Shown here: piece by piece, positions 1 to 64,000 of the stretch
Position numbering within the stretch: position 1 is the stretch's first letter
How the letters are laid out: each line of letters starts with the position of its first letter
From: a virus
Taxonomy: Duplodnaviria > Caudoviricetes
Reading direction: 5' to 3' (one strand)
Length of the DNA stretch: 64,000 nt
Virus record (IMG/VR): IMGVR_UViG_3300021255_003058
Location: 52,382-116,381 of that record
Position numbers and translations under genes: made by a program
Notes under the pieces: generated by a model
The model's input: only the letters and a program-made list of their open reading frames with translations
Database searches by the model: none
Told to the model about the DNA's origin: nothing

Positions 1-1227
1 AAAGATATAGAATCATATACTCCACAACAAGTAAAAGAAATGCAGTATGCTGCTGCATTTGAACAAACTTTCGGTGCAATTTCTCCATCACAAACTTGGG
101 GATTTTCAAATCCGACTTCTGCTACAAAAGCAATAACACGTTCTGCACAACCTAATTCTAACCAATGGGGAACTAACGATTGGGATGGAAGATATAAAGA
201 TTACCCAAAGCCAGCAGATATTACTCCTGAAGAAAGAGCTAAAGTGTTAGCTGTGTTTAATGAAAAGGGTGAAGAAAGTTATACTGATTTAGTTAATTGG
301 TCTAATTTTTTTGTACAGCAAGTTTATTGTGGACCTAATGGATGGAAAATGAATGAGCTTGCATGTTGGGACACACAAGGTTACAATAGCACAATTTATC
401 CAGATTGGAACAATTATCAACCAACAATTGTATTTTCAAATGATGATATTGTAAACAATTTTAATGGTGGTAAATATAGTGGAAATGCAGAACAAGGCTG
501 TATGTTAATGTTTAATTCTTCTACTTCACAATGGAGTTTCAAGACTTCTCAAAGTGGTGGTGAGCGTATATATGACCATTGGAGAATGGAAGAAATTGAT
601 GGTAATTATTATGTAGGTCTTGACCATGAAGCATGGAAACAAGCTCCTACAAATGCAAATGAAGAAGATAAAAGAGACTATGTTTATAATGATTGGATTA
701 TAAAGATTGCTCCAGGTAACGGGCAAACACCTCCAGATAAAGTTAAAGAAGAAGGAATGATTATTTGTGAAGATTTAGGTAATATAGGTGATTTTGATTT
801 TAATGATGTTGTTTTTTATGCAAAGATATTTGAAAGCGGAAGAACTGAAATTACTTTATTAGCTGCAGGTGGAACATTAGATATATCAGTTGCTGGTGTT
901 AATGTTGGTCAAGTAATGGGTAAGATGGTTAATACTGGTCTTAAATCAGTTCAAGAATATTTCTTTGTTGCAGCAAATACTTATAATTCATTAATTGATA
1001 TTCCTATTATTGTTTCACAAACTGATAATGCAGGTAATGTTACATCATATGAATTAACAGCAGTAATGGGTAAAGCTCCACAAAAAATTTGTGTACCACT
1101 TGGATTTAAATGGTGTAAAGAATACAAATCATTAGCAGATGCATATGAAGGATTCAAAACATGGACAACTGGAGCTTCATCAACATGGACAGAAGGAGCA
1201 TTTAATGAAGAATTAGTAATGCCATAA
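1..1227 (+). CDS. LruC/DUF4842-like Bacteroidota surface protein, 5' end outside window
   Basis: Frame open from base 1; motifs DYVYNDWIIKI and ICEDLGNIGDFDFNDVVF...LLAAGGTL, P..ICVP..FKW. Confidence 0.65.
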   Translation, partial: KDIESYTPQQVKEMQYAAAFEQTFGAISPSQTWGFSNPTSATKAITRSAQPNSNQWGTNDWDGRYKDYPKPADITPEERAKVLAVFNEKGEESYTDLVNWSNFFVQQVYCGPNGWKMNELACWDTQGYNSTIYPDWNNYQPTIVFSNDDIVNNFNGGKYSGNAEQGCMLMFNSSTSQWSFKTSQSGGERIYDHWRMEEIDGNYYVGLDHEAWKQAPTNANEEDKRDYVYNDWIIKIAPGNGQTPPDKVKEEGMIICEDLGNIGDFDFNDVVFYAKIFESGRTEITLLAAGGTLDISVAGVNVGQVMGKMVNTGLKSVQEYFFVAANTYNSLIDIPIIVSQTDNAGNVTSYELTAVMGKAPQKICVPLGFKWCKEYKSLADAYEGFKTWTTGASSTWTEGAFNEELVMP

Positions 1228-1247
1228 CAATTATAATTATATAAATT

Positions 1248-1274
1248 AAGGAGGAACATATGTTTCTCCTTTTT
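1248..1274. terminator. Intrinsic terminator between convergent genes
   Basis: AAGGAG-gaacatatgttt-CTCCTT followed by T-run. Confidence 0.65.
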
Positions 1275-1312
1275 AATGTTTAATAAAAGATATGGTGTTG
1301 ACAGATTCTGTC

Positions 1313-1795
1313 TTAACATTTTTTAGCTTTTCTATACTTAATCAACCACTTTCGATAATCTTTATTATTAAAGATACCTATGTGTTCTCGTTTATTAAGT
1401 TCATTTTTAATATCCTGAATTCTACCTTCCCAATATAATCCTTCAAATCTAAAATTCATTTCATCTCCAAATTGCCATTCATTATATCCATAATAATATC
1501 CATCCTCATCCCAGTGAGCATCCTGTTTGCTTTTAACAGTTGTGAACTTTTTATGACATTCTTCTCCAGTTGATTTTGTGTAACCTAAACATACGTGATT
1601 ATATATTACTCCATCTTTTTCAAATGGTCCATAAAAAGGAATCCAAAATTCATTCTTTTTAGAATTCCAATTATAAATTTCTTTATACTTCCCATGGTCA
1701 GTAAGACAATGTCTATTTTTGCGATAGAAATGTAATATTACCTCTGTTGGGAATTTTGATAACGGTGTTATCTTTTTACTATTATTGTTATGCAT
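1313..1795 (-). CDS. Hypothetical protein
   Basis: 160-aa ORF in a tightly packed minus-strand run. Confidence 0.7.
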   Translation of the reverse strand: MHNNNSKKITPLSKFPTEVILHFYRKNRHCLTDHGKYKEIYNWNSKKNEFWIPFYGPFEKDGVIYNHVCLGYTKSTGEECHKKFTTVKSKQDAHWDEDGYYYGYNEWQFGDEMNFRFEGLYWEGRIQDIKNELNKREHIGIFNNKDYRKWLIKYRKAKKC

Positions 1796-2036
1796 ATTAG
1801 TCTAAAATTGTTAATTTAACTCCAGGCAAACGATTATTAAATGTCCGCCAAATTTTATTATAATGATATTTTGAACACGTTTCAGATCTCATCCAATAAT
1901 ATATTGCAACATTATCGTGATCTGGATTTTCATTAACACTTTTGACTAGTACTTTGTAAGCTTCATCATTTAATTGTAAATTTAATTTTGTTGTTCGTAT
2001 TACGTTTGTTCTTTCTAATGTAATGTGGTGCATATA

Positions 2037-2660
2037 TTAGAACTTCCAAAAATTAATATCCTTATTGATTGACATTTCCATTGAGTTTACGTCCTCCTTG
2101 ACTTCCTTCAAATCATATTTCAACTCAAGGAACTTCTTAATAAAATCAAGAGTGATAAACTCATTGCACTGCTCGTAATATTTCTCGCGCCATGAATAAG
2201 TTCTAAAATCAGTAATTGTATTGAACAATTTCTCAGCGTTAGTCTCACCCTTCTCAATTTCAGCCTGCAGAAACTCGAGGAAGATTCGAACCTCTCCGAG
2301 CGACTGAAGCTTTTCCCAAGTCAAATCAGAATAAATGCGGCCGAACTTACCGAAAGCAATGATTCTAGTTGCCCAGAGGTAGTCAGAGTCATTCTTCTTG
2401 CGCCACTTATTAATGTAACCTCCCCACTCACGAAGATTATATTTCTTTGAACCAGCTTCCCACCCGAAACGAGCATTGTAACCAACAGCAGCAATTCCCA
2501 TTGTACCATCAACAATTGCGGTTTCAACATCTCCAATCCAATGCCAATGATTAAACGGACGGGAGTTCTCGTACTTGCCATCAGAAATCTGTCCTTCCAT
2601 TTCCATTGAATAGAGGCACATTGCAGAAGCGTTCTTGAAATGAATTGTCAAATTCTTCAT
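2037..2660 (-). CDS. Hypothetical protein
   Basis: 207-aa ORF, locally higher GC, first gene after promoter/leader cassette. Confidence 0.75.
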   Translation of the reverse strand: MKNLTIHFKNASAMCLYSMEMEGQISDGKYENSRPFNHWHWIGDVETAIVDGTMGIAAVGYNARFGWEAGSKKYNLREWGGYINKWRKKNDSDYLWATRIIAFGKFGRIYSDLTWEKLQSLGEVRIFLEFLQAEIEKGETNAEKLFNTITDFRTYSWREKYYEQCNEFITLDFIKKFLELKYDLKEVKEDVNSMEMSINKDINFWKF

Positions 2661-2716
2661 ATTGTTTATTTATTTTGATTAATGCAATTTTGGAAATTTC
2701 ATATTTCAATACAATT

Positions 2717-2784
2717 ATAATGAATGTTTTTTTTATGTTACCATCCATACATAAATAATATAGTATCTTATTCAAAAAATTCAA
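2717..2784 (-). promoter_or_regulatory. Phage promoter plus ATGTAT hairpin cassette (copy 1)
   Basis: Minus strand TTGAAT-N15-CTATATT then ATTT-ATGTATGGATG-gtaacataaaaaaaa-CATTCAT-TATAATTGTA. Confidence 0.7.
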
Positions 2785-3216
2785 ATATTATATAAATTTC
2801 ATATAAAATTTATAAAACATATATTAAATATTTTTAGTTACGAATAATTCTACACCATCATATTCTTTAATAAAGTCCTCATAAGATATGATATCTACAT
2901 CAACCATATCCAATATTCCATCACCGCGGTCCTCCCATATTTCAATATCAATAGTATTATTATTACCGAGATAATATGAATTACCATACTCATCATCTAG
3001 ATGATGAGTAAAACGATTAGTCATCAAATATAAAAGGGCATCCTGAGAATTTATAAAACTTTTCATATTTATTTCTTTTTATAATATTTTTGGTCTTCAA
3101 TATACAATTCATTAACAATAAACATCTTACGAATAAGATATCCATTATCCGTAAATCCTTCAACAGTCCAATATTCTTTTGAACCTATTTTATATATTGT
3201 ATCGTTAATGTTAAAT

Positions 3217-3480
3217 TTACGCTTCATTTTCTTTCTTTTTGATAACTGCTAAAAATATATTTCTATCTGAAACTTTATATGAACGCTTCAAATCATCAAT
3301 TCCTGCCCCTTTATATTTTGCAGAAGGAACAACAGTGAACTTCTGATTACCACTTTTATCATAGTCAAATTTTACAACTGTTCCGAAAATAAAGTGTCCT
3401 TTAACCTTAATGAACACAGGATCTCCGAGATGCAGTTCATGACAAAAACTATCGTAAAAATTTTCAAATAATGTACTCAT
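3217..3480 (-). CDS. Hypothetical protein
   Basis: 87-aa ORF coupled to upstream ORF by 4-nt overlap. Confidence 0.65.
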   Translation of the reverse strand: MSTLFENFYDSFCHELHLGDPVFIKVKGHFIFGTVVKFDYDKSGNQKFTVVPSAKYKGAGIDDLKRSYKVSDRNIFLAVIKKKENEA

Positions 3481-3676
3481 ACAAATGCTTTATGTGAATC
3501 TCTATAACTGTCTGAATAACCTTGTGAATAACCTGTTTCCCAGCACTTCTGAAAATAGTTCTTTACAGCAGTTAACTGATATTCATTTAATTGGTTTTCA
3601 CAAACAGTATTCTGAATGAATTTATTGAATATTGACTCTACCTGTGCTTCGTATTTCATATTATTATGATATATAA

Positions 3677-3820
3677 TTAAACGTAAAACTCACGGAAAAA
3701 AGAACCAGGATAACGCTTATGTAATTCGCGCATTTCTTTACGACCGGGACTCATTGCCTGATGCCATTCACCGTTCTCAAGATAACGAACTTCGTACCAC
3801 TTAATTTTTTTCTTTGCCAT
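3677..3820 (-). CDS. Small hypothetical protein (47 aa, not in ORF track)
   Basis: MAKKKIKWYEVRYLENGEWHQAMSPGRKEMRELHKRYPGSFFREFYV*, GC-elevated, directly downstream of promoter cassette. Confidence 0.7.
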   Translation of the reverse strand: MAKKKIKWYEVRYLENGEWHQAMSPGRKEMRELHKRYPGSFFREFYV

Positions 3821-3842
3821 ATTATTATTCAATTTTATTACA

Positions 3843-3908
3843 ATATTAATTCAGTTTATTGTATTACTGAATACATAAATAATATAGAACATATTTTAAA
3901 AAATTAAA
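3843..3908 (-). promoter_or_regulatory. Phage promoter plus ATGTAT hairpin cassette (copy 2)
   Basis: TTTAAT-N15-CTATATT; 3843-3890 identical (48 bp) to 12157-12204; stem ATTCAG/CTGAAT. Confidence 0.7.
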
Positions 3909-3917
3909 TATTATTAA

Positions 3918-4058
3918 AAAAATTATGCTAATTTTTTAAAATTGCATTATTAGAAAAATTATGCTAATTTTTTAAAATTGCATTATTAGAAAAATTATGC
4001 TAATTTTTTAAAATTGCATTATTAGAAAAATTATGCTAATTTTTTAAAATTGCATTAT
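3918..4058. repeat. Tandem repeat, 36-bp unit x about 4
   Basis: AAAAATTATGCTAATTTTTTAAAATTGCATTATTAG; ATGCTA recurs at 3925, 3961, 3997, 4033; no spacers. Confidence 0.95.
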
Positions 4059-4153
4059 ATGTAATTTTTTACATACAACATGTAATATAATACATGAAAA
4101 ATATTTTAATTGTCAAAAATTTTTTATTTTTTATTAAAATATATATATATAAT

Positions 4154-4639
4154 ATGATATCAATTAAAGATTTTATACTTGAACATAATAATAAATTTAA
4201 TGTTAATATGTTAGTAAGTCAATATGATAAATCAGATTTATTAAAATTAAAAGAACATGATAAAACAACAATACATAATATTGAATTTGAAATTACATAC
4301 GTTAATCCAAAATATTATAAAGAAACACAATGTTCACCTATAAAAAATAAAGAATTAAAATATGGTTTATTTCAATTATTTTTATGGGATACTTGTGAAG
4401 AGTTAACAAATATGTATCCTGTACCAACAAATGTTAATAATAATGGTATTTATCCAAATTATTTTACTGATGGCAAAAATATATATGATATTGAAAATAA
4501 TTTAAAACTAGTTACAAAAAATTCAAAAGATAAATCACGAATTTTATGTCATGGCGGATATCGTTCTCCAGAAGGTAAATATTATTTATCAACAAATAAT
4601 TTAATTGATAAATCATTAAAAATTAAAGAATTATTATAA
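4154..4639 (+). CDS. Hypothetical protein (likely start MISIKDFILE)
   Basis: ORF 4094-4639; internal ATG at 4154 follows an AT-rich leader; terminator follows. Confidence 0.65.
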   Translation: MISIKDFILEHNNKFNVNMLVSQYDKSDLLKLKEHDKTTIHNIEFEITYVNPKYYKETQCSPIKNKELKYGLFQLFLWDTCEELTNMYPVPTNVNNNGIYPNYFTDGKNIYDIENNLKLVTKNSKDKSRILCHGGYRSPEGKYYLSTNNLIDKSLKIKELL

Positions 4640-4644
4640 TAAAC

Positions 4645-4672
4645 AAAGGGTTGTTTTACGACAACCCTTTTT
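4645..4672 (+). terminator. Intrinsic terminator
   Basis: AAAGGGTTGT-tttacg-ACAACCCTTT plus T-run. Confidence 0.8.
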
Positions 4673-4841
4673 ATAATATATTTTGTTTATAATTTAAATA
4701 TTATATAAAAAATAATAAGAAATAAATATAATTTATGTATTTTTTTATTAATATTTGTTAAAAGAATCTATTTTTTCTATATATAGTTATATTTTTATAT
4801 AATCAGAAACAATACAAAAATATATATAGTTTTTTATTTAT

Positions 4842-5963
4842 ATGAGTGTTACAGATGAAGAATTAATGGAAAGAGTATTAGCAGAACAAATTCCTGAAGC
4901 TCCAGAAGATGCACATCAAGGTGAAGATCACGAATCAGAAAAAGAAGCTTCTGTTGAAGAAGCACCAAGATCTGAAGCAGCAAAATATCTTGGTACAAAA
5001 TTGAATCATAAACCAGGTGATAATCCATTTGCTGACAAAGAGGCAGATAAAGAAATGATTGAAAAAAAAGGTCTTTCCCGCATTGGTGAAAACCTTAATA
5101 AAAATATTGAATATCGTGAAGGATGGTTACCAGTTGATATTGCGCTTTTAGGCAAGAGAGCAACATATTATCCTGAAGATTGGTCGTTCCGTATTCGTCC
5201 TGCAACTGTTGAAGCAATTCGTAACTGGTCAAATATTGATGATGAAAATCCAAATTCAGTAGATGAAGTTTTCAATGAAGTTATCAAGAGTTGTGTTGCT
5301 ATTGTTGGCCCAAGTGGACAACCAATTTCTTGGGGTAACTTGTCAGACTGGGATCGTTTCTTCTTCTTATGTCTTACCCGTGAATATACATTCCGTAACG
5401 GTGAGAGAAAGATTAAGTATACTGATTATTGTCCAGAATGTGATAATGAAATTGAATTTGAATTAAATTCACAATCATTAATGTACGACTTCCCTGATGA
5501 AGAAGTAATGAAGTATTATGATCGTGAGAATAGATGTTGGTATATCGACCCATCAGAATTTGGTATTGAAGGAGAAGAACCAATTCAATTGTATATTCCT
5601 ACACTTGAAAAGGATGCTGCAATTAAAGCATGGCTTATTGCTCGTCTTCAAGAAAATCGTAACTTCAAGATTGACCAAACATTCTTACGTTTTGTTGCAT
5701 GGATGACTCCAAAACTTTCAAAGGATGCAACTATTGCAGCACGTCAAATTAGAGAGCTTAACTTAAAATACAAGAGCTGGGATGAAGAGATGTTCTCATT
5801 TATGGATGATGTTATTCGTAATATTGTTGTTACACCTTCAAATAAATTGGTAATTAATTGTCCAATATGTGGAGAGGAGGTAACATCAAATATACGATTT
5901 CCGAACTCAATCAAGGAACTTTTCTCTTACGAATCAAAGTTCAAGAAATTCGGAAAGAAATAA
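4842..5963 (+). CDS. T4 gp26-like baseplate hub / tail assembly chaperone protein
   Basis: IRPATVE, L..WDRFFFL..REYT, two CPxC pairs (CPEC, CPIC), acidic N-terminus. Confidence 0.6.
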   Translation: MSVTDEELMERVLAEQIPEAPEDAHQGEDHESEKEASVEEAPRSEAAKYLGTKLNHKPGDNPFADKEADKEMIEKKGLSRIGENLNKNIEYREGWLPVDIALLGKRATYYPEDWSFRIRPATVEAIRNWSNIDDENPNSVDEVFNEVIKSCVAIVGPSGQPISWGNLSDWDRFFFLCLTREYTFRNGERKIKYTDYCPECDNEIEFELNSQSLMYDFPDEEVMKYYDRENRCWYIDPSEFGIEGEEPIQLYIPTLEKDAAIKAWLIARLQENRNFKIDQTFLRFVAWMTPKLSKDATIAARQIRELNLKYKSWDEEMFSFMDDVIRNIVVTPSNKLVINCPICGEEVTSNIRFPNSIKELFSYESKFKKFGKK

Positions 5964-6012
5964 ATATTCTATTTTATCTAAAGCTGAACAGGATATTTAT
6001 GATTCTTATTTA

Positions 6013-6309
6013 TTGTTAATTTATGCTCCATTTAGAATTGACACGGAGCAAATGTTGAAAAACTTTTTATATATATGTAAAGATTATCATATTCAGCCTT
6101 CTGAAATTAATCAGATGCCATATTATCAATATGAAATATATCTTGAAGAAATAAAAGCAATTCAAAAACAACAAGAAAAAGAGAACGAAAATCAAGAAAA
6201 ACAACAGGCGCAAATGATGAAAGGTATGAATCCTAATTCAATGATGAATAATATTAATAGAAATATGCCTAATATGAGTATGCCTAAGATTAATGTTCCA
6301 AAATTTTAA
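6013..6309 (+). CDS. T4 gp51-like hub assembly chaperone (possibly frameshift extension of upstream gene)
   Basis: KDYHIQPSEINQMPYYQYEIYLEEI motif; frame open from 5884, first ATG at 6052. Confidence 0.55.
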   Translation: MLIYAPFRIDTEQMLKNFLYICKDYHIQPSEINQMPYYQYEIYLEEIKAIQKQQEKENENQEKQQAQMMKGMNPNSMMNNINRNMPNMSMPKINVPKF

Positions 6310-6314
6310 CATAG

Positions 6315-6349
6315 AAAAAGCGAAGCTTATCAATAAGTTTCGCTTTTTT
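6315..6349. terminator. Bidirectional intrinsic terminator
   Basis: AAAAAGCGAAGCTTAT-ca-ATAAGTTTCGCTTTTTT between convergent genes. Confidence 0.75.
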
Positions 6350-6815
6350 GTTGTATATTACTTGCCATTATTGACAATATAATTTCTGGTTTTTTGCTTA
6401 TAATATTTTTCTCATCAATTTCACCTTCTCTTGAATTGTCCCAATTATGAATAACTGTTCTTGTATCATCAAAACAATACATTTGTTCTGCAATATCAAT
6501 TCCATCTTTCATAATATCAGGCAAATCCATAATAGGATTTAAATCTGCAAGAACTAATGATGATGCTAAGAAACTACCAAATCCACAAAATTGCTCAGAA
6601 ACATCAGAATAATCTGGAAAGATATAAAACATACAATGTGAACGAATATATGTTATTCTTATCTTATGCCATCCAGCCCCATGTTTTCGACCAATTGGAG
6701 TATCATAAGGCCAGTCCCGCCAGTATTCTCTTCCTACTTTAAGAGCTCTTTCATAATTATCTCTACCATATAAATCACTAATCATAGTAGAAAAACAAGT
6801 TTTTTTAATTTTCAT
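6330..6815 (-). CDS. Hypothetical protein
   Basis: 161-aa ORF. Confidence 0.7.
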   Translation of the reverse strand: MKIKKTCFSTMISDLYGRDNYERALKVGREYWRDWPYDTPIGRKHGAGWHKIRITYIRSHCMFYIFPDYSDVSEQFCGFGSFLASSLVLADLNPIMDLPDIMKDGIDIAEQMYCFDDTRTVIHNWDNSREGEIDEKNIISKKPEIILSIMASNIQQKSETY

Positions 6816-6821
6816 ATTACA

Positions 6822-7556
6822 TTACAATGTTTTATTTTTTATGATTTCTCTTAAAATTATTTCTCCATTATCATTAATTGTTTCAATTAAATATTCTGTT
6901 GTTATACAATCAATATCATAAAAATCTGCATTATTAACTTTAAATGTTAATACAAATTTATTGTGAGTATGACCAAAAACTTGATTCCATGTTATTCCAC
7001 TATTATCAATATATGGATCACTTTTTAATGCTTCAGGACGAACCCACATTGGAGAATTACGTTTATCATTTCCAAACCAATCAGATCCAACATGTTCAAA
7101 TGCTTTATATTCTATTGTATTGATATTTCCTAATGAAGGATAACACCATTTCATAAACCAAGTCATTGTAACACCAGCATGTGTATAAATTGTTTTATTA
7201 ATTTCATCAACAAAACAAAAACTTAGTATATTATCATCTATTGCTTTTGAAACAAAATCTGAAGCAAACCACGCAGTATCTTTATTATATCCAGAATATT
7301 GACCTCTAAAACTCGTAAGATAATGCATATCATGATTACCAATTAGCATTATGAATTTACCTTTTTTAGATTTAATATGTTGCTTACGAAGTTTAATTAA
7401 ATCTAACCATGCTAATTTTTGTAGCTCAGGAGCAATTGTAAATGAATCAAAATAATCACCAACAATTATAACATCATCAGGTTGTTCAAGATCATAAATA
7501 TCTTTTATAATCCCAAACATACCATGCATATCTCCTAAAACTAATCTTTTTCTCAT
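6822..7556 (-). CDS. Calcineurin-like metallophosphoesterase
   Basis: GDMHG, GDYFD, GNHD, THAG, GHTH motifs. Confidence 0.9.
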   Translation of the reverse strand: MRKRLVLGDMHGMFGIIKDIYDLEQPDDVIIVGDYFDSFTIAPELQKLAWLDLIKLRKQHIKSKKGKFIMLIGNHDMHYLTSFRGQYSGYNKDTAWFASDFVSKAIDDNILSFCFVDEINKTIYTHAGVTMTWFMKWCYPSLGNINTIEYKAFEHVGSDWFGNDKRNSPMWVRPEALKSDPYIDNSGITWNQVFGHTHNKFVLTFKVNNADFYDIDCITTEYLIETINDNGEIILREIIKNKTL

Positions 7557-7881
7557 TTTAAATATTATCTAATCATAAATTATAAAAATAAAACAATTAA
7601 CAAACAAAATATTATAAATACCCAAAATAGACATCCTAATCCTTTAATTAAACCTTTCCATAGAAATTCAAACACATATTTAAATAATTCACATGCCCAG
7701 CCAAGAATACCTAAAAATACAAAAATTACTACTAATGATATTAAAACTTCTAAAGCAGATATAATAGCTGTCATATTCTATAAATTTTATATAAATTAAT
7801 ATAGAATATTATATATAAAATTCAAATATAATTCAAATTTCACATAAAATTTCATGTTATAAATGATAAATAATATATAAA

Positions 7882-8532
7882 TTATAAATTATATTTATTT
7901 AAATATGATTCTAATTTATTTTTTATTTCATTTGCATAAGGTTTCCATTTTTCTCTCTGAATCTCATATTCAAGAGTTTCACGAGCATCAAGTTGTGCTA
8001 CTTGCTTTGACAAACCACAGCATTCCCAATCAATCATTAATGCTTCCCAGTCAATAGCATCCCAACCATGTTCTAATCCGTATTCAAGATGATGTCTATT
8101 ATGTGTACGATGCCATTTTTGTACTCTTTTATAATCACCTCTCCATAACAATTTAAGCCATGGCTTTTCAGCGTCATGCAATAAATACTTAGGTTTCCAA
8201 ATACCAAGATTAAGAGCTGTCAATTGAAATCCGCACCAATGAGCGAACCAATATTTGAATGAACTTCTATCTTGTTTTGTAAACATTGAAAAGTTCTTAT
8301 AAAAATCTAATACATCTTCAAATGATGAATATAACCAATAATCTTTATGATATTCATCTACAGCTATCCAATATTGTTTGGCTTGAGAACATTGTTCGCA
8401 AATCCATAAATATTTATCTCCACCAAATACCTTTGTAAGATATTCTACAGCTGCGGGATCGTTAAGCATATCAATAACAGTAACCTTTCCTACTCTATCA
8501 TGAACTGATAATCTTTTTCTTAATGTTATCAT
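7882..8532 (-). CDS. HD-like domain protein (DUF5662-like C-terminus)
   Basis: LHDAEKP, HRTHNRHHLE, LMIDWE motifs. Confidence 0.55.
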   Translation of the reverse strand: MITLRKRLSVHDRVGKVTVIDMLNDPAAVEYLTKVFGGDKYLWICEQCSQAKQYWIAVDEYHKDYWLYSSFEDVLDFYKNFSMFTKQDRSSFKYWFAHWCGFQLTALNLGIWKPKYLLHDAEKPWLKLLWRGDYKRVQKWHRTHNRHHLEYGLEHGWDAIDWEALMIDWECCGLSKQVAQLDARETLEYEIQREKWKPYANEIKNKLESYLNKYNL

Positions 8533-8533
8533 A

Positions 8534-8929
8534 TTATCTTGTGTATTTGTTAAAATAAATTGGTTTTGTTATTCTTTCATAATATCCTGATGGATCTGAA
8601 ACATGTTGTTCAAGTTGATGACATAATTTGTCCCATTCCTTAAATCGTTTATATTCCTCAAGATATTCATTAGGGCAATCAGGAACATACATATAAGTTC
8701 CCCATTTATGATAATCTTCACAATCTTTGCCTAAGACCATTGTATTATCAATATCACTAAACATACGATTATCTGAAAAATAACCCTTATTAGGCTTAGT
8801 ATCAAATTCAGGATAATATGTTATATTATATTGATGAATCTTGAAATTGGGAAAGCAACAGTAGTCACCGTCCCAAAAACAAAAATTCTCACAATTGATA
8901 CAACAATCTTTATGTGTAAAATCTTTCAT
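8534..8929 (-). CDS. Hypothetical Cys-rich protein
   Basis: 131-aa ORF with CCINCENFC. Confidence 0.65.
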   Translation of the reverse strand: MKDFTHKDCCINCENFCFWDGDYCCFPNFKIHQYNITYYPEFDTKPNKGYFSDNRMFSDIDNTMVLGKDCEDYHKWGTYMYVPDCPNEYLEEYKRFKEWDKLCHQLEQHVSDPSGYYERITKPIYFNKYTR

Positions 8930-9103
8930 TACATTTCTTTAATATAATTTTTTAATTCAGCAAGAATATCTAATGATCCATTGAAATAATTTATATCGCA
9001 ACTTTCAATACTTGATTTTAATTGTTTTCTTGTTGTATCAATAGAATCATTAATATAATCTATTAACTGATTTTTAAATAGTTCTTTATATTATTTAATT
9101 AAA

Positions 9104-9865
9104 TTATCCATAAATTTTATCAAAATATTGTAAAAGAATTTCTTTTATTAAATATGATGAATATGAATTTGATTCTTTACGCCAATGATTTTCGGAAATA
9201 CGTCCAAAATATATTTCTTTAATAGTTGTTGTATATGTTTTAAAATTTCGTTCTACTCTACAAAGTGTATAATAATGCATTTCATCCATACTTTTTGTTT
9301 TTCTAGAAGTTTCTGCGTTTTGGCAAACATGATTTTTAAAATTATTATCACCTACTGCAGATTTTACTTCCATATCATATGAAGGTGTTTCAATACATAC
9401 AACATCAGTTTCAACATTTTCATTTTCGCAAGATCTGAAATGATAATTACTTTGAGCTTTATTCATTTCATCTGCAAAAAATGCGTCAAAATATTTTCCA
9501 TAATGAGGCATATCTTTTTTATCAATTGGACCGAGAACACTTAAAATTTTATCATCAAATATTTTTGCAACATTATGAACAACATTAATTATTTGTTCTT
9601 TAGATAATACATTACTATAATATTTATCTATTTTTTCTCTTGTTAAAGAATCCATAGTCAGATCTTTTAACATATATCCTCTTGGAATTTTTCTATATGA
9701 CGGATCACTTTTTGTATTAATATTTTTAATTCTCAAGCAATCATCATATTCAATTAATCTATATGTATATTTATCTTCAGATGTTGGAACATAATATACA
9801 AATATTGTTTCTAAATTTGTATTATAACTTGTATAACATTCTGATGCGTAAATAATATTTTTCAT
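9104..9865 (-). CDS. Hypothetical protein
   Basis: 253-aa ORF. Confidence 0.7.
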   Translation of the reverse strand: MKNIIYASECYTSYNTNLETIFVYYVPTSEDKYTYRLIEYDDCLRIKNINTKSDPSYRKIPRGYMLKDLTMDSLTREKIDKYYSNVLSKEQIINVVHNVAKIFDDKILSVLGPIDKKDMPHYGKYFDAFFADEMNKAQSNYHFRSCENENVETDVVCIETPSYDMEVKSAVGDNNFKNHVCQNAETSRKTKSMDEMHYYTLCRVERNFKTYTTTIKEIYFGRISENHWRKESNSYSSYLIKEILLQYFDKIYG

Positions 9866-10248
9866 TTATTCAATTTTATAATTTAACTTAATTTTTCTTC
9901 AATCCACTCATTAATTGCAAGTATTCCACCAACTAAAAGAAATACACTTATAACAAATATACCTAACCATGAAAATATACCTGTCCAAAATGATCTCCAA
10001 ACAATAAGTTTTTTACTTTTCCAAGATTTTTCATAATGTACAGTATATACATAATAGCATACTGACAAAATAATCCAACCTATTAAATATGCAATAAATT
10101 GTTCCATTATTTGTTAATTTCAAAATTCATATAATAACAATATCCAGTAAACAATAATCCAATCATTTCAAGTTCAGAAAGATCTTTAGTATATTTATGA
10201 TTGGACACAAGAGTCATTAAATTATAAATCAAACTTTCTCTCATTTTA

Positions 10249-12141
10249 TTAATATAAACGAAGTTCAATTCCCTTCTCACGGGCTTTTTTCATCTTACCA
10301 GTATTTGACTCGAGTGAATTTGTAAATACAATTTGTACCTCCTTCCAAGAACCTGTCTGACGATACTCAGGGTGACAAGCAAGGAACTCACCCTTTGACT
10401 TATAATCATTAGGTTCACCTGTTAAAATAACAGGAATCTGATTTGAAGTAGTCTTCTTAATTGCTGCATGAACAACTTTGAAATCATCAACAGTCATTCC
10501 AATTTTGTTCAAAATTTCATTAATCTCCTTACACTCATTTGAATTTTCATTCTTGACCCACTGATAACCTTCTGTTGCAAGGTGTTCAAAATCAGCATCT
10601 CCAGTAAGAATATAACTTGCACACTGCTCAGCAACCTTTGAACCACAAAGCTTGAATGAACAAGATTTGATAATATCAGTTAGAGTCAACTGTTTCAAAA
10701 CTTCCTCAAAAGCTTTCTTTGCATTTGAACCATTCTTACCAGCTCCTGCGCCAAAATAAATCTCCTCAGGAGTACATTCCAAAATATTATATTTCAATGT
10801 TGGCTCAGCTTCATCGAAGAAATTAGCAGTTGTCGGATCTACAGAAGAAATATAATCAAAAATCTTCTTAGCAGTTTCACCTCCGATACTAGGAATATTC
10901 AAACTATTTGCTGAATAGATAAACTTTAATTTTGCATGATCCTTTTCATTAAGTACAGCCATCAAATGAATATCATCAATAAGAGTTTCTCCTTCAGGCA
11001 TTGGAATTTCTCCATCATTTGCTTGGGTAACTTTGTAAAGGAAAGGAATAATATCACCAGCAAGTGACATAATAACCTTTGAGCCAATTGTTACACCTTT
11101 TGACTTTAAATATCCATAATTGTGACCAGAACATTTCTGAACATCTCGACCATCCATATTAACTGGATTAACCCAAATAATTGGAGTATATTCTCCAGTT
11201 TTTCCAAGATTCCATGTAATGTTTACAACCTCAGTTTCCTCAAGCATTGGTACAAACTTAATTGCAACACAGTCAGATGGACGATGCTCAGTTGTATTAT
11301 TAATTCGGAAATCTTCAGTTGGCTTAATAACGATGCCATCAAGAGCAAATGGGCAATTGTGACGGTACTCAGCAAATTCATTATAGATATTTGCAAAGTC
11401 ATTTTCATTCAAGATATAACGAGTCTTGAAGAATTGTGGAGTAACACCCGAATGATAATCAGCTTCAGACATCAGAACATTAAGTTTCGTCCACTCACGA
11501 TCTTTAACAATACCTCCACTGACTTGACGCCAATCATAAATAACAATTGACAAATCATTTCTCATTGCAAGATATTCAGGATCTTCTGAATAATCACGGT
11601 TCAGAACTCCTGATACAAATGAACGAGGATTTGTAAACTGTTCAGCATATTTCTCTTCATAAATCTTTTTACTTACAAGAACCTCACCACGGAAAACGTT
11701 ATGTCCTGTAAGTTTGATAAGTGACTCAGGAATAAAACGAACAAGAGGCAATGTTAAATCCTTACCAGTTTCACCATCACCACGAGATGAAATCTGAAGT
11801 AACTTGCCATCTTTGCACTCACATTCGAATGAACAACCGTCAAACTTAGGAGTTACAATAACTTCATGACGACCAAAATATTTAGCAGCCTCAGTAAAAT
11901 ATTTCTTCCAATCAATGTTGCCTTCCTTATCTTTATGAATTTGTACCTTTGAAAGTGAACCCATAATGAAAGGATGAACAATTGTATAAGAAGGATTATG
12001 ACGAGCCCCGACCTGAGCCTTATTCTCAAGTCCGAGTTCCTTTTCAAGCGCATCAAACTCAAAGTCAGTCATAATTTCCTGACCATTATAGTAAGCTTCC
12101 TTTGCACGATAATAAAGCTCAAGTTTTTCTTTCTTTGTCAT
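10249..12141 (-). CDS. ligA: NAD-dependent DNA ligase
   Basis: YY-G...D.EFD.L domain Ia, MGSLSK, PKFDG adenylation motif, RGEV, NPR, DGIVIK, AIKF, GDIIP, C-terminal BRCT-like (LTG...KMKKAREKGI). Confidence 0.95.
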   Translation of the reverse strand: MTKKEKLELYYRAKEAYYNGQEIMTDFEFDALEKELGLENKAQVGARHNPSYTIVHPFIMGSLSKVQIHKDKEGNIDWKKYFTEAAKYFGRHEVIVTPKFDGCSFECECKDGKLLQISSRGDGETGKDLTLPLVRFIPESLIKLTGHNVFRGEVLVSKKIYEEKYAEQFTNPRSFVSGVLNRDYSEDPEYLAMRNDLSIVIYDWRQVSGGIVKDREWTKLNVLMSEADYHSGVTPQFFKTRYILNENDFANIYNEFAEYRHNCPFALDGIVIKPTEDFRINNTTEHRPSDCVAIKFVPMLEETEVVNITWNLGKTGEYTPIIWVNPVNMDGRDVQKCSGHNYGYLKSKGVTIGSKVIMSLAGDIIPFLYKVTQANDGEIPMPEGETLIDDIHLMAVLNEKDHAKLKFIYSANSLNIPSIGGETAKKIFDYISSVDPTTANFFDEAEPTLKYNILECTPEEIYFGAGAGKNGSNAKKAFEEVLKQLTLTDIIKSCSFKLCGSKVAEQCASYILTGDADFEHLATEGYQWVKNENSNECKEINEILNKIGMTVDDFKVVHAAIKKTTSNQIPVILTGEPNDYKSKGEFLACHPEYRQTGSWKEVQIVFTNSLESNTGKMKKAREKGIELRLY

Positions 12142-12156
12142 ATTATATTTTTTACC

Positions 12157-12222
12157 ATATTAATTCAGTTTATTGTATTACTGAATACATAAATAATATA
12201 GAACTTTTTATATAATATTCAA
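12157..12222 (-). promoter_or_regulatory. Phage promoter plus ATGTAT hairpin cassette (copy 3) upstream of ligase
   Basis: TTGAAT-N15-CTATATT; 48 bp identical to 3843-3890. Confidence 0.7.
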
Positions 12223-12223
12223 A

Positions 12224-12250
12224 AAGGTAGGAATTTAAATTCCTACCCTT
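12224..12250 (-). terminator. Intrinsic terminator
   Basis: GGTAGGAATT-t-AAATTCCTACC-type stem right after stop of 12251-13000, T-run on minus strand. Confidence 0.7.
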
Positions 12251-13000
12251 CTAATATCTATGTCTCACGGATTCTTCATAAGTATTTTTATTGTATGTAT
12301 ATCTAATAGGTTCGTTATTAGAGCAATCAAAATCTAATGAAGAACTTAAATTTATTACTGTACAAGGTGAATCAGATGGAAATGCCCATTTCTTATATTT
12401 TGTTTTCTTTGAATATGAACATTCTAATATATTCATATCTTCATTATATTCAATTTCAACATTTTCTAAAGAGCCAGCAAACTTAAATGGTGTACAATTT
12501 ATAACAATAAAATGAAAACATGTCCACCAAATAAGATTACCGTTGAAATATCCTATGCGATAGTCATTCGTATATTTATGTGTAATCATATCTTGTGTTT
12601 TATATGAATGAACAAATCTATGAAGTGGTGCATCAAATGCATGATTCTCTTTAAAATTCTTACCTACTTCAAAAAGCATACCATTATATTCCAAAGAACG
12701 CTCATCATTATCCCATCTTTCATTAATAATTTCATGTACATGTGGCTTGCCTTTCATTTGAATAAGCTTGCCTATATTAATTAGATTTTCAATCTGAAAT
12801 CTATTCATACGACGGTCTTCTCCATCCTTCCAAGGAGTCACCTTAATAAAATGATCTTTTGACTTAATATATTTCCAAACATTATTATGCTTATCAACTA
12901 CATACTCAAAGAAATCAAATTCTTTAACTTTTGCATAACATTTATCTAAAAAAATTCCATTTGATAATTTCAAAAATAATAAAACCAACAATAAATACAA
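12251..13000 (-). CDS. Hypothetical protein (start uncertain)
   Basis: Long ORF; annotated TTG start overlaps a separate 50-aa ORF. Confidence 0.6.
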   Translation of the reverse strand: MYLLLVLLFLKLSNGIFLDKCYAKVKEFDFFEYVVDKHNNVWKYIKSKDHFIKVTPWKDGEDRRMNRFQIENLINIGKLIQMKGKPHVHEIINERWDNDERSLEYNGMLFEVGKNFKENHAFDAPLHRFVHSYKTQDMITHKYTNDYRIGYFNGNLIWWTCFHFIVINCTPFKFAGSLENVEIEYNEDMNILECSYSKKTKYKKWAFPSDSPCTVINLSSSLDFDCSNNEPIRYTYNKNTYEESVRHRY

Positions 13001-13285
13001 TCAACCACCATGGTTTAGGCTTCAATCCACCATTATCAGTCATATATGCTCTATTAAGCATATCTCTAACCATTAATGCGTTTCCTGTACTCATAATAAT
13101 ATTTTATTATAATGTTTTCCACTTATCTCTAATGTAATATTCTCTAATCCAATCGTCATAAGATATTACATCATAAAATTTATCGTTTGATACTTCAACT
13201 TTATCTGTCTCTGGAATAAATTTATAATTATAATAAACTCCAGGCTCATTTATTCTTGCACAAATCATTATTATAATTGTTTAGT

Positions 13286-13852
13286 TTATAAATTTTTCAT
13301 TCTTTCTTTAATTTCAGATATTTTAATTTCATCTATTTTACGAAGTATGTGGGGAATTATTTTGTCAACAGCATCTCTCGATTCAACTTCAATAAAATTA
13401 ACTTTTGCATTATTATATACTTTTCTTATTAAATTATCTAACTCTAATGATTCTTCTAATGTATGAATTCTCCCATAAGTTTCAAAATCAATGTTTCCGC
13501 GTTTTAAGAAAAAATCTAAATTATTAAATTTATTATATTCACTTATAACTAAATTATCAAATTCAATATTTTCACCTTGCTTATACACAATATTATTGAG
13601 AAACGACCCATCATGAACAATTACATCAACTTTTCCAATTTTATTAGTTATTGCGTAATGTTCCATTCCAAATATTGCTATTTGATGTGTTTTTATTGTG
13701 TTGTTTTCTTCATATATACGTTCTTTAATATATTCAGAAACTAATTCACAACTTATTCCCATCTTTTTAAGTCTAGCAAAAAGTTCTGCAGCAACTGTTG
13801 ATTTTCCACTACATGGGCCACCTATTAGATTAACAACTAAAGTTTGATTCAT
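13286..13852 (-). CDS. P-loop nucleotide kinase / NadR-Ttd14 AAA_28-like
   Basis: Walker A GGPCSGKST, VSEY, IVHDGS, GRIHTLEES. Confidence 0.8.
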   Translation of the reverse strand: MNQTLVVNLIGGPCSGKSTVAAELFARLKKMGISCELVSEYIKERIYEENNTIKTHQIAIFGMEHYAITNKIGKVDVIVHDGSFLNNIVYKQGENIEFDNLVISEYNKFNNLDFFLKRGNIDFETYGRIHTLEESLELDNLIRKVYNNAKVNFIEVESRDAVDKIIPHILRKIDEIKISEIKERMKNL

Positions 13853-13977
13853 AAAGTTCTATATGTATTTTTATATGCATCATTCATTTACATTCTGATG
13901 TAAATTATATTAATATAGAACTTATATTAATTTTTGTTAAATTACTTTTTAATCCAATATAAATTTTGGATATAAAA

Positions 13978-14394
13978 TTATCTTTTAATCCAATAAGAAT
14001 ACACTGAAGATTTAAGACATTCATCAGAAACATCATATATGTCGCCGTCTTGTACAATTACAAAATAATCTGCAAGATTAAGAACATATACCGCATTCTT
14101 ATTAAGATCTTTGACAAATTCTTCAACAATTGGCCTAGATTCACCTTTCTTTGGCTTACCCAAAGTTATAAATTCAAAATTATTTTTGCTTAGAATAAAA
14201 TTAATTGCTTGCTTTGATACAGGAATATCGTGTAAAAACAACCCAGCTTTGCTTAACATGTCATAAGCTGTTTCCCATGTAACATCAAAAACTTTAGCAA
14301 TAGCCCGTACCGCTGAATCATTAATATACCAATTCTTTGGCTTACCTGACTTGAAAAACTTACAAGTAGGATTAGGATTATAATATTTTACCAT
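13978..14394 (-). CDS. Hypothetical phage protein
   Basis: YYNPNP...DSAVRAIAK..WETAY motif seen in phage proteins. Confidence 0.65.
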   Translation of the reverse strand: MVKYYNPNPTCKFFKSGKPKNWYINDSAVRAIAKVFDVTWETAYDMLSKAGLFLHDIPVSKQAINFILSKNNFEFITLGKPKKGESRPIVEEFVKDLNKNAVYVLNLADYFVIVQDGDIYDVSDECLKSSVYSYWIKR

Positions 14395-14734
14395 TTCTTA
14401 CAAATTTAAAATATTTAACTTATTATATATGTTATTTAATATTATCAGTTATTATATAGTATTCACAAAAAAATATTTAAATAGAATATGAAATTAATCT
14501 ACAATACCACCATAGAACTCATCAAATGTTGAACTACGACGTTTCATAGTATGAGGATTAATCATATAATGACCGTATTTGGTATCGTTACCCTCTCGAT
14601 AGACTTTATAGAATTTACCATCACTGTTGCCCTCTGAATAATTGTTTTTAATAAAATTATCCATCTCAGTTGAAATACAAATGAGATGGTAACGGGCAGA
14701 TTCACATACATTAATTACATCTTGATTAGTCATA

Positions 14735-15008
14735 TTACTTAATGTGTTTTCCAAATGTTGATTTATTTTCAAATGTTGCAACCATAATGTTCTTAATATT
14801 GAATGTTCCTCTATCTCCGGCATGTGAAAAATAAGAATATCCAAGCTCCTTACAATGAAGCATATACTTACCGTTGCGACTTATTAAAATACGATTTGTC
14901 TTTGTATTACGAATGCGGCCTTTATTTGAAACCTCATAAAAATCAGCAATTACCCAATTGGGATTAACAAGTTTACCGTTAATTTTCTTCCAAATTTCCT
15001 TTTCCATA
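14735..15008 (-). CDS. NUMOD4-motif protein
   Basis: MEKEIWK...YEVSNKGRIRN; likely start at 15008. Confidence 0.7.
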
Positions 15009-15326
15009 TTACTTGATATAAAGATTATCAACTTCATTATTGAAATTATCACCATCACGATGATAAATTACCTTTCCATAACAGTCACCAACAAATGTCT
15101 GATAAACAGTATGGTCAACCAAGAACTGTAATGTGCTATCATTACCATTAATTCTTTTATGATTAGTCCACATCAAACGTTTTTTATCATAAGTCTTAAA
15201 TGGATGAATGAATTTACCTGTCTTTGCATTACGAATACGCCCCTTATTTGAGATTTCATAATTACCAATGTATGAACTCATGTAATACAAATCCTTAGAA
15301 ATAGGTTTCCAAATTTCGTTTATCAT
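15009..15326 (-). CDS. NUMOD4 plus degenerate HNH protein
   Basis: EIWKPI...YEISNKGRIRN; V..TFVG...HRDGDNFNNEVDNL. Confidence 0.75.
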   Translation of the reverse strand: MINEIWKPISKDLYYMSSYIGNYEISNKGRIRNAKTGKFIHPFKTYDKKRLMWTNHKRINGNDSTLQFLVDHTVYQTFVGDCYGKVIYHRDGDNFNNEVDNLYIK

Positions 15327-15349
15327 ATTTTTATTGTTTAATTAATAAT

Positions 15350-15386
15350 TACAAATATAATATAGTATTTAATTTTTAAATTTCAA
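15350..15386 (-). promoter_or_regulatory. Phage promoter, cassette-free form
   Basis: TTGAAA-N15-CTATATTATATTTGTA; same form at 16106-16141 and 38781-38817. Confidence 0.7.
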
Positions 15387-16247
15387 ATATATTATGAAAA
15401 TTTAAAGATAAGATCTCCAACTTGGACCTTTTACTAAATCTACAGTAACCCAAAGAGATCCACTTGTATCAATATTTGAAATATAGAAACAATCTACTTC
15501 CGCAAGAAATGGCAGATAATTGCCACGATTTATATGTTTGTCTCCATAAAACAATGTCGTAACTTCATCAAAAGCAACTCGAGCAGTTGAAAATGGCATT
15601 AAACCTTTTACATCTTTTGCTACTTTAATTGCTTCGCCATGACAATTGAAATTTGAATAAGGAACATTAATATGAACTTTAGTTTTCCCAAGTGCTTCTG
15701 CAATACCTTTAGTAATGGTATCAAGCTGATAACCTGTTGACCACATGCCATGTGAGACATATTTCTTCTTTAACTCTTCAATAGCTTCTGTTTTCTTTTT
15801 TCCAAATCTCATATTATCTATCGAATTTTGCATTTAACCCAAGTTCTTTCAGATATTTAATTACTTTTTTTGTATCATTTTCAGTAAGAGTTCCAATATG
15901 ATATTCATAAGATTCATTTGCTTTAATATTCCTATAAGAACAGTAATCATAAACGCTAAACATAGTTCCATCAGGCATCTGTGACCACCAATTTCTTTGT
16001 GTTTTATAATCATCAGATCCATTATGATTACCAAGAACCTTATTAATCTTAACTGCTGAATTTTTTACAATTCCAAAAAAGTAACCCATATTAAATTTAT
16101 ATTTTACAAATATAATATAGTATTTATATTTAAATTTTCAAATATAATTAAAAAAATAATATTATTTATCTTGTATTTAACATCTTTTAAATATTTTAAT
16201 TTTTATTTCATAAATTCTATATTGTATTATATTTATATGAGGTTTAT

Positions 16248-17162
16248 ATGATAGATTTTTCAAATTTAAATGTAGATAAAAGTTTAAGAAAAGTAAGTAT
16301 ATCAAATTTGCTTGATACATTAGAAACACCATTTGATGCTGAAACTGTATCTGAAAAGACATCAGCAAAATATTTTGATAATCCTGAGTCAGAATATTAT
16401 CATATGACAGCTGAAGAAATACGTGAAGCATGGTCAGCAAAGGGTGCAACATCAACTCATTATGGATCATTACTTGATGATTATATTGGGTGTATATTAA
16501 CAGGTAATGAAAATGATCTACGATTATTCAAACTTGATAATGGATATGATTTTGATGAAAGACTTAAAGCTCATTGTGATGCTTTCGATAATTTCTATTC
16601 TGTATTAAGTAAATCAGGAGATACTGAATTTGTTGATAGAGAAAAATATCTTTATCTTAAGGTTAAAGATCCGATGACAAAAGAAGATATGTATGTGTAT
16701 GGACGTTTTGATGCTTTGTTTAGAAACAAACGTACAGGCAAATATATATTAATTGACTGGAAATCATCAGGAACGATTGATAAAGTTGCAGATAAATGGA
16801 CAAAGAAAATGTTAGGTCCTATGTTCAAATATCCTCAATTAAATTGGTATCGTTATACATTACAATTGTATTTCTATAAACAAGCATTGCTTAAGTCAGG
16901 ATATGTTTCTGAAAATACAAAACCTGAAGATATAGTTGTAATGATTGTTAATTTACCGGATCATATTATTCCTGAGGTTAATATGAATTATCAAATACAT
17001 CAAGGTGCAATGCCTTATGATGAAAATATGATGAATACTTTCTATAAGTTTGCAATTGAAAAACATATGATTCTTGAATCTCAAAAGAAAGAGGAAAAGA
17101 AAGAAAAGAAAGTACAACAAGAAGTGCAAACACAGGAAGAAAATTTAGCAGATATATTTTAA
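16248..17162 (+). CDS. PD-(D/E)xK exonuclease (RecB/Cas4-like)
   Basis: GRFDALF...ILIDWKSS, Y.LQLYFY motifs. Confidence 0.8.
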   Translation: MIDFSNLNVDKSLRKVSISNLLDTLETPFDAETVSEKTSAKYFDNPESEYYHMTAEEIREAWSAKGATSTHYGSLLDDYIGCILTGNENDLRLFKLDNGYDFDERLKAHCDAFDNFYSVLSKSGDTEFVDREKYLYLKVKDPMTKEDMYVYGRFDALFRNKRTGKYILIDWKSSGTIDKVADKWTKKMLGPMFKYPQLNWYRYTLQLYFYKQALLKSGYVSENTKPEDIVVMIVNLPDHIIPEVNMNYQIHQGAMPYDENMMNTFYKFAIEKHMILESQKKEEKKEKKVQQEVQTQEENLADIF

Positions 17163-17533
17163 TGAAACAATTTAAAGATTTACAACCTGGCGATATAATT
17201 TATTATTATGATCACTGTACAATGAAACCACGAATTGTTGAAAGAACAGATTGGGATATTAGAGAAGAAGTACAAAAATATCGTGGGTGGGAAGATAAAC
17301 ACACATATAAATATTTATTAATTTATTGTGTAAATTGTAAAGAACCAGTAAAGATATATTGTTCTTTACATGATGGTGCAAGTTCACATGAAGGAGTTTA
17401 TTTTTCATGTAAGGAAGCTGCTGAGCAATGCCTTAAAGTACTTAAATGTTATAGAGAACGTAGAATAGAACGAGCAAAAAATTTAATTGAAAAAGAAACA
17501 AAAATTTTAAGTAAATATAAGTTTAATGATTAA
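17162..17533 (+). CDS. Hypothetical protein
   Basis: 123-aa ORF translationally coupled. Confidence 0.65.
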   Translation: MKQFKDLQPGDIIYYYDHCTMKPRIVERTDWDIREEVQKYRGWEDKHTYKYLLIYCVNCKEPVKIYCSLHDGASSHEGVYFSCKEAAEQCLKVLKCYRERRIERAKNLIEKETKILSKYKFND

Positions 17534-17979
17534 AATAATTTAATATGATTTTTCCATTAATTAATAGATATAAAGTATATAGCTTTGAAGGTAATGACGT
17601 AGTAATCAGACACCAAGATTTATTTCGTCAAGTATATTTACAAACAATTGTAACAGAAGGTGAATCTCAGTTTATTACTGTAAATTGGTGGGATTTTGCA
17701 TTTAAAGCATATTTTGCATATGAATTAAAACATAGTAAATGTGAAGATATATACAGAGAATCTATAGAGTATATATAATATGATTAACCCATTTAAGTTA
17801 AAAGAAAATAAACGATATACATTATATGGTAGAACAATAATCGTTTTTAAAATTCTACCATATAATGTATTGTGGTATTATTTGGATCAATGGTGGGTTG
17901 AACAAACAAAAAAACCAAATTTATATAATTCTAAATTATGGTGGTTTATAATAGATGCACAAAAATATAAATATTATTA

Positions 17980-19095
17980 ATGAACATTTTAAAATCAAAT
18001 TTTGAAATAATTGAACAAAAATATGATGATTTATTAATTGATATGTTTCGTCATATAGAAATATGTGGACGAACTTGTTATAAATCTGAAGATAAGATAA
18101 CTGATACATCATATGAAAAGTTTGTCAAAATGCTTGAAGAAGCAGAACATGGTGCAATGCTTGAACATGGAACAGTTTATTTAACAATACCATTAGGAAC
18201 ACCAATAGATGATCCACAATATATGTGGAAACATGATATTGCAAGTTTCTTTTCAAAAAATAAGTATTCAGTAGTTAAAGAAAAGACCATCAACGAAACA
18301 GTTGATGTTGAAATTAAAGGCTACGGAATGCAAACACAAGCATCTGCTCATTTCTATTTTATTACAACAAATTGGAGAGTAATTTATGAAAATAGAGATA
18401 AATTGCTTTCTAAATATTGGCTTAACAATTTTCATATTGAAAAGGAATCATTAAAAGATTCAGTTTTACAATGGATGACCGAACCATCTGAAGAACATGA
18501 AAAACGATATACTGTAAGATTTACATATCATCTTGCTGTTGCTCGAGATATTAATAGACACCGTGTTCAATCAATAGGTGAAGAATCAACTCGTTATTGT
18601 AATTATTCAAAAGAAAAATTTGGAGCTGAATTAAATATTATTGAACCTGTTTTCTTTTCTGATTTAGCAAAGAAACGTATCAATTCAGAGAATCAATGGT
18701 CATTAAAAACAATGTGTAGATTAATTGCACAAGGACGAGAAAATGAAATGGATGATATTGATATGTGGAGATTTGTTAATTTAGCTTGTGAATTTGGATA
18801 TAAATATAATGTTGATGTATTCAAATGGACTCCACAACAAGCATCATTAATGTTGCCTCTTGATACAAAGACTTGTTCAGTACATACTGCATTTGCATCT
18901 GATTGGGAACATTTTTTTGCATTAAGAGCATTAGGAACAACTGGTGCGCCACGTCCATCAGCCAAAGAAGTTGCATGGCCATTGATGGAAGAATTTATTA
19001 AAAGAAATTATATACAATTAAATGATAAATTAAAAAATATATATTTAGAAATAAAAAATAAATATATAAATATAAATGATTATATTAGAAAGTAA
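17980..19095 (+). CDS. thyX: Flavin-dependent thymidylate synthase
   Basis: GRTCYKSE, HGAMLEH, RHRVQSIGEESTRY (RHRx7S motif), W.HFF.LR. Confidence 0.92.
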   Translation: MNILKSNFEIIEQKYDDLLIDMFRHIEICGRTCYKSEDKITDTSYEKFVKMLEEAEHGAMLEHGTVYLTIPLGTPIDDPQYMWKHDIASFFSKNKYSVVKEKTINETVDVEIKGYGMQTQASAHFYFITTNWRVIYENRDKLLSKYWLNNFHIEKESLKDSVLQWMTEPSEEHEKRYTVRFTYHLAVARDINRHRVQSIGEESTRYCNYSKEKFGAELNIIEPVFFSDLAKKRINSENQWSLKTMCRLIAQGRENEMDDIDMWRFVNLACEFGYKYNVDVFKWTPQQASLMLPLDTKTCSVHTAFASDWEHFFALRALGTTGAPRPSAKEVAWPLMEEFIKRNYIQLNDKLKNIYLEIKNKYININDYIRK

Positions 19096-19161
19096 TATTA
19101 AAAAAATGTTACCAATATAAATAATATTTATTATTTTAAATATAAATAATTTAATTTATAT

Positions 19162-19812
19162 ATGAAGTCATTTATTGTATATAAACATACATGTCCTAAT
19201 GGTAAATGTTATATAGGAATTACATCAAAATCAAATGCAAACCAAAGATGGAGAGATGGTCGTCCATATATTGGTGATAGAAAACATTTAACAAAATGGG
19301 GTGCAGCTATTATAAAATATGGATGGGAAAATATTTTACATGAAATTTTACATGCAAATTTAACAAAAGAAGAAGCTTGTAATTATGAAAAACAATATAT
19401 AAAATATTATAAAGATTTAAACCAATGTTATAATATGACTGAAGGTGGAGATGGAATATGGGGATATAAATTTACAGATGAGCAAAGAAAAAAAATATCT
19501 GATTCACATAAAGGATTAAAACAATCACAAGAAACAATTAATAAAAGAGTTCAAAAAAATATTGGACAACATAGATCTGATGAATCAAAAAAGAAAAAAA
19601 GTATACCAGTTTTACAATTTGATTTAAATGGAAATTTTATTAAAGAATATTTTGGGTGTAGAGAAGCAGTACGACAAACTGGTATATTTCATATTGTAGA
19701 TGTTTGTAAAGGTATAAGAAAAAGTGCAGGTGGATATTTTTGGAAATTTAAAGACGAAAACCATCCAAATTTTATGAAAACTACAAAATATATTTTAAAT
19801 AATAAGAAATAA
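19162..19812 (+). CDS. Free-standing GIY-YIG homing endonuclease with NUMOD3/NUMOD1 repeats
   Basis: IVYKH...YIGIT, R, E, YNMTEGG; FTDEQRKKISDSHKG; VLQFDLNGNFIKEY...SAGGYFWKF. Confidence 0.88.
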   Translation: MKSFIVYKHTCPNGKCYIGITSKSNANQRWRDGRPYIGDRKHLTKWGAAIIKYGWENILHEILHANLTKEEACNYEKQYIKYYKDLNQCYNMTEGGDGIWGYKFTDEQRKKISDSHKGLKQSQETINKRVQKNIGQHRSDESKKKKSIPVLQFDLNGNFIKEYFGCREAVRQTGIFHIVDVCKGIRKSAGGYFWKFKDENHPNFMKTTKYILNNKK

Positions 19813-19897
19813 TAAAAATAAGTTTCCAAATATTGAAAATTATATAAAGTTATGAAAACATTAAATAATCATATTGAAGAAACATTGATTAAGTCAT

Positions 19898-20734
19898 ATG
19901 ATAGGAATAATTGGAGCAATAGTAGGTGATTTGATAGGTCAAGCTTATGAATTTCATTCTACAAAAGACTATAATTTTGAATTACTTTCTGAGAAGTCTC
20001 ATGTAACAGACGATAGTACATGTACAATAGCTGTTGCAGATTGGCTATTACATACCAATAGGACACATGAAGAACTAATAGATAAATTCAAATACTGGTG
20101 CAATAAATACAACTATGGGTTTGCACCAATGTTCAAGAGCTGGGTCAATTCAGAAAATAGAAACCCATATAATTCATTTGGTAATGGATCTGCAATGAGA
20201 GTATCACCAGTTGCTTGGGTATCTACATCATTAGAAGAATGCATTAAACTTGCTAAAATATCTGCTGAAGTAACACATAATCATCCTGAAGGTATCAAAG
20301 GAGCTATAACAATTGCTATTGCTATCTATCTTAACAGGCAAGGAAAATCAAAGAATGAAATTATTGACTATATATTAAATGAGACAGATTATAAATTACA
20401 GTCTTATGATGAATTACATAGAACACATAAATTCATTTGTACTTGCCAATGTTCAGTACCAGCTTGTTTGACTTGTTGGTATGAAAGTACATCATATGAA
20501 GATTGTATTCGTAAAGCTATATCATTAGGTGGTGATGCAGATACTGAAGGATGCATAGCTGGAAGTATATGTAATGCAAATAAAGAAACAAGTATTGATG
20601 ATGATTTTGTAAATAAATTATGTTTAGATGGCTATATACCTAATGAATTTATCGATATTATAAATGAATTTCATGAAAAATATGAATTAATAGATTGTTT
20701 ATTAACATTAGATGAAAAACAAGATAACATTTAA
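19898..20734 (+). CDS. ADP-ribosylglycohydrolase (DraG/ARH family)
   Basis: GAIVGD, TDDS, SFGNGSAMRVSP, THNHPEG, GGDADT. Confidence 0.92.
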   Translation: MIGIIGAIVGDLIGQAYEFHSTKDYNFELLSEKSHVTDDSTCTIAVADWLLHTNRTHEELIDKFKYWCNKYNYGFAPMFKSWVNSENRNPYNSFGNGSAMRVSPVAWVSTSLEECIKLAKISAEVTHNHPEGIKGAITIAIAIYLNRQGKSKNEIIDYILNETDYKLQSYDELHRTHKFICTCQCSVPACLTCWYESTSYEDCIRKAISLGGDADTEGCIAGSICNANKETSIDDDFVNKLCLDGYIPNEFIDIINEFHEKYELIDCLLTLDEKQDNI

Positions 20735-21023
20735 AAATTTTTGGATATGGTTTTCTGACCAATGTCGTCGTAAGACTGTATTTAAAAATTTCTTTATAAC
20801 AAGAAATACATGGGGTGCATTCTCTATAAATTCACATATCAACCAGCATACTAATAAAGAAAAGGTAATGTACAATACCGTTGAAGGTGCTAAGAAAGCA
20901 GCTGATGCAATGAGTAAAAAACATAATACGCATTTCTCATATTATAAATGTCTATTTTGTGATGGGTATCATATAGGGAAAAATAAAGATAACAAAACTG
21001 ATTATGATAAAAAAGTTAACTGA
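20712..21023 (+). CDS. Hypothetical protein with CxxC..YH motif
   Basis: YKCLFCDGYHIGK. Confidence 0.65.
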   Translation: MKNKITFKNFWIWFSDQCRRKTVFKNFFITRNTWGAFSINSHINQHTNKEKVMYNTVEGAKKAADAMSKKHNTHFSYYKCLFCDGYHIGKNKDNKTDYDKKVN

Positions 21024-21975
21024 ATATATAAAAGATCAACAATTTGATGATATTGACAAACTGATCATATCAGAATGCAATATTGAAACATATAAAAATT
21101 CACCAGTATTAAAATATGGTATTCTTGAAAGTTTAGGTATATTTAAAGGATGCAAAGAAATCACTGAATATATATTTAATGAGTTAAAAAAACATATTGG
21201 TGATTCAGAGATAGCAATAGATATTACAGGAATTAAGGCTGATAATAAATTTTTTAATTCATGTTTTTTACATATTAAATATGGCGATGAATATGAAGAT
21301 GGTGAAGCTGGATATTATTCATCTGATGGTCATGATGATTATAATGAAATAAGATATGATATTGAAACAGAAAAATTCAAATTCATTGAAATTGAATTAA
21401 AGATTGCTAAAGATTATATTGATAATATATATTCTTTAATTATGCATGAGTTAATACATGCTTATGATGACTATATTAATATTAAGAAATCAGGATTTAA
21501 TGCTTCTCTATATCAACGTAACAAAAGAAATAAATATCAATTAGTTAGGGTGAAGGGGGATGATGATGACCTTATTACTCAAGTTTTCAAAGAATTTATG
21601 TATTTATTAGATAAGTCCGAACAAACAGCTTATATTGGACAATTGAATACAGAAATAAAAGGAACTTATTCTAATATTAAAGATGTTATTAATGATTTAA
21701 AAAATACAAATATATTTTTCAATTATAAGCAAATAAAGTTGAATTTTAATGCTATAACTAAAAATAAAAAGTATTTAAGTAAATTTTGTGACATCTATCG
21801 TCAAACATACAATAATAAAAAATCTAATGAATCAATTATCAAAGAATTGAATAACAAATATAATAAATGTTGGAAAAAATTTATAAATCATTTATATCAT
21901 ATTGCAGAGGATCATTTAATTAAAGAAAATTATAATCATATTGATTCTAATAAAAAAATAATTACAATTAAATAA
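21004..21975 (+). CDS. HEXXH putative zinc metallopeptidase (paralog of 56735-57946)
   Basis: IMHELIHAY plus downstream SEQTAY. Confidence 0.55.
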   Translation: MIKKLTEYIKDQQFDDIDKLIISECNIETYKNSPVLKYGILESLGIFKGCKEITEYIFNELKKHIGDSEIAIDITGIKADNKFFNSCFLHIKYGDEYEDGEAGYYSSDGHDDYNEIRYDIETEKFKFIEIELKIAKDYIDNIYSLIMHELIHAYDDYINIKKSGFNASLYQRNKRNKYQLVRVKGDDDDLITQVFKEFMYLLDKSEQTAYIGQLNTEIKGTYSNIKDVINDLKNTNIFFNYKQIKLNFNAITKNKKYLSKFCDIYRQTYNNKKSNESIIKELNNKYNKCWKKFINHLYHIAEDHLIKENYNHIDSNKKIITIK

Positions 21976-22170
21976 TATTAAAATAAAGATAATAAAATAG
22001 ATTATGATAAATGTATATCTTGACCCATTAATAGAAGAAAAAATTCGTCAAAGAATTGGTGATAAACAAATATTTGAAATTAATGTAAATATTTACGGAA
22101 TTATTGCTCTTTACAATAAAGACGGACATAGTAATTTTCAAGAGATAGAAATATATTGGGATGAAATGAG

Positions 22171-22941
22171 ATGAAATTATATACTGAAAAAGAAGTTAAA
22201 AAATTACTTATAGAAAAATATAAAAATAAAGATTTTAAATTTGATAAAAAATCAAATCAAAAATTTATAGAATTAATAAATGTTAATTTTGAATCTATAA
22301 TTGGATATATTGTTTATCATGATCATGATGTTACTAATGAACAATGGTATATTGATAATTATGAACCTTTATTAGGAGATCAAATAGATAATGTTGTTGA
22401 AGCAATAAAGAATGATCCAGATACAAGACAAGCATATATAGGAATGCTTAATCCTGAAAAATATCAGAATGGAGATAAAATTTGCACAATAGGAATGCAA
22501 GTTATTTATCGGAAGAATCAAAAAAGAGTTGATTATATTGTATTTATGAGATCTAATAATGTATGTGAATATACACAGGATTCTTTATGGCAATGTAAAA
22601 TATTTGCAAAAATTGTAAATAGATTAATTTCTGAAGTTGATAAAGATATTTTACCCGGTCATTTATATTGGAATGCTGGATCATTACATATTTATGAAGA
22701 AGATTTTAAATATTTATCTGATAAAACACTAATAGCGCAAGAAATTAAAAAACATATTAGATTATCTGATAAGTTATTAAAAAATATTTATGATGTCAAA
22801 AAGAAAAGATTATTAGTATCAGATAAATATAAAGAAATAAAATCAGTATATGATAAACTAATTAATGAAAAGCATTTTGACAAAGAAACACATAATAAAT
22901 ATTTTAAAAATATAGAAAAACTAAAAAATGATAACAGATAA
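22171..22941 (+). CDS. Thymidylate-synthase-fold enzyme, dCMP hydroxymethylase (T4 gp42)-like
   Basis: DPDTRQA, catalytic ICT, MRSNN...QDSLWQ, WNAGSLHIY. Confidence 0.7.
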   Translation: MKLYTEKEVKKLLIEKYKNKDFKFDKKSNQKFIELINVNFESIIGYIVYHDHDVTNEQWYIDNYEPLLGDQIDNVVEAIKNDPDTRQAYIGMLNPEKYQNGDKICTIGMQVIYRKNQKRVDYIVFMRSNNVCEYTQDSLWQCKIFAKIVNRLISEVDKDILPGHLYWNAGSLHIYEEDFKYLSDKTLIAQEIKKHIRLSDKLLKNIYDVKKKRLLVSDKYKEIKSVYDKLINEKHFDKETHNKYFKNIEKLKNDNR

Positions 22942-23148
22942 AGAATTACATAATAAAATGAGTATATTAGCTATTCAATATGATAAAGGATCAATTAATA
23001 TAAAAGAATTAATCGCTAATGCAGTAACATTAGGTATGATGTATCAAGAAGAAAAAATAAAAGAAGGTATAAATATCGTTTTTAAAGAGTTACATCATAA
23101 AGAATAATATGAAAATAAAAAATCAAAATATATAGCAAGAATATAAGT

Positions 23149-23331
23149 ATGGAAGAAAAATTTGATTGTATTGTAGATAATGGTAATATTATTGATACGG
23201 CTGGAAATACAGGTTGGGTTTGTCCTAAATGTGGAGTTGTAGTTGCACCTTCTGTTTTAGTTTGCCCAGTGTGTGGTGGTAAACGAACAAATGAAAATTT
23301 TGCACCTGGAGAATCTATGATTTGTGGATAA
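23149..23331 (+). CDS. Small zinc-ribbon protein
   Basis: GWVCPKCG...CPVC. Confidence 0.65.
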   Translation: MEEKFDCIVDNGNIIDTAGNTGWVCPKCGVVVAPSVLVCPVCGGKRTNENFAPGESMICG

Positions 23332-23400
23332 TGAATGAAACACAAGTTACAAGAATCAATCTAGGAAATTATGTATATGAAATATATTACAAAATAAATA

Positions 23401-23847
23401 ATGAGAATATTTTTAGGAGGTACATGTGCAGATACAACATGGAGAGAAGAATTTATAAAAGAAATCGAAGGATCCAAAATTGAATATTTTAATCCTGTAG
23501 TAAAAGATTGGACGCCAGAATGCCAAGCAATTGAAGAAGATGAAAAGAATAACAAATGTGATACACATTTATATGTTATAACAAAAGAAATGATGGGAAC
23601 ATATTCAATTGCAGAAATAATTAATTCAGCATGGCAAACAATTGTATATGGAACAAAAGTTAATTACGTAATATTTGCTGTACTTGATGAAGGAACATGG
23701 CAAGAACATGAAATTAAATCGTTTAATGCTGTCATGACAATGGTTAAACATATTGCTCCATATAATTCACTTGTATTATATGTAAAAAATATGAAAGAAC
23801 TTACTGCTTATATTATGGCAAGCAGTTCTATATGGAACAAAAGTTAA
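23401..23847 (+). CDS. Nucleoside 2-deoxyribosyltransferase-like protein
   Basis: IFLGGTC..TTWRE, YFNPVV.DW, YSIAE. Confidence 0.75.
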   Translation: MRIFLGGTCADTTWREEFIKEIEGSKIEYFNPVVKDWTPECQAIEEDEKNNKCDTHLYVITKEMMGTYSIAEIINSAWQTIVYGTKVNYVIFAVLDEGTWQEHEIKSFNAVMTMVKHIAPYNSLVLYVKNMKELTAYIMASSSIWNKS

Positions 23848-23998
23848 TTACGTAATATTTGCTGTACTTGATGAAGGAACATGGCAAGAACATGAAATTA
23901 AATCGTTTAATGCTGTCATGGTAATTGTTAAACATATTGCTACCTACAATTCACTTGTATTATATGTAAAAACATGAAAGAATTTACTGTTTATATTA
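23645..23998 (+). repeat. Tandem duplication of about 170 bp (23645-23815 and 23829-23998)
   Basis: First about 90 nt identical, remainder diverged with a 1-nt deletion. Confidence 0.92.
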
Positions 23999-24002
23999 AA
24001 AG

Positions 24003-24030
24003 ATAGGGAAATTAATTTCCCTATTTTTTT
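24003..24030 (+). terminator. Intrinsic terminator
   Basis: ATAGGGAAATT/AATTTCCCTAT plus T-run. Confidence 0.8.
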
Positions 24031-24093
24031 ATTTTTATTAAAATATATTTGAAATAAATTTATTTATTTCATTAAATGAACTATTTATAATTT

Positions 24094-24495
24094 ATGAAAT
24101 CTCTTACGCAATATATTTTAGAAGTTGAAGGTAATGAAGGTGACGAACAAACAACACAACGTGGTAAAATAAAATTTGTCATCTGGGAAGAACCAGATAA
24201 AAAAGTTTCTTGGCTAGATAATAATGAAAAGTATCAGAAAATAGAATATAAACATGAAGATCGTGATAAGAACATCTTTATAGATTTTTTATTAGGATAT
24301 GTTAAAGATGAAGATACGTGGAAACTCTTCGTTGGCAAAATTGGTGCTGTGAATTATGATGATGATCCTTATTGCGATTTTAAAACTAATAAATTTGCAG
24401 AAGCAATAGTTGCAGCATTAGATAAAGTTGAAGAATATATTAAAGATGTAGAAGATGATCCACAAAATTGGATTCAATATTATAAAGATATTTAA
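24094..24495 (+). CDS. Acidic hypothetical protein (possible internal head protein)
   Basis: 133 aa, N-terminus MKSLTQYILE. Confidence 0.65.
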   Translation: MKSLTQYILEVEGNEGDEQTTQRGKIKFVIWEEPDKKVSWLDNNEKYQKIEYKHEDRDKNIFIDFLLGYVKDEDTWKLFVGKIGAVNYDDDPYCDFKTNKFAEAIVAALDKVEEYIKDVEDDPQNWIQYYKDI

Positions 24496-24504
24496 TAATA
24501 AAGT

Positions 24505-24536
24505 AAAATGGATAGATTTGAATCTATCCATTTTTT
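24505..24536. terminator. Bidirectional intrinsic terminator
   Basis: AAAATGGATAGATT-tg-AATCTATCCATTTT between convergent genes. Confidence 0.8.
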
Positions 24537-24847
24537 GTATATCTTAAATCCGTTTCCATTTCACGTTCTTCATATGTATATTCATAAACCCATTTACCAA
24601 TAGAATATTCAAATGAATTATCATTTTCTGTAAATTGATATTCTTCATTATTTTTGAATTCTGGATATTGATCAAGATTATCATTAAAATCTTTTTTGCA
24701 TAATGATTTTAAGTTTTCAAAAAATTGCCTTGCGTTAGATTTTGCTAATGAATAATATATAGGATAAGGAAAATCATATCTTAGATCATCAAATTCATTA
24801 GCGCAATATTTTACAATATATATTTTCATAAATAATTTATTATAATT

Positions 24848-25408
24848 TCATAATTGACAAATTGATTCATAAATAGCTTTAATTACCTTTGCATCATATA
24901 ATGAATTATGTTTATCTCCTTTTATTGATATGTATCTATTTTCAAGTATTTTTTCTCTTGAAAAATCAAAAGCTTCAGCTTCAGTAAAATTATAATATCT
25001 TGCAATATCTTGGTTAATATCGTGACAAGCAGGATTTATATTTTTAGGTAAATCAAATGCGGTGCCAAATAAATCAATCAAAAGAACCATATCATAATGA
25101 CATACATCAGAAACTAATTCAATGTTATCATATTCTGAAAGCCATTCTTCTAGTTGGGTTTTAACAAATTCTTTATTACCACATATACCCCATTTATCAC
25201 AGACTTTCAATTCAGTAGTTTCATTTTTATCATTACCAAATTCTAAATGTTTAATTACATTTTCTTGGATCCAATTATTACATTGAGATTTATCATAATC
25301 TGTAAATTCTGCGTAAAAACATCTTTCATTTTCATCAATTAAACCAATTGAAATAAGAGTCGTATTTTTATGCAGACCTGTAAATTCAGTATCAAAAAAT
25401 ATCTTCAT
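24848..25408 (-). CDS. DEDDh 3'-5' exonuclease (DUF5051/RNase AS-like)
   Basis: FFDTEFTGL, LISIGL, YD, HNSLYDA. Confidence 0.85.
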   Translation of the reverse strand: MKIFFDTEFTGLHKNTTLISIGLIDENERCFYAEFTDYDKSQCNNWIQENVIKHLEFGNDKNETTELKVCDKWGICGNKEFVKTQLEEWLSEYDNIELVSDVCHYDMVLLIDLFGTAFDLPKNINPACHDINQDIARYYNFTEAEAFDFSREKILENRYISIKGDKHNSLYDAKVIKAIYESICQL

Positions 25409-25987
25409 AATTTAATATGTACTATTGGGTTAATAATATTCAATTTAGTATTATCTAAAAGTTCTTCTTTTATATATGGAACACCTGCAACAGTGTTAAT
25501 ATATGTATCAATTATATCTTCATGAATACGTCTTGCACCTCCAGGTTTACCTGATGCATAATAACGCTCATAAAATGCATTTGCATCATAAACAACATTC
25601 CAATATATACCATCAAGTGTATCTGAACTTAATATAACAATTGTTTGTGCAGGTGTTGTATAATTAGTTTTTAGGATCATTTTCTTTCTTTTATTTTTTC
25701 TTTTTTAACCAATAAGGACAATTGTTTGTTGGCTTCAATGTATTTATATACATTTCAAATGCTTCATCAATATTTTCACAATTATCCCATCTAACATATT
25801 TTAAACCATTAATAAATTCTCTTTTAATATATTTTTTTTGTTTATACCAAATATCAACTAATATATCAGTTTCTAAACCGTTATTCCCATATATATGAAA
25901 TTTATCTGGTTCTGAATAACCTGTGCCACAACTTCCTTTAGGAACAATATGTTCAATAAATTCAATCTTTGTTATTTTCATACATAT

Positions 25988-26175
25988 TTAAGTATTAACA
26001 TTTCCATCCTTATCAGCAAATTTACTTGCTTCATTTAATGCTTTTTATGACGAATCTTAACATCACCAGAAAGCTTATCATTATTTACTGCCTTCAAAAC
26101 ATCTGTATTACCACATGCGTTTACAACTACTGAAGCCATTTCAGCTTCAATTTCCATCATTCTATTTGCATCCAT
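25988..26175 (-). pseudogene. Small gene with apparent frameshift
   Basis: MDANRMMEIEAEMASVVV... stops near 26035 while another frame continues KALNEASKFADKDGNVNT*. Confidence 0.4.
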
Positions 26176-27177
26176 AATTTATTAATTTAATCTTCCCAAC
26201 ATCTAATTTCACCATCATCATCCCAATCTCCAACAGTAATATTGTGATCATCAAGCCATTGCTCCTTTTCCTTAGAAAGTTTATCAATATCTTCCCCATT
26301 AATAAATCTTACATCAAAAATATCTGGCTTCTCATGGTTATCATATGAAATAACTTCACCATCCATATTAAGAAAATATTTTTTATCAGGATTTTTTGTC
26401 AAAGCATCCTTAATAATTTCCTTTGTAAAATTCATACCAGGAAAATTATGCTGCATATTGATTGTATGTATTTCAATAGCTTCTTCAATAGTTATATCTC
26501 TATCAAAATAACCACCCGTAAATATTCCAGCAACACCACCACAAATACCCATGTGATGCACCTGACGATGACTTGTAATTATATACATATCACCATGCTT
26601 AAAATCCTTTCTAATAGTATTCATTTAAATAATTCTTCAAATTGTAATATTAATAATCTTTGAAATATTTATGAAATTCTTTCAATGATTCAAAAAAACC
26701 ATCTGCATATTTAGACATATGTCTACAAACCCATATATCACCTTGTTTATCTACATAGTAATAATATTCCTTACCAGGCTCAAATATAATACCATCTTCT
26801 TTATATTCTTTAATGCAATGACAAACTATCATATTACTTCTTCTTAGGTGTAATTTTAAATGTTCGATTTCCTTGAGTAATCTCTACATTAAGTAGATTA
26901 AACATCTCAATAGGGAATGTATATCTATAGATCACATAATGCTTGTCTTTGCGATACTTTCCACGTTTGAACACCTCAATATTGTAACCATATACATATT
27001 TAGCATCATGTCCAAAAGAATCTACATAAGCAGAACCGAATTGTGAAGAATAACAAAAGGTTCCACGAATAGACTCTCTAACTCTTGATTTAGCATTAAA
27101 TGTAGTTCCCCACCCAGTGATAATAGTTGGTTTGATTCCAAGTACAAATTTCATTTTTATATATTTTTAAGTTGTTA

Positions 27178-27657
27178 TTAATTATTCCAGTTTACTCCAA
27201 TTTTCTTCCAGTTAACATTCCAATGAGACACTGAATAAAGTCTTAAAAGCCCATATTCATTAAGAAACTCATCAATTGTATATTCACTGACCTTCTCAGG
27301 ATTCTTAGGACCATTAAGTCCGTTGTAGCAAATGATCTTACCATCAGAATATAATTCGCTAAAGTCAAACAGAAGACCACGAAAATCTGTTGGACAATAG
27401 AAAATAAAGGTGTCCCAATTATTCAGTAATGGGAAATAATGAGAATTTCCATTATATCCATATTCTTCAAGAATTTCTCCAAGACTGAAATAATCACTTC
27501 CCGTGTTCATACCATTGAAAATAAATTCACAACCCATAGCGTAATAATCTCCTGGTTTTGTAATTCCATTATTTTCAATGGTCTTCATCTGATAAATAAG
27601 TTTATCACAATCATTATTTGAAAAAAACTCGGTGCAAAATTCTGAGAAACTCTTCAT
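27178..27657 (-). CDS. Hypothetical protein
   Basis: 159-aa ORF, first gene after promoter cassette. Confidence 0.7.
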   Translation of the reverse strand: MKSFSEFCTEFFSNNDCDKLIYQMKTIENNGITKPGDYYAMGCEFIFNGMNTGSDYFSLGEILEEYGYNGNSHYFPLLNNWDTFIFYCPTDFRGLLFDFSELYSDGKIICYNGLNGPKNPEKVSEYTIDEFLNEYGLLRLYSVSHWNVNWKKIGVNWNN

Positions 27658-27683
27658 ATTCTATATTTATTGTTTGTTACATT

Positions 27684-27782
27684 ATAATGGAGTTTTTATA
27701 TTTAATTCATATGTTCATTAAAAACATGTTATATGTTAATTACCATACATAATAAATATAGTACATATAATAAAAAATTCAA
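27684..27782 (-). promoter_or_regulatory. Phage promoter plus long ATGTAT cassette (copy 4)
   Basis: TTGAAT-N15-CTATATT; ATGTATGG...ATAAAAACTCCATTAT. Confidence 0.65.
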
Positions 27783-28884
27783 ATATAATTCAAATTTCAT
27801 GTTATAAATGAAATAAAAATATTATATAAATAATTTCATTTATTTATAAATTATATTATTTATAAAATTTATAAAATTATAGTTTTATTGTTAATGTTAT
27901 GCATTCCCCAAATCTTGTAATTTCCTTTTCTTGTTTTATATTATATCCAATTGACTGTAATTGATTAATTACCCATATATCATCATCAGTTAATGTATTT
28001 ATTGTAGAAACAATTGTTGAATTATGATAATCACGAGCATTTAGTAAAATATCACGTATAATTTTAGAATTTGATTTTCCTAAAATATCAGTTAAAACTT
28101 TATTATTGTGTATTAACTGTTTCATTGTTTTAGCATCAAATTTTTCTAAAAATTCTTGTACTTTCTTATTAATCATAATTAATTATTTTTGAAGTTTTTA
28201 ATCTAATTGGACAAGTATTTTGAATTATTTTATAATCATACACTTCGATATAGTTTGATCCTTTGTATGATGTAACTCTTATTGGTTTTAAATTTAATTT
28301 TTTGAATCTTCTAACATCTCCATTACAATATATAAAATTGACAGTATCAGAATATTGTATTGTAGAATCTGGATATATAATTTCATACTCTACATATGCA
28401 GTTCCATTTTTTGCAATAATATCTGACGTTGCAAGACATATAATTCCAATTACAATACAAATAAAGCTAACACCAAAAAAATATTTCTTCATATTATTTC
28501 TTATTGATTAAAATATTGTACATTCTGTTTATGCTCTCTAATTGCCCTTGTGGAATTTCTTTATTTGCTTCAATTTGGTCGCCAATATCTTTCAAAAACC
28601 AAATAAGTTCATTTACTTTTTTTATGTTTCTCATATTAAATCATCTAAATAAGCCCATTCTACAATTTCATCAGAATCTACATTAGAATCAAATCTAAGA
28701 ATTTCTATATATTTATTTTCATATCTAACAACAATAATACTTCCTTCTTTTGGACATTGGAAATAGTCTCCAACATGCCAAAGGATTTTATATTTCTTTG
28801 TTTTTGGAGACATATTACTATATGATATTGCATTTCGATATTGATCATCGAATATAATAGATGTCTTAAAATCTTTTTTCATAA

Positions 28885-29319
28885 TTATTGTACTCCTCTT
28901 GCTGAAAGATAATATTTTGATTGCTCTAACAAATCAAGACTTTTTGTTTTTCTTACAGTGAATGATGCAAAATATGCATAATCTATTCCATTTACGTTTG
29001 CTGGTGTTGATGACCACAAGAATGCACCCATGACTCTTACATCTTTACTATTCTTTCCTTCTCCTGCTATTGGTAAATATATACTATTTCCATTTTTTCC
29101 TGTTATGATATATCCAGCTTTCTTTTTATCAAGCTTACAATCACAATTATCTTGAAGTTCTCTCCATTGATCATAAGTAGGAATCTTGATATCTTTTAAT
29201 TGGATAGCACTAATATAATTGAAATATTTACCATATTCTTCAGGAGAATTTGCACCGACATTACAATTTGCCCACTTGACAGACAGTCCTAAATCTACAT
29301 ATTTCATATTTATTCCCAA
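28885..29319 (-). CDS. Fib_succ_major/CLec-fold family protein (compact)
   Basis: YVDLGLSVKWANCNVGANSPEEYG.YF, PT..QW.EL, NGNSIYLP.AG, WSSTP. Confidence 0.75.
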   Translation of the reverse strand: MGINMKYVDLGLSVKWANCNVGANSPEEYGKYFNYISAIQLKDIKIPTYDQWRELQDNCDCKLDKKKAGYIITGKNGNSIYLPIAGEGKNSKDVRVMGAFLWSSTPANVNGIDYAYFASFTVRKTKSLDLLEQSKYYLSARGVQ

Positions 29320-29594
29320 GTTACTTTTTTATCTAAATATCCTTTTCCTTTACATAGTTTACATGTTTCATAATTCCAATAACCGCCCATAGGACCATCC
29401 CAGTGATCATATTCAGGAACATAATTAGTTTTCCATCTTCCTTTTCCATTACAATCCGGGCAAACCATGCGAGTTCCATCCAAAATCATTTCGTGATGTT
29501 TACATTCTTCTTCAGATGTAAATTCTTTTCCATCTTTAGCAACATAAACTTTATAAGTCTGCGTTATTTGTTTAGTTCTTATATCTGTTATCAT
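29310..29594 (-). CDS. Protein with DnaJ-type CxxCxGxG zinc finger
   Basis: CPDCNGKG and CKLCKGKG. Confidence 0.7.
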   Translation of the reverse strand: MITDIRTKQITQTYKVYVAKDGKEFTSEEECKHHEMILDGTRMVCPDCNGKGRWKTNYVPEYDHWDGPMGGYWNYETCKLCKGKGYLDKKVTWE

Positions 29595-30082
29595 AATTTA
29601 CCAAGGATTATAACATTTAAATTTATACCATGCTATCTTTTTAGGATAATATCCCCATTTCTTTTTATATTCTTCAAAAGATATATATTTACCATGTGGA
29701 ATAAAAAATCCTACTAAACTTTTATTATATTCAAATGCACTATGTTTTATATAGTACATATATTGACTTTCTAAATATCTATAAATAGGATCAATAATAG
29801 TAAAATATAATATAACCAATAATAATATTCCTCCTACTATTAAACAAAGATTTTTTAATATTGATAAAATCATATTAATTAAATTTTAATAAAATATTTT
29901 TGCCATTCTTTTCATGAAATGTTTCAGTATTATTATCATCATTTTTAACACAAAAAAACAATATCATTCATTCTATTATATCTTAACCAATAAATTTTAC
30001 ATATTGTAAATTTACTTCCTTCTCTTACTTTAAAACATTCTCCATGTACTGAAAAATAATTATTCTTCATCCATAATTATAA

Positions 30083-30451
30083 TTATTTCAATACTTTAAT
30101 ATATTCTTGCTCTATTAGCCAACACACCATTTCAAACGCCGCATCAGTAGGGTCACAAGCCTTATCTGTAAAATGATGAGTAGTTTCTAGTCTACACTCA
30201 ATTGTTCGTTTAAACATATTAAAATTTGGCATTAATTCCAAAAGTGCTGCGAGAGACCAACAAGGCAAATCACCATTGTTATATTCAGGTAAGTTTCTTA
30301 CTCCACCATCATTTTTTTGCACAGCTAAATGATATATATTTCCGGCTGGTGTTGGGTCTAAAAAATAATACATATCTGATGTGCTTGGATCCAATCCAAG
30401 ACTAAACAGTTTCTCTGACTGCTCTATTGAGGTACACATTTTGATGCTCAT
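30083..30451 (-). CDS. Hypothetical protein, PCWSLAALL family paralog 1
   Basis: TSIEQSEKL..DM; LPCWSLAALL; DAAFEM. Confidence 0.75.
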   Translation of the reverse strand: MSIKMCTSIEQSEKLFSLGLDPSTSDMYYFLDPTPAGNIYHLAVQKNDGGVRNLPEYNNGDLPCWSLAALLELMPNFNMFKRTIECRLETTHHFTDKACDPTDAAFEMVCWLIEQEYIKVLK

Positions 30452-30832
30452 AGTTCTATAACATTTACAACAGTATAATTTTCATAATGACTTTCAAAAT
30501 CAATTATAGCTTGCTTTTTAGAAGTACAATTAGAATAGTGATGCATAAACTTTTGTGTCGAGTTATTAAACGCAACTACAAGATAATTCATAATTCAAAG
30601 TTGCTTAAGTTGTTCTAATAATAAATATAATTGTTTAGCAGCTCCATCATAAAGATGTATTGTTGTGGATTCATATCCTTTAATAATATATTCAATAGCA
30701 GCAATTTGTTGAACACTCGGCTTCCACTGTAATTTCTTTCCAGAATCGAAAGCAAGCTCCAAATCACAAAGGTGAAATTCTAAATCACCTTTGTAATTAT
30801 TTTCTTTCAAAAAATTTTCAAACTCGTTCATA

Positions 30833-31930
30833 TCAATTATCTTTTGGTAATTTTTCAAATAATTCTTTGTAGTTAATATAATACCCTTTGTGACAAAAAT
30901 AGTCACCGTTAAAACCAGTAGTATTGTCATTTGACAAAATACTTTTCTTCCAATGAGGCAAATCACTAGGTTTCCACTGTTTTTGAGGTTTGAGGGATTT
31001 GAGCCAATTAACTTGTGTTTGAAATCCTTGTCTTGTTAGAATGTTAATAATTAATTGCTTTATATTTTCATCCTCTTCACTCCAAGTAGACTTCCGCTCA
31101 GTCTTCTTCAACTCTTTACTTTCAATATCCCACTTATACCCTACATCACGCATCTTTTGGAATAAAAGGTCACGCTGTTCTTTGGTAGCTGGAATTATTG
31201 CACTTCCTAACAAAGTAAACGCAGCATCATTTATTGTTAAATCTTGATGAATAGTTGAATATAATGTATAATAAGAGAAAGAGTTATCATCAATTTTTTC
31301 TTTATAGATAAAAATCCACTGACCGTCTCTATATGCAAGTACATCACCATCCTTTGCATCATTGATGGTCCATAAACGATAATCGTTGTCTACAAGTTCT
31401 GTGCAAAGTGTCCCAATGGTATCTACACCGTAGTCAAGCCTATAATTATTTTCTAATACCTCAATAACCCTTACTACATTACCGCATTCAATATTTATAA
31501 GCCAATCTCCTTCATGGAACTTTGGTTCAATCTTATTAGCAGGTTTCTGTTCACCTTGTTTTTTAGGCCAAACAATATAATCTCTAATAATATCCTCGTC
31601 TGAGCAATAATGATCTTTTCCAAATTGAGATTGTTTAACATCTTCTTTGCCTTGTAAGCCTTCTTCTGTAGTTAGAACTTTTTGTTTTTCAAGCCAAGCA
31701 ATCCATTTATCAACATCTGGTATACTTTCACTACAATATTTACCAAGATATTCTAGATGTTCAATAATTGATTTCCTTATCTTCTCATCCTCACTCTCTT
31801 TGAGTTCAGGGAAAATATCTTCAAACTCTTCAACATCAATAATACGACCTTGCTCTTTTGCTAAATCATATATCGGCCTAAACTTTTCAATAGCCTTATC
31901 ATAGGCTTTAGCCTTTTGTTCTTGCGTCAT
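30833..31930 (-). CDS. Hypothetical modular phage protein
   Basis: 365 aa; IFPELKESEDEKIRK, PKFHEGDW, WTINDAKDGDVL, PATKEQRDLLF modules. Confidence 0.75.
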   Translation of the reverse strand: MTQEQKAKAYDKAIEKFRPIYDLAKEQGRIIDVEEFEDIFPELKESEDEKIRKSIIEHLEYLGKYCSESIPDVDKWIAWLEKQKVLTTEEGLQGKEDVKQSQFGKDHYCSDEDIIRDYIVWPKKQGEQKPANKIEPKFHEGDWLINIECGNVVRVIEVLENNYRLDYGVDTIGTLCTELVDNDYRLWTINDAKDGDVLAYRDGQWIFIYKEKIDDNSFSYYTLYSTIHQDLTINDAAFTLLGSAIIPATKEQRDLLFQKMRDVGYKWDIESKELKKTERKSTWSEEDENIKQLIINILTRQGFQTQVNWLKSLKPQKQWKPSDLPHWKKSILSNDNTTGFNGDYFCHKGYYINYKELFEKLPKDN

Positions 31931-32149
31931 GTTACTTTATTTTTTAATTGTAAACTTATTATTTTATTAAAATTATGTTTTAATAACTTATATAATTCTA
32001 TTAGGGTAACTTCTTTTACCTCACTAAAATTAGCAACTCGTTCTTTACAAAATGGACAAAATATTCTTGAAGTATTGCAATCTATGATAGAACCAAATCC
32101 ACTACATTCGAGATATGTTATTTTAATTTTCATAAAAATTATATCATAA

Positions 32150-32518
32150 TTATAATACTTTAAGTTTATGTAATTTCAATATCATTTCATAGCAAGCATC
32201 AACAGGATTATCTGATTTAACAGATTTATATATAAGATATAAAGAAGGATTTGAATATTCAATAATATTCTTTTTGATATTTAACTTGAAAGCAATTCCT
32301 TCATTACTTGTTATAGTCTCAGGTAAAATACTAAGCAATGCAGCAAGACTCCAACATGGTATGTCAGCATTTTCAGCTTTAGTCCCAGCCCACATTTGAT
32401 TTCTCGCAGCATTTGGATTACTATTATAATAAAGTCCCATATCAGCACTTTCAATTGGTAAAAACTCTGCCAACTTCCTTGACTGTTCTATATCTGTGTA
32501 ACTTTTAATTGTTGTCAT
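32150..32518 (-). CDS. Hypothetical protein, PCWSLAALL family paralog 2
   Basis: TDIEQSRKLAEFLPIESADM; IPCWSLAALL; PVDACYEMI. Confidence 0.75.
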   Translation of the reverse strand: MTTIKSYTDIEQSRKLAEFLPIESADMGLYYNSNPNAARNQMWAGTKAENADIPCWSLAALLSILPETITSNEGIAFKLNIKKNIIEYSNPSLYLIYKSVKSDNPVDACYEMILKLHKLKVL

Positions 32519-33390
32519 AGTCTTATCTTTTTTGACATTTTTTTATTTGAGGTCTTTTGTTTATCATTTTCAGTGGAGTTGTATTCTTTTCAAGAATCTC
32601 AACAATTGAGCCATACTCATCAATAGAGACAATAGCACATTGAATACAATCTGAGAAATACTTATGTGCTACTTCTTTCGTATCAATAGGTATTGTAATA
32701 GGCTTGTCCAATTCGCCATTTGATGTTAGAGAGTAAATTTGATAACGCAGATTACTAGTCTTATTAATTGTTACCATAATTATTCCATTTTATTACCAAC
32801 AAATGCTTTCTTGATATGGATGTGGAAAAAACAGTGAATTATCAAATTCAAATGGATAATAACCACCACAAGCGCTTCTACTCATTTGCTCTTTTTTATA
32901 GTCTATAAGATATATAATCATTCCATAAATAGGAATATCATCTCCATCTACAAATATACGAATTTTATCTGCTCTTAATGTATTCCTATCATAAAGTTCA
33001 TCAAAGGTATCTTTATGTGAAGTTTCGGCTTCTTGCAGAATCATTTTAACATCACGCTTAATTGCAAATTGACAATCATAATGATTACCTAAATATTCAA
33101 ATCCATTGTTTTTTATTGGATATTCTTCTTTCTTAATTGTTGCCATAGTTATTCTTTCTTTAATTGTTCAACCAACTTTTCCAATTCCTTTTGTCTGCGT
33201 TCTTTGCAGAATCGGCAGTTGCCTTTGTGAGCAAGTCCATAAGTCCAAGAAATGTATTCACAAGAATCAATTAAACATGACTTAGGAGTATCAAAGCCAT
33301 CATCAAGTTTAATATGCCCGTTAGCATCAGTGTTTTTACACCCCACCATCATAAAGGTGATAAGTGTTAATAGAATAATCTTTTTCATAA

Positions 33391-33786
33391 TTACAACAGC
33401 TTTAAATTATGTAAACGTATAATCATTTCATAACAAGCATCAATAGGATCGTCATAAGATATTTCACATACATTACCATGCCCATATTCCACAAACTGTA
33501 ATATCCACTTACCTTCACTTGGAAATAAAATTGGAGTATATACCTGGGGCTTTATTTCACTTAGGTATTTAAGCAATGCAGCAAAACTCCAACATGGAAT
33601 GACATCAACTTCTTTGTTAACTAAAAGACCTTTATACTCTTCTTTCCATTCAAAATATGGGCGAAGAACTACATCATAAGGATCTTCTTCTATACACTTA
33701 AAACACATATCTGCACTTTCAATTGGTAGAAACTCAAAAAGAATCTTTGCCTGTTTTAAGTCTGTAAATGATTTAATTGTTATCAT
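33391..33786 (-). CDS. Hypothetical protein, PCWSLAALL family paralog 3
   Basis: TDLKQAKILFEFLPIESADM; IPCWSFAALL; PIDACYEMI. Confidence 0.75.
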   Translation of the reverse strand: MITIKSFTDLKQAKILFEFLPIESADMCFKCIEEDPYDVVLRPYFEWKEEYKGLLVNKEVDVIPCWSFAALLKYLSEIKPQVYTPILFPSEGKWILQFVEYGHGNVCEISYDDPIDACYEMIIRLHNLKLL

Positions 33787-34127
33787 AGTTATTTATATTT
33801 TTTATCTAAACAATATTTACCTTCAGACCTATCTAGACACTTATGCCAAAGTGTACAAAATTCTGAACAAATATGTTCCATAGAACTACTTGAACAAAGT
33901 ATTCTGCTATCTTTAATTTCTACAACAGTTACACAAGGTTTTATATATTTCTTAATTATTGTCATAATTATTTATTATTTAATGCGTTTTCATAACCTAT
34001 TCTATAACAATCCATATATTTTTCTAATGTTTTGCAATTATTGAGTCTATTTATGCCTTTACATTTACATCCCTCACATATATGGTTACATATTAGATTT
34101 TCAACTTCTTTCTGCATCATAGTTAAT

Positions 34128-34499
34128 TTAAATTAAGTTTTTAAGTGAATATTTTATCGCTGCTTCACAAGCTCGTTCATAAGATTCATATACCCATCCT
34201 TGATGATAAGTTTCATTAGTTTTTGCAACAGTTATCTCAATATCCCAAAGAAACTTTTCATTATCAAGTACACTACTAATGATTGGTACAATAGCAATAC
34301 CTTTTTCTTTCATTAACCAACGCATTGTCATTTGGAGCGTTGGAGCGGAATATGTATTTGTTTGTAATGAATTTCTGCCACTTAAAGATGGGCTGAACAT
34401 TAAATCGTTATTTTTATAATAATGATGACATGGTTCGTCAAATCCTTTTTCTTTTAACAGTTTTGCTGTTTCAAAACTAACATATGCTTCTTCAATCAT
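34128..34499 (-). CDS. Hypothetical phage protein
   Basis: YVSFETAKLLKEKGF...SAPT..YE.A.EAAI motif. Confidence 0.7.
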   Translation of the reverse strand: MIEEAYVSFETAKLLKEKGFDEPCHHYYKNNDLMFSPSLSGRNSLQTNTYSAPTLQMTMRWLMKEKGIAIVPIISSVLDNEKFLWDIEITVAKTNETYHQGWVYESYERACEAAIKYSLKNLI

Positions 34500-34623
34500 G
34501 CCTTTTATATAAGAATTATTTTTTCAGTTACTTTAATTACTAAATTCATAAATATCAAACCCTAATAGTTAAAATAATTAGTATTGAGTCAATCATATAT
34601 TTGACAATGCGTATAATTACTAA

Positions 34624-35247
34624 TTAAAGCTCATTACGACACATTCCTAAACTCATCATCTGATTATTGATAATTTGATCAACTTCTTTCCAAGATACTG
34701 GAGTAAAGTCATTATTATCAACACCCACATCATATTGAGAAGTAAATAGATATTTCATACGGGCTTTATCAAGACCTTCATCAGTGTAGGGAGATGTATG
34801 CACATGGCCAAATAATTGATATGATGCATCTACTCCACGCCATGCGCCAGAAAATGCAAGCATTGGATAATGGTTAAGAATGACGTGACGCTTACCAATC
34901 TTCATATTAATTTGCTGCGTCATCAATTCAAAACGCCACTTATGCTGATTTATAATTCTCCTCCAATCATGATTTCCGATAACAAGATAAATTGTTCCAT
35001 GAAGTTGCTCAAGAATCTGGTCAACTCTATCAGGATCACCAAATGCTACATCTCCAAGATGAAATACAATACCATCTTCTGGAACTTTCTCATTCCAACG
35101 ACGAATCAATTCAGAATCATTCTCTTCTACATCTTTGAAGGGCCGCTTACAATATTTAATAATATTCTCGTGAGAAAAGTGACTATCTGAAGTGAAATAA
35201 AATTTTTCTGCTTCTTTCTCTGTATAAATAAATTGCTTATTTTTCAT
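34624..35247 (-). CDS. Calcineurin-like phosphoesterase
   Basis: FTSDSHF.HENII, HLGD, GNHD, HYP, GHVH, DVGVD. Confidence 0.9.
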   Translation of the reverse strand: MKNKQFIYTEKEAEKFYFTSDSHFSHENIIKYCKRPFKDVEENDSELIRRWNEKVPEDGIVFHLGDVAFGDPDRVDQILEQLHGTIYLVIGNHDWRRIINQHKWRFELMTQQINMKIGKRHVILNHYPMLAFSGAWRGVDASYQLFGHVHTSPYTDEGLDKARMKYLFTSQYDVGVDNNDFTPVSWKEVDQIINNQMMSLGMCRNEL

Positions 35248-35554
35248 TATTCCATTAATTTATTATTTATATCTTGTGATTCTAAATATTGATGTAATTC
35301 AAATCCCGCATTTGCAAATTTATCCATTAATTCAAGTAATTTGTCTGGACACCAACCAACAGCAACATCTTGTAGCCATTTCATTTTTGTGAAATCAATA
35401 CCAAAACGTGAATATCTTTCAATTTCACCCCAATTAATATAATTATCTTCTTTTTGACATTGTACTAAATCTTTTTCTTTATATGTAGCTATTAGAAAAA
35501 GACATATAATTTCAAATTTTGTAAGTTTAGTTTGATCTATAAATTCTTTCATAA

Positions 35555-35830
35555 TTAAAATGTGTTTTCATCAATATCAACTGGAGTACCAACGGAAACC
35601 ATCTGAATCTTCTAGCTTAAATCATGACCAGTACGAGTGCAATATGACATTCGCTTGGTACAATTTGCAAGTGCTTTCTTAATTCCTTTGCCTTCCTTAC
35701 CAGTGTAAAACTTTGCAAACCAAATGTTTGAATTTGCTCTGATGAAAGTATCACCACCTGAATAGTAACCATAAAACTGTTTTGTTACCTTATCAGTTGC
35801 ACAAAGTACGTAAGCAATGTTATTCTCCAT
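35555..35830 (-). pseudogene. Small gene with in-frame TAG (35612-35614)
   Basis: Frame continues KIQMVSVGTPVDIDENTF to a TAA 2 nt before the next start. Confidence 0.45.
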
Positions 35831-35860
35831 ATTAATTATTTGTTTAATTTGATTACAAAT

Positions 35861-35924
35861 ATAATGAATGTTTTATGTTACCATCCATACATAAATAATA
35901 TAGAACATATCTTAAAAAATTAAA
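35861..35924 (-). promoter_or_regulatory. Phage promoter plus ATGTAT hairpin cassette (copy 5)
   Basis: TTTAAT-N15-CTATATT; ATGTATGGATG-gtaacataaaa-CATTCAT-TATATTTGTA, near identical to copy 1. Confidence 0.7.
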
Positions 35925-35929
35925 TAATA

Positions 35930-36253
35930 TTAAGATTTATTTTCTTCTTTTAATTTCTTAATATCTTCTTCATATTTTTTTAATAATGTTGTAAATCTTT
36001 CAGGTCTTGTTGGATTTACAAGTTTAGGAGCAATTGAAAATTTTAATGTTGTAATATCCCATCCTCGTCTTTCAAATTCTTTTTTTACATCATCAGTAAA
36101 AACATTTGAAAATATCCAACTCCCATCACAACTTCCTTGACACATCATTGATCATGATACAACTAAATCATAATTATGTTTGTCATCTTGATCATGACCC
36201 CAATAAACACGAAGTTTATCTTTGTTTTTAATCTTTAGAATCTTTTGTCGCAT
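35930..36253 (-). pseudogene. Small gene with in-frame TGA (36152-36154)
   Basis: MRQKILKIKNKDKLRVYWG...DLVVS*SMMCQGSC in one frame. Confidence 0.5.
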
Positions 36254-36785
36254 TTGATTTTTGATATTTACGTTTATCTAATAATTCATTAATATCAAAA
36301 CCATCAGGAAGATGATAATCAATAATTCTTGTCATATCTATTAAATATTCAATAGATATTTTCATAGTTTCAGATATGTTTTCTGAATTATCGTAAAGAT
36401 ACTTTAATACTTTTTCGTTATTTAAATTTTTAAGCATAGTAGCCATATTGTAAATGGGCTAACCATATTTCTTACTCTTTCTTCAATTCTTTCCACCATA
36501 ATTCAATTTAAGTCTTACCAAGATATAGTTGTATCATCAGCAGGATCCCACTGGACTCCAGAGAAATGTGATATCTTAAATCCCTTTTCTTTAAGAAATT
36601 CTGAAGTTGCTTTCATTAATGTTTTGTTTGAAACTGTTATTGAATGTTTACCTTCAAATCTAGCATTATTAATCAGATTATAAATCCAATTTAATTCATT
36701 TTTCATCTTTTCTGAATTAATTTCATCAGAAATTTGTCGAGCCTCTTCAGCTGTAAAATACTTTTGTTCGTTTTCTATTTTCATA

Positions 36786-37211
36786 TCAATATTTTATGTT
36801 TAAATGTTCATTATAAGCATCCCAGTTTTTATCGTCAAGACAATTTTGAATAACTGCTTCATATGTTGTACCATCAATATCTAAACTGCCACCTTGCCAC
36901 CATCCAGTTGTATTAAACGAAAACCAACCACCATTATTATCTCTGGCAAAATATATATCATGTTCATCATATTTTGGAATTGAACATCGTACTATGACAT
37001 CAATTTTTGGGCTAAAGATCCACTTTTTATGTTTTTTCTCTTTAGCCCATAACTTTATTAATTCACATTTTACATGATTATCGTCAGTAATCAATATATG
37101 ACTTGCAGCATCAAGTGAAATAATCTCTTCACATTTTGCAATATAATGGCGGTTGACGCCACATTTACCGTCATCCCAGAAATGATAATATTTTCCTACT
37201 TCAGGTATCAT
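36786..37211 (-). CDS. Hypothetical protein
   Basis: 141-aa ORF. Confidence 0.7.
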   Translation of the reverse strand: MIPEVGKYYHFWDDGKCGVNRHYIAKCEEIISLDAASHILITDDNHVKCELIKLWAKEKKHKKWIFSPKIDVIVRCSIPKYDEHDIYFARDNNGGWFSFNTTGWWQGGSLDIDGTTYEAVIQNCLDDKNWDAYNEHLNIKY

Positions 37212-38946
37212 AGTGGTTTCTTTCTCTTTGGTAATTGTGATTCTTGTTCTTCCTCTTTTTCTTTTGCTAAATTAAAATCTTGCATATACCACACAAGAGA
37301 TTCTACAAGGTCTGTATCATCAAAAATATCAAACCAAGTATTCTTATTCCAATTAATCAATTGGTTTCTCTTATAAAAGTATTCATTGAAACTTTTCTGA
37401 AGATAATTGATGCACTTTGTACGAGTGAAGAATCTTGTAACAAATCCATCAAAGCAATCTTCAGCAGATAGCACTTCAAGTATTTGACGTGCCATTGTTC
37501 TTGCAATTTGCATTTTCTTATCTTTATTCATATAAATAGATATTAATATATTTGTAATATAGAAAAGTGCCAGTAATATATAAATTACCGGCATTTCCAT
37601 TAACATTATTTAAATTATTTCTCTTCAGGTTTATCTTTCAAATACTCTCTAATTTTTCCAATATACAAATCTAATGCTTTCTTGTTAAATTCGTGGCATT
37701 TCTGCATTGAATATAACATATTGCACCAAGATTTATATTTATCTTCCTCATCAGAATTGAATTGGACATAACTCAAAGCAGGACCATGATATGTGACATA
37801 ATTATAATCTTCAGTATATCTTATAATATATGTCCAAAGTTTGCCATCAACTGAGTATTGTAAATTACCATCTTTGTCTAATCGATGTTGAACTGGCCAG
37901 CATTTCTCATATTTATATTTGAAATTCTTATAATTTTTGAATATTTGTACTCCTAATATTCCAAGCATTATTCCAATTACTATAAAAAGTACAATTAAAT
38001 ATGCATTCATCTTATATTAATTTTATTAATTAAAAAATATTAAATTATGTTCATAACTTTTGTTTGATTTAATATTTCTCCACAACCATAACAATGATAA
38101 TAATCTTTGTCATATAAAATACAAAATTGACCAGGAGCAGCAGTTACAGGTATATCTGAAACTATCTTAACATCATAATCTGACCCATAAAAATATATCT
38201 TACCAGTGTACTTCTCAGGAGAATGACGAACCTTAAATGTTACATTACAAATAAAATTAGGTAATTATATATTTGTTGTCACAAATTTAGTTTAGATAAT
38301 TAATCTGGATATTCTGTGCAACCATGCAAATCATCGCAAACAGCACCAGCATCATACAGATAACAATAACCTCTGATTATTGGTTCTTTTACTCTTTCCG
38401 GTATACCTTTTGGAAAACATTTGACAAACGTATCATAAAGTTCTTTGTCAGTAATGTTACTTAAAAATTCTTTATCTGTCATATCTTTATTTTTGTTTAT
38501 TATATTTTAATCAAAATTCACTGAATTACCAATACTACGAACAACTTCTTTGATTGTCGGAATAAAATTACCTTCATTATAAATTCGTTTTGCAATCTGC
38601 TTAACATATTCAACGTCGGTTGAAAGAGATGCATTATTGATATCGCGAGCATAATCTGTGCAATCCCAGCCAGCGCCGTAAACAACATCTCCAATGTTCA
38701 AACCAAATGAATTATCTTCATTAATACATTCCAACGAAATCAAATATAAGTTCTTAAACATATTTATTATTTTTATTAAATACAATTATAATATAGTAAA
38801 ATATAAATAATATTCAAAAATTATTAAATAAAATCAAAATATTTTAATGTATAAGATAATATATAAATAGTAATGTAATATTAGTATGCTTAAATATTAA
38901 TAGATTATTTTTAATTATATAAAATTTATACAATACTTTATATAAT

Positions 38947-39909
38947 ATGAAATACCTTAGAAATTTAAATAATCATAATGATTATATTGCATTTATTGAG
39001 AGTACAGATTTTGCTGAAATACATGCAGAAAAAAATGCAGTGGTTAGTTATTGTAAAACGGAAGAACATGTTCATTATAATCCTTATATTCCACCATTAC
39101 CACAATTTTTAGATATTCTTTATTCAGATACAAATGGCAACTTAAGTTTTACATCAGAAGTACTTCCTGCATCAGAAGGTAAGACTCCTATTGGGCTTTG
39201 TGTTGTATCAACTGGATTCTTTGGTACTAATGAGAAAGCGCGTTGGATGTCACTTAAATATATGTACTGTGAAACTCCTGAAGCGGGCTCATTAACATTT
39301 CAAAATATGATGTGGGGTAATCATGGTACTGATATAAATACCATAGACAACATACAGACTGCATATAATGGAGGAGATATGTGGGGTTGTTTAACTGCTG
39401 ATTGGATAACAAATACATCTAGTAAGATTCCATCATTGTTTGATGCTAATGGTAACTGGAACTTAACTGAACTTGGAGATGTCAATCGATTTACTGCAAC
39501 AGATATAGATGGTAAGAACAAGACCGAAAAGATACTTGCAACTGCAACAGCACAATCTGATTGGATGACAGCTACAGCAATTACGAATAATAGTGGTGCA
39601 GGTTATGCACCAGCTGCTTGTTGTTGCGCAAGATATCATACATTAGGTACACAGTCAGGAGATTGGTATCTTGGTGCAGCAGGTGAAATGAGTATGATAA
39701 TTGTACAAAAACAACAAATTAATGCTAAGTTAACAGAGATAGCTAATGTATATGCTAATGATTGTATTCGTACGTTTGGTAATAATTACTATCAGACTTC
39801 TACTGAATATAATACGACTGACATATACAGGGCCAATGCTCAGCGTGGTAGTCTCGACAACACAGGCAAGAATGGCAATATGGGTGTTATTGCTATGCTT
39901 AGATATTAA
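38947..39909 (+). CDS. CLec-fold putative receptor-binding protein, paralog of the DGR target
   Basis: Shares RWMSLKYMY, Y.TLGT..GDWYL...GE, L.EI..VY..DC with 50432-51673. Confidence 0.8.
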   Translation: MKYLRNLNNHNDYIAFIESTDFAEIHAEKNAVVSYCKTEEHVHYNPYIPPLPQFLDILYSDTNGNLSFTSEVLPASEGKTPIGLCVVSTGFFGTNEKARWMSLKYMYCETPEAGSLTFQNMMWGNHGTDINTIDNIQTAYNGGDMWGCLTADWITNTSSKIPSLFDANGNWNLTELGDVNRFTATDIDGKNKTEKILATATAQSDWMTATAITNNSGAGYAPAACCCARYHTLGTQSGDWYLGAAGEMSMIIVQKQQINAKLTEIANVYANDCIRTFGNNYYQTSTEYNTTDIYRANAQRGSLDNTGKNGNMGVIAMLRY

Positions 39910-39944
39910 TAGATTAAAAATACTTTATAAACTTTTAAACTTTA

Positions 39945-39979
39945 ATGTTCTACCTCTTGTTAATATAGAGGTAGAACAT
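39945..39979. terminator. Hairpin between convergent genes
   Basis: ATGTTCTACCTCT-loop-AGAGGTAGAACAT 13-bp stem. Confidence 0.7.
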
Positions 39980-40004
39980 ATAGTATATAAAGATAAAGTT
40001 AATT

Positions 40005-41216
40005 TTATCCTATTTGATTTTTAACATATTCTAAATCAACTGTTAACTCTTTAATATTTTGAGATGGTGCATCAAACATTGCTTTTGTCATTATATTTTC
40101 CATTGTTCCTCTAAGACCACGAGCACCAAGTTTGTTTTCTATTGTCTTATCAACAATATAATCTAAAGCTTCATCAGTAAAATTAAGTTCAACATTGTCC
40201 AATTCAAATATTCTCTTATATTGTTTTATTAAAGCATTCTTTGGTTCTTTTAATATTTTCAATAATGCTTCCTTGTCTAATTCATCTGTATATGTTATGA
40301 TTGGAAGACGTCCAATAATTTCTGGTATCAAGCCAAATGCTTTTAAGTCAAGTGGAGTCAGTTTTGACATAAATTCTTCATCTTTTGTATTTCCTTCAAC
40401 TTGTCTTTTTTCTACTGCATTAAATCCTACTGTATGCTGATTGCATCTTTGCGCTATTTTTTTCTCAATACCAACAAATGCTCCACCACATATAAATAAT
40501 ATGTTCTTTGTATCAATTTTTACTAATGGTGTATCTGGATGTTTTCGGCCACCTTTTGGTGGAATTGACACAATTGAGCCTTCAAGCAACTTTAAAAGAC
40601 CTTGTTGTACACCTTCACCACTTACGTCTCTTGTGATTGATGCGTTATCTCCTTTACGAGCAATCTTATCTATTTCATCAATAAATACAATTCCGCGTTC
40701 AGTCTTTTCAACATCATAGTCTGCAGCTTGATAAAGATTAACCAACACAGATTCTACATCTTCTCCAACATAGCCTGCCTGAGTCAATACTGTAGCATCT
40801 GCTATTGTACATGGAACATTAAGAAGCTTTGCAACAGTCTTTGCAATTAATGTATTATGTGATAATATATCATTTGTATAATATCTATGATTCGAATTTT
40901 CACTTAATTCAAAATCATACATATTTTCATAATCATCAAATATAACAATATCAACTACTTTTTCAACGCCATTAATTGTTTGTATAAAATTAGGTTTATC
41001 TTTAACAAATACTTCATTCATGTTTTCATCAAATACAATGTGAGTATCTGCACATTCTAACGTTAAACCTGATTCTGTTTCAATTTTATATTTATTATAT
41101 GGAATTGTTTCGTTCAATGAAACAATATCTACCCACCCAGTATCTGTTTCTATTTCAAAATTTTCAATATTCCAAGTATTAATAAATTTTCTATTTACTT
41201 GTTCTGATTTATTCAT
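40005..41216 (-). CDS. clpX: Split intein C-fragment (121 aa) fused to ClpX C-terminal part
   Basis: Intein ends [10 protein letters not shown] then [64 protein letters not shown]. Confidence 0.95.
40854..41216 (-). mobile_element. Atypical split intein IntC
   Basis: Block B LECADTH, block F MYDF, block G SHN followed by +1 Thr. Confidence 0.9.
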
Positions 41217-41232
41217 AATTTAAATAAACATT

Positions 41233-41703
41233 TTAATCTTTGGTTGAACTGGTAATTAACATATTTTTTAAATTATTTATTGTATCATAATAGATTTCAC
41301 CAGTTTTCTTATTACGGACTTTTACTTTTGTATCACCAGATATGCATTTTCCTGTACCTGTTGGACCAACTATACATATATTAGATTTTTCAATTTCAAC
41401 ATCATTAACGATAGGAGTTGATATTCTCTTATAGTGATTATATACTGCAACAGCAACACGTTCTTTAACTCTATCTTGTCCAATAATATATTGGTCAAGG
41501 AACTCTTTTATTTCATGAGGCTTAGGAATTCCTGACATCAAATTCTTATTTACTTTCTCATTTTGCTCTTTTATTATATTATACGCATGATTTACACAAT
41601 CTGAGCATATCCATCCAAAATTTCCTTCCATTAATAATGGAACCATACTTTGTGGTCTTCCACAGCACATACAAATTTTTTCTTGGTTATTATTTTCTTC
41701 CAT
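41233..41703 (-). CDS. clpX: ClpX N-terminal part fused to split intein N-fragment (37 aa)
   Basis: C4 zinc finger CMCC..ICSDC, PKPHEIKEFLDQYIIGQ, AVYNHYKR, EKSNI, GPTGTGK then CISGDTKV; likely start MEENN at 41703. Confidence 0.93.
   Translation of the reverse strand: MEENNNQEKICMCCGRPQSMVPLLMEGNFGWICSDCVNHAYNIIKEQNEKVNKNLMSGIPKPHEIKEFLDQYIIGQDRVKERVAVAVYNHYKRISTPIVNDVEIEKSNICIVGPTGTGKCISGDTKVKVRNKKTGEIYYDTINNLKNMLITSSTKD
41236..41346 (-). mobile_element. Atypical split intein IntN
   Basis: Block A CISGDTKVKV immediately after Walker A lysine, stop after 37 aa. Confidence 0.88.
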
Positions 41704-41981
41704 TGATTTATTATTTTTGAAATATAATATAATATAGTTTAAACACATTAAAATTTTATGGAATACATTAAAGAATATTCGTTAGATAAATTATATCAAA
41801 AAATATTTGGAAAGAATGTTCATTTTATATCTGACTGTGAATTCTTTCCAAATTTTAATGTAGTCATAAAAATAAATGATATATCAATTAATCATAATGA
41901 GATATTAATTAAAGGGTATACAAAAAATAAAAAGAACTTGACTATTGGTAGTAATATGAAAAATTTACAGTTTGAAGTTCT

Positions 41982-42455
41982 TTAAGATTTGTTTTTCCAA
42001 AAATCTATTACATTCATAAATGATTTTTTGTTTTCTTCATTTAATGCACAATATTTTGCAACAACATTTGATATGATAGTCATAATCAAATTTGCATACC
42101 CATTTTCATCTTTTCCAATGCAAGCATTATCCATAAGATTAATCAATCTAGAAATTCTTTCATTATTATCTGTTTTTTCTGTTGGATTTGAATAATAAAT
42201 AATCTCCTTTGTTTTTGGATCACATGCAATTGTTATAAAATCAATATTATCTTTTATGATATCATTATTATAAGTCAAATAAATTTCAGTCATAAAAGCT
42301 TTTAACTCATCTGACTCTGTATCTTTAGTAATTTCTTTACATTTATTAACTAATTCAGTATCTACTGGACGCATCAAATTAGTTACTGTATCAATAATCT
42401 TATGTGTTTCTTTGTCAACATATATTGGCCAAAGAGCTGTTTTACTGTTCTCCAT
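41982..42455 (-). CDS. Hypothetical protein
   Basis: 157-aa ORF. Confidence 0.65.
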   Translation of the reverse strand: MENSKTALWPIYVDKETHKIIDTVTNLMRPVDTELVNKCKEITKDTESDELKAFMTEIYLTYNNDIIKDNIDFITIACDPKTKEIIYYSNPTEKTDNNERISRLINLMDNACIGKDENGYANLIMTIISNVVAKYCALNEENKKSFMNVIDFWKNKS

Positions 42456-42744
42456 TTATCTTTTTATATATATAATCAATTATTTTTCCTAAAGTTATAT
42501 TAGAATCAATTATAGTGTCATCTATTTGAAAATTATGTCCTATATAAGAAGATATTTTATATTCAACATTTAATATAAATTCCATCATATCAAGAGAATC
42601 CATTTTAAATTCTTGATAAATTAGCTGGTTCTCTCCATCAAAAGACTTATCAAGAATTAATTTATTGAAATCTTCATCAGTATAAAACTGATTTCTAATG
42701 CAATCATATACAATATTTTTAATATTATTACGACTTATATTCAT
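42442..42744 (-). CDS. Acyl carrier protein-like
   Basis: MDSLDMMEFILNVE (phosphopantetheine Ser motif) and TLGKIIDYI; likely start at internal ATG 42744. Confidence 0.7.
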   Translation of the reverse strand: MNISRNNIKNIVYDCIRNQFYTDEDFNKLILDKSFDGENQLIYQEFKMDSLDMMEFILNVEYKISSYIGHNFQIDDTIIDSNITLGKIIDYIYKKINGEQ

Positions 42745-42957
42745 ATTAAAATTTATTAAATTATTATACTTGGAATAAATATAGATTAAATCTCTTCTAA
42801 TATAGTAAATCTTTCCTCTATCATCATTACTAATCATTTTAATATAAATTATTTATAATGAAATATACATAGTGCTAGAGGAAAGATTTTAACATGTAAT
42901 AATATGATTGAACATACTGTTAATACACAAGTATTATTATAAATGTGTATTTTATAA

Positions 42958-44097
42958 TTAAAAACCTATTTTCTTATTTTGTTTCTTTGAAAAATCATTT
43001 TCATCTTCAATATTATATATCTCTGCTAATGACATATCTTTATCGACATTATATCCTAATATATTTGTTGCTTTTTGTTTTGAAAGTTTTTTGAATTCAT
43101 ATTTTAATGAAAGCCTTCCTTTACGTAATAATGCATTATCAATTGTATTTAATGAAGTATTAAATGTGCATATTAATTTTATTCCTAAAACATCTGCTAT
43201 TACTCCATCTGTAATATTTAATAATACTGGCATAACTGGATTATATCCTTGGTTTCTATCTTGTAATGCTTTCTCACAGTCTTCCAATATAAATACTGTA
43301 TTTTGATTATCAAGAAAATAAGACATCAATTTATCTTGAGCAGCATTTGCTAATATTGTACCATCCATAAATACAAATGATACTGTTTTAAATTTTGATA
43401 TAAGATGTTTAATCAATGATGTCTTACCTGTACCTGGTTCTCCATAGAAGAATAATAATTCTGCCTTGTCTTCAGATTCCATTAACTTACAAATTTTTTC
43501 ATAAGGGAAGTCATCATTATAATTCTTTTCGACATCAATTTTTTTATCTTCATAATCATACCAAGATGTATAAATATTATTTGATGCATCAATTGCTGCA
43601 ATGCCAAATTCTATTTTGTCTTTCTTTGTAGATTGAACACAATTCTTTTTGAGCATTTCCATAATTGGTTCAATATCTTCAGCTTGACAAAATACTTCCT
43701 CATAAAAATCTGCCATTTCGGCATCTTGTGATAATGTTATATTCATTAAAAAATTATGGGGAAACTTACGAGAATCTCCATAATGTAAATACATTGAAGA
43801 CCCTCCTAATACAAGATATTCATGAGGTGAATAACAAAATATTTCTAATTCATAACGTTCTTGTTGTTTCTTTAAGTTTTGTAAAAGAACGCGACAGTCA
43901 ATTTTATATTTCATCTCTTTACGAATTTCAAAAAATAATTCTGATGAATGCTGATAATGCAATTCACCATCATTCCCATAATATATTCTATAACATTGTG
44001 GGAGCTGATGATATATAGACATATACATAGCTCCCAGATAATCGTCAGTATGTGAATTAAAATTCTTAAATAATTGGATAATATCTGATGTTGTCAT
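42958..44097 (-). CDS. AAA+ ATPase
   Basis: YGEPGTGKT, ILEDCE, LLNITDG, IDNALLRKGRL, C-terminal IGF. Confidence 0.9.
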   Translation of the reverse strand: MTTSDIIQLFKNFNSHTDDYLGAMYMSIYHQLPQCYRIYYGNDGELHYQHSSELFFEIRKEMKYKIDCRVLLQNLKKQQERYELEIFCYSPHEYLVLGGSSMYLHYGDSRKFPHNFLMNITLSQDAEMADFYEEVFCQAEDIEPIMEMLKKNCVQSTKKDKIEFGIAAIDASNNIYTSWYDYEDKKIDVEKNYNDDFPYEKICKLMESEDKAELLFFYGEPGTGKTSLIKHLISKFKTVSFVFMDGTILANAAQDKLMSYFLDNQNTVFILEDCEKALQDRNQGYNPVMPVLLNITDGVIADVLGIKLICTFNTSLNTIDNALLRKGRLSLKYEFKKLSKQKATNILGYNVDKDMSLAEIYNIEDENDFSKKQNKKIGF

Positions 44098-44163
44098 TTA
44101 TCTTGTGTTAAAATTTAAATATTATTATATATAATATAGTTTAAATTTTACATTTGTTCAAAC

Positions 44164-45216
44164 ATGGCTAAAAAAGACGTACTTGAAAAGGAATTTGGAA
44201 TAGATAATGAACTTGAATCTGTGTTGAAGGAAATAAAAAAGCAATACGGAGAAGGCACCGTTATGCTTTTAGGAGAATCAGACGTAATGGATATTGAAGC
44301 TATTCCTTCCGGTTCATTGTCTTTAGATGTTGCTTTAGGTATTGGTGGATATCCTAAAGGAAGAATTGTTGAAATATATGGACCTGAAAGTTGCGGTAAG
44401 ACAACACTTGCAATACATGCTGTTGCTGAAGCACAAAAGATGGGTCTTAAAGCTGCATACATTGATGCAGAAAATGCATTTGATAGAGATTATGCAGCAG
44501 CTCTTGGAGTTGATGTAGATACATTATTATTTGCTCAACCTGACTGTGGTGAAGACTGTTTAGAAATTGCAACAAAGTTAATAGGTTCCGGTAAAATAGG
44601 AATTTGTGTTATTGACTCTGTTGCTGCATTAATACCTAAAGCAGAATTAGAAGGTGCTATGGGAGATGCAAGAATTGGGCTTCAAGCAAGATTAATGTCA
44701 CAAGCATTACGTAAGATGGTAGGTATTATCAAAAAGTCAAATTGCTTATGTATATTCATTAATCAGATTAGAGAAAAAATTGGTGTATTATTTGGTAATC
44801 CTGAAACAACAACTGGTGGTAATGCTTTAAAATTCTATGCATCAATAAGATTAGAAGTAAGAAAATCAACTGCTGTTAAAGATGGAGAAGAAGCAATTGC
44901 AAACTTAACAAAAGTAAAGGTTGTAAAAAATAAATGCGCACCACCATTTAGAAAAGCAGAATTTGAAATTGTGTTTGGTAAAGGCATTAATAGATTTGGA
45001 GAAATAATAGACAAATCAATTGAATATGATATCATACACAAATCAGGATCTTGGTTCAGTTATGGAGAAGTAAAACTTGGACAAGGCAAACAAGCAGTCA
45101 TTGATTTATTAAATGATAATCCTGAATTATTGGAAGAAATAGAACAAAAAGTTATAAATGTTATTTCAAACAAACCTAAAGATGGCGCTTATGAATTAGA
45201 TGATATATTAAAATAA
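44164..45216 (+). CDS. recA: Recombinase RecA (bacterial type)
   Basis: [66 protein letters not shown]. Confidence 0.98.
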
Positions 45217-45219
45217 AAC

Positions 45220-45660
45220 ATGTATTTATGTAACATGTGTAATAAATATAAATATATAGATGTTATGTATTTTAAAATCAAATTAAATAGAAATGTTTAT
45301 CTTCATGGTAGAGATAAACGAGTTATTGAAACATATTTTACAGAAGGACAACATTTTGCTGATGCAGGAATGAAAGTTATCAAAGAACTTGGAACTGATA
45401 TTGAAGTTGAAGATGTTTGTTTAATGAAGAATTTCAAACCTGCAGCAAATGAATGGCATGAAGATAGTAAAATATTTGCAGTAAAGGTAGCTGAAGATAT
45501 ATTTGGAGAAGATGGTACAATAAAGACAGTTAAATATGCTTTACCTGTATTTGCAAAAACAAGTGATGAAGTTCATGAAATAATGAAAAACTATATTGCA
45601 CAAGGTTTAGAGAATATGAGAATTACCACAATCTCCGAAACAAAGTGGATTTGGATATAA
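45220..45660 (+). CDS. DUF4494-like Bacteroidota protein (start probably at internal Met)
   Basis: YFKIKL..V.ETY....F.DA...I..L pattern and I.ETK end. Confidence 0.5.
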   Translation: MYLCNMCNKYKYIDVMYFKIKLNRNVYLHGRDKRVIETYFTEGQHFADAGMKVIKELGTDIEVEDVCLMKNFKPAANEWHEDSKIFAVKVAEDIFGEDGTIKTVKYALPVFAKTSDEVHEIMKNYIAQGLENMRITTISETKWIWI

Positions 45661-45725
45661 TAGTTATTATATAAGAGGTTCAATTATATAAATTTATAAA
45701 AAATATATAAAAAATACTTTATAAT

Positions 45726-46388
45726 ATGAAATATTTAAAGAAATTTGATAATCATACTCAGTATGAAACCTATACTGCTTCCACTGAGTTCATTACGCCA
45801 AATGTATCACTGTGCGCTCAAGAGAATGAGGTGCATTACAACCCATACGTTGACCCTTACAATGGTCATGCATACGTTGACCTTGGCTTGCCAAGCGGAA
45901 CGAAGTGGGCAACGATGAATGTCGGTGCGACAAGTGAGACCGAATATGGTAACTACTATCAGTATGGCAAGGGTGCTGCTCAGTATGCAGCAACAAGTGG
46001 GCAATCTGATTATGCGGGTACTGAAAACCCACTTGCAACATCTGCTGACACTGCCGCGCAAGTATGGGGCGGTGGTTGGCATATGCCAACTGAAGCACAA
46101 ATGAAGGAGCTAACAGCTAATACCACTTATCAGTGGGTAACTGACTACAAGGGTAGTGGTATCAATGGCGGTTTGTTCACAGCTACCAACGGTAAGTCAG
46201 TGTTTTTTCCTGCTGCTGGCGGCTGGCGCGATGGTAGCCAGAGCAACGTAGGTAGTCGCGGTTACTGTTGGGGTTCTTCTCCTTATATTAGTAGCGCTTA
46301 CTACTTGAACTTTTTCAATGGTAACAAGGGCGTGAACTACGGCAGCGACCGTAAGTACGGCTTCTCGGTTCGTGGCGTGGTTGGATAA
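45726..46388 (+). CDS. Fib_succ_major/CLec-fold putative receptor-binding protein with VR-like C-terminus
   Basis: YVDLGLPSGTKWATMNVGA, WHMPT, FFPAAG, W.SSP, R.YGFSVR; GC visibly much higher than flanks. Confidence 0.85.
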   Translation: MKYLKKFDNHTQYETYTASTEFITPNVSLCAQENEVHYNPYVDPYNGHAYVDLGLPSGTKWATMNVGATSETEYGNYYQYGKGAAQYAATSGQSDYAGTENPLATSADTAAQVWGGGWHMPTEAQMKELTANTTYQWVTDYKGSGINGGLFTATNGKSVFFPAAGGWRDGSQSNVGSRGYCWGSSPYISSAYYLNFFNGNKGVNYGSDRKYGFSVRGVVG

Positions 46389-46427
46389 GAATTTATTAAA
46401 CAAATATAAAAACAATCAAATTAAAAC

Positions 46428-46445
46428 GGGAGGCAATTGCCTCCC
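46428..46445. terminator. Hairpin between convergent genes
   Basis: GGGAGGCAATTGCCTCCC palindrome. Confidence 0.65.
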
Positions 46446-46764
46446 TAATTTATTGTATATGTAAATATTTTTTTTCTGATTTTTCAAAAACTTTCTTTGG
46501 CATTACATTATAATATTTTCCATTATTTTTATCTTCAAATTCAATTATAATATCATTTTGATGTAAATCTAATTCTCTTGGAATTCCTAAATATGAAAAA
46601 CTGTATTTTATATTCAAACCAATACGGTATACTTTTTTCAGCATTTCCTTCTCTAATTTGTTCAATTTTTAGTTCTCCATTTGTTAAAACTTTTTTACTT
46701 CGTCAGTATTTAAACCATCAAATTTAATATATTTATTTGACTTCATAAATATTTACAGATATTT

Positions 46765-47520
46765 TTATAAAGTAATTTCACCCAATAACTTTATAAGAGG
46801 TGTATTGAGATATTTTGAATTCTTTTTATAATTATTTAATTCTTCTTTAACCTTAACTAATTTATCTTTCATCTCATCATGAAATCCTGCGTCACCAGTA
46901 ATACGTGGTTTCCAATCAAGTGTAAATTTTGCTAGCTTAGTTTCATCAATATCAATATACCAAAATCTATTACGTTCTGCAATTTCACGAACAGCAAAAT
47001 GCCCATATCCAAGGTCCTCTTGATATCTTATTTCTAAATCATACTTATCAAATAATTTTGACTGAGCACATAAAACAAAATCAAAAAATGCAAATTCATA
47101 TTGGTCAGGTTTGCTATTTCCGACTGTACCATGAATATCAAATTTTTTATGTGAATATGATGATTTTGCTGGATGGCATTTAAGATATTTCAAACATCTT
47201 TCAAATGCAAAATCAAGAATTTTATCGAATGTTATATTTGGAGTATTAACAAAATCATTTAATTCTTTATTTACATTCTCATCATATTCCCATTTTTGTG
47301 TTGACCAATAAACAGGATTATATGGATCATTTATACTATTAAAGAAGTCATATGCATTTTTCTCCCATATATGTCGTGGTGTAAAAAATAACTTTCCTTC
47401 TTCACTATCTTCATCTTTTGAATATCCAGCACACAATTCATCTTCCTCTTTATTTGGTTTATATAACTCAGGATTTGTCAAATAAAGTGATTTTCTAATT
47501 CCGTATTCGTAAAGTTTCAT
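46765..47520 (-). CDS. Hypothetical protein
   Basis: 251-aa ORF. Confidence 0.7.
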   Translation of the reverse strand: MKLYEYGIRKSLYLTNPELYKPNKEEDELCAGYSKDEDSEEGKLFFTPRHIWEKNAYDFFNSINDPYNPVYWSTQKWEYDENVNKELNDFVNTPNITFDKILDFAFERCLKYLKCHPAKSSYSHKKFDIHGTVGNSKPDQYEFAFFDFVLCAQSKLFDKYDLEIRYQEDLGYGHFAVREIAERNRFWYIDIDETKLAKFTLDWKPRITGDAGFHDEMKDKLVKVKEELNNYKKNSKYLNTPLIKLLGEITL

Positions 47521-47858
47521 AATTATATTTTTCTAAGTTGTTCAATTATTACTTTAAAATAAGCTCTATTTCCACTTGATACATATATATCATATTCCTT
47601 ATGACGTTCAATTGCATCTTTTATTGCATCTTCACGTTCATCAATTATATCATGATATTTTGATTTTCTTTTTTGATATACATAATAATGACAATCACCC
47701 CATGCCATATTATGACCCGTACCAACCCTTATAATCATTACTTAAAATCCTTTTAATTAATATAGTAATAATTAAAAAAATAATAAAAAGGATGATACTC
47801 ACTAAGAATATCACCCTTCAAATAATCTTATGAAATATATTAAAAATTTTTTAACGAA

Positions 47859-48461
47859 TTAAAGTCCTAAATTCAATACGCCTTCAACAACTGCTGATTG
47901 TGTTTGACCTGAAATAGATGTAGATACTTTATCATCTACATATTGTTTAACAGTCTTATCACCTAAACCAGCTAAACCAGCTTTAACAGTATCAACAAAT
48001 GTACCAGCAATACCTTCAGTATTATCTGGATTATTTAATTCATTTAATACATTTTGTAAATTTGTAATTGTTTGAGCTGAAGAATCAGAACCTAATACTT
48101 TATCAACCAAATCTTTTGCATATGCTTTAGCTCCATTAATAGTATCTGCAGAAGCTGCATCAGTACTTGCACCTATTACTTGTGATTTTGCTGTTGCTGC
48201 AGCTCCAGTAGCATCATAATTAGTAGCTAAACTATCGGCATATTTCTTAGCCCCATTAATAGTATTTGATGCTGCTGTATCATTAGTTGAATCACCAATT
48301 AATGTTGTTTGAGAATCAGATACTGCTTTTGCAACAGATCCTATTACATTTGCTGCACCTTCAAGCTTAGTTAATCTTAAATTAGATTCAGTGTCTTGTA
48401 TTTGGTAAGTAATACCGTCTTTTGCTTTAATGTCATGAATTACGTGTTCGCTGTAAGCCAT
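47859..48461 (-). CDS. Putative virion fibre/structural protein
   Basis: Ala/Thr-rich repeats IG.STD.A...TINGAK.YA x2. Confidence 0.55.
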   Translation of the reverse strand: MAYSEHVIHDIKAKDGITYQIQDTESNLRLTKLEGAANVIGSVAKAVSDSQTTLIGDSTNDTAASNTINGAKKYADSLATNYDATGAAATAKSQVIGASTDAASADTINGAKAYAKDLVDKVLGSDSSAQTITNLQNVLNELNNPDNTEGIAGTFVDTVKAGLAGLGDKTVKQYVDDKVSTSISGQTQSAVVEGVLNLGL

Positions 48462-48497
48462 AAATTATAATGAAATATAGTTATTAATTTAGAAGAT

Positions 48498-48659
48498 TTA
48501 TTCTTCATTTTGTTTTTCTCCTTTTATAAGTTCTCGTAATCCCTCTACATATTTTCCATTATAATTTTCTACTAATGATTCAATTAATTCTTTTACTTGT
48601 TCATCAGTATATTCTTTCTTATCTGAATTTTCATTAATATAATTTAATAAATTCTTCAT
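48498..48659 (-). CDS. Small acidic protein (53 aa, not in ORF track)
   Basis: MKNLLNYINENSDKKEYTDEQVKELIESLVENY... Confidence 0.6.
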   Translation of the reverse strand: MKNLLNYINENSDKKEYTDEQVKELIESLVENYNGKYVEGLRELIKGEKQNEE

Positions 48660-48668
48660 ATTATATAT

Positions 48669-48983
48669 TTATTTTATTTCGCTTAAATCTAATACTCCTC
48701 TATTTACGGAAACATTATCATAAGCAACTTGCTTTAACTTTTCAATATCAGATTCAATTTTTGTTAATCTGTTTAATATTTCATTAATTCTTTGATCATC
48801 CATATTGTTATTATAATCTGAAACATTTGCTGCACCACCTGGAGTATACCAGGGATTATCATAATATATATCTTCGTATCTTGTTAATCCAGTTGCTAAA
48901 TAAGTTCGATCTTCTTTGGATAATTGTTCAATTGCTTCCATTGAAAATCCCATCTTTAATAATCTTCCATCTATATGATTCAT
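48669..48983 (-). CDS. Hypothetical coiled-coil protein
   Basis: C-terminus IEKLKQVAYDNVSVNRGVLDLSE shared with neighbour. Confidence 0.7.
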   Translation of the reverse strand: MNHIDGRLLKMGFSMEAIEQLSKEDRTYLATGLTRYEDIYYDNPWYTPGGAANVSDYNNNMDDQRINEILNRLTKIESDIEKLKQVAYDNVSVNRGVLDLSEIK

Positions 48984-48984
48984 T

Positions 48985-49299
48985 TTAGTTTACTTCACTC
49001 AAATCTAATACTCCATTATCAACAGAAACTTCATCATATGCAACTTGTTTCAATGCTTCAATATCAGCTTCCAATAATTCTATCTTTTGTAATAATTCTG
49101 ATTTCTGTTGTTCTGTAAATATTATATTTTGTAAATGATCATAAATTTCTTGTATTGCATTACTATATGTATCTATTCCATTGTTTATTCTTGAATATTC
49201 TTCATCGGATATTTCAAAATATCTTTGTTCGATCATTTCATCAAGATTATCAACAATACGTTTTTTTATTATATATTCTGCTTTATTTACAGTTTTCAT
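48985..49299 (-). CDS. Hypothetical coiled-coil protein
   Basis: C-terminus IEALKQVAYDEVSVDNGVLDLSE. Confidence 0.7.
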   Translation of the reverse strand: MKTVNKAEYIIKKRIVDNLDEMIEQRYFEISDEEYSRINNGIDTYSNAIQEIYDHLQNIIFTEQQKSELLQKIELLEADIEALKQVAYDEVSVDNGVLDLSEVN

Positions 49300-49301
49300 A
49301 A

Positions 49302-49862
49302 TTATTCAATAAATGTATATATATCTGATGATTCTTTATATTCACAACTATTTGGAAATTCTTCAATGAATCTGATTAATTTCTGTTCGTCTGTTTGGTT
49401 TTCATCTTGTACAAACTCATAATCTCTTGCATATTTAATTGCTCTATTGAACATATATGTACTACCATATATTAATGATCCAAATCCAAAATATTCACTT
49501 GATTGTTCATTATCTTTATTAATATATCCAAAATACAATTTTGCATCATTTAATAATTCTGAATTATCGTAAGCTTTGAACATTGCATTTGGATTGATAA
49601 ATATTGAATAATCTCCTTGATTACTAATATATTTTTGAAGAATATCAATTTTATTTAATGGAATAATAGATAACTCATTATCAAATCTTACTTCAATTGT
49701 TATGTTGTTCTTATCATATTCATCATAAAAATTCATTCTTGAATCATTTGTTATTAATACAATTCTCTTTTGAACTTCAGGATAAAATGTCTTAACTGAT
49801 TTTAAGAATTGTGAAAAATATTCTATTGCATATCCTCCACACATATAATAAATAGTTATCAT
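49302..49862 (-). CDS. Possible degenerate GT6-like glycosyltransferase
   Basis: GGY.IEYFSQFLKSVKTFYP....IVLITND N-terminus, G..IYG, DE; DxD-equivalent not evident. Confidence 0.4.
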   Translation of the reverse strand: MITIYYMCGGYAIEYFSQFLKSVKTFYPEVQKRIVLITNDSRMNFYDEYDKNNITIEVRFDNELSIIPLNKIDILQKYISNQGDYSIFINPNAMFKAYDNSELLNDAKLYFGYINKDNEQSSEYFGFGSLIYGSTYMFNRAIKYARDYEFVQDENQTDEQKLIRFIEEFPNSCEYKESSDIYTFIE

Positions 49863-49950
49863 CTAATATAGTTAATTATTTATATAAAAATAATAAAATT
49901 CTACATAGATGATAACTATAAATATGAATAGACAAATTGATGTACTTGAG

Positions 49951-50132
49951 ATGTACTGCGAGATAAAAGCTCAACAGAAACTTAGGCATCATACTGCAGA
50001 AAAGCTAAAACAGTTAATTGGTTGTTCTTATTGTTGTTGTTGACGTTGCCATTGTTAGTGTTAACGTTCCATGCATTGTTCCAATTGTTCTCAGAAGCAG
50101 ACCAATAGTTTGCATTAGCTAAGCTGGACATA
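49951..50132 (-). repeat. DGR template repeat (TR)
   Basis: 182-nt non-coding copy of the target 3' end with 17 AAY triplets (reads ...NYWSASENNWNNAWNVNTNNGNVNNNNKNNQLTV...). Confidence 0.97.
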
Positions 50133-50345
50133 AAAAATCAACAGCATACGGAGAAACCTTAGATAAGATTCTGTTTTCAGGTACCATCTAATAAAATTTC
50201 GTAACGAGCTATTAAACATAACTTGTGTGGTACTCATTTCAAGTAGTCAAAATCAAAAAATCCAATCAAGCGTACCCAATTAGAAAATCTATTCAACAAT
50301 AAATATGATAAAGAAAGCTTTCAAAGATCGATTATTAAAATTTCA

Positions 50346-50369
50346 CGGTTTACTCCTAAGAGTAAACCG
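50346..50369. promoter_or_regulatory. DGR target-recognition hairpin/cruciform candidate
   Basis: Perfect 10-bp stem CGGTTTACTC-ctaa-GAGTAAACCG about 30 nt 3' of VR, absent after TR. Confidence 0.75.
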
Positions 50370-50400
50370 GAAGTCAGCTAATGATGCTGCCTTCAATGAA

Positions 50401-50585
50401 ATGTACTGCGAGATAAAAGCTCAACAGAAACTTAGGCATCATACTGCAGAAAAGCTAAAACAGTAAAAGGGTTGTCCTTAGTGAAGTAGCCGTAGACGAG
50501 GCCACTGAGAGTGCTAACGAACCATGCAAGGTACCAATTGATCTCAGAAGCAGACCAATAGCTTGCATTAGCTAAGCTGGACATA
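50401..50585 (-). repeat. DGR variable repeat (VR)
   Basis: 185 nt; differs from TR by 22 substitutions, all at TR adenines, plus one 3-nt insertion. Confidence 0.97.
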
Positions 50586-51673
50586 CAATCTTCAGGATAT
50601 ACTGAAGATATCTCAGCTAATCTTGCTCTTATATGTTTCAAATCAGGAATAATAAATGCTAACTCACCACAAGCAGGTAAATACCAATCACCGGCAGATG
50701 TACCTAATGTTCTATATTGTGAACAACAATAGAATGGTTTTAATTGTTCTAATCTAGTCTGATAGTCGCATTTTCCAACATATGTTACTGAACTAGTATC
50801 AATTGGAGACGCACTTGCATATTTTGAAACAATTTTATCTGTTGCATCCTTTCCATGAATTCTAGTTAAAGCATGTGTTGGATATGTAAATTCAGAAGGA
50901 TTTTCAGTCACAACCCATTTATTATCTTCAGTATATAATGATGGTAAAAATCTATTATTAGACACTGGATCACTATGCCATCCTCTTACATTATCTACAT
51001 AAAATAATCCTTCTGGTAATGGAGTTTTTGATCCTATTGTACCTGCTGTTATATAATAGTTATTAAATGCATCTGAAGGCAAATACGACCAGTCATATTG
51101 TTTTGATACACGTGTAGTATTTTGAAAATTAGCTTCTACATTAACACCATCAGAAAACGATAAATCTGGCCATGAATAATTAATATTTGTCCAATCTGCT
51201 TTATATCTTGATGTATTCAATTGTTCTTGAGTATAAGTAGATGTTTTGGGAGTATATACTGATGTTTCATCCCAAGTCATACCAACGTTAGTTAATGAAC
51301 CATTTTGTGCATTTTCTACAAATGGACGTGTGTCTGTTTCTGTATTAGACATATTGTCAAAATACATATATTTTAATGACATCCATCTACTATGTTCACC
51401 AAGACCTAAGAAGTTTTCTCCTATAACTCTTAATGCAATTGGTTTATATCCTTCACTTGGGTTTAATACATTATGAGTAATTCTTTTTTGTGTAGTATCA
51501 GATATTTTTACCCATAAAATATCATATAATCCATTATTTCTATTGAATATTACTTTTCTGTTATTATTTCCATCATAATTTTCAATTCTACAAACATTTG
51601 GAAGATTATAATTCCATAAAGCTTTGTCTGCTAAATAATCAGCATTTGTATCATACACTAAAAAGTTTTTCAT
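50432..51673 (-). CDS. DGR target protein (CLec-fold, putative receptor-binding/tail fibre)
   Basis: WYLPACGEL and YWSASE..AW motifs; VR occupies last 50 codons. Confidence 0.92.
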   Translation of the reverse strand: MKNFLVYDTNADYLADKALWNYNLPNVCRIENYDGNNNRKVIFNRNNGLYDILWVKISDTTQKRITHNVLNPSEGYKPIALRVIGENFLGLGEHSRWMSLKYMYFDNMSNTETDTRPFVENAQNGSLTNVGMTWDETSVYTPKTSTYTQEQLNTSRYKADWTNINYSWPDLSFSDGVNVEANFQNTTRVSKQYDWSYLPSDAFNNYYITAGTIGSKTPLPEGLFYVDNVRGWHSDPVSNNRFLPSLYTEDNKWVVTENPSEFTYPTHALTRIHGKDATDKIVSKYASASPIDTSSVTYVGKCDYQTRLEQLKPFYCCSQYRTLGTSAGDWYLPACGELAFIIPDLKHIRARLAEISSVYPEDCMSSLANASYWSASEINWYLAWFVSTLSGLVYGYFTKDNPFTVLAFLQYDA

Positions 51674-51685
51674 ATAATATTATAA

Positions 51686-52153
51686 TTATGATTCTAAATT
51701 TGTAACTCTATCATTTAAGTCATTTAATGCTGCTGCCCATGTTTCCTCAATATCTAATATTGCTTTATGTAATTTAGATATAGCAGAATACACAGTTTCT
51801 AATGCAACTGGAATTAATTGTGCATTTGTTCCTGTTGATGCTGCATAATTTGATGGTAATTTTAATGCATCAATAATATCGTCTTCAATTTGATTTAATG
51901 CTGCTGCCCAAGTTTCTTCATCTCCAACAATACCATTGTTTAATTTTTGTATTGCAGTTTGGAAATTATCGTTAGTTTGAGGTGAATTTAATTCTTGTAC
52001 CTTTGTTGGTGTTTGATAATTACTATCTAAAGATACTTGAACGTTTCCTAATGCAGTTCTTGCTGCAGTATCTTTAATACTATGTAAAGTATTCTGTTTT
52101 GTTTTTATTTGTTCAACTTCGTCAGCAATTGGAGTAATATTTACATTTGCCAT
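51686..52153 (-). CDS. Putative virion/fibre-associated protein with internal repeat
   Basis: AI.KL...I...EETWAAALN repeated twice. Confidence 0.6.
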   Translation of the reverse strand: MANVNITPIADEVEQIKTKQNTLHSIKDTAARTALGNVQVSLDSNYQTPTKVQELNSPQTNDNFQTAIQKLNNGIVGDEETWAAALNQIEDDIIDALKLPSNYAASTGTNAQLIPVALETVYSAISKLHKAILDIEETWAAALNDLNDRVTNLES

Positions 52154-52195
52154 AATTCAAATCCAAATATAAATTTATTTATTAAAAATAATTTT

Positions 52196-52565
52196 TTATG
52201 AATTTAATTTATCTATCCATAATGTAAGTTGTTCTTCAATTTTTTCCTAAATCTTTACACAATACATTATATTGTGCTTCATTAATTATCTTAAAATCAT
52301 CATATATAATTTTTAATTTAATTTCTAATAAGAACAGATTTTCTTTCAATTCATATGCATATTTCAATTTTATTTCTTTATCTTTATTATAATACGATAA
52401 TGACATTTTTGATATACATATAGATATTAATTCAAATAATTCTTTTCCTATAACAGGTTTCATATCATTACGCATATTTATATAATAAGGGGCATAATTA
52501 CAAGCCAATAAATGTAATGATCTATATATGTTTGTATCTAAAAATTTCTTACATTCGTATAACAT
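52196..52565 (-). CDS. avd: Avd-like DGR accessory protein (four-helix bundle), frameshifted near C-terminus
   Basis: IY...M.ND.K.VIG, L...LKI...KII...QY pattern; ORF stops at 52236 but removing one A from the A6 run gives LGKIEEQLTLWIDKLNS*. Confidence 0.75.
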
Positions 52566-52607
52566 AAATATTATTAATTATTGATATTTATTAAATAATA
52601 TATTAAA

Positions 52608-53927
52608 ATGTTTAATTATTTGGAGTCTGAAGATAAATTTTATTATGAATTTGTATCATATGAAGAATTATATAGAGCATATGTTGATTGTAAGAAAAGA
52701 AAAAGAATAACACATAATTGTGAAGCATTTGAGATTGATGAAATAAATAAGTTATATAATCTTTATGTTGAACTTAACACAATGACGTATAAAATTGGTA
52801 AGTCAACAACATTTATTTATCATGAGCCATTATCAAATCATTTTAGAGAAATATTTGCTGCTGATTTTAGAGATAGAATTATCCAACATTTATTAATCAA
52901 TAGAATGATAGATATTTTTGAAAATGATTTTATAGATCATACGTTTTCTTGTCGTAAAAACAAAGGTACATCTTTTGGAATTGAAACTTTATATAATGAT
53001 TTAAAAGAATATACAAATAATTTTACTGAAGATTGCATGATATATGGAGCAGATATTAAATCATTCTTTGCATCATTAAATAAAGACATTGTATTCAATC
53101 AATTAACAAATTTACTCATAACAAATAAAGATAAATTAGTTATTTATAACAAAGAAGAAATAACAAATTTAGATATAATATATACAAAATGGTTAATAAG
53201 AATTATATTGTATAATGATCCTCGTAAAGGATGTATATTCAAACAACCTAAATGGTATTGGAATTTTATATCAAATGACAAATCAGCATTTCATATTCCA
53301 TCAATATTATATCTTCCAGTTGGAAATATAACATCACAATTCTTTGCTAATCTTTATCTATCATTAATGGATAAAGTAATGAATGATAGAGGTTATTATG
53401 GAAGATATGTTGATGATACTTATAATTTAGTTAAATCATTAGAAGAATATCATTATGTTAAGTTTTTAATGAATAAAGAAGCAAATAAAGTTGGATTAAA
53501 AATACACCCAAATAAACAATATCTTCAAGATTATAAAAAAGGATTTAAATTTATTGGTAAATATATTAAAGAATATAGAATTTATATATTAAATAAAACA
53601 AAAGGAAAATTTTGGAAACGTGTAAAATATTTCTATGATGAATTTGAAAATAGGCAACAAATAACAATTAAAGATTTAGAATATATGGTTTCTTGTATTA
53701 ATTCATATCTTGGTCTATTGAAACATTATAAGACATATAATATTAGAAAGAAAATATTATCATCTCAATATATGACAGCATTAGGTCAATATATTTATGT
53801 TAATAAAAATTTAACAAAAGTGTCAATATTTGAGGATTATTTATGCAAAAGAACTCATAAGCATAAATATAAATCACAAAGATATTTATTTACTAAATTA
53901 CCAATTATAAATAAAGAATTGAAATAA
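52608..53927 (+). CDS. DGR-class reverse transcriptase
   Basis: REIFAADFRDRIIQH, FSCRKNKG, ADIKSFF, LPVGNITSQFFAN (DGR-type SQ), RYVDD, GLKIHPNK, GFKFIG. Confidence 0.96.
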   Translation: MFNYLESEDKFYYEFVSYEELYRAYVDCKKRKRITHNCEAFEIDEINKLYNLYVELNTMTYKIGKSTTFIYHEPLSNHFREIFAADFRDRIIQHLLINRMIDIFENDFIDHTFSCRKNKGTSFGIETLYNDLKEYTNNFTEDCMIYGADIKSFFASLNKDIVFNQLTNLLITNKDKLVIYNKEEITNLDIIYTKWLIRIILYNDPRKGCIFKQPKWYWNFISNDKSAFHIPSILYLPVGNITSQFFANLYLSLMDKVMNDRGYYGRYVDDTYNLVKSLEEYHYVKFLMNKEANKVGLKIHPNKQYLQDYKKGFKFIGKYIKEYRIYILNKTKGKFWKRVKYFYDEFENRQQITIKDLEYMVSCINSYLGLLKHYKTYNIRKKILSSQYMTALGQYIYVNKNLTKVSIFEDYLCKRTHKHKYKSQRYLFTKLPIINKELK

Positions 53928-53929
53928 AA

Positions 53930-53986
53930 TCTTGCACAGTTTATTGAAATTATTATTAAATAATATATCAAATAAACTATGCAAGA
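53930..53986. terminator. Long imperfect hairpin just after the RT stop
   Basis: TCTTGCA.AGTTTATT ... AATAAACT.TGCAAGA. Confidence 0.55.
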
Positions 53987-54182
53987 ATACAAAGTTATCA
54001 TAACAAATAATTTGAATGACTGTATTGATTATTTATTACAAATAAATCAAAAATATCCATTTATAAAATATTTGTATGTAAATATGACACAATGTATAGA
54101 ATAATATGTTCAAATATTAATAACTTTGATGAATTTATAGATAACTTCAATTATATTGATATTACTAAAGAAATTTTATAAT

Positions 54183-55565
54183 TTACTTAAAATCCTTTTC
54201 AATTTCTTTTTTCAAATTATTCAAGTCATTCAAATACATTTGTTTCTCTGTTGTATTCTTAATGTATTCGAGTTCCTTTTTCATTGATTCATTTTGTTTA
54301 AGCAATTCATCTCTTTCCTCAATAGTAACTTTTGACATCGGTGTACTTATTAATTCCATTGGAAGTTTATAACCATCCATGTCAACCTTGATGTCAGCTT
54401 TTGCTCTATTACGAATCTTAAGTTTACCTTTACATACAAGTTCAATAAACTTTACTAATTCGTCATTCTTTTTAATTCTTTCTTCAAGAATCTTTACAAG
54501 TTTCTTTTTACGTTCAGTATATATACTTAAACGATAAAGTGTAAAGTATTCAATTACTTCATTCTTATTTTGGAAATTCTTCAACTTATGATTCTCATCA
54601 AGCAACCAAAGTAAATCATCAGGAAGTTGTTTAATCAATTTGAATTTATTTGCAATTCGTTTTCCTGAACGATCCTTTTTCATTTCAATTGCAAGTTGTT
54701 TCTTAGGAAAGAAAATTTCATAATTGACTCCACCATCTGTTGACTTATTTTTCCAATCCTTTATATAATCTTCATCCTTATACTTATAAAGTAATTTTTC
54801 AAAATCTTCATATGATACATCAGCTGGAAGGTCAGTAACTATCATTAAATCCTTTGATTGATTAAGTTTCCATTCTCCATAGTTAAACCATGCACCTTCT
54901 TCAAATCTCCAATTCTCTTTTTTAATACCTTTAAGATAAGGACGAACAACTGTTTTGATTTTATCTTTCTTATCTATACGAGCATTCAATACCTCTTTAC
55001 AAGCTTCAATAATATCAATTGGGTCATAAGCTTGATTATGCATAGAATAACCTACAGCAACACCAATGTTATTCTTACATAGAACCGTTGGTATGATTGG
55101 AAGATATGTCATAGGTTCAACATATTGTCCTTCTTCAAATACAAAATCTAACAAGTCATAATCAGTCTTATAAATAAGATTCATATACTTGGAATGCTTA
55201 ACATAAAGATAACGAGGAGCACCAGCTGAATCTGGATCTCTTAATGAACCTACCTGAGAATCAGATTCAAGTGGGTTTAAATTATCTGTAAATGTTCGGC
55301 ACATTCTAACAATCGTGTCATTCAATGACTGATCTCCATGGCTATAAAGTGAAACCCTCATTGCATCACCTGAAAGAGCAAGTAGTTTATACAGTTTACC
55401 ATCTTTAGTCGTACCTGCAAGAGAAGCATGCATTATTTTTCTAGCTCCTGGTTTAAATCCATCAATTACAGATGGTATGGCACGTTCCTCCAAAACACTG
55501 AATGCATAATTAAGATATTCAGTGTTCAAAAAATTTGTTATTGTTCTTTTTATTGTTTTATCCAT
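54183..55565 (-). CDS. Type IIA topoisomerase, breakage-reunion subunit (T4 gp52/GyrA-like)
   Basis: ERAIPSVIDGFKPGARKI, Y.HGD.SL, AGAPRY catalytic Tyr, GVAVGYS. Confidence 0.95.
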   Translation of the reverse strand: MDKTIKRTITNFLNTEYLNYAFSVLEERAIPSVIDGFKPGARKIMHASLAGTTKDGKLYKLLALSGDAMRVSLYSHGDQSLNDTIVRMCRTFTDNLNPLESDSQVGSLRDPDSAGAPRYLYVKHSKYMNLIYKTDYDLLDFVFEEGQYVEPMTYLPIIPTVLCKNNIGVAVGYSMHNQAYDPIDIIEACKEVLNARIDKKDKIKTVVRPYLKGIKKENWRFEEGAWFNYGEWKLNQSKDLMIVTDLPADVSYEDFEKLLYKYKDEDYIKDWKNKSTDGGVNYEIFFPKKQLAIEMKKDRSGKRIANKFKLIKQLPDDLLWLLDENHKLKNFQNKNEVIEYFTLYRLSIYTERKKKLVKILEERIKKNDELVKFIELVCKGKLKIRNRAKADIKVDMDGYKLPMELISTPMSKVTIEERDELLKQNESMKKELEYIKNTTEKQMYLNDLNNLKKEIEKDFK

Positions 55566-55600
55566 ATAAATAAATATAGTTCAAAAATATAAAAAATACA

Positions 55601-55625
55601 AAAGCTGTACATTGAGTACAGCTTT
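55601..55625 (-). terminator. Intrinsic terminator
   Basis: AAAGCTGTAC-attga-GTACAGCTTT, same stem as 56063-56088. Confidence 0.75.
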
Positions 55626-55983
55626 ATAAATTTAATTTATTATTATTTCCTTTAAGTTTTTCTGCTTGTTCTGACGTTGCAATTATAGCATATTTATCTG
55701 GATTCTTTTTATAATTGTTATCTAAAATTCCTAAATATTTATCTTTAAAATATGATAATAATTCATATCTAATATCGTTAACATAAACCCACGTATGTTG
55801 ATCTCCACTATAACGGCCTACATCTTTAGATACTGCTTTTTGTACTTTAGCAGTTTCTATACTTCAATTTTTGTGTTTGAATCTTTCTTTAAAGGATTTT
55901 TATCTAACCATTAATATTGTAACTTCATCACCTTTCTTAAGAATACCTTTCATTGGAAATTTTAAAAATTCATTCATAAACAT
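55624..55983 (-). pseudogene. Gene with two apparent frameshifts
   Basis: Own promoter (56018-56046) and terminator; coding-like text switches frame near 55910 and 55860. Confidence 0.5.
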
Positions 55984-56062
55984 ATTGAAAATTTCATTTT
56001 AATAAATTATATATAAAAATATAGTATATAATATTTGAAAATTCAAACAAGTTTAAAAAATA

Positions 56063-56088
56063 AAAAGCTGTACTTAAGTACAGCTTTT
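56063..56088 (-). terminator. Intrinsic terminator
   Basis: AAAAGCTGTAC-ttaa-GTACAGCTTTT. Confidence 0.75.
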
Positions 56089-56091
56089 ATT

Positions 56092-56649
56092 TTATTTCCA
56101 GTCATCTGGTATATTACTATCTTTATAATTTTTTTCTGTGGCATATTTAAGTAATTTCTGTAATGGACCAAAACTAAGGTTTGTACTTAATTTAGTACCA
56201 TCTGGGAACTTAAATTGTAACCAATGGCTATTTCCTCTTGGACTAATTCCACTAGATTCTCTTGTAGTTTGTCGAACACCACTAATAACAGGTTTATCCC
56301 AGTAAGTTTCAAATAATTTAGTAATTTCATTAAGTGCTTCATCAGTTACTATATTACGTTTGCCATCCCATTTACGTTGCTTTATATTATCGTTTTTAAA
56401 ATCAATACTACCCCAAGTGGCAATTATCAATGTAGCTTTAGGATTAATCTTATTACTATCAACACCTTTCATATATTCATTATAAGTATCCTGTAAATAA
56501 TCACTACCATTTTTTATATCTTTTTCAAAACGTTGCTGTATTGATTTTACAAGTTCACTATATAAATCTTTGCCAGGTATATTTTCAAATTTAGCAGCTT
56601 TTAATGATGGTTTAGATGATTCATAAATTATATCTTTTAAATCTTTCAT
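56092..56649 (-). CDS. Hypothetical protein (possible internal head protein)
   Basis: 185 aa, N-terminus MKDLKDIIYES. Confidence 0.7.
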   Translation of the reverse strand: MKDLKDIIYESSKPSLKAAKFENIPGKDLYSELVKSIQQRFEKDIKNGSDYLQDTYNEYMKGVDSNKINPKATLIIATWGSIDFKNDNIKQRKWDGKRNIVTDEALNEITKLFETYWDKPVISGVRQTTRESSGISPRGNSHWLQFKFPDGTKLSTNLSFGPLQKLLKYATEKNYKDSNIPDDWK

Positions 56650-56734
56650 AACTAATAAATATTTTTTATTTCTTATATATAAAAATAAATAAAAGATCTG
56701 TCTTTAATATAATTAAAAGATTTCATTTATAAAA

Positions 56735-57946
56735 TTAATTATCTTCTTCTGTATAAACTTTATTGTCTTCTATTTTAACAACTTTAAATACTGTTCCGCA
56801 AGCATACCATCCTTTGCCAACTTTAGGGTATCGTTTCCATTTCTTAGCCCATTCAGTGAAAGTATTATCTAATTTATTATTGACATAAACTTCCCAGTCT
56901 TTACCATTTTCTGGTTTAACTGACTCTAACAAATTATATTCATTTATATATTGAACAAATTTTATTAATAAATTATTTGGATGTTGTAATCCTTCTTTAA
57001 TATCTTTATTTATTTGTTTTTCATAATAATCACAAAATATCTTAGGAACATTAGTTTCAAATTTCTTCAATATTTTATTAAATTGATTATCTAATTTTTT
57101 ATATATTTTATTAAATGATAAATTTGTATTATTTATATTATTATAAGTATTTTGAAATTTTAATTTATCGTCATCATTGTTTAATTCTTTTAACCAATTC
57201 CACAAAGAAGAATATTGAATCCATACATCTGATTGTTTGAATATTTCATAAGCCTTTTTATAAGCATTATTTATATTTGAAAATTTTTTAACATCAAAAT
57301 TATTAATATCTAATTCTGTTGTTAATTCATTTAAATAAGCATTTTGCTCAATTTTTGATAAATTATTACATATTCTTTTACAAATATTTTCAACAGATAA
57401 TTTACCATCAAATAATGTCTTATAATATTTAGAATTTTTATCTGTTAATTCTTTTAAATTAAACTCAGATTTTTTAATGTAACTTTGATAATGATTCCAA
57501 GCATGTAAAATTTCATGCATTATACATCTTACTAAATCTTTATATTCATAATAATCATTAACAGAAATTTCAATATAAACTAAATCTAATATATTTTTAG
57601 ATTTATCAAAATTTGATTTATTAACAACATATCCAGTATTTTTATTAGTTAACTGTATTTCTAATTTATCAAAAAATATATTATCATAACCATCTATATC
57701 TTCTTTATCTAATTTAATATTATCAACAGGTTCATGATTTCTAATTATATTGTAAATTTCTTTAGCTAAATCTATAATTAATTCCTTTTGTCCAATATAT
57801 GACCCGTATTTTTCAAATATTTTAAAACAATCAAAATTTAATGAATCATTTAAAGTAAATTCAGAATAGAAATGAAGTTCTAATTCATTATCAATATTTA
57901 TATTTTCTATAATATTTCCTAATACGTAGTTTTTTAATGTTTTCAT
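56735..57946 (-). CDS. HEXXH putative zinc metallopeptidase (paralog of 21004-21975)
   Basis: IMHEILHAW plus downstream IEQNAY. Confidence 0.55.
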   Translation of the reverse strand: MKTLKNYVLGNIIENINIDNELELHFYSEFTLNDSLNFDCFKIFEKYGSYIGQKELIIDLAKEIYNIIRNHEPVDNIKLDKEDIDGYDNIFFDKLEIQLTNKNTGYVVNKSNFDKSKNILDLVYIEISVNDYYEYKDLVRCIMHEILHAWNHYQSYIKKSEFNLKELTDKNSKYYKTLFDGKLSVENICKRICNNLSKIEQNAYLNELTTELDINNFDVKKFSNINNAYKKAYEIFKQSDVWIQYSSLWNWLKELNNDDDKLKFQNTYNNINNTNLSFNKIYKKLDNQFNKILKKFETNVPKIFCDYYEKQINKDIKEGLQHPNNLLIKFVQYINEYNLLESVKPENGKDWEVYVNNKLDNTFTEWAKKWKRYPKVGKGWYACGTVFKVVKIEDNKVYTEEDN

Positions 57947-57952
57947 TTAATT

Positions 57953-59845
57953 TTAATACTTAAGCATATCTTTTCTTACATTAGAATCCAGTTTATTAAA
58001 CCATTTTCTAAGCATACTATCTGCTGCTTCATCTTTTTTGAAATATAAAAACTTAGGATCTTGATACATTTCTTTAGATTCTTTATCTGATAGACCACCA
58101 AGTCCTTTTACATATTTATGTGAATATCCCTTAAGTTTCTTCTCTGCTTCTTTAAATTCTTCCATTGTATAGAATTTCTTACAATCTTTTCCTTTACGAG
58201 ATATTACAATAGGTGATATATTTCGACAAACTATATTTTTCTCAAAAAGTTCAGGCCAGTTGTTAAAGAATAATAAAAGCAATGCAGCAATCTTGTCACC
58301 ATCTGGATCAGCATCAGTTGATATAACAATCTTACCGAAGTTTAAATCATTTATATCAAATTCTTTACCCCATCTAAGTCCAAGAACTGTTACAATATCA
58401 TTAAACACTTCATTCCTCATTATCTGTACTGGAGTCATACCATAGCAATTCAATGGTACACCTCTCATAATCAGACCTGCTTGTATCTCTGGATTTCTTC
58501 CACCTCTTAGACCGGACTTTGCAGAATCTCCCTCAAATATCCAAAGCTGTCGCTCATTCTTTTTTCGAGATGAGCAAGTAATATATTTGTCTGGACGTTT
58601 CAATCCTTTATTGGTTTCTCTATTTATTTTGCGAAGTGCTTTTTCATCTTCAGCTGCAGTCTTTTGTTTATACCAATCTAATACTAATTGTACTATTTCT
58701 GATTTTTGACACTTTTTCAAAAAATCATCAGGAATATTAAATTTAATATTTGGATCTTTATAAAAATTTTCAACAGGAACACTTAATTCTTCTTTTGTTT
58801 GACTTGTATATATAGGATTTGATATATCAAATATACCAAAAATTCCATATTTACCATCTATTGATTTATTAGTTAATTCTATTTTATGTTTCTTTTTTAA
58901 ATATTCAATTATAATATCTCCAATTGGTTTACGAACTGCTTTTATATGTGTTCCTTTTGAACACTCAGCACCATTTACAAATGCTACATCTATTCCGCAA
59001 TCAGGACATACCCAAATTTGTTTTTGATTATCTTTTAATGAAATTATAGTTTTTTTATCATAAAAATCAGAATATAAATCCATATATTCTTCAAATTTTT
59101 TAAATTTCCAATTAATTTTATTTTTTTCATCTTTTGTTTTTACAATAAAATTAATTGATAATCCTAAATTTGCAGCTGCTGCATCTATACATCTTTTATG
59201 TAAAATTTTTATAAAATCATTAGTTAATCCATATTTACTTTGTTCAAATTTATCAAAATCAATAAAAAATGTAGTTTTTGTATAATGTTCATTACATTTT
59301 TCTATTTTTGGTTCTGATTTACTATTCATATTATTAGCCCATTCAACTAATAATTTATTTTTTTTATCTGCAGATTCAATAATAAATTTTTTTGAAAATA
59401 TATTACTTAAAACAGAACCTAACCCATTTGTTCCTACTATATTTCTATCATCATTATCATCATAATTTGAAGAAGTTCTTAATTGTCCAAATATAAATTC
59501 AGGAACATATACTCCTGCTTCTTTATGTTTAACTATTGGAATTCCACCATTATCTTTAATAGTTATTGAATTATCATCTTTATTTATAATTACATCAATA
59601 TTATTTAATCCCATATTATCTTTGCGTCTATATTCATCACATGAATTTGATAATATTTCATCAAATAATTTTAACATAGCTGGTGAATATGTTAAACATT
59701 TCATCATCATTTTATTTTCATTTTCATTATATACTAATAATGATGTTTCTTCTTCTTTAATAGAACCAATATACATAGTAGGTCTATGTAAAATATGTTC
59801 TAATTCTGATAATGCAGTATATTTTTGTTCAATTGTTTTTTTCAT
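57953..59845 (-). CDS. Type IIA topoisomerase, ATPase/TOPRIM subunit (T4 gp39+60/GyrB-like)
   Basis: EHILHRPTMYIGS, FDEILSN, DNGGIP, TSSNY, GTNGLG, EGDSA, RGVPLN, TDADPDG, KGLG. Confidence 0.96.
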   Translation of the reverse strand: MKKTIEQKYTALSELEHILHRPTMYIGSIKEEETSLLVYNENENKMMMKCLTYSPAMLKLFDEILSNSCDEYRRKDNMGLNNIDVIINKDDNSITIKDNGGIPIVKHKEAGVYVPEFIFGQLRTSSNYDDNDDRNIVGTNGLGSVLSNIFSKKFIIESADKKNKLLVEWANNMNSKSEPKIEKCNEHYTKTTFFIDFDKFEQSKYGLTNDFIKILHKRCIDAAAANLGLSINFIVKTKDEKNKINWKFKKFEEYMDLYSDFYDKKTIISLKDNQKQIWVCPDCGIDVAFVNGAECSKGTHIKAVRKPIGDIIIEYLKKKHKIELTNKSIDGKYGIFGIFDISNPIYTSQTKEELSVPVENFYKDPNIKFNIPDDFLKKCQKSEIVQLVLDWYKQKTAAEDEKALRKINRETNKGLKRPDKYITCSSRKKNERQLWIFEGDSAKSGLRGGRNPEIQAGLIMRGVPLNCYGMTPVQIMRNEVFNDIVTVLGLRWGKEFDINDLNFGKIVISTDADPDGDKIAALLLLFFNNWPELFEKNIVCRNISPIVISRKGKDCKKFYTMEEFKEAEKKLKGYSHKYVKGLGGLSDKESKEMYQDPKFLYFKKDEAADSMLRKWFNKLDSNVRKDMLKY

Positions 59846-60882
59846 ATATTATTTAATTCTTCTATATTCCAAATTTCTATATAATTTAAATTATTTTGCT
59901 TTGCAATATTTCTTTTATTTACATCTCTTATTGTCCATGTTATTATAGCATTATTATAATATAAAGAATTTTTTTCTTTCCATTGATTTAATATAGATAT
60001 ATCATTAATATTATTTTCATCAAATGGATGACCACCATGTGACCAATGATAATTACATTCAATAAATAAATCTAATGAAGGTATATATAAATCACATTGA
60101 AATGGATATCTTTTTTTATCTTTATATTGAAATATTACATCAGGATATTTTTCTTTAATAATATTAAATGAATCTATTTCAATTTTTGATTTATTTAATG
60201 TATTATTTTTTCTTTTTGTTTCAATTCCTTTATCAATTGCATCTTTACAATTAGCCTTTAATTTACATTCTTTAGTTTTGTAATAACAATCAACTCCATA
60301 ATGTTCAATTAATGTTTTCTTAATTTTATCTTTTATAATATTTGATTGATTAGGATAAATTGTACCATATTTTTGTAATGATGTTTGATTAACATGTTCT
60401 TTCCAATGGGTTGATTTTGCAATATTATCAACATTATATTTTTCTAACATTGTTTCTATTGCTTTATCTTTAATTTTTTTATCACATAATGGAGAAAACC
60501 CTCCATATTTTTTAATGTTTGTATTTTTTTGTTTTTCTTTTATATTATATGATTGTGCTGGTGTGTATGTTCCATATCGAATTAATGATGTTTGATGAAA
60601 TTTATTTACTTTTAATATATTCATGCATTCATTACAACATGCACTTGGATAAAATCTAAATTTGATAGAATATTTTAACGGTTTACCACAATTATTACAT
60701 TTTGGTAAACTATCAATATTATGTTTTAATCTAAATAAACTTTCTTTACATTTATCATAAATGTCTTCTACAGAAAAATCATTAAATCTATTTAACAAAT
60801 AATTAATAATTTTTATATCTCTATTTTTCCATTTTTTTCTATTATTCGTTTCACAATATTTTATAACATCTTCATCAGACAT
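59842..60882 (-). CDS. Putative free-standing homing endonuclease (KYG repeats plus PD-(D/E)xK/Vsr-like domain)
   Basis: CNNC..CC zinc motif, repeated K.T...KYG, C-terminal SKIE...CDLYIP..DLFIECN.HWSH. Confidence 0.7.
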   Translation of the reverse strand: MSDEDVIKYCETNNRKKWKNRDIKIINYLLNRFNDFSVEDIYDKCKESLFRLKHNIDSLPKCNNCGKPLKYSIKFRFYPSACCNECMNILKVNKFHQTSLIRYGTYTPAQSYNIKEKQKNTNIKKYGGFSPLCDKKIKDKAIETMLEKYNVDNIAKSTHWKEHVNQTSLQKYGTIYPNQSNIIKDKIKKTLIEHYGVDCYYKTKECKLKANCKDAIDKGIETKRKNNTLNKSKIEIDSFNIIKEKYPDVIFQYKDKKRYPFQCDLYIPSLDLFIECNYHWSHGGHPFDENNINDISILNQWKEKNSLYYNNAIITWTIRDVNKRNIAKQNNLNYIEIWNIEELNNI

Positions 60883-61227
60883 AATATAAATTCTTTATTT
60901 ATTAATAATAAAACAAATGTCATATTTTTTACTATAAAAATAAAAAAATTATTTACAATGTTTTGTTTTTATTATGTAACAGTCTTCAATTTTCATTCCA
61001 ATAATTTCCATTAATTGTTGTTTCATTGACTGAAATTCTTCTTCTTCAAATTCGTTAATTTTTCTCCAAAAGAACAAATGATGCCGCTCATAAGCAACAT
61101 AATGAGGTTCATTATATACCTCTGTTTTTATTATCTTATAATCCTTCATAACTATACTTATTCATAGGTAAGCTTACCTATTATAATTAAATATAGTTAT
61201 GAAGGACAAAATTTTCTAAATTAAGAA

Positions 61228-61959
61228 TTAAGCAAAACGCCATTCATTTACAAGAGCAATATTGTTTCCAGCTAGCTCGTATTTCTCAATAAGAATCTGC
61301 TTGTTCTTTACTCGCTTTGCATTTCCTTTCTTGTCAATTGGGAGTCCCCAAACCATATCTCGATAATAACCTTCCTTAAATTTTTCAAAACGAAGTGTAA
61401 TCTCAAGATCTTTAATGAAATATTCACCCATATAATTCAGGTTTTTTTTCATTGTAACAATAAAGGGTATACCTTTTTCAAGTCGAGCCTTGCCCTGTAA
61501 CTCACGTTCCTCCTGTTCTTTACGGGCTTTTACATCCTCAGGAGAAATCATATGTTTTTCATTTGTTGATGTATATGTTATAATCTCATAACCCTCGGGA
61601 ATACAAATAGCAGCAATGTTCTCCATCTGCTCGGTTGTTGCACAGTTATTATAAAACCACATCATATAACTGTAATCAGTACAAGCGCTGAACAGAATAC
61701 CGCTGTACTTACCAACATGGAACTTATTTGGCTCAATGATACGTTTTTCGTAATCCCAGCTGCGTGTACGACCACGAAGATCTTCACAATACTCAGCATC
61801 TGGGTATTTCGCAAGAGCTTTTTCCTTATTCATCGAAGCATTGCGAAGAAATACATAGTGCTCAGTCTTATAGTTTACGCCACGAGCGTCGGTACGATAG
61901 GAAACTGAATAATCCCAAACTGTGTAATACTTGCGAGCAAAACCAATTTTAAGTGCCAT
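61228..61959 (-). CDS. Hypothetical protein
   Basis: 243-aa ORF, GC-elevated, first gene after promoter cassette. Confidence 0.75.
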   Translation of the reverse strand: MALKIGFARKYYTVWDYSVSYRTDARGVNYKTEHYVFLRNASMNKEKALAKYPDAEYCEDLRGRTRSWDYEKRIIEPNKFHVGKYSGILFSACTDYSYMMWFYNNCATTEQMENIAAICIPEGYEIITYTSTNEKHMISPEDVKARKEQEERELQGKARLEKGIPFIVTMKKNLNYMGEYFIKDLEITLRFEKFKEGYYRDMVWGLPIDKKGNAKRVKNKQILIEKYELAGNNIALVNEWRFA

Positions 61960-61982
61960 ATCAATTTATTTTTGTTACAAAT

Positions 61983-62079
61983 ATAATGGAGTTTTTATGT
62001 TATAATATGTCTTTATTAACATATGAATAAATATAACTACCATACATAAATAATATAGAACTTTTATTAAAAAATTAAA
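61983..62079 (-). promoter_or_regulatory. Phage promoter plus long ATGTAT hairpin cassette (copy 6)
   Basis: TTTAAT-N15-CTATATT; nested stems ATGG.AG/CTCCAT, GTTATA/TATAAC, ATATGT/ACATAT. Confidence 0.7.
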
Positions 62080-62623
62080 TATTATTAGAATTTTTCTTTA
62101 GGTCATTTAATTGATTTATTGTCTCTTTTAATTCATTAATACATTCATTTATCAACATTTTATATGTTGAAATTGCTTGTTTCTTATCAGTAAAATAAAA
62201 TAATTTTTTATCGTATGACACATATGATGTATCTGCATTAGCAAACATCATATAATCAAATTCACATGGAATTTCTGATGATTTAAATTGTACTCTTACA
62301 TGATGATCATCTTTTGTTTTTGATACTGTTGTACATACTCCGTACGGTTTTTCGAAAGCATCAATTTTCATATAATTATAATGATGTTCAATCATCCAAG
62401 GTTCAACCTTTTCGACTTCAAGTTTTTCGATTCTAAAATCATAATATTCTTCAGGCTTATGTATTAACAATCCGCCAAATTGTTTATCATCAGGTTTATT
62501 ATCAATTTGGTTTTTTATTCTATAAACAAAATCTCCTGGTTTAATATTGCAAAATATTTTATTTTCATTATTTAAGTAGTTCAATAATATTTTGTTTATC
62601 AGATTCTGATATGTTTTTCTCAA
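62075..62623 (-). CDS. Hypothetical protein
   Basis: 182-aa ORF. Confidence 0.65.
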   Translation of the reverse strand: MRKTYQNLINKILLNYLNNENKIFCNIKPGDFVYRIKNQIDNKPDDKQFGGLLIHKPEEYYDFRIEKLEVEKVEPWMIEHHYNYMKIDAFEKPYGVCTTVSKTKDDHHVRVQFKSSEIPCEFDYMMFANADTSYVSYDKKLFYFTDKKQAISTYKMLINECINELKETINQLNDLKKNSNNI

Positions 62624-63782
62624 TAATCTTTAAAGTACTAGATATACTATATTTGACTTTATTTGGTGATATTCCTTCATTTTCTGCTATTTCATTTATT
62701 GACATTGGGAATGGTACATCAATACCAAATTTCTTTTTTATTATTCTTCTATCTAACATTGATAACTTACTTAGTATTCTTTCCAAAATATTCTTAAACA
62801 TATTTTGTTTTTCCATTGCCTCCATTGATTCATCAATAATAGCAAAATCATCATTTGCAACATCAGATATCTGGTTATCATGATAACAGTCATCTGTATG
62901 TGGATTGATACTATCTAATCGTATAATATTAACTGCTGAGCTTTCTTTTTGTGCAGATTTTGGAACTCTAATTACTTTTCCAAGCTTATTGATTTCTGAA
63001 ATTATAGTCGCACGAATCCATGCAAATGCAATAGATGAAAATGATGCCTTTTTGATGTTTTCATTAGTCCATTCAATAAATTCTTTTTTACTATTAAATC
63101 CATTTTGTGGTAGTTTTTTTAATGTTGCATCTAATGTTTTTGTATACTGGAAATTTCTTTTAATTAATTCTTCAGCATCTTGTAATGTAAAACATACTTT
63201 ATCTGATTTATTAATGTCATCTAATATTGCAAATCTTAAGTTAGCTCTATCTGTATCAAATTTATTAAATGTAATTAATAATCCTTCATTTCCTGCTTGA
63301 ATCAAATCATCTAATGGTAAGCCAAGATTCTGATAACGTTTTGCACAGTCAATTACAAGTTTTAAATTGTTTTTAATAAATACATCTCTATTTTCGGGAA
63401 TAAACGCCATGTCTTCAGATTCTCCCATAGGATGAAGTATATATTCACGTTTTACTTCATTAAAATATATATCTATATTATTATCAAATGTTGATTTAGA
63501 TACATATTTATCAACTAATTTATTTCTTGCTTTAGACTTAAGATCATCATAAAAATTTTCATATATTTCATAATCATATTTATTTAATAATTCTTTACAC
63601 GAACTTATATAAAAATCTATAATAGATGTCTCTGCACAATCTTTAATCATTTTGACATCTTTATAAACAATGTCATTAAAGTTTTCAAAAAAATCTTGAT
63701 CTTCAATTTTATCTTCAACTGAATCTAAAAAATTATTAATTTTATTTAAAGAAGTTTTTGTTAAATTAAATTGTCTACTCAC
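62568..63782 (-). CDS. Sigma-70 family RNA polymerase sigma factor
   Basis: Region 2 NLKLVI..AKRY..GLPLDDLIQAGNEGL..FD, FSS.A.AWIR, IRVP; region 4 L...DRRII...FG...SINEIAE..GIS. Confidence 0.9.
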   Translation of the reverse strand: MSRQFNLTKTSLNKINNFLDSVEDKIEDQDFFENFNDIVYKDVKMIKDCAETSIIDFYISSCKELLNKYDYEIYENFYDDLKSKARNKLVDKYVSKSTFDNNIDIYFNEVKREYILHPMGESEDMAFIPENRDVFIKNNLKLVIDCAKRYQNLGLPLDDLIQAGNEGLLITFNKFDTDRANLRFAILDDINKSDKVCFTLQDAEELIKRNFQYTKTLDATLKKLPQNGFNSKKEFIEWTNENIKKASFSSIAFAWIRATIISEINKLGKVIRVPKSAQKESSAVNIIRLDSINPHTDDCYHDNQISDVANDDFAIIDESMEAMEKQNMFKNILERILSKLSMLDRRIIKKKFGIDVPFPMSINEIAENEGISPNKVKYSISSTLKIIEKNISESDKQNIIELLK

Positions 63783-63893
63783 TTATCCCATTAAAAACAT
63801 ATATTTGTTATTTAGGGATATAAAAAATTCTATATTATAAGAATAATATAGAACAATAGTTAATAAAAAATTCAATAAAATTTAATAAAATTT

Positions 63894-64000
63894 AATAAAA
63901 AATATTATATGTATTATATTTTTATGAAATTCTTGAATAAAAAATATTATATGTATTATATTTTTATGAAATTCTTGAATAAAAAATATTATATGTATTA
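63894..64000. repeat. Tandem repeat, 42-bp unit, at least 2.5 copies, runs off window
   Basis: AATAAAAAATATTATATGTATTATATTTTTATGAAATTCTTG; GTATT recurs at 63911, 63953, 63995. Confidence 0.9.

What the first reader, a model, noticed from the sequence alone, without database searches (positions are those of the whole stretch)
2717..62047. Six promoters carry an inserted ATGTAT-hairpin/minigene cassette; three equivalent promoters are empty
Seen (minus strand): empty promoters read CTATA-TTAT-AWTTGTA (15350, 16106, 38781). Filled ones read CTATA-TTAT-[TTATGTAT...stem-loop...]-TTAT-AWTTGTA or a close variant (2717-2752, 3847-3876, 12161-12190, 27684-27750, 35861-35892, 61983-62047). Inserts differ in sequence and length (about 30-65 nt) but keep 5' ATGTAT, a closing stem (ATGGATG/CATTCAT, ATTCAG/CTGAAT, ATGG.AG/CTCCAT) and an unpaired ATAAA(A) just before the 3' arm. 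Each also opens a tiny ORF near the predicted start site: MYGW* (x2), MYSVIQ* (x2), MYGN*, MYGSYIYSYVNKDIL*. Inference: a possibly undescribed cis-regulatory module, such as a nut/put-like antitermination site, a repressor-binding leader, a leaderless minigene attenuator, or a miniature insertion element with TTAT duplication.
Basis: partly seen in the sequence, partly recalled or inferred. Interest (0 to 1): 0.75.

Follow-up and report, generated by a model that had tools for sequence, protein, structure and literature searches.

The report
Hairpin cassette at phage promoter start sites
A giant gut or rumen phage carries one highly repeated early promoter, and about half its copies hold a short hairpin-forming insert exactly where transcription should begin. 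The insert is a conserved, previously undescribed RNA leader module that moves between promoters, and its function is still unknown.

Summary
The window is the 3' 64 kb of a 116-kb fragment of a low-GC jumbo phage. Its nearest GenBank relatives are Prevotella Lak megaphages.

- **Promoter class:** AATATTTGAA-N~12-CTATATTAT-ATTTGTAAT occurs 17 times in the record, always on the minus strand.
- **Cassette:** eight copies (six in the window) carry a 34-69 nt insert precisely between CTATATTAT and ATTTGTA.
- **Anatomy:** TTATGT, a 7-10 bp stem, an A-rich loop (AAYATAAAA) and T(T/A)AT.
- **Rarity in relatives:** 1 of 37 promoters (376-kb relative), 1 of 17 and 1 of 6. Four filled promoters here have empty orthologues.
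- **Location:** the cassette occurs nowhere except at this promoter position.
- **Structure:** four stem versions keep pairing through changes on both sides, and G·U pairs fit only the transcribed strand.
- **Conservation:** cassettes are identical in contigs whose genes are about 75-80% identical.

Best reading: an RNA stem-loop starting within 0-2 nt of the predicted transcript 5' end. It is probably copied among homologous promoter-leader units by recombination, and probably acts as a 5'-end protective or factor-binding hairpin.

The minigene reading is not supported, and antitermination remains possible. There is no Rfam match and I found no matching paper. An earlier first-stage note of this scan flagged the type-A copies.

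The parts
61983..62049 (-). Cassette type C with a nested second hairpin (67 nt): TTATGT + ATGG(T)AGTT ... AACATAAA + AACTCCAT + TAT
   Evidence: -9.3 kcal/mol. The orthologous G001 promoter at 156393 is empty.
62050..62092 (-). Promoter (-33 TTTAAT, -7 CTATATTAT) driving the 243-aa gene and the topoisomerase II operon
   Evidence: PWM score 39.4; topoisomerase II by PHROGs.
35861..35894 (-). Cassette type A (34 nt): stem ATGGATG/CATTCAT with one G.U pair, loop GTAACATAAAA
   Evidence: -4.6 kcal/mol, z = -2.6. Identical copy at record position 39582. The G001 orthologue (74% aa) at 266563 is empty.
35895..35937 (-). Promoter of the class
   Evidence: PWM score 37.7.
27684..27752 (-). Cassette type C with a different nested hairpin (ACATGT...ACATAT), 69 nt; the basal stem is weakened by an A.C mismatch
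   Evidence: z = +0.8. The same nested insert occurs in A- and C-stem cassettes of other contigs.
27753..27795 (-). Promoter variant CTATATTTA
   Evidence: PWM score 31.6.
12159..12192 (-). Cassette type B (34 nt): stem ATTCAGT/ACTGAAT, loop AATACAATAA
   Evidence: -4.3 kcal/mol, z = -4.2. The G002 ligase promoter at 18545 is empty.
12193..12235 (-). Promoter of the NAD-dependent DNA ligase gene; an intrinsic terminator hairpin overlaps its -33 region (GGTAGGAAT..ATTCCTACC+T5, starting at 12247 and running to about 12219)
3845..3878 (-). Cassette type B, identical to the copy at 12159-12192
   Evidence: The G001 orthologue at 63991 is empty.
3879..3921 (-). Promoter of the class
   Evidence: PWM score 40.8.
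2717..2754 (-). Cassette type A with four extra A in the loop (38 nt)
2755..2797 (-). Promoter of the class
   Evidence: PWM score 39.6.
15350..15399 (-). Empty promoter: CTATATTAT directly followed by ATTTGTAAT; drives an HNH/NUMOD-like gene
16105..16154 (-). Empty promoter (CTATATTAT+ATTTGTA)
38781..38830 (-). Empty promoter (CTATATTAT+AATTGTA)
7789..7838 (-). Further promoter of the class (CTATATTAA) with no cassette and no TTGTA

Best explanation
The cassette is a transcribed leader module. It is a short RNA stem-loop with a variable, covarying stem and a conserved A-rich loop (AAYAUAAAA).

**Where it sits.** It lies at the very start of transcripts from a highly repeated early promoter-leader unit of a clade of Lak-related jumbo phages, whose hosts are probably Bacteroidota. 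The promoter has the Bacteroidota layout: TTTG, 19 nt, then TATATTAT standing in for TAnnTTTG. Transcription should start at the conserved G or A of TGTA, 5-7 nt further on. The cassette keeps this TGTA, so its stem begins 0-2 nt from the RNA 5' end. After the hairpin the normal leader of about 20 nt resumes.

**How it spreads.** The cassette is not fixed at given genes. It is gained and lost at identical positions of non-orthologous promoters. The likely mechanism is homologous recombination or gene conversion, using about 45 bp of promoter on one side and the ATTTGTAATCAAAC leader on the other. No transposase is needed.

**What it does.** Most likely it acts in cis on the transcript, as a 5'-terminal hairpin that shields the 5' end from 5'-end-dependent decay, that a phage or host factor recognises through the loop, or both.

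**Shown:** the anatomy, the exclusive position, the presence/absence at orthologous promoters, pairing kept between stem types, and conservation across diverged genomes.

**Inferred:** the start site, the transcript-level action, the recombination mechanism and the stabilising role.
For: 1. **Exact, exclusive position.** Every copy in G000-G003 and in about 45 viral and metagenome loci follows CTATATTAT. Arm and loop words and covariance model R1 find no copy elsewhere in 0.84 Mb.
2. **Empty is the norm.** G001 has 37 promoters on one strand, 36 of them empty, with T4-G5-T6-A7 conserved in 27-33 of 36. The cassette keeps TGTA at the same distance.
3. **Leader length fits the inferred start.** The median is 25 nt from the motif to the ATG, which gives a 5' UTR of about 21 nt if transcription starts at G5. 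The modal 5' UTR in Bacteroides thetaiotaomicron is 23 nt, and its promoter consensus is TTTG/TAnnTTTG (PMC7366714).
4. **Bacteroidota host is plausible.** There is no Shine-Dalgarno sequence before the start codons, and the best GenBank relatives are Prevotella Lak phages at 51% aa identity on topoisomerase II.
5. **Gain and loss.** Four filled promoters have empty orthologues in G001 or G002. One promoter that is empty here and in G001 precedes a homologous gene (43% aa, possibly a paralogue) whose G002 promoter carries a tandem pair.
6. **The hairpin is a kept feature.**
   - Stems A (ATGGATG/CATTCAT), B (ATTCAGT/ACTGAAT), C (ATGG(T)AGTT/AACTCCAT) and D (ATATTAGATT/AATCTAATAT) differ at most positions on both sides, yet all pair.
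   - C and D differ by paired substitutions and a paired insertion.
   - The orthologous copies in L248 and L332 differ at three cassette positions. All three are C/T opposite a G, so the change is G-C to G.U.
   - The G.U pairs work only on the transcribed strand.
7. **Conservation.** A, B and C cassettes are identical in contigs whose alignable DNA is 72-85% identical to G000.
8. **Modules recombine.** One promoter backbone (ATATTTAATTTTTTAA.ATATGTT) carries A or B cassettes. One promoter+A+leader unit precedes four unrelated genes (L018/L040, L036, L299, L311). Tandem arrays and nested inserts also exist.
9. **Precedent.** 5'-terminal stem-loops stabilise bacterial mRNAs (Emory, Bouvet and Belasco 1992, as listed in PMC3997798).
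Against: - The transcription start is inferred and not mapped.
- The hairpins are weak (-4 to -6 kcal/mol). Several copies have eroded or deleted 3' arms: record position 45020, G003:156907, L047, L324 and L436. The individual copy is therefore dispensable.
- Within a stem type, pair-preserving and pair-breaking substitutions are about equally frequent, which is what transitions alone would give.
- The formal pair count on the model-fitted alignment is not above its shuffles: 85% of cells paired against 84%, with one pair changed on both sides. That alignment mixes stem registers.
- A pure stabiliser would not need a conserved loop.
- One tandem cassette precedes a tRNA-like RNA whose leader would be trimmed off.
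- The 5' flank TTTATGT is complementary to the loop ACATAAA. The model does not explain this, because the flank lies upstream of the inferred start. The pairing could not be tested, since TTATGT was part of the search pattern.
Confidence: 0.5

Rival explanations
1. The cassette is a selfish or neutral promoter-embedded insertion. The hairpin segment has no role for the phage. It persists because it is copied between the many homologous promoter units by recombination, or by an unknown hairpin-specific enzyme, and because it keeps the start-site context and so does no harm.
For: - Patchy distribution: 8 of 17, 1 of 37, 1 of 17 and 1 of 6 promoters.
- No conservation at orthologous promoters between G000 and G001/G002.
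- Decayed copies, tandem arrays and nested inserts.
- Within a stem type, pair-preserving and pair-breaking substitutions are about equal in number.
- Downstream genes are unrelated to one another.
Against: - Cassettes are identical across genomes that are 72-85% identical in alignable DNA.
- The loop motif is kept while the stems are wholly replaced, with paired changes.
- G.U pairs are specific to the transcribed strand.
- No Y1 transposase is present in four genomes, and there are no terminal inverted repeats.
- Some closer relatives keep the cassette at the same locus (L295/L323, L248/L332, L018/L040).
Confidence: 0.22
2. The cassette is a promoter-proximal antitermination or processivity site, in the manner of lambda nut boxB or HK022 put. 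The nascent hairpin, alone or with a phage protein bound to its A-rich loop, modifies RNA polymerase so that it reads through terminators in long early operons.
For: - The position, immediately after an early promoter.
- The conserved A-rich loop on a variable stem resembles the logic of boxB.
- The copy at 62058 heads a unit of about 6 kb that runs into two terminators (56088 and 55625). A topoisomerase gene lies beyond them, with no promoter of this class of its own.
- One tandem copy heads an untranslated structured RNA. Ribosomal RNA operons use leader antitermination signals in that situation (textbook knowledge).
Against: - There is no boxA-like element, and the flanks are those of every empty promoter.
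- No match to any Rfam family.
- No NusG-like gene in four genomes.
- 36 of 37 early promoters of the nearly complete relative do without the cassette.
- The ligase gene is promoter-proximal, and no terminator was found between its promoter and the gene.
- The stems are far weaker than those of put.
Confidence: 0.13
3. The cassette is a leaderless minigene or leader peptide. Transcription would start at the A of ATGTAT, and translation of the 3-15 codon ORF would regulate the downstream gene.
For: - Every intact copy opens with ATG TAT and reaches a stop within 3-15 codons.
- An A two bases upstream of the inferred start could serve as an alternative start.
Against: - TGTA is equally conserved in empty promoters, and ATATGTA occurs there too.
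- The peptides share only M-Y(-G). Their length and stop position are not conserved.
- The type D reading frame runs on into the next promoter.
- There is no terminator/antiterminator alternative.
- 5' UTRs shorter than 10 nt are rare in Bacteroides, at about 3.7% (PMC7366714).
- One cassette pair precedes a non-coding RNA.
Confidence: 0.05
4. The cassette acts at the DNA level, for example as an operator for a dimeric regulator, an extruded cruciform, or a recognition or immunity site for a nuclease that targets the promoter core.
For: - The inverted repeat has arms about one helical turn apart.
- The insert splits the conserved CTATATTAT/ATTTGTAAT junction, which could destroy a nuclease site.
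- The 7-nt complementarity between the flank TTTATGT and the loop ACATAAA would matter only in DNA, or in read-through RNA.
Against: - The arm sequences differ completely between types while staying complementary, so no fixed half-site exists.
- G.U pairs would be A.C mismatches on the other strand.
- The stems are too short and too AT-rich for a stable cruciform.
Confidence: 0.07

Closest known systems
PeSL (promoter-early stem-loop) mobile regulatory cassettes of T4-type phages (Arbiol et al. 2010, PMC2839356; Comeau et al. 2014, PMC4122927)
   Same: - A conserved early promoter joined to a stem-loop, repeated many times in a large lytic phage.
- Associated with insertion, deletion and replacement of small genes.
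- Proposed to spread by recombination between the repeated units.
- One true terminator-plus-promoter composite exists here at 12193-12247.
   Different: - In PeSLs the stem-loop lies just upstream of the promoter and serves as the terminator of the preceding gene (PMC4122927).
- Here the hairpin lies downstream of the -7 box, at the transcript start.
- It is AT-rich and weak, has a conserved loop, and is optional within an otherwise identical promoter unit.
5'-terminal stabiliser stem-loops (ompA and papA 5' UTRs; Emory, Bouvet and Belasco 1992, cited in PMC3997798). The 5' stem-loop of T7 class III transcripts is a further example, from my own knowledge.
   Same: A hairpin predicted to begin 0-2 nt from the RNA 5' end, followed by an ordinary unstructured leader.
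   Different: - The start site is not mapped.
- The stems are weaker.
- The loop sequence is conserved.
- The element is a portable insert present at only some copies of one promoter.
Lambda nut (boxA + boxB) and HK022 put antitermination RNAs
   Same: A promoter-proximal RNA hairpin of an early phage transcript, with a purine/A-rich loop on a stem that varies.
   Different: - No boxA is present.
- The loop is 7-12 nt, not a GNRA-like pentaloop.
- It is a single weak hairpin, not the two stable put stem-loops.
- No N-like or NusG-like partner was identified.
- Most early promoters lack it.
Small hairpin repeats of bacteria (REP/REPIN with RAYT; Correia elements; MITEs)
   Same: Short, multi-copy, hairpin-forming, transcribed inserts that are gained and lost and can sit in leaders.
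   Different: - It is found only at one exact position of one promoter class.
- There are no terminal inverted repeats and no clear target duplication.
- No Y1/RAYT gene is present in four genomes.
- It occurs in phages rather than in a host chromosome.

Membership tests
PeSL (T4-type promoter-early stem-loop) | Stem-loop located immediately upstream of the -35 box, acting as terminator of the upstream gene | tested here: not met
   The cassette hairpin lies after the -7 box. The PeSL layout is taken from PMC4122927.
PeSL (T4-type promoter-early stem-loop) | Conserved early promoter unit repeated before many small, variable genes and linked to indels between related phages | tested here: met
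   There are 17, 37 and 17 copies in G000, G001 and G002. The same promoter-cassette-leader unit precedes unrelated genes.
Lambda nut / N-type antitermination site | boxA sequence next to a boxB hairpin with a 5-nt GNRA-like loop | tested here: not met
   The flanks are pure A/T promoter and leader sequence, shared with empty promoters. The loops are 7-12 nt.
HK022 put and other curated cis-regulatory RNAs (Rfam 15) | Match to a curated covariance model | tested here: not met
   No hit at gathering score over the whole window. At E up to 10 around two cassettes the only hits were two chance ones, at E = 2 and E = 8.6, on the opposite strand.
5'-terminal mRNA stabiliser hairpin | Stem begins within a few nucleotides of the triphosphate 5' end | tested here: inconclusive
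   Promoter geometry and the conserved TGTA predict a start at G5 or A7, which is 0-2 nt before the stem. No start-site data exist.
5'-terminal mRNA stabiliser hairpin | Longer RNA half-life with the hairpin than without it | not testable with these tools
   Needs reporter or decay assays.
IS200/IS605-type or REP/RAYT hairpin elements | Y1 (HUH) transposase in the genome | tested here: not met
   PF01797 is absent from G000-G003, while the control genomes score. A host-encoded enzyme cannot be excluded.
MITE | Terminal inverted repeats and a target-site duplication that differs from site to site | tested here: not met
   The arms are subterminal, preceded by TTATGT. The flanking TTAT/TAAT goes with the cassette type and not with the site.
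Leader-peptide or minigene attenuator | Conserved peptide or regulatory codons, plus alternative terminator/antiterminator folds | tested here: not met
   Only M-Y(-G) is shared. One weak hairpin is present with no alternative fold.
Bacteroidota sigma-A promoter (TTTG at -33, TAnnTTTG at -7) | TTTG, 19-21 nt, then a TAnnTT.. box | tested here: met
   TTTG(AA), 19 nt, then TATATTAT in most copies; some copies have TTTA. The consensus is from PMC7366714. Recognition by the host sigma factor is inferred.

The most novel reading that the evidence does not exclude
The cassette is a new kind of portable RNA control element. It inserts itself exactly at the transcription start of one promoter class, and a dedicated phage or host factor reads its conserved loop (AAYAUAAAA). 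That would switch the fate of early transcripts (processivity, decay or timing) in Bacteroidota megaphages. In effect it would be a movable nut-like or stabiliser module whose copy number differs between phage lineages.
Probability: 0.2. Interest if true: 0.8.

Novelty: new variant of a known kind. Interest (0 to 1): 0.55.

Why it matters
- Almost nothing is known about how Lak-like megaphages of gut and rumen Bacteroidota control transcription.
- This work defines their early promoter-leader unit. It also defines a compact, portable leader hairpin that one lineage has spread to half of its early promoters.
- If the hairpin changes RNA stability or read-through, it would be a natural, transferable expression part for Bacteroides and Prevotella engineering.
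- It would also be an example of regulatory sequence spreading by recombination between promoters, rather than by transposition.
- If it has no effect, it is still a clean case of a selfish insert confined to transcription start sites.

Tried and rejected
- **Rfam:** nothing at gathering thresholds over the window, and nothing meaningful at permissive thresholds around two cassettes.
- **Megablast of 20 kb against GenBank phages:** no match.
- **Type C 3' half as a pattern:** no copy with a different 5' half.
- **Bacterial genome scan:** one decayed copy on a 6.8-kb contig binned with a 'Clostridia' MAG, probably a phage contig, plus one chance hit. This gave no host information.
- **Covariance model R1:** found no further copies in G001-G003.
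- **Pair count on the model-fitted alignment A2:** not better than shuffles. The single consensus cannot hold the four stem registers, so I argue from the individual stem types and say so.
- **First 50 kb of Lak-A1:** lacks the promoter motif.
- **Y1 transposase and NusG domains:** absent from four genomes.
- **ARAGORN and Rfam on the RNA gene behind the L017 tandem cassette:** no call. I describe it only as tRNA-like, from its sequence.
- **A second promoter inside the cassette:** considered and rejected, because there is no TTTG at the right distance from the downstream TATATTTG.
- **An H-type pseudoknot between TTTATGT and the loop:** considered and rejected, because linkers of 0, 3 and 2 nt look too short on steric grounds (my own reasoning, not tested).


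Full report
**What the window is.** The window is bases 52382-116381 of a 116,381-bp IMG/VR virus record, which CheckV rates 44% complete. Its GC content is 27%. It encodes both subunits of T4-type topoisomerase II, an NAD-dependent DNA ligase, a reverse transcriptase and a sigma-like protein. The closest GenBank phages by the topoisomerase large subunit are the Prevotella Lak megaphages, at 51% aa identity. Start codons are preceded by A/T-rich sequence with no Shine-Dalgarno motif. Both points fit a Bacteroidota host.

**Checking the observation.**
- CTATATTAT occurs 13 times in the window against 3.8 expected.
- The 17-mer CTATATTATTTATGTAT occurs seven times in the record, once with a mismatch, always on the minus strand. 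The reversed control gives none.
- A weight matrix built over positions -34 to +9 finds 17 promoters in the record, all on the minus strand, plus one much weaker hit (score 16.4) on the plus strand that I do not count. Their consensus is AATATTTGAAtttttt-N~10-CTATATTAT.
- Eight promoters are followed by TTATGTAT plus a hairpin. Six are in the window and two lie upstream of it. One of the upstream copies has lost its 3' arm through a 14-nt deletion between TAAT repeats.

**Anatomy.** The cassette runs TTATGT, 5' arm, loop, 3' arm, T(T/A)AT, and the normal ATTTGTAAT leader then resumes. Stem types in the window:

| Type | Stem | Loop or note |
|---|---|---|
| A | ATGGATG/CATTCAT, one G.U pair | GTAACATAAAA |
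| B | ATTCAGT/ACTGAAT | AATACAATAA |
| C | ATGG(T)AGTT/AACTCCAT | carries an extra internal hairpin in both window copies |

- Predicted energies for the simple forms are -4.3 to -6.2 kcal/mol, with z-scores of -2.2 to -8.7. The two long forms are not better than shuffles.
- No Rfam family matches.

**The promoter and the likely start site.**
- TTTG, 19 nt, then TATATTAT matches the Bacteroidota sigma-A layout of TTTG at -33 and TAnnTTTG at -7 (PMC7366714).
- A nearly complete relative, G001 (376 kb, 98% complete), has 37 such promoters, all on one strand.
- In its 36 empty copies the bases after the motif read A-T-T-T-G-T-A-A. T4, G5, T6 and A7 are present in 33, 27, 32 and 33 copies respectively.
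- The cassette begins T-T-A-T-G-T-A-T and so keeps this TGTA. The normal spacing after a -10-type box also puts the start at G5 or A7. That inference rests on general knowledge of sigma-70-family promoters, not on data.
- The median distance from the motif to the start codon is 25 nt. This gives a 5' UTR of about 21 nt, close to the 23-nt mode measured in B. thetaiotaomicron.
- On this reading the hairpin begins 0-2 nt from the RNA 5' end, and the ATG of the 'minigene' straddles the start.

**Is it an insert?** Yes, relative to the common state.
- Cassettes occupy 1 of 37 promoters in G001, 1 of 17 in G002 (a tandem pair) and 1 of 6 in G003 (truncated), against 8 of 17 here.
- The genes behind four filled promoters have homologues behind empty promoters:
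  - the 62058 gene, against G001:156393
  - the 35903 gene, against G001:266563 (74% aa)
  - the 3887 gene, against G001:63991
  - the ligase, against G002:18545
- Conversely, the HNH-like gene behind the empty 15365 promoter has a G002 homologue (43% aa, possibly a paralogue) behind the tandem cassette.
- Arm and loop words, and a covariance model, find the cassette nowhere else in 0.84 Mb of four genomes.

**Wider family.** Exact-pattern scans recovered about 10 IMG/VR contigs of 8-435 kb and about 35 metagenome contigs with the same promoter plus cassette. These contigs are 72-85% identical to G000-G003 where they can be aligned. Yet many carry cassettes identical to types A, B or C. New forms appear:
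- a fourth stem, type D (ATATTAGATT/AATCTAATAT, loop ACATAAA; -6.2 kcal/mol, z = -8.7)
- ATGGATG/CATCCAT, where the G.U pair becomes G-C
- an A-U to U-A flip
- tandem arrays (B+A, C+C, and D then C, each behind its own promoter)
- a second hairpin (ACATGT..ACATGT) nested at the same loop position in A-stem and C-stem cassettes

**Evidence for a selected RNA hairpin.**
- Between types, the arms are replaced on both sides while the AAYATAAAA loop stays. Types C and D differ by two paired substitutions and a paired insertion.
- The orthologous copies in L248 and L332 differ at three cassette positions, all C/T opposite G.
- G.U pairs are frequent and would be A.C mismatches on the other strand.

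**Evidence for caution.**
- Within a type, pair-breaking G-to-A or G-to-T changes are about as common as pair-preserving ones.
- Several copies are decayed.
- The tool's pair count on the model-fitted alignment is not above its shuffles, partly because one consensus cannot hold four stem registers.

**How it spreads.**
- No Y1 transposase is present and there are no terminal inverted repeats.
- The flanking TTAT/TAAT belongs to the cassette type and not to the site.
- Each cassette is flanked by about 45 bp of promoter and 10-20 bp of leader, and both are repeated dozens of times per genome.
- The same promoter backbone carries A or B cassettes. The same promoter+A+leader unit precedes four unrelated genes.
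- Recombination or gene conversion between promoter units therefore suffices. This is the logic proposed for PeSL cassettes of T4-type phages, although there the stem-loop lies upstream of the promoter (PMC4122927).

**What it does.**
- A transcript-level action in cis fits the strand-specific pairing, the fixed position at the RNA start and the unchanged downstream leader.
- I favour a 5'-end hairpin that protects the transcript or is recognised through its loop.
- The conserved loop points to a binding partner rather than a bare physical block.
- Antitermination is possible but lacks boxA, a NusG-like partner or any need at 36 of 37 promoters in G001.
- A translation-linked role is weakened by the tandem cassette in L017. 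It precedes an RNA with acceptor-like ends (GGAGTAG...CTACTCCA) and two T-arm-like segments, which ARAGORN and Rfam do not call.

**Unexplained.** The 7 nt just before the stem (TTTATGT) are complementary to the loop (ACATAAA). Type B keeps this with one bulge, and the AATAT loop variants keep it with a G.U pair. If the start is at G5 this pairing cannot form in the primary transcript. It could matter in read-through RNA, in the second unit of tandem arrays, or in DNA. It could not be tested because TTATGT was part of every search pattern.

**Verdict.** The feature is real and non-random. It is best described as an undescribed, portable leader hairpin of a repeated early promoter in Lak-related jumbo phages. 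It is a new variant of the 'mobile regulatory cassette' and '5' leader hairpin' kinds, and its function is unproven.

Noticed in passing
window 63830-63851: The promoter in front of the sigma-like gene (62568-63782, minus strand) has its CTATATTAT box as one arm of a perfect palindrome, CTATATTAT-TCTT-ATAATATAG. The box therefore reads the same on both strands. This could be an operator or a divergent promoter pair.
   Followed up: no
window 12219-12247, minus strand: The intrinsic terminator GGTAGGAAT..ATTCCTACC+T5 overlaps the -33 region of the ligase promoter. This is a true PeSL-like terminator/promoter composite, and here it additionally carries a B cassette.
   Followed up: partly
L017:3683-3800 (also L349): Behind a tandem B+A cassette lies a structured RNA gene of about 118 nt. 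It has tRNA-like acceptor ends and two T-arm-like segments, and neither ARAGORN nor Rfam calls it. It may be one of the tRNA-shaped Y-RNA-like genes that other notes of this scan report in this phage group.
   Followed up: partly
L248:7330-7480 and L332:1100-1250: Two complete promoter+cassette units stand in tandem, 66 nt apart (type D, then type C), in front of one gene. The 3' arm of the D hairpin runs into the upstream A/T-rich part of the second promoter.
   Followed up: partly
window 27684-27752; L289:3019-3094; L301:1315-1389; L349:696-734 region: The same insert of about 33 nt, with its own ACATGT palindrome hairpin, sits at one position of the loop (TAACATA|..|TAAAAAC) in cassettes with different basal stems. 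Either a second level of insertion has occurred, or cassettes recombine with one another.
   Followed up: partly
window 55625-56088, minus strand: Two strong terminators with near-identical stems (AAAGCTGTAC..GTACAGCTTT) lie 460 nt apart, between the two topoisomerase II subunit genes. No promoter of this class precedes the second subunit.
   Followed up: no
window 2590-2749, minus strand: A 55-codon ORF (MDGNIKK...) starts at the second ATG inside the type A cassette and runs through the leader. It has no homologue in G001-G003 and is probably spurious.
   Followed up: partly

Follow-up and report, generated by a model that had tools for sequence, protein, structure and literature searches.

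The cassette at 49947-53927 of the 64,000-nucleotide stretch analysed here (the window) is very probably a genuine diversity-generating retroelement (DGR) of functional type. All of its parts sit where an earlier sequence-only reading had placed them, with the reverse transcriptase (RT) on the plus strand and avd, a 155-aa ORF, the target gene with VR, a hairpin and TR on the minus strand. RT and avd lie head-to-head, their start codons flanking a divergent spacer of 42 bp (52566-52607), and TR is found approximately 265-270 nt past the end of the VR homology. The layout departs from the canonical BPP-1-type cassette, as RT is on one strand and everything else on the other, and TR lies 2.5 kb from RT, beyond the target. 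Unusual gene orders are already on record for DGRs, and the cassette is therefore a good further example of a DGR and no new kind of system.

The comparison of TR with VR carries the identification. TR (49947-50132, minus strand) is non-coding and, when read in the frame of VR, contains the 17 AAY codons that had been counted previously; its mutagenised span covers 50015-50109 and is followed by an IMH*-like 3' part (49947-50014). VR (50397-50585, minus strand) makes up the last 49-50 codons of the target, with substitutions confined to 50465-50562 and an unmutated, IMH-like 3' part at 50397-50464. As the sequence-only reading stated, all 22 substitutions between the two copies fall at TR adenines (12 to T, 5 to G and 5 to C, from TR position 50109 to 50015); given that TR is 32% A, the probability of this occurring by chance is approximately 1.5e-11. 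The homology was also confirmed to be perfect for 31 nt beyond the stop codon, at which point a C/T mismatch occurs (49950/50400), and the 68-nt unmutated 3' tract common to TR and VR (putative IMH/IMH*) has this one C/T difference close to its end and lacks a GC-rich beginning. VR additionally has one codon more than TR, a 3-nt indel at 50484-50486 inside an AAC run that was absent from the earlier reading, and slippage of the RT on this run would be a plausible origin. According to a published survey (Wu et al. 2018, PMC5758913), indels between TR and VR occur in 7% of DGRs, 74% of these indels are adjacent to AAC, and 3-nt indels are found by AAC runs. Comparison of the TR flanks with the 5' end of RT and with the region downstream of avd showed no similarity.

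Natural relatives show the same asymmetry. An independent metagenome contig (L004) is collinear with the cassette at 94.5% identity, with identical gene order, and its TR and VR differ at 20 adenines and one other position. The TRs of the two phages differ at only 2 of 186 nt, both of them non-A positions at which each phage's VR carries the base of its own TR, while 32 sites separate the two VRs and 29 of these sites are TR adenines. Five VR alleles were found in proteins 90-98% identical to the window's over the first 364 residues (compared: P0121, P0301 and P0299), and the residues of these close relatives vary exactly at the Asn codons of TR. Since close relatives carry still other VR alleles, the DGR has been active in this lineage. 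Taken together, a VR that varies and a TR that stays constant among natural relatives are what mutagenic retrohoming would be expected to produce.

Two other explanations were weighed against a DGR. If TR and VR were an ordinary duplication or gene-conversion tract, TR would be a pseudogene copy of the 3' end of the target and the RT an unrelated neighbor. The two copies are indeed direct repeats 450 bp apart, and the database protein P0301 terminates with the exact TR-encoded peptide, the outcome to be expected if the repeats had recombined or been joined in assembly. However, the differences are concentrated at the adenines of one copy on one strand (22 of 22 in the window, 20 of 21 in L004 and 16 of 17 in a further related element, L003), which is unlike ordinary divergence, TR hardly changes between phages with as many as 32 differing sites in VR, and the DGR type is recognizable in both the RT and the gene with the Avd fold. 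This explanation, which we regard as extremely improbable, is already effectively refuted by a strand-specific adenine pattern that recurs in three independent elements. Equally improbable is that the odd layout is a chimera or inversion artefact in the assembly of a single contig: although assemblers can be misled by hypervariable regions and repeats, order and spacing, including the 42-bp gap between avd and RT, recur in L004, and identical RT and target proteins are encoded on a 245-kb contig as well. The collinearity of the independent contig thus shows that the layout is no assembly artefact.

The RT gene (52608-53927, plus strand) encodes 439 aa and matches Pfam RVT_1 (4e-14) and phrog_1423 (4e-56). 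Its best solved relative is the RT of the BPP-1 DGR (bRT; 8ub7_A, E = 1.3e-20), with group II and retron RTs following at 1e-8. In the alignment, LPVGNITSQFFANLY of the window's protein stands opposite IPIGSLTSQLFANVY of bRT, YVDD is present, and the DGR motif appears as LPVGNITSQ, aligned to IGSLTSQ of bRT. The best phage matches include Bacteroides phage F1/F2/F4, Bordetella phages and the archaeal virus ANMV-1. These similarities suggest that the RT belongs to the DGR clade, closest to bRT among solved structures. There is no second RT on the contig. Scans of IMG/VR with the RT, with the target and with the RT alignment returned no relatives, and blastn of the cassette against GenBank phages gave no match.

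The accessory gene avd (52196-52565, minus strand) matched no Pfam, NCBIfam or PHROG family, and a profile built from its alignment found no relative by sequence in the PDB. An AF2 model of the alignment of intact homologues is a four-helix bundle (pLDDT 89.7), for which the top Foldseek matches are 2gsc, 4dwl (the Bordetella phage Avd; TM 0.79-0.90, rmsd 1.5) and 8ub7_B, and we assign the ORF at 52236-52565, by fold alone, as a probable Avd. This ORF is just 109 aa long, as opposed to 122-123 aa in its homologues, because of a +1 frameshift. The frameshift, one nucleotide in an A6 run near 52240, costs the last 13 residues of helix 4, which are encoded in the shifted tail at 52196-52243 as KIEEQLTLWIDKLNS. 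A rescue of avd by a read-through code, with TGA or TAG as sense, was considered and rejected; it is the +1 frame that holds the homologous C-terminus.

Since avd is frameshifted, the element may be inactive or impaired in this contig, provided that the additional A does not stem from a sequencing error. A stronger version of this view is that the DGR is inactivated and frozen here, having been active until recently, when the avd frameshift disabled retrohoming and fixed the present VR with its extra codon. The lost residues are retained by 7 of 7 homologues, avd being intact in both L004 and L003, and the comparison with L004 shows no other frame-breaking indel in any cassette gene. Relative to L004, dN/dS is 0.03 for avd (codons 1-108) and 0.07 for the RT; both genes are under purifying selection, and with a value so near zero any loss of avd would be very recent. 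Against inactivation, the assembly could be at fault where an A5/A6 run differs by one A, the RT, TR and hairpin are all intact, and no other decay is seen. We consider a frozen element a serious possibility, though less likely than not.

The target (50432-51673, minus strand) is a 413-aa protein in which approximately 320 N-terminal residues without assigned function precede a C-terminal lectin domain of putative Lcl_C/DUF1566 type. Five of 8 close homologues of the target match Pfam Lcl_C, the best at 4.5e-7 and under the gathering score, and distant homologues recovered by a family profile search match it above cut-off (84 and 75 bits), in many cases as fusions with BspA-type LRRs. The copy in the window itself has an Lcl_C score below E = 1, its AF2 model is unusable (pLDDT 33), and the ESM Atlas holds no model of it. 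From its homologues, therefore, the variable C-terminus of the target appears to belong to the Lcl_C/DUF1566 lectin family. The sequence-only reading had named the target a receptor-binding protein, which was not borne out as stated given a lectin-type head, replication-gene neighbors and no match to any tail or virion family (Pfam, PHROG); a part in host recognition or receptor binding is what we infer for it.

Between avd and the target lies the 155-aa ORF (51686-52153, minus strand), which contains the internal repeat EETWAAALN twice and has no assigned function, with no family match in Pfam, NCBIfam or PHROG. It is conserved in L004 (dN/dS 0.29). We rejected it as a conserved accessory gene, as no homologue stands beside the related DGR of L003, and for the same reason it can be placed among the nested ORFs that Wu et al. 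2018 class as "X".

Downstream of VR, 27 nt past the homology, is a strong hairpin (50346-50369, minus strand) with a 10-bp stem (CGGTTTACTC/GAGTAAACCG) and the loop TTAG; no such hairpin follows TR. Its DNA fold has a free energy of -17.5 kcal/mol (z = -8.2), and the stem is conserved in L004. The VR of L003 also precedes hairpins, which are of other sequence and equal strength (z = -7.1). Upstream of TR, a 17-nt motif (GAAATGAGTACCACACA; 50224-50240, minus strand) recurs in the region upstream of the TR of L003 (9745-9762; 17 of 18 nt identical, pairwise E = 1.7e-4), and could be part of an RNA scaffold for TR, a suggestion we offer as a lead only. In the MFE fold as well as in the centroid fold, 50235-50250 forms a stem with the 3' edge of TR. 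Folds of the TR-region RNA are no more stable than those of shuffled sequences (z = +0.5 and +0.9), and this long-range stem is for that reason likewise a lead only.

The strand arrangement bears on how the element could operate. The TR/VR mismatches are all at minus-strand adenines and the RT is on the plus strand; under the adenine rule the TR RNA must thus be of the minus strand and cannot be co-transcribed with the RT, in agreement with the separate transcripts proposed from the sequence. A scan for promoters and terminators, including the 42-bp spacer, gave results at chance level for AT-rich DNA. Avd, the nested ORF, the target with VR, the hairpin and TR are probably transcribed leftward as one long minus-strand unit, and the RT would be transcribed divergently from the spacer. 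RT and Avd protein, produced from separate mRNAs, would then bind the TR-containing RNA in trans, an action that, like the transcript structure, we infer. Reverse transcription of this RNA would place random nucleotides opposite adenines, and the cDNA would replace VR as far as the IMH-like boundary beside the hairpin, with up to 17 Asn codons rewritten in the presumed ligand-binding face of the lectin-type domain. Since RT and TR cannot share a transcript, the element offers a natural test case for whether a DGR RNA can act entirely in trans, a question of use for DGR engineering.

The jumbo size claimed for the host phage was supported: CheckV estimates the 116-kb contig to be 44% complete, and the contig with identical RT and target is 245 kb long. 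The closest RT and target homologues are on contigs of 303, 245, 16 and 6.7 kb. The description of the phage as T4-like did not hold. T4-type replication genes (topoisomerase II, UvsX) are present, and among recorded phages the Prevotella Lak megaphages (MK250015 and others) come nearest, their topoisomerase II large subunit being 51% identical in amino acid sequence. Lak genomes are approximately 540-550 kb as against approximately 245-300 kb for this phage, and in Lak-A1 there is no homologue of the window's RT. The element thus provides a clean DGR example, with population support, from a jumbo phage of approximately 250-300 kb that is a relative of the Lak megaphages; these results leave the present understanding of DGRs unchanged.

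A further comparison is with the metagenome contig L003 (JAEEGL011572622.1), which has a related jumbo-phage backbone and a complete DGR with an RT of the same lineage (54% aa identity) and an Avd of the same family. Its target, also of the Lcl_C type, is a paralogue of the one in the window, its TR and VR show 16 A-to-N differences, and hairpins follow its VR. The two elements differ in layout, as avd, TR and RT follow one another in L003 on a single strand and the target is convergent, such that TR and VR are inverted repeats flanking the RT. They also differ in location: the DGR of L003 is at another genome site, adjoining the orthologue of the window gene at 40005-41216, and L003 is without the 6.4-kb island (47759-54173) that carries the window's DGR. 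The gene diversified in L003 is the orthologue of the window gene at 38947-39909, for which the window contains no cognate TR. Two related phages with same-lineage DGRs, differing layouts and sites, and paralogous lectin-head targets constitute a small natural system for cassette movement and retargeting. A far-reaching joint reading, which we consider unlikely, would treat the DGR of this Lak-related lineage as a set of loose modules. In it, the TR RNA would serve as a scaffold in its own right (the conserved 5' motif GAAATGAGTACYACACA together with the long-range stem closing TR), to which an RT-Avd complex from other transcripts would bind in trans. Cassettes would pass as a whole from one paralogous lectin-head gene to another in different phages (50432-51673 in the window, the orthologue of 38947-39909 in L003), and the A-run of avd would be a slippage-prone on/off switch.

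With respect to published systems, the novelty originally claimed for the architecture was overstated, as both Wu et al. 2018 and the MyDGR paper (PMC6602519) document its unusual features. According to the former, TR and RT may be on different strands, unrelated non-DGR ORFs may separate the target from the core, and DUF1566-type targets occur in 14% of DGRs; in the latter, TR/VR opposite to the RT are termed "rare" but are known. In the scheme of Wu et al. 2018, which lists 48 orders, the window would fall in family B, whose members combine avd, TR and RT and lack further accessory genes. It would come closest there to B3, "TR-(avd)-RT", with avd inverted relative to RT in both, and a target of category "d"/CLec2 (DUF1566, Fib_succ_major; Legionella DGR type) fits as well. 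Unlike B3, the window has TR, target and avd all inverted relative to RT, and TR is distal to the target.

Compared with the prototype, the BPP-1 DGR (mtd-avd-TR-brt), the window's RT is on the opposite strand to TR and 111 aa longer than bRT, TR comes after the target and not after avd, and an unrelated ORF separates avd from the target. The head of the target is of the Lcl_C/DUF1566 type and not Mtd, a GC-rich IMH is absent (in a genome of 27% GC), and the host is a phage of approximately 250 kb as opposed to a temperate phage of 42 kb. The two elements nevertheless have in common the RT motif and the Avd four-helix bundle. In each, TR and VR show A-to-N differences, VR lies at the 3' end of a target with a lectin fold, the 3' homology tract is unmutated, and a hairpin stands downstream of VR.

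The ORF list, repeat search, alignment and hairpin fold agreed with what the sequence-only reading had described as the elements of a diversity-generating retroelement (DGR). A 439-aa reverse transcriptase (RT) ORF (52608-53927) lies on the plus strand, its start 42 bp from the start codon of a 109-aa avd-like ORF (52236-52565) on the minus strand, which is followed on that strand by a nested 155-aa ORF (51686-52153) and a 413-aa target ORF (50432-51673). The two direct repeat copies, also on the minus strand, are the variable repeat (VR, 50397-50588) at the 3' end of the target and the non-coding downstream copy, the template repeat (TR, 49947-50135). Aligned on the minus strand, they differ by 22 substitutions, all 22 of them at TR adenines (replaced in VR by 12 T, 5 G and 5 C); with a TR that is 32% A, the probability of this occurring by chance is ~1.5e-11. 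Twenty of the substitutions fall at codon position 1 or 2, and TR read in the frame of the target contains 17 AAY codons. Identity between the repeats is unbroken to 31 nt beyond the stop codon, after which comes a C/T mismatch at 49950/50400, and the 13 adenines in the final 68 nt of the repeat are all unchanged. At 50346-50369, 27 nt past the VR homology, lies a hairpin of 10-bp stem with a stability z of -8.2 against shuffled sequences, and fold analysis downstream of TR gave no hairpin like that of VR.

The window RT matched Pfam RVT_1 and phrog_1423, and its top solved structure by far was the DGR reverse transcriptase of Bordetella phage BPP-1 (8ub7_A, E 1.3e-20), with group II and retron RTs at ~1e-8. 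In the alignment, LPVGNITSQFFANLY of the window RT corresponds to IPIGSLTSQLFANVY of the BPP-1 enzyme; the catalytic YVDD is present, and tblastn matches among GenBank phages included Bacteroides phages, Bordetella phages and the archaeal virus ANMV-1.

A metagenome scan for relatives of the cassette resulted in two loci: L004, an independent 46-kb contig collinear with the window (94.5% identity over the cassette), and L003 (JAEEGL011572622.1), a related DGR of other layout. L004 matches the window in gene order and in the 42-bp spacer between avd and RT, and its avd is intact at 122 aa. The TRs of L004 and the window differ at 2 of 186 positions, both non-adenine, and at both positions each VR matches its own TR, a pattern of concerted evolution, as predicted by TR-to-VR transfer. 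Within L004, TR and VR are separated by 20 A-to-N changes and one T-to-G change, and 29 of the 32 sites at which the two VRs differ are TR adenines. At the protein level, the window target and its database homologues P0299 (that of L004), P0121, P0122 and P0124 are all distinct at TR Asn codons; over the first 364 residues, P0121, P0301 and P0299 are 98, 96 and 90% identical to the window target, respectively. In P0301, from a 5.7-kb ENA contig, the C-terminal 49 residues are the TR-encoded peptide and every TR Asn codon reads Asn; this end could be a product of non-mutagenic homing or recombination, or an assembler path jumping out of the variable VR and into the conserved TR. The window VR is one codon longer than TR, inside an AAC AAC AAC AAT run. 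The TR length is kept in the close relatives P0121, P0122 and P0299 and in the L004 contig, so that the codon was gained by the window VR rather than lost by TR, and its form (NNC) is that expected of a mutagenised AAC. Length differences between TR and VR were found in 7% of DGRs by Wu et al. (2018), who reported that 74% of TR/VR indels adjoin AAC and gave RT slippage as the cause. From these comparisons, the window DGR appears to work, or to have worked until very recently.

The avd ORF had no sequence-family match. An AlphaFold model based on an alignment of its intact homologues (pLDDT 89.7) is a four-helix bundle whose top structural matches were 2gsc, the Bordetella phage Avd 4dwl (TM 0.79-0.90, rmsd 1.5 Å) and, in the DGR ribonucleoprotein 8ub7/8ube, the Avd chains. 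At 109 aa the ORF is shorter than its seven homologues (122-123 aa). The junction reads GGAAAAAATTGA in the window vs. GGTAAAATTGAA in L004 and L003, and the conserved C-terminus of the homologues, KIEEQLTLWIDKLNS, is encoded at 52196-52243 in the +1 frame. This frameshift, the only frame-breaking indel within the cassette genes between the window and L004, is either a real mutation or a homopolymer error. Strong purifying selection has acted on both RT and avd, given dN/dS values of 0.07 and 0.03, respectively, between the window and L004. The 155-aa ORF contains an internal repeat; having no family match and being missing from the related DGR of L003, it fits the nested 'X' ORFs which Wu et al. 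(2018) regarded as unrelated to DGR function.

The mismatches all lie at minus-strand adenines, and since the established DGR rule places miscopying at adenines of the RNA template, this RNA must have minus-strand sense; it cannot belong to the plus-strand RT transcript, and separate transcription of TR and RT, as proposed earlier from sequence, follows directly. Between 52565 and 46765, the minus strand carries every ORF of 120 aa or more. In the simplest reading, one leftward transcript would carry avd, the 155-aa ORF, the target, the hairpin and TR, and the RT would be expressed from a divergent promoter within or beside the 42-bp spacer, for or against which a promoter scan gave no indication. 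RT and Avd would then act in trans on the TR RNA, as Wu et al. (2018) likewise concluded for other DGRs in which TR and RT occupy different strands. Upstream of TR, the window (50224-50240) shares a 17-nt motif GAAATGAGTACYACACA with the L003 element, a distant relative, and predicted folds, of non-significant energy, pair 50235-50250 with the 3' edge of TR; with three sequences, motif and pairing offer a lead to a candidate part of the TR RNA scaffold.

The window target itself had no significant family match, and its structure modeling failed. Five of eight close homologues matched Pfam Lcl_C (DUF1566), up to 4.5e-7, and a profile search with the target family across 1.8 billion representatives returned 1480 relatives; sampled distant relatives exceeded the Pfam cut-off for Lcl_C (84 and 75 bits) and were often fused to BspA-type leucine-rich repeats. 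By homology, the target is of category 'd' of Wu et al., or CLec2, of Legionella type. The lectin-type head suggests a receptor-binding role; no virion or tail family matched the target, and its gene sits amid replication genes. Two further lectin-head genes were observed on the plus strand. A 320-aa paralogue of the target (38947-39909; BLASTP 6e-22) has in common with it an RWMSLKYMY N-terminal motif and a GDWYL lectin head, and no cognate TR was found for it on the window's contig. The other, of 220 aa (45726-46388), weakly matched Lcl_C (0.0015) and Fib_succ_major (0.0021).

The window forms the final 64 kb of a 116-kb IMG/VR contig with a CheckV completeness of 44%. Database records place RT and target proteins identical to those of the window on a contig of 245 kb, and an RT of 78% identity on one of 303 kb; together these indicate a jumbo-sized genome. 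Among recorded phages, the Prevotella Lak megaphages are the closest (51% aa in the topoisomerase large subunit), and no homologue of the window RT was found in Lak-A1. The DGR neighbours are replication genes, namely both topoisomerase II subunits, UvsX, an NAD-dependent ligase and a sigma factor, and the DGR itself lies in a 6.4-kb island (47759-54173) between the topoisomerase II medium-subunit gene and gene 46765-47520. The island also carries ORFs of 200, 53 and 186 aa, the last with a weak glycosyltransferase-6 match, and two paralogous 104-aa ORFs, which are in tandem on the minus strand (48669-48983 and 48985-49299) with the C-terminal motif LKQVAYD.VSV..GVLDLSE in common. Between the topoisomerase II subunit genes (56087-56734), a 185-aa ORF (56092-56649) is missing from L004, and a homing-endonuclease-like gene (59842-60882) adjoins the large subunit, suggesting that mobile insertions have occurred near the topoisomerase genes. 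Stop-to-stop ORFs of 120 aa or longer in the window end in TAA (56), TGA (10) or TAG (2). With TGA read as sense, ORFs of 100 aa or longer sum to 25,400 aa instead of 19,000 aa; under code 11, the genes of the DGR are intact.

L003, a more distant relative within the same phage group, is without the island, whose flanks abut there (1-1256). Its DGR shares RT lineage (54% aa) and Avd family with that of the window but has a different genome site and layout, with avd-TR-RT on one strand, a convergent target and a VR that is an inverted repeat of TR. The two repeats have 16 A-to-N differences, and the orthologue of this target in the window is gene 38947-39909. One DGR lineage is therefore found at differing sites, in differing layouts and with paralogous targets among related jumbo phages. 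In L003, a 146-aa ORF immediately upstream of avd-TR-RT is flanked by an 87-nt direct repeat (8699-8785 and 9245-9331, 89% identical), which copies the 3' end of the orthologue of window gene 40005-41216 and could have been left by insertion of the cassette.

The layout had been put forward as novel, but each unusual feature, taken singly, has been documented before. Placement of TR and RT on different strands is described by Wu et al. (2018; PMC5758913) and in the MyDGR paper (PMC6602519), the latter calling the arrangement rare. Wu et al. also describe avd inverted relative to RT (architecture B3), nested unrelated ORFs, in-frame indels at AAC runs and DUF1566-type targets, and catalogue 48 DGR architectures. 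DGRs on phages thought to be lytic are known (PMC7981956), as are very large automated catalogues of gut-phage DGRs (PMC8241571 and PMC12636319). The jumbo-phage host is a less covered aspect of DGR knowledge; a 2021 survey of 224 jumbo phages reported no FGS-type lectin domains of the kind diversified by error-prone RTs. Taken together, the window element is well supported as a DGR of known type with a rare layout.
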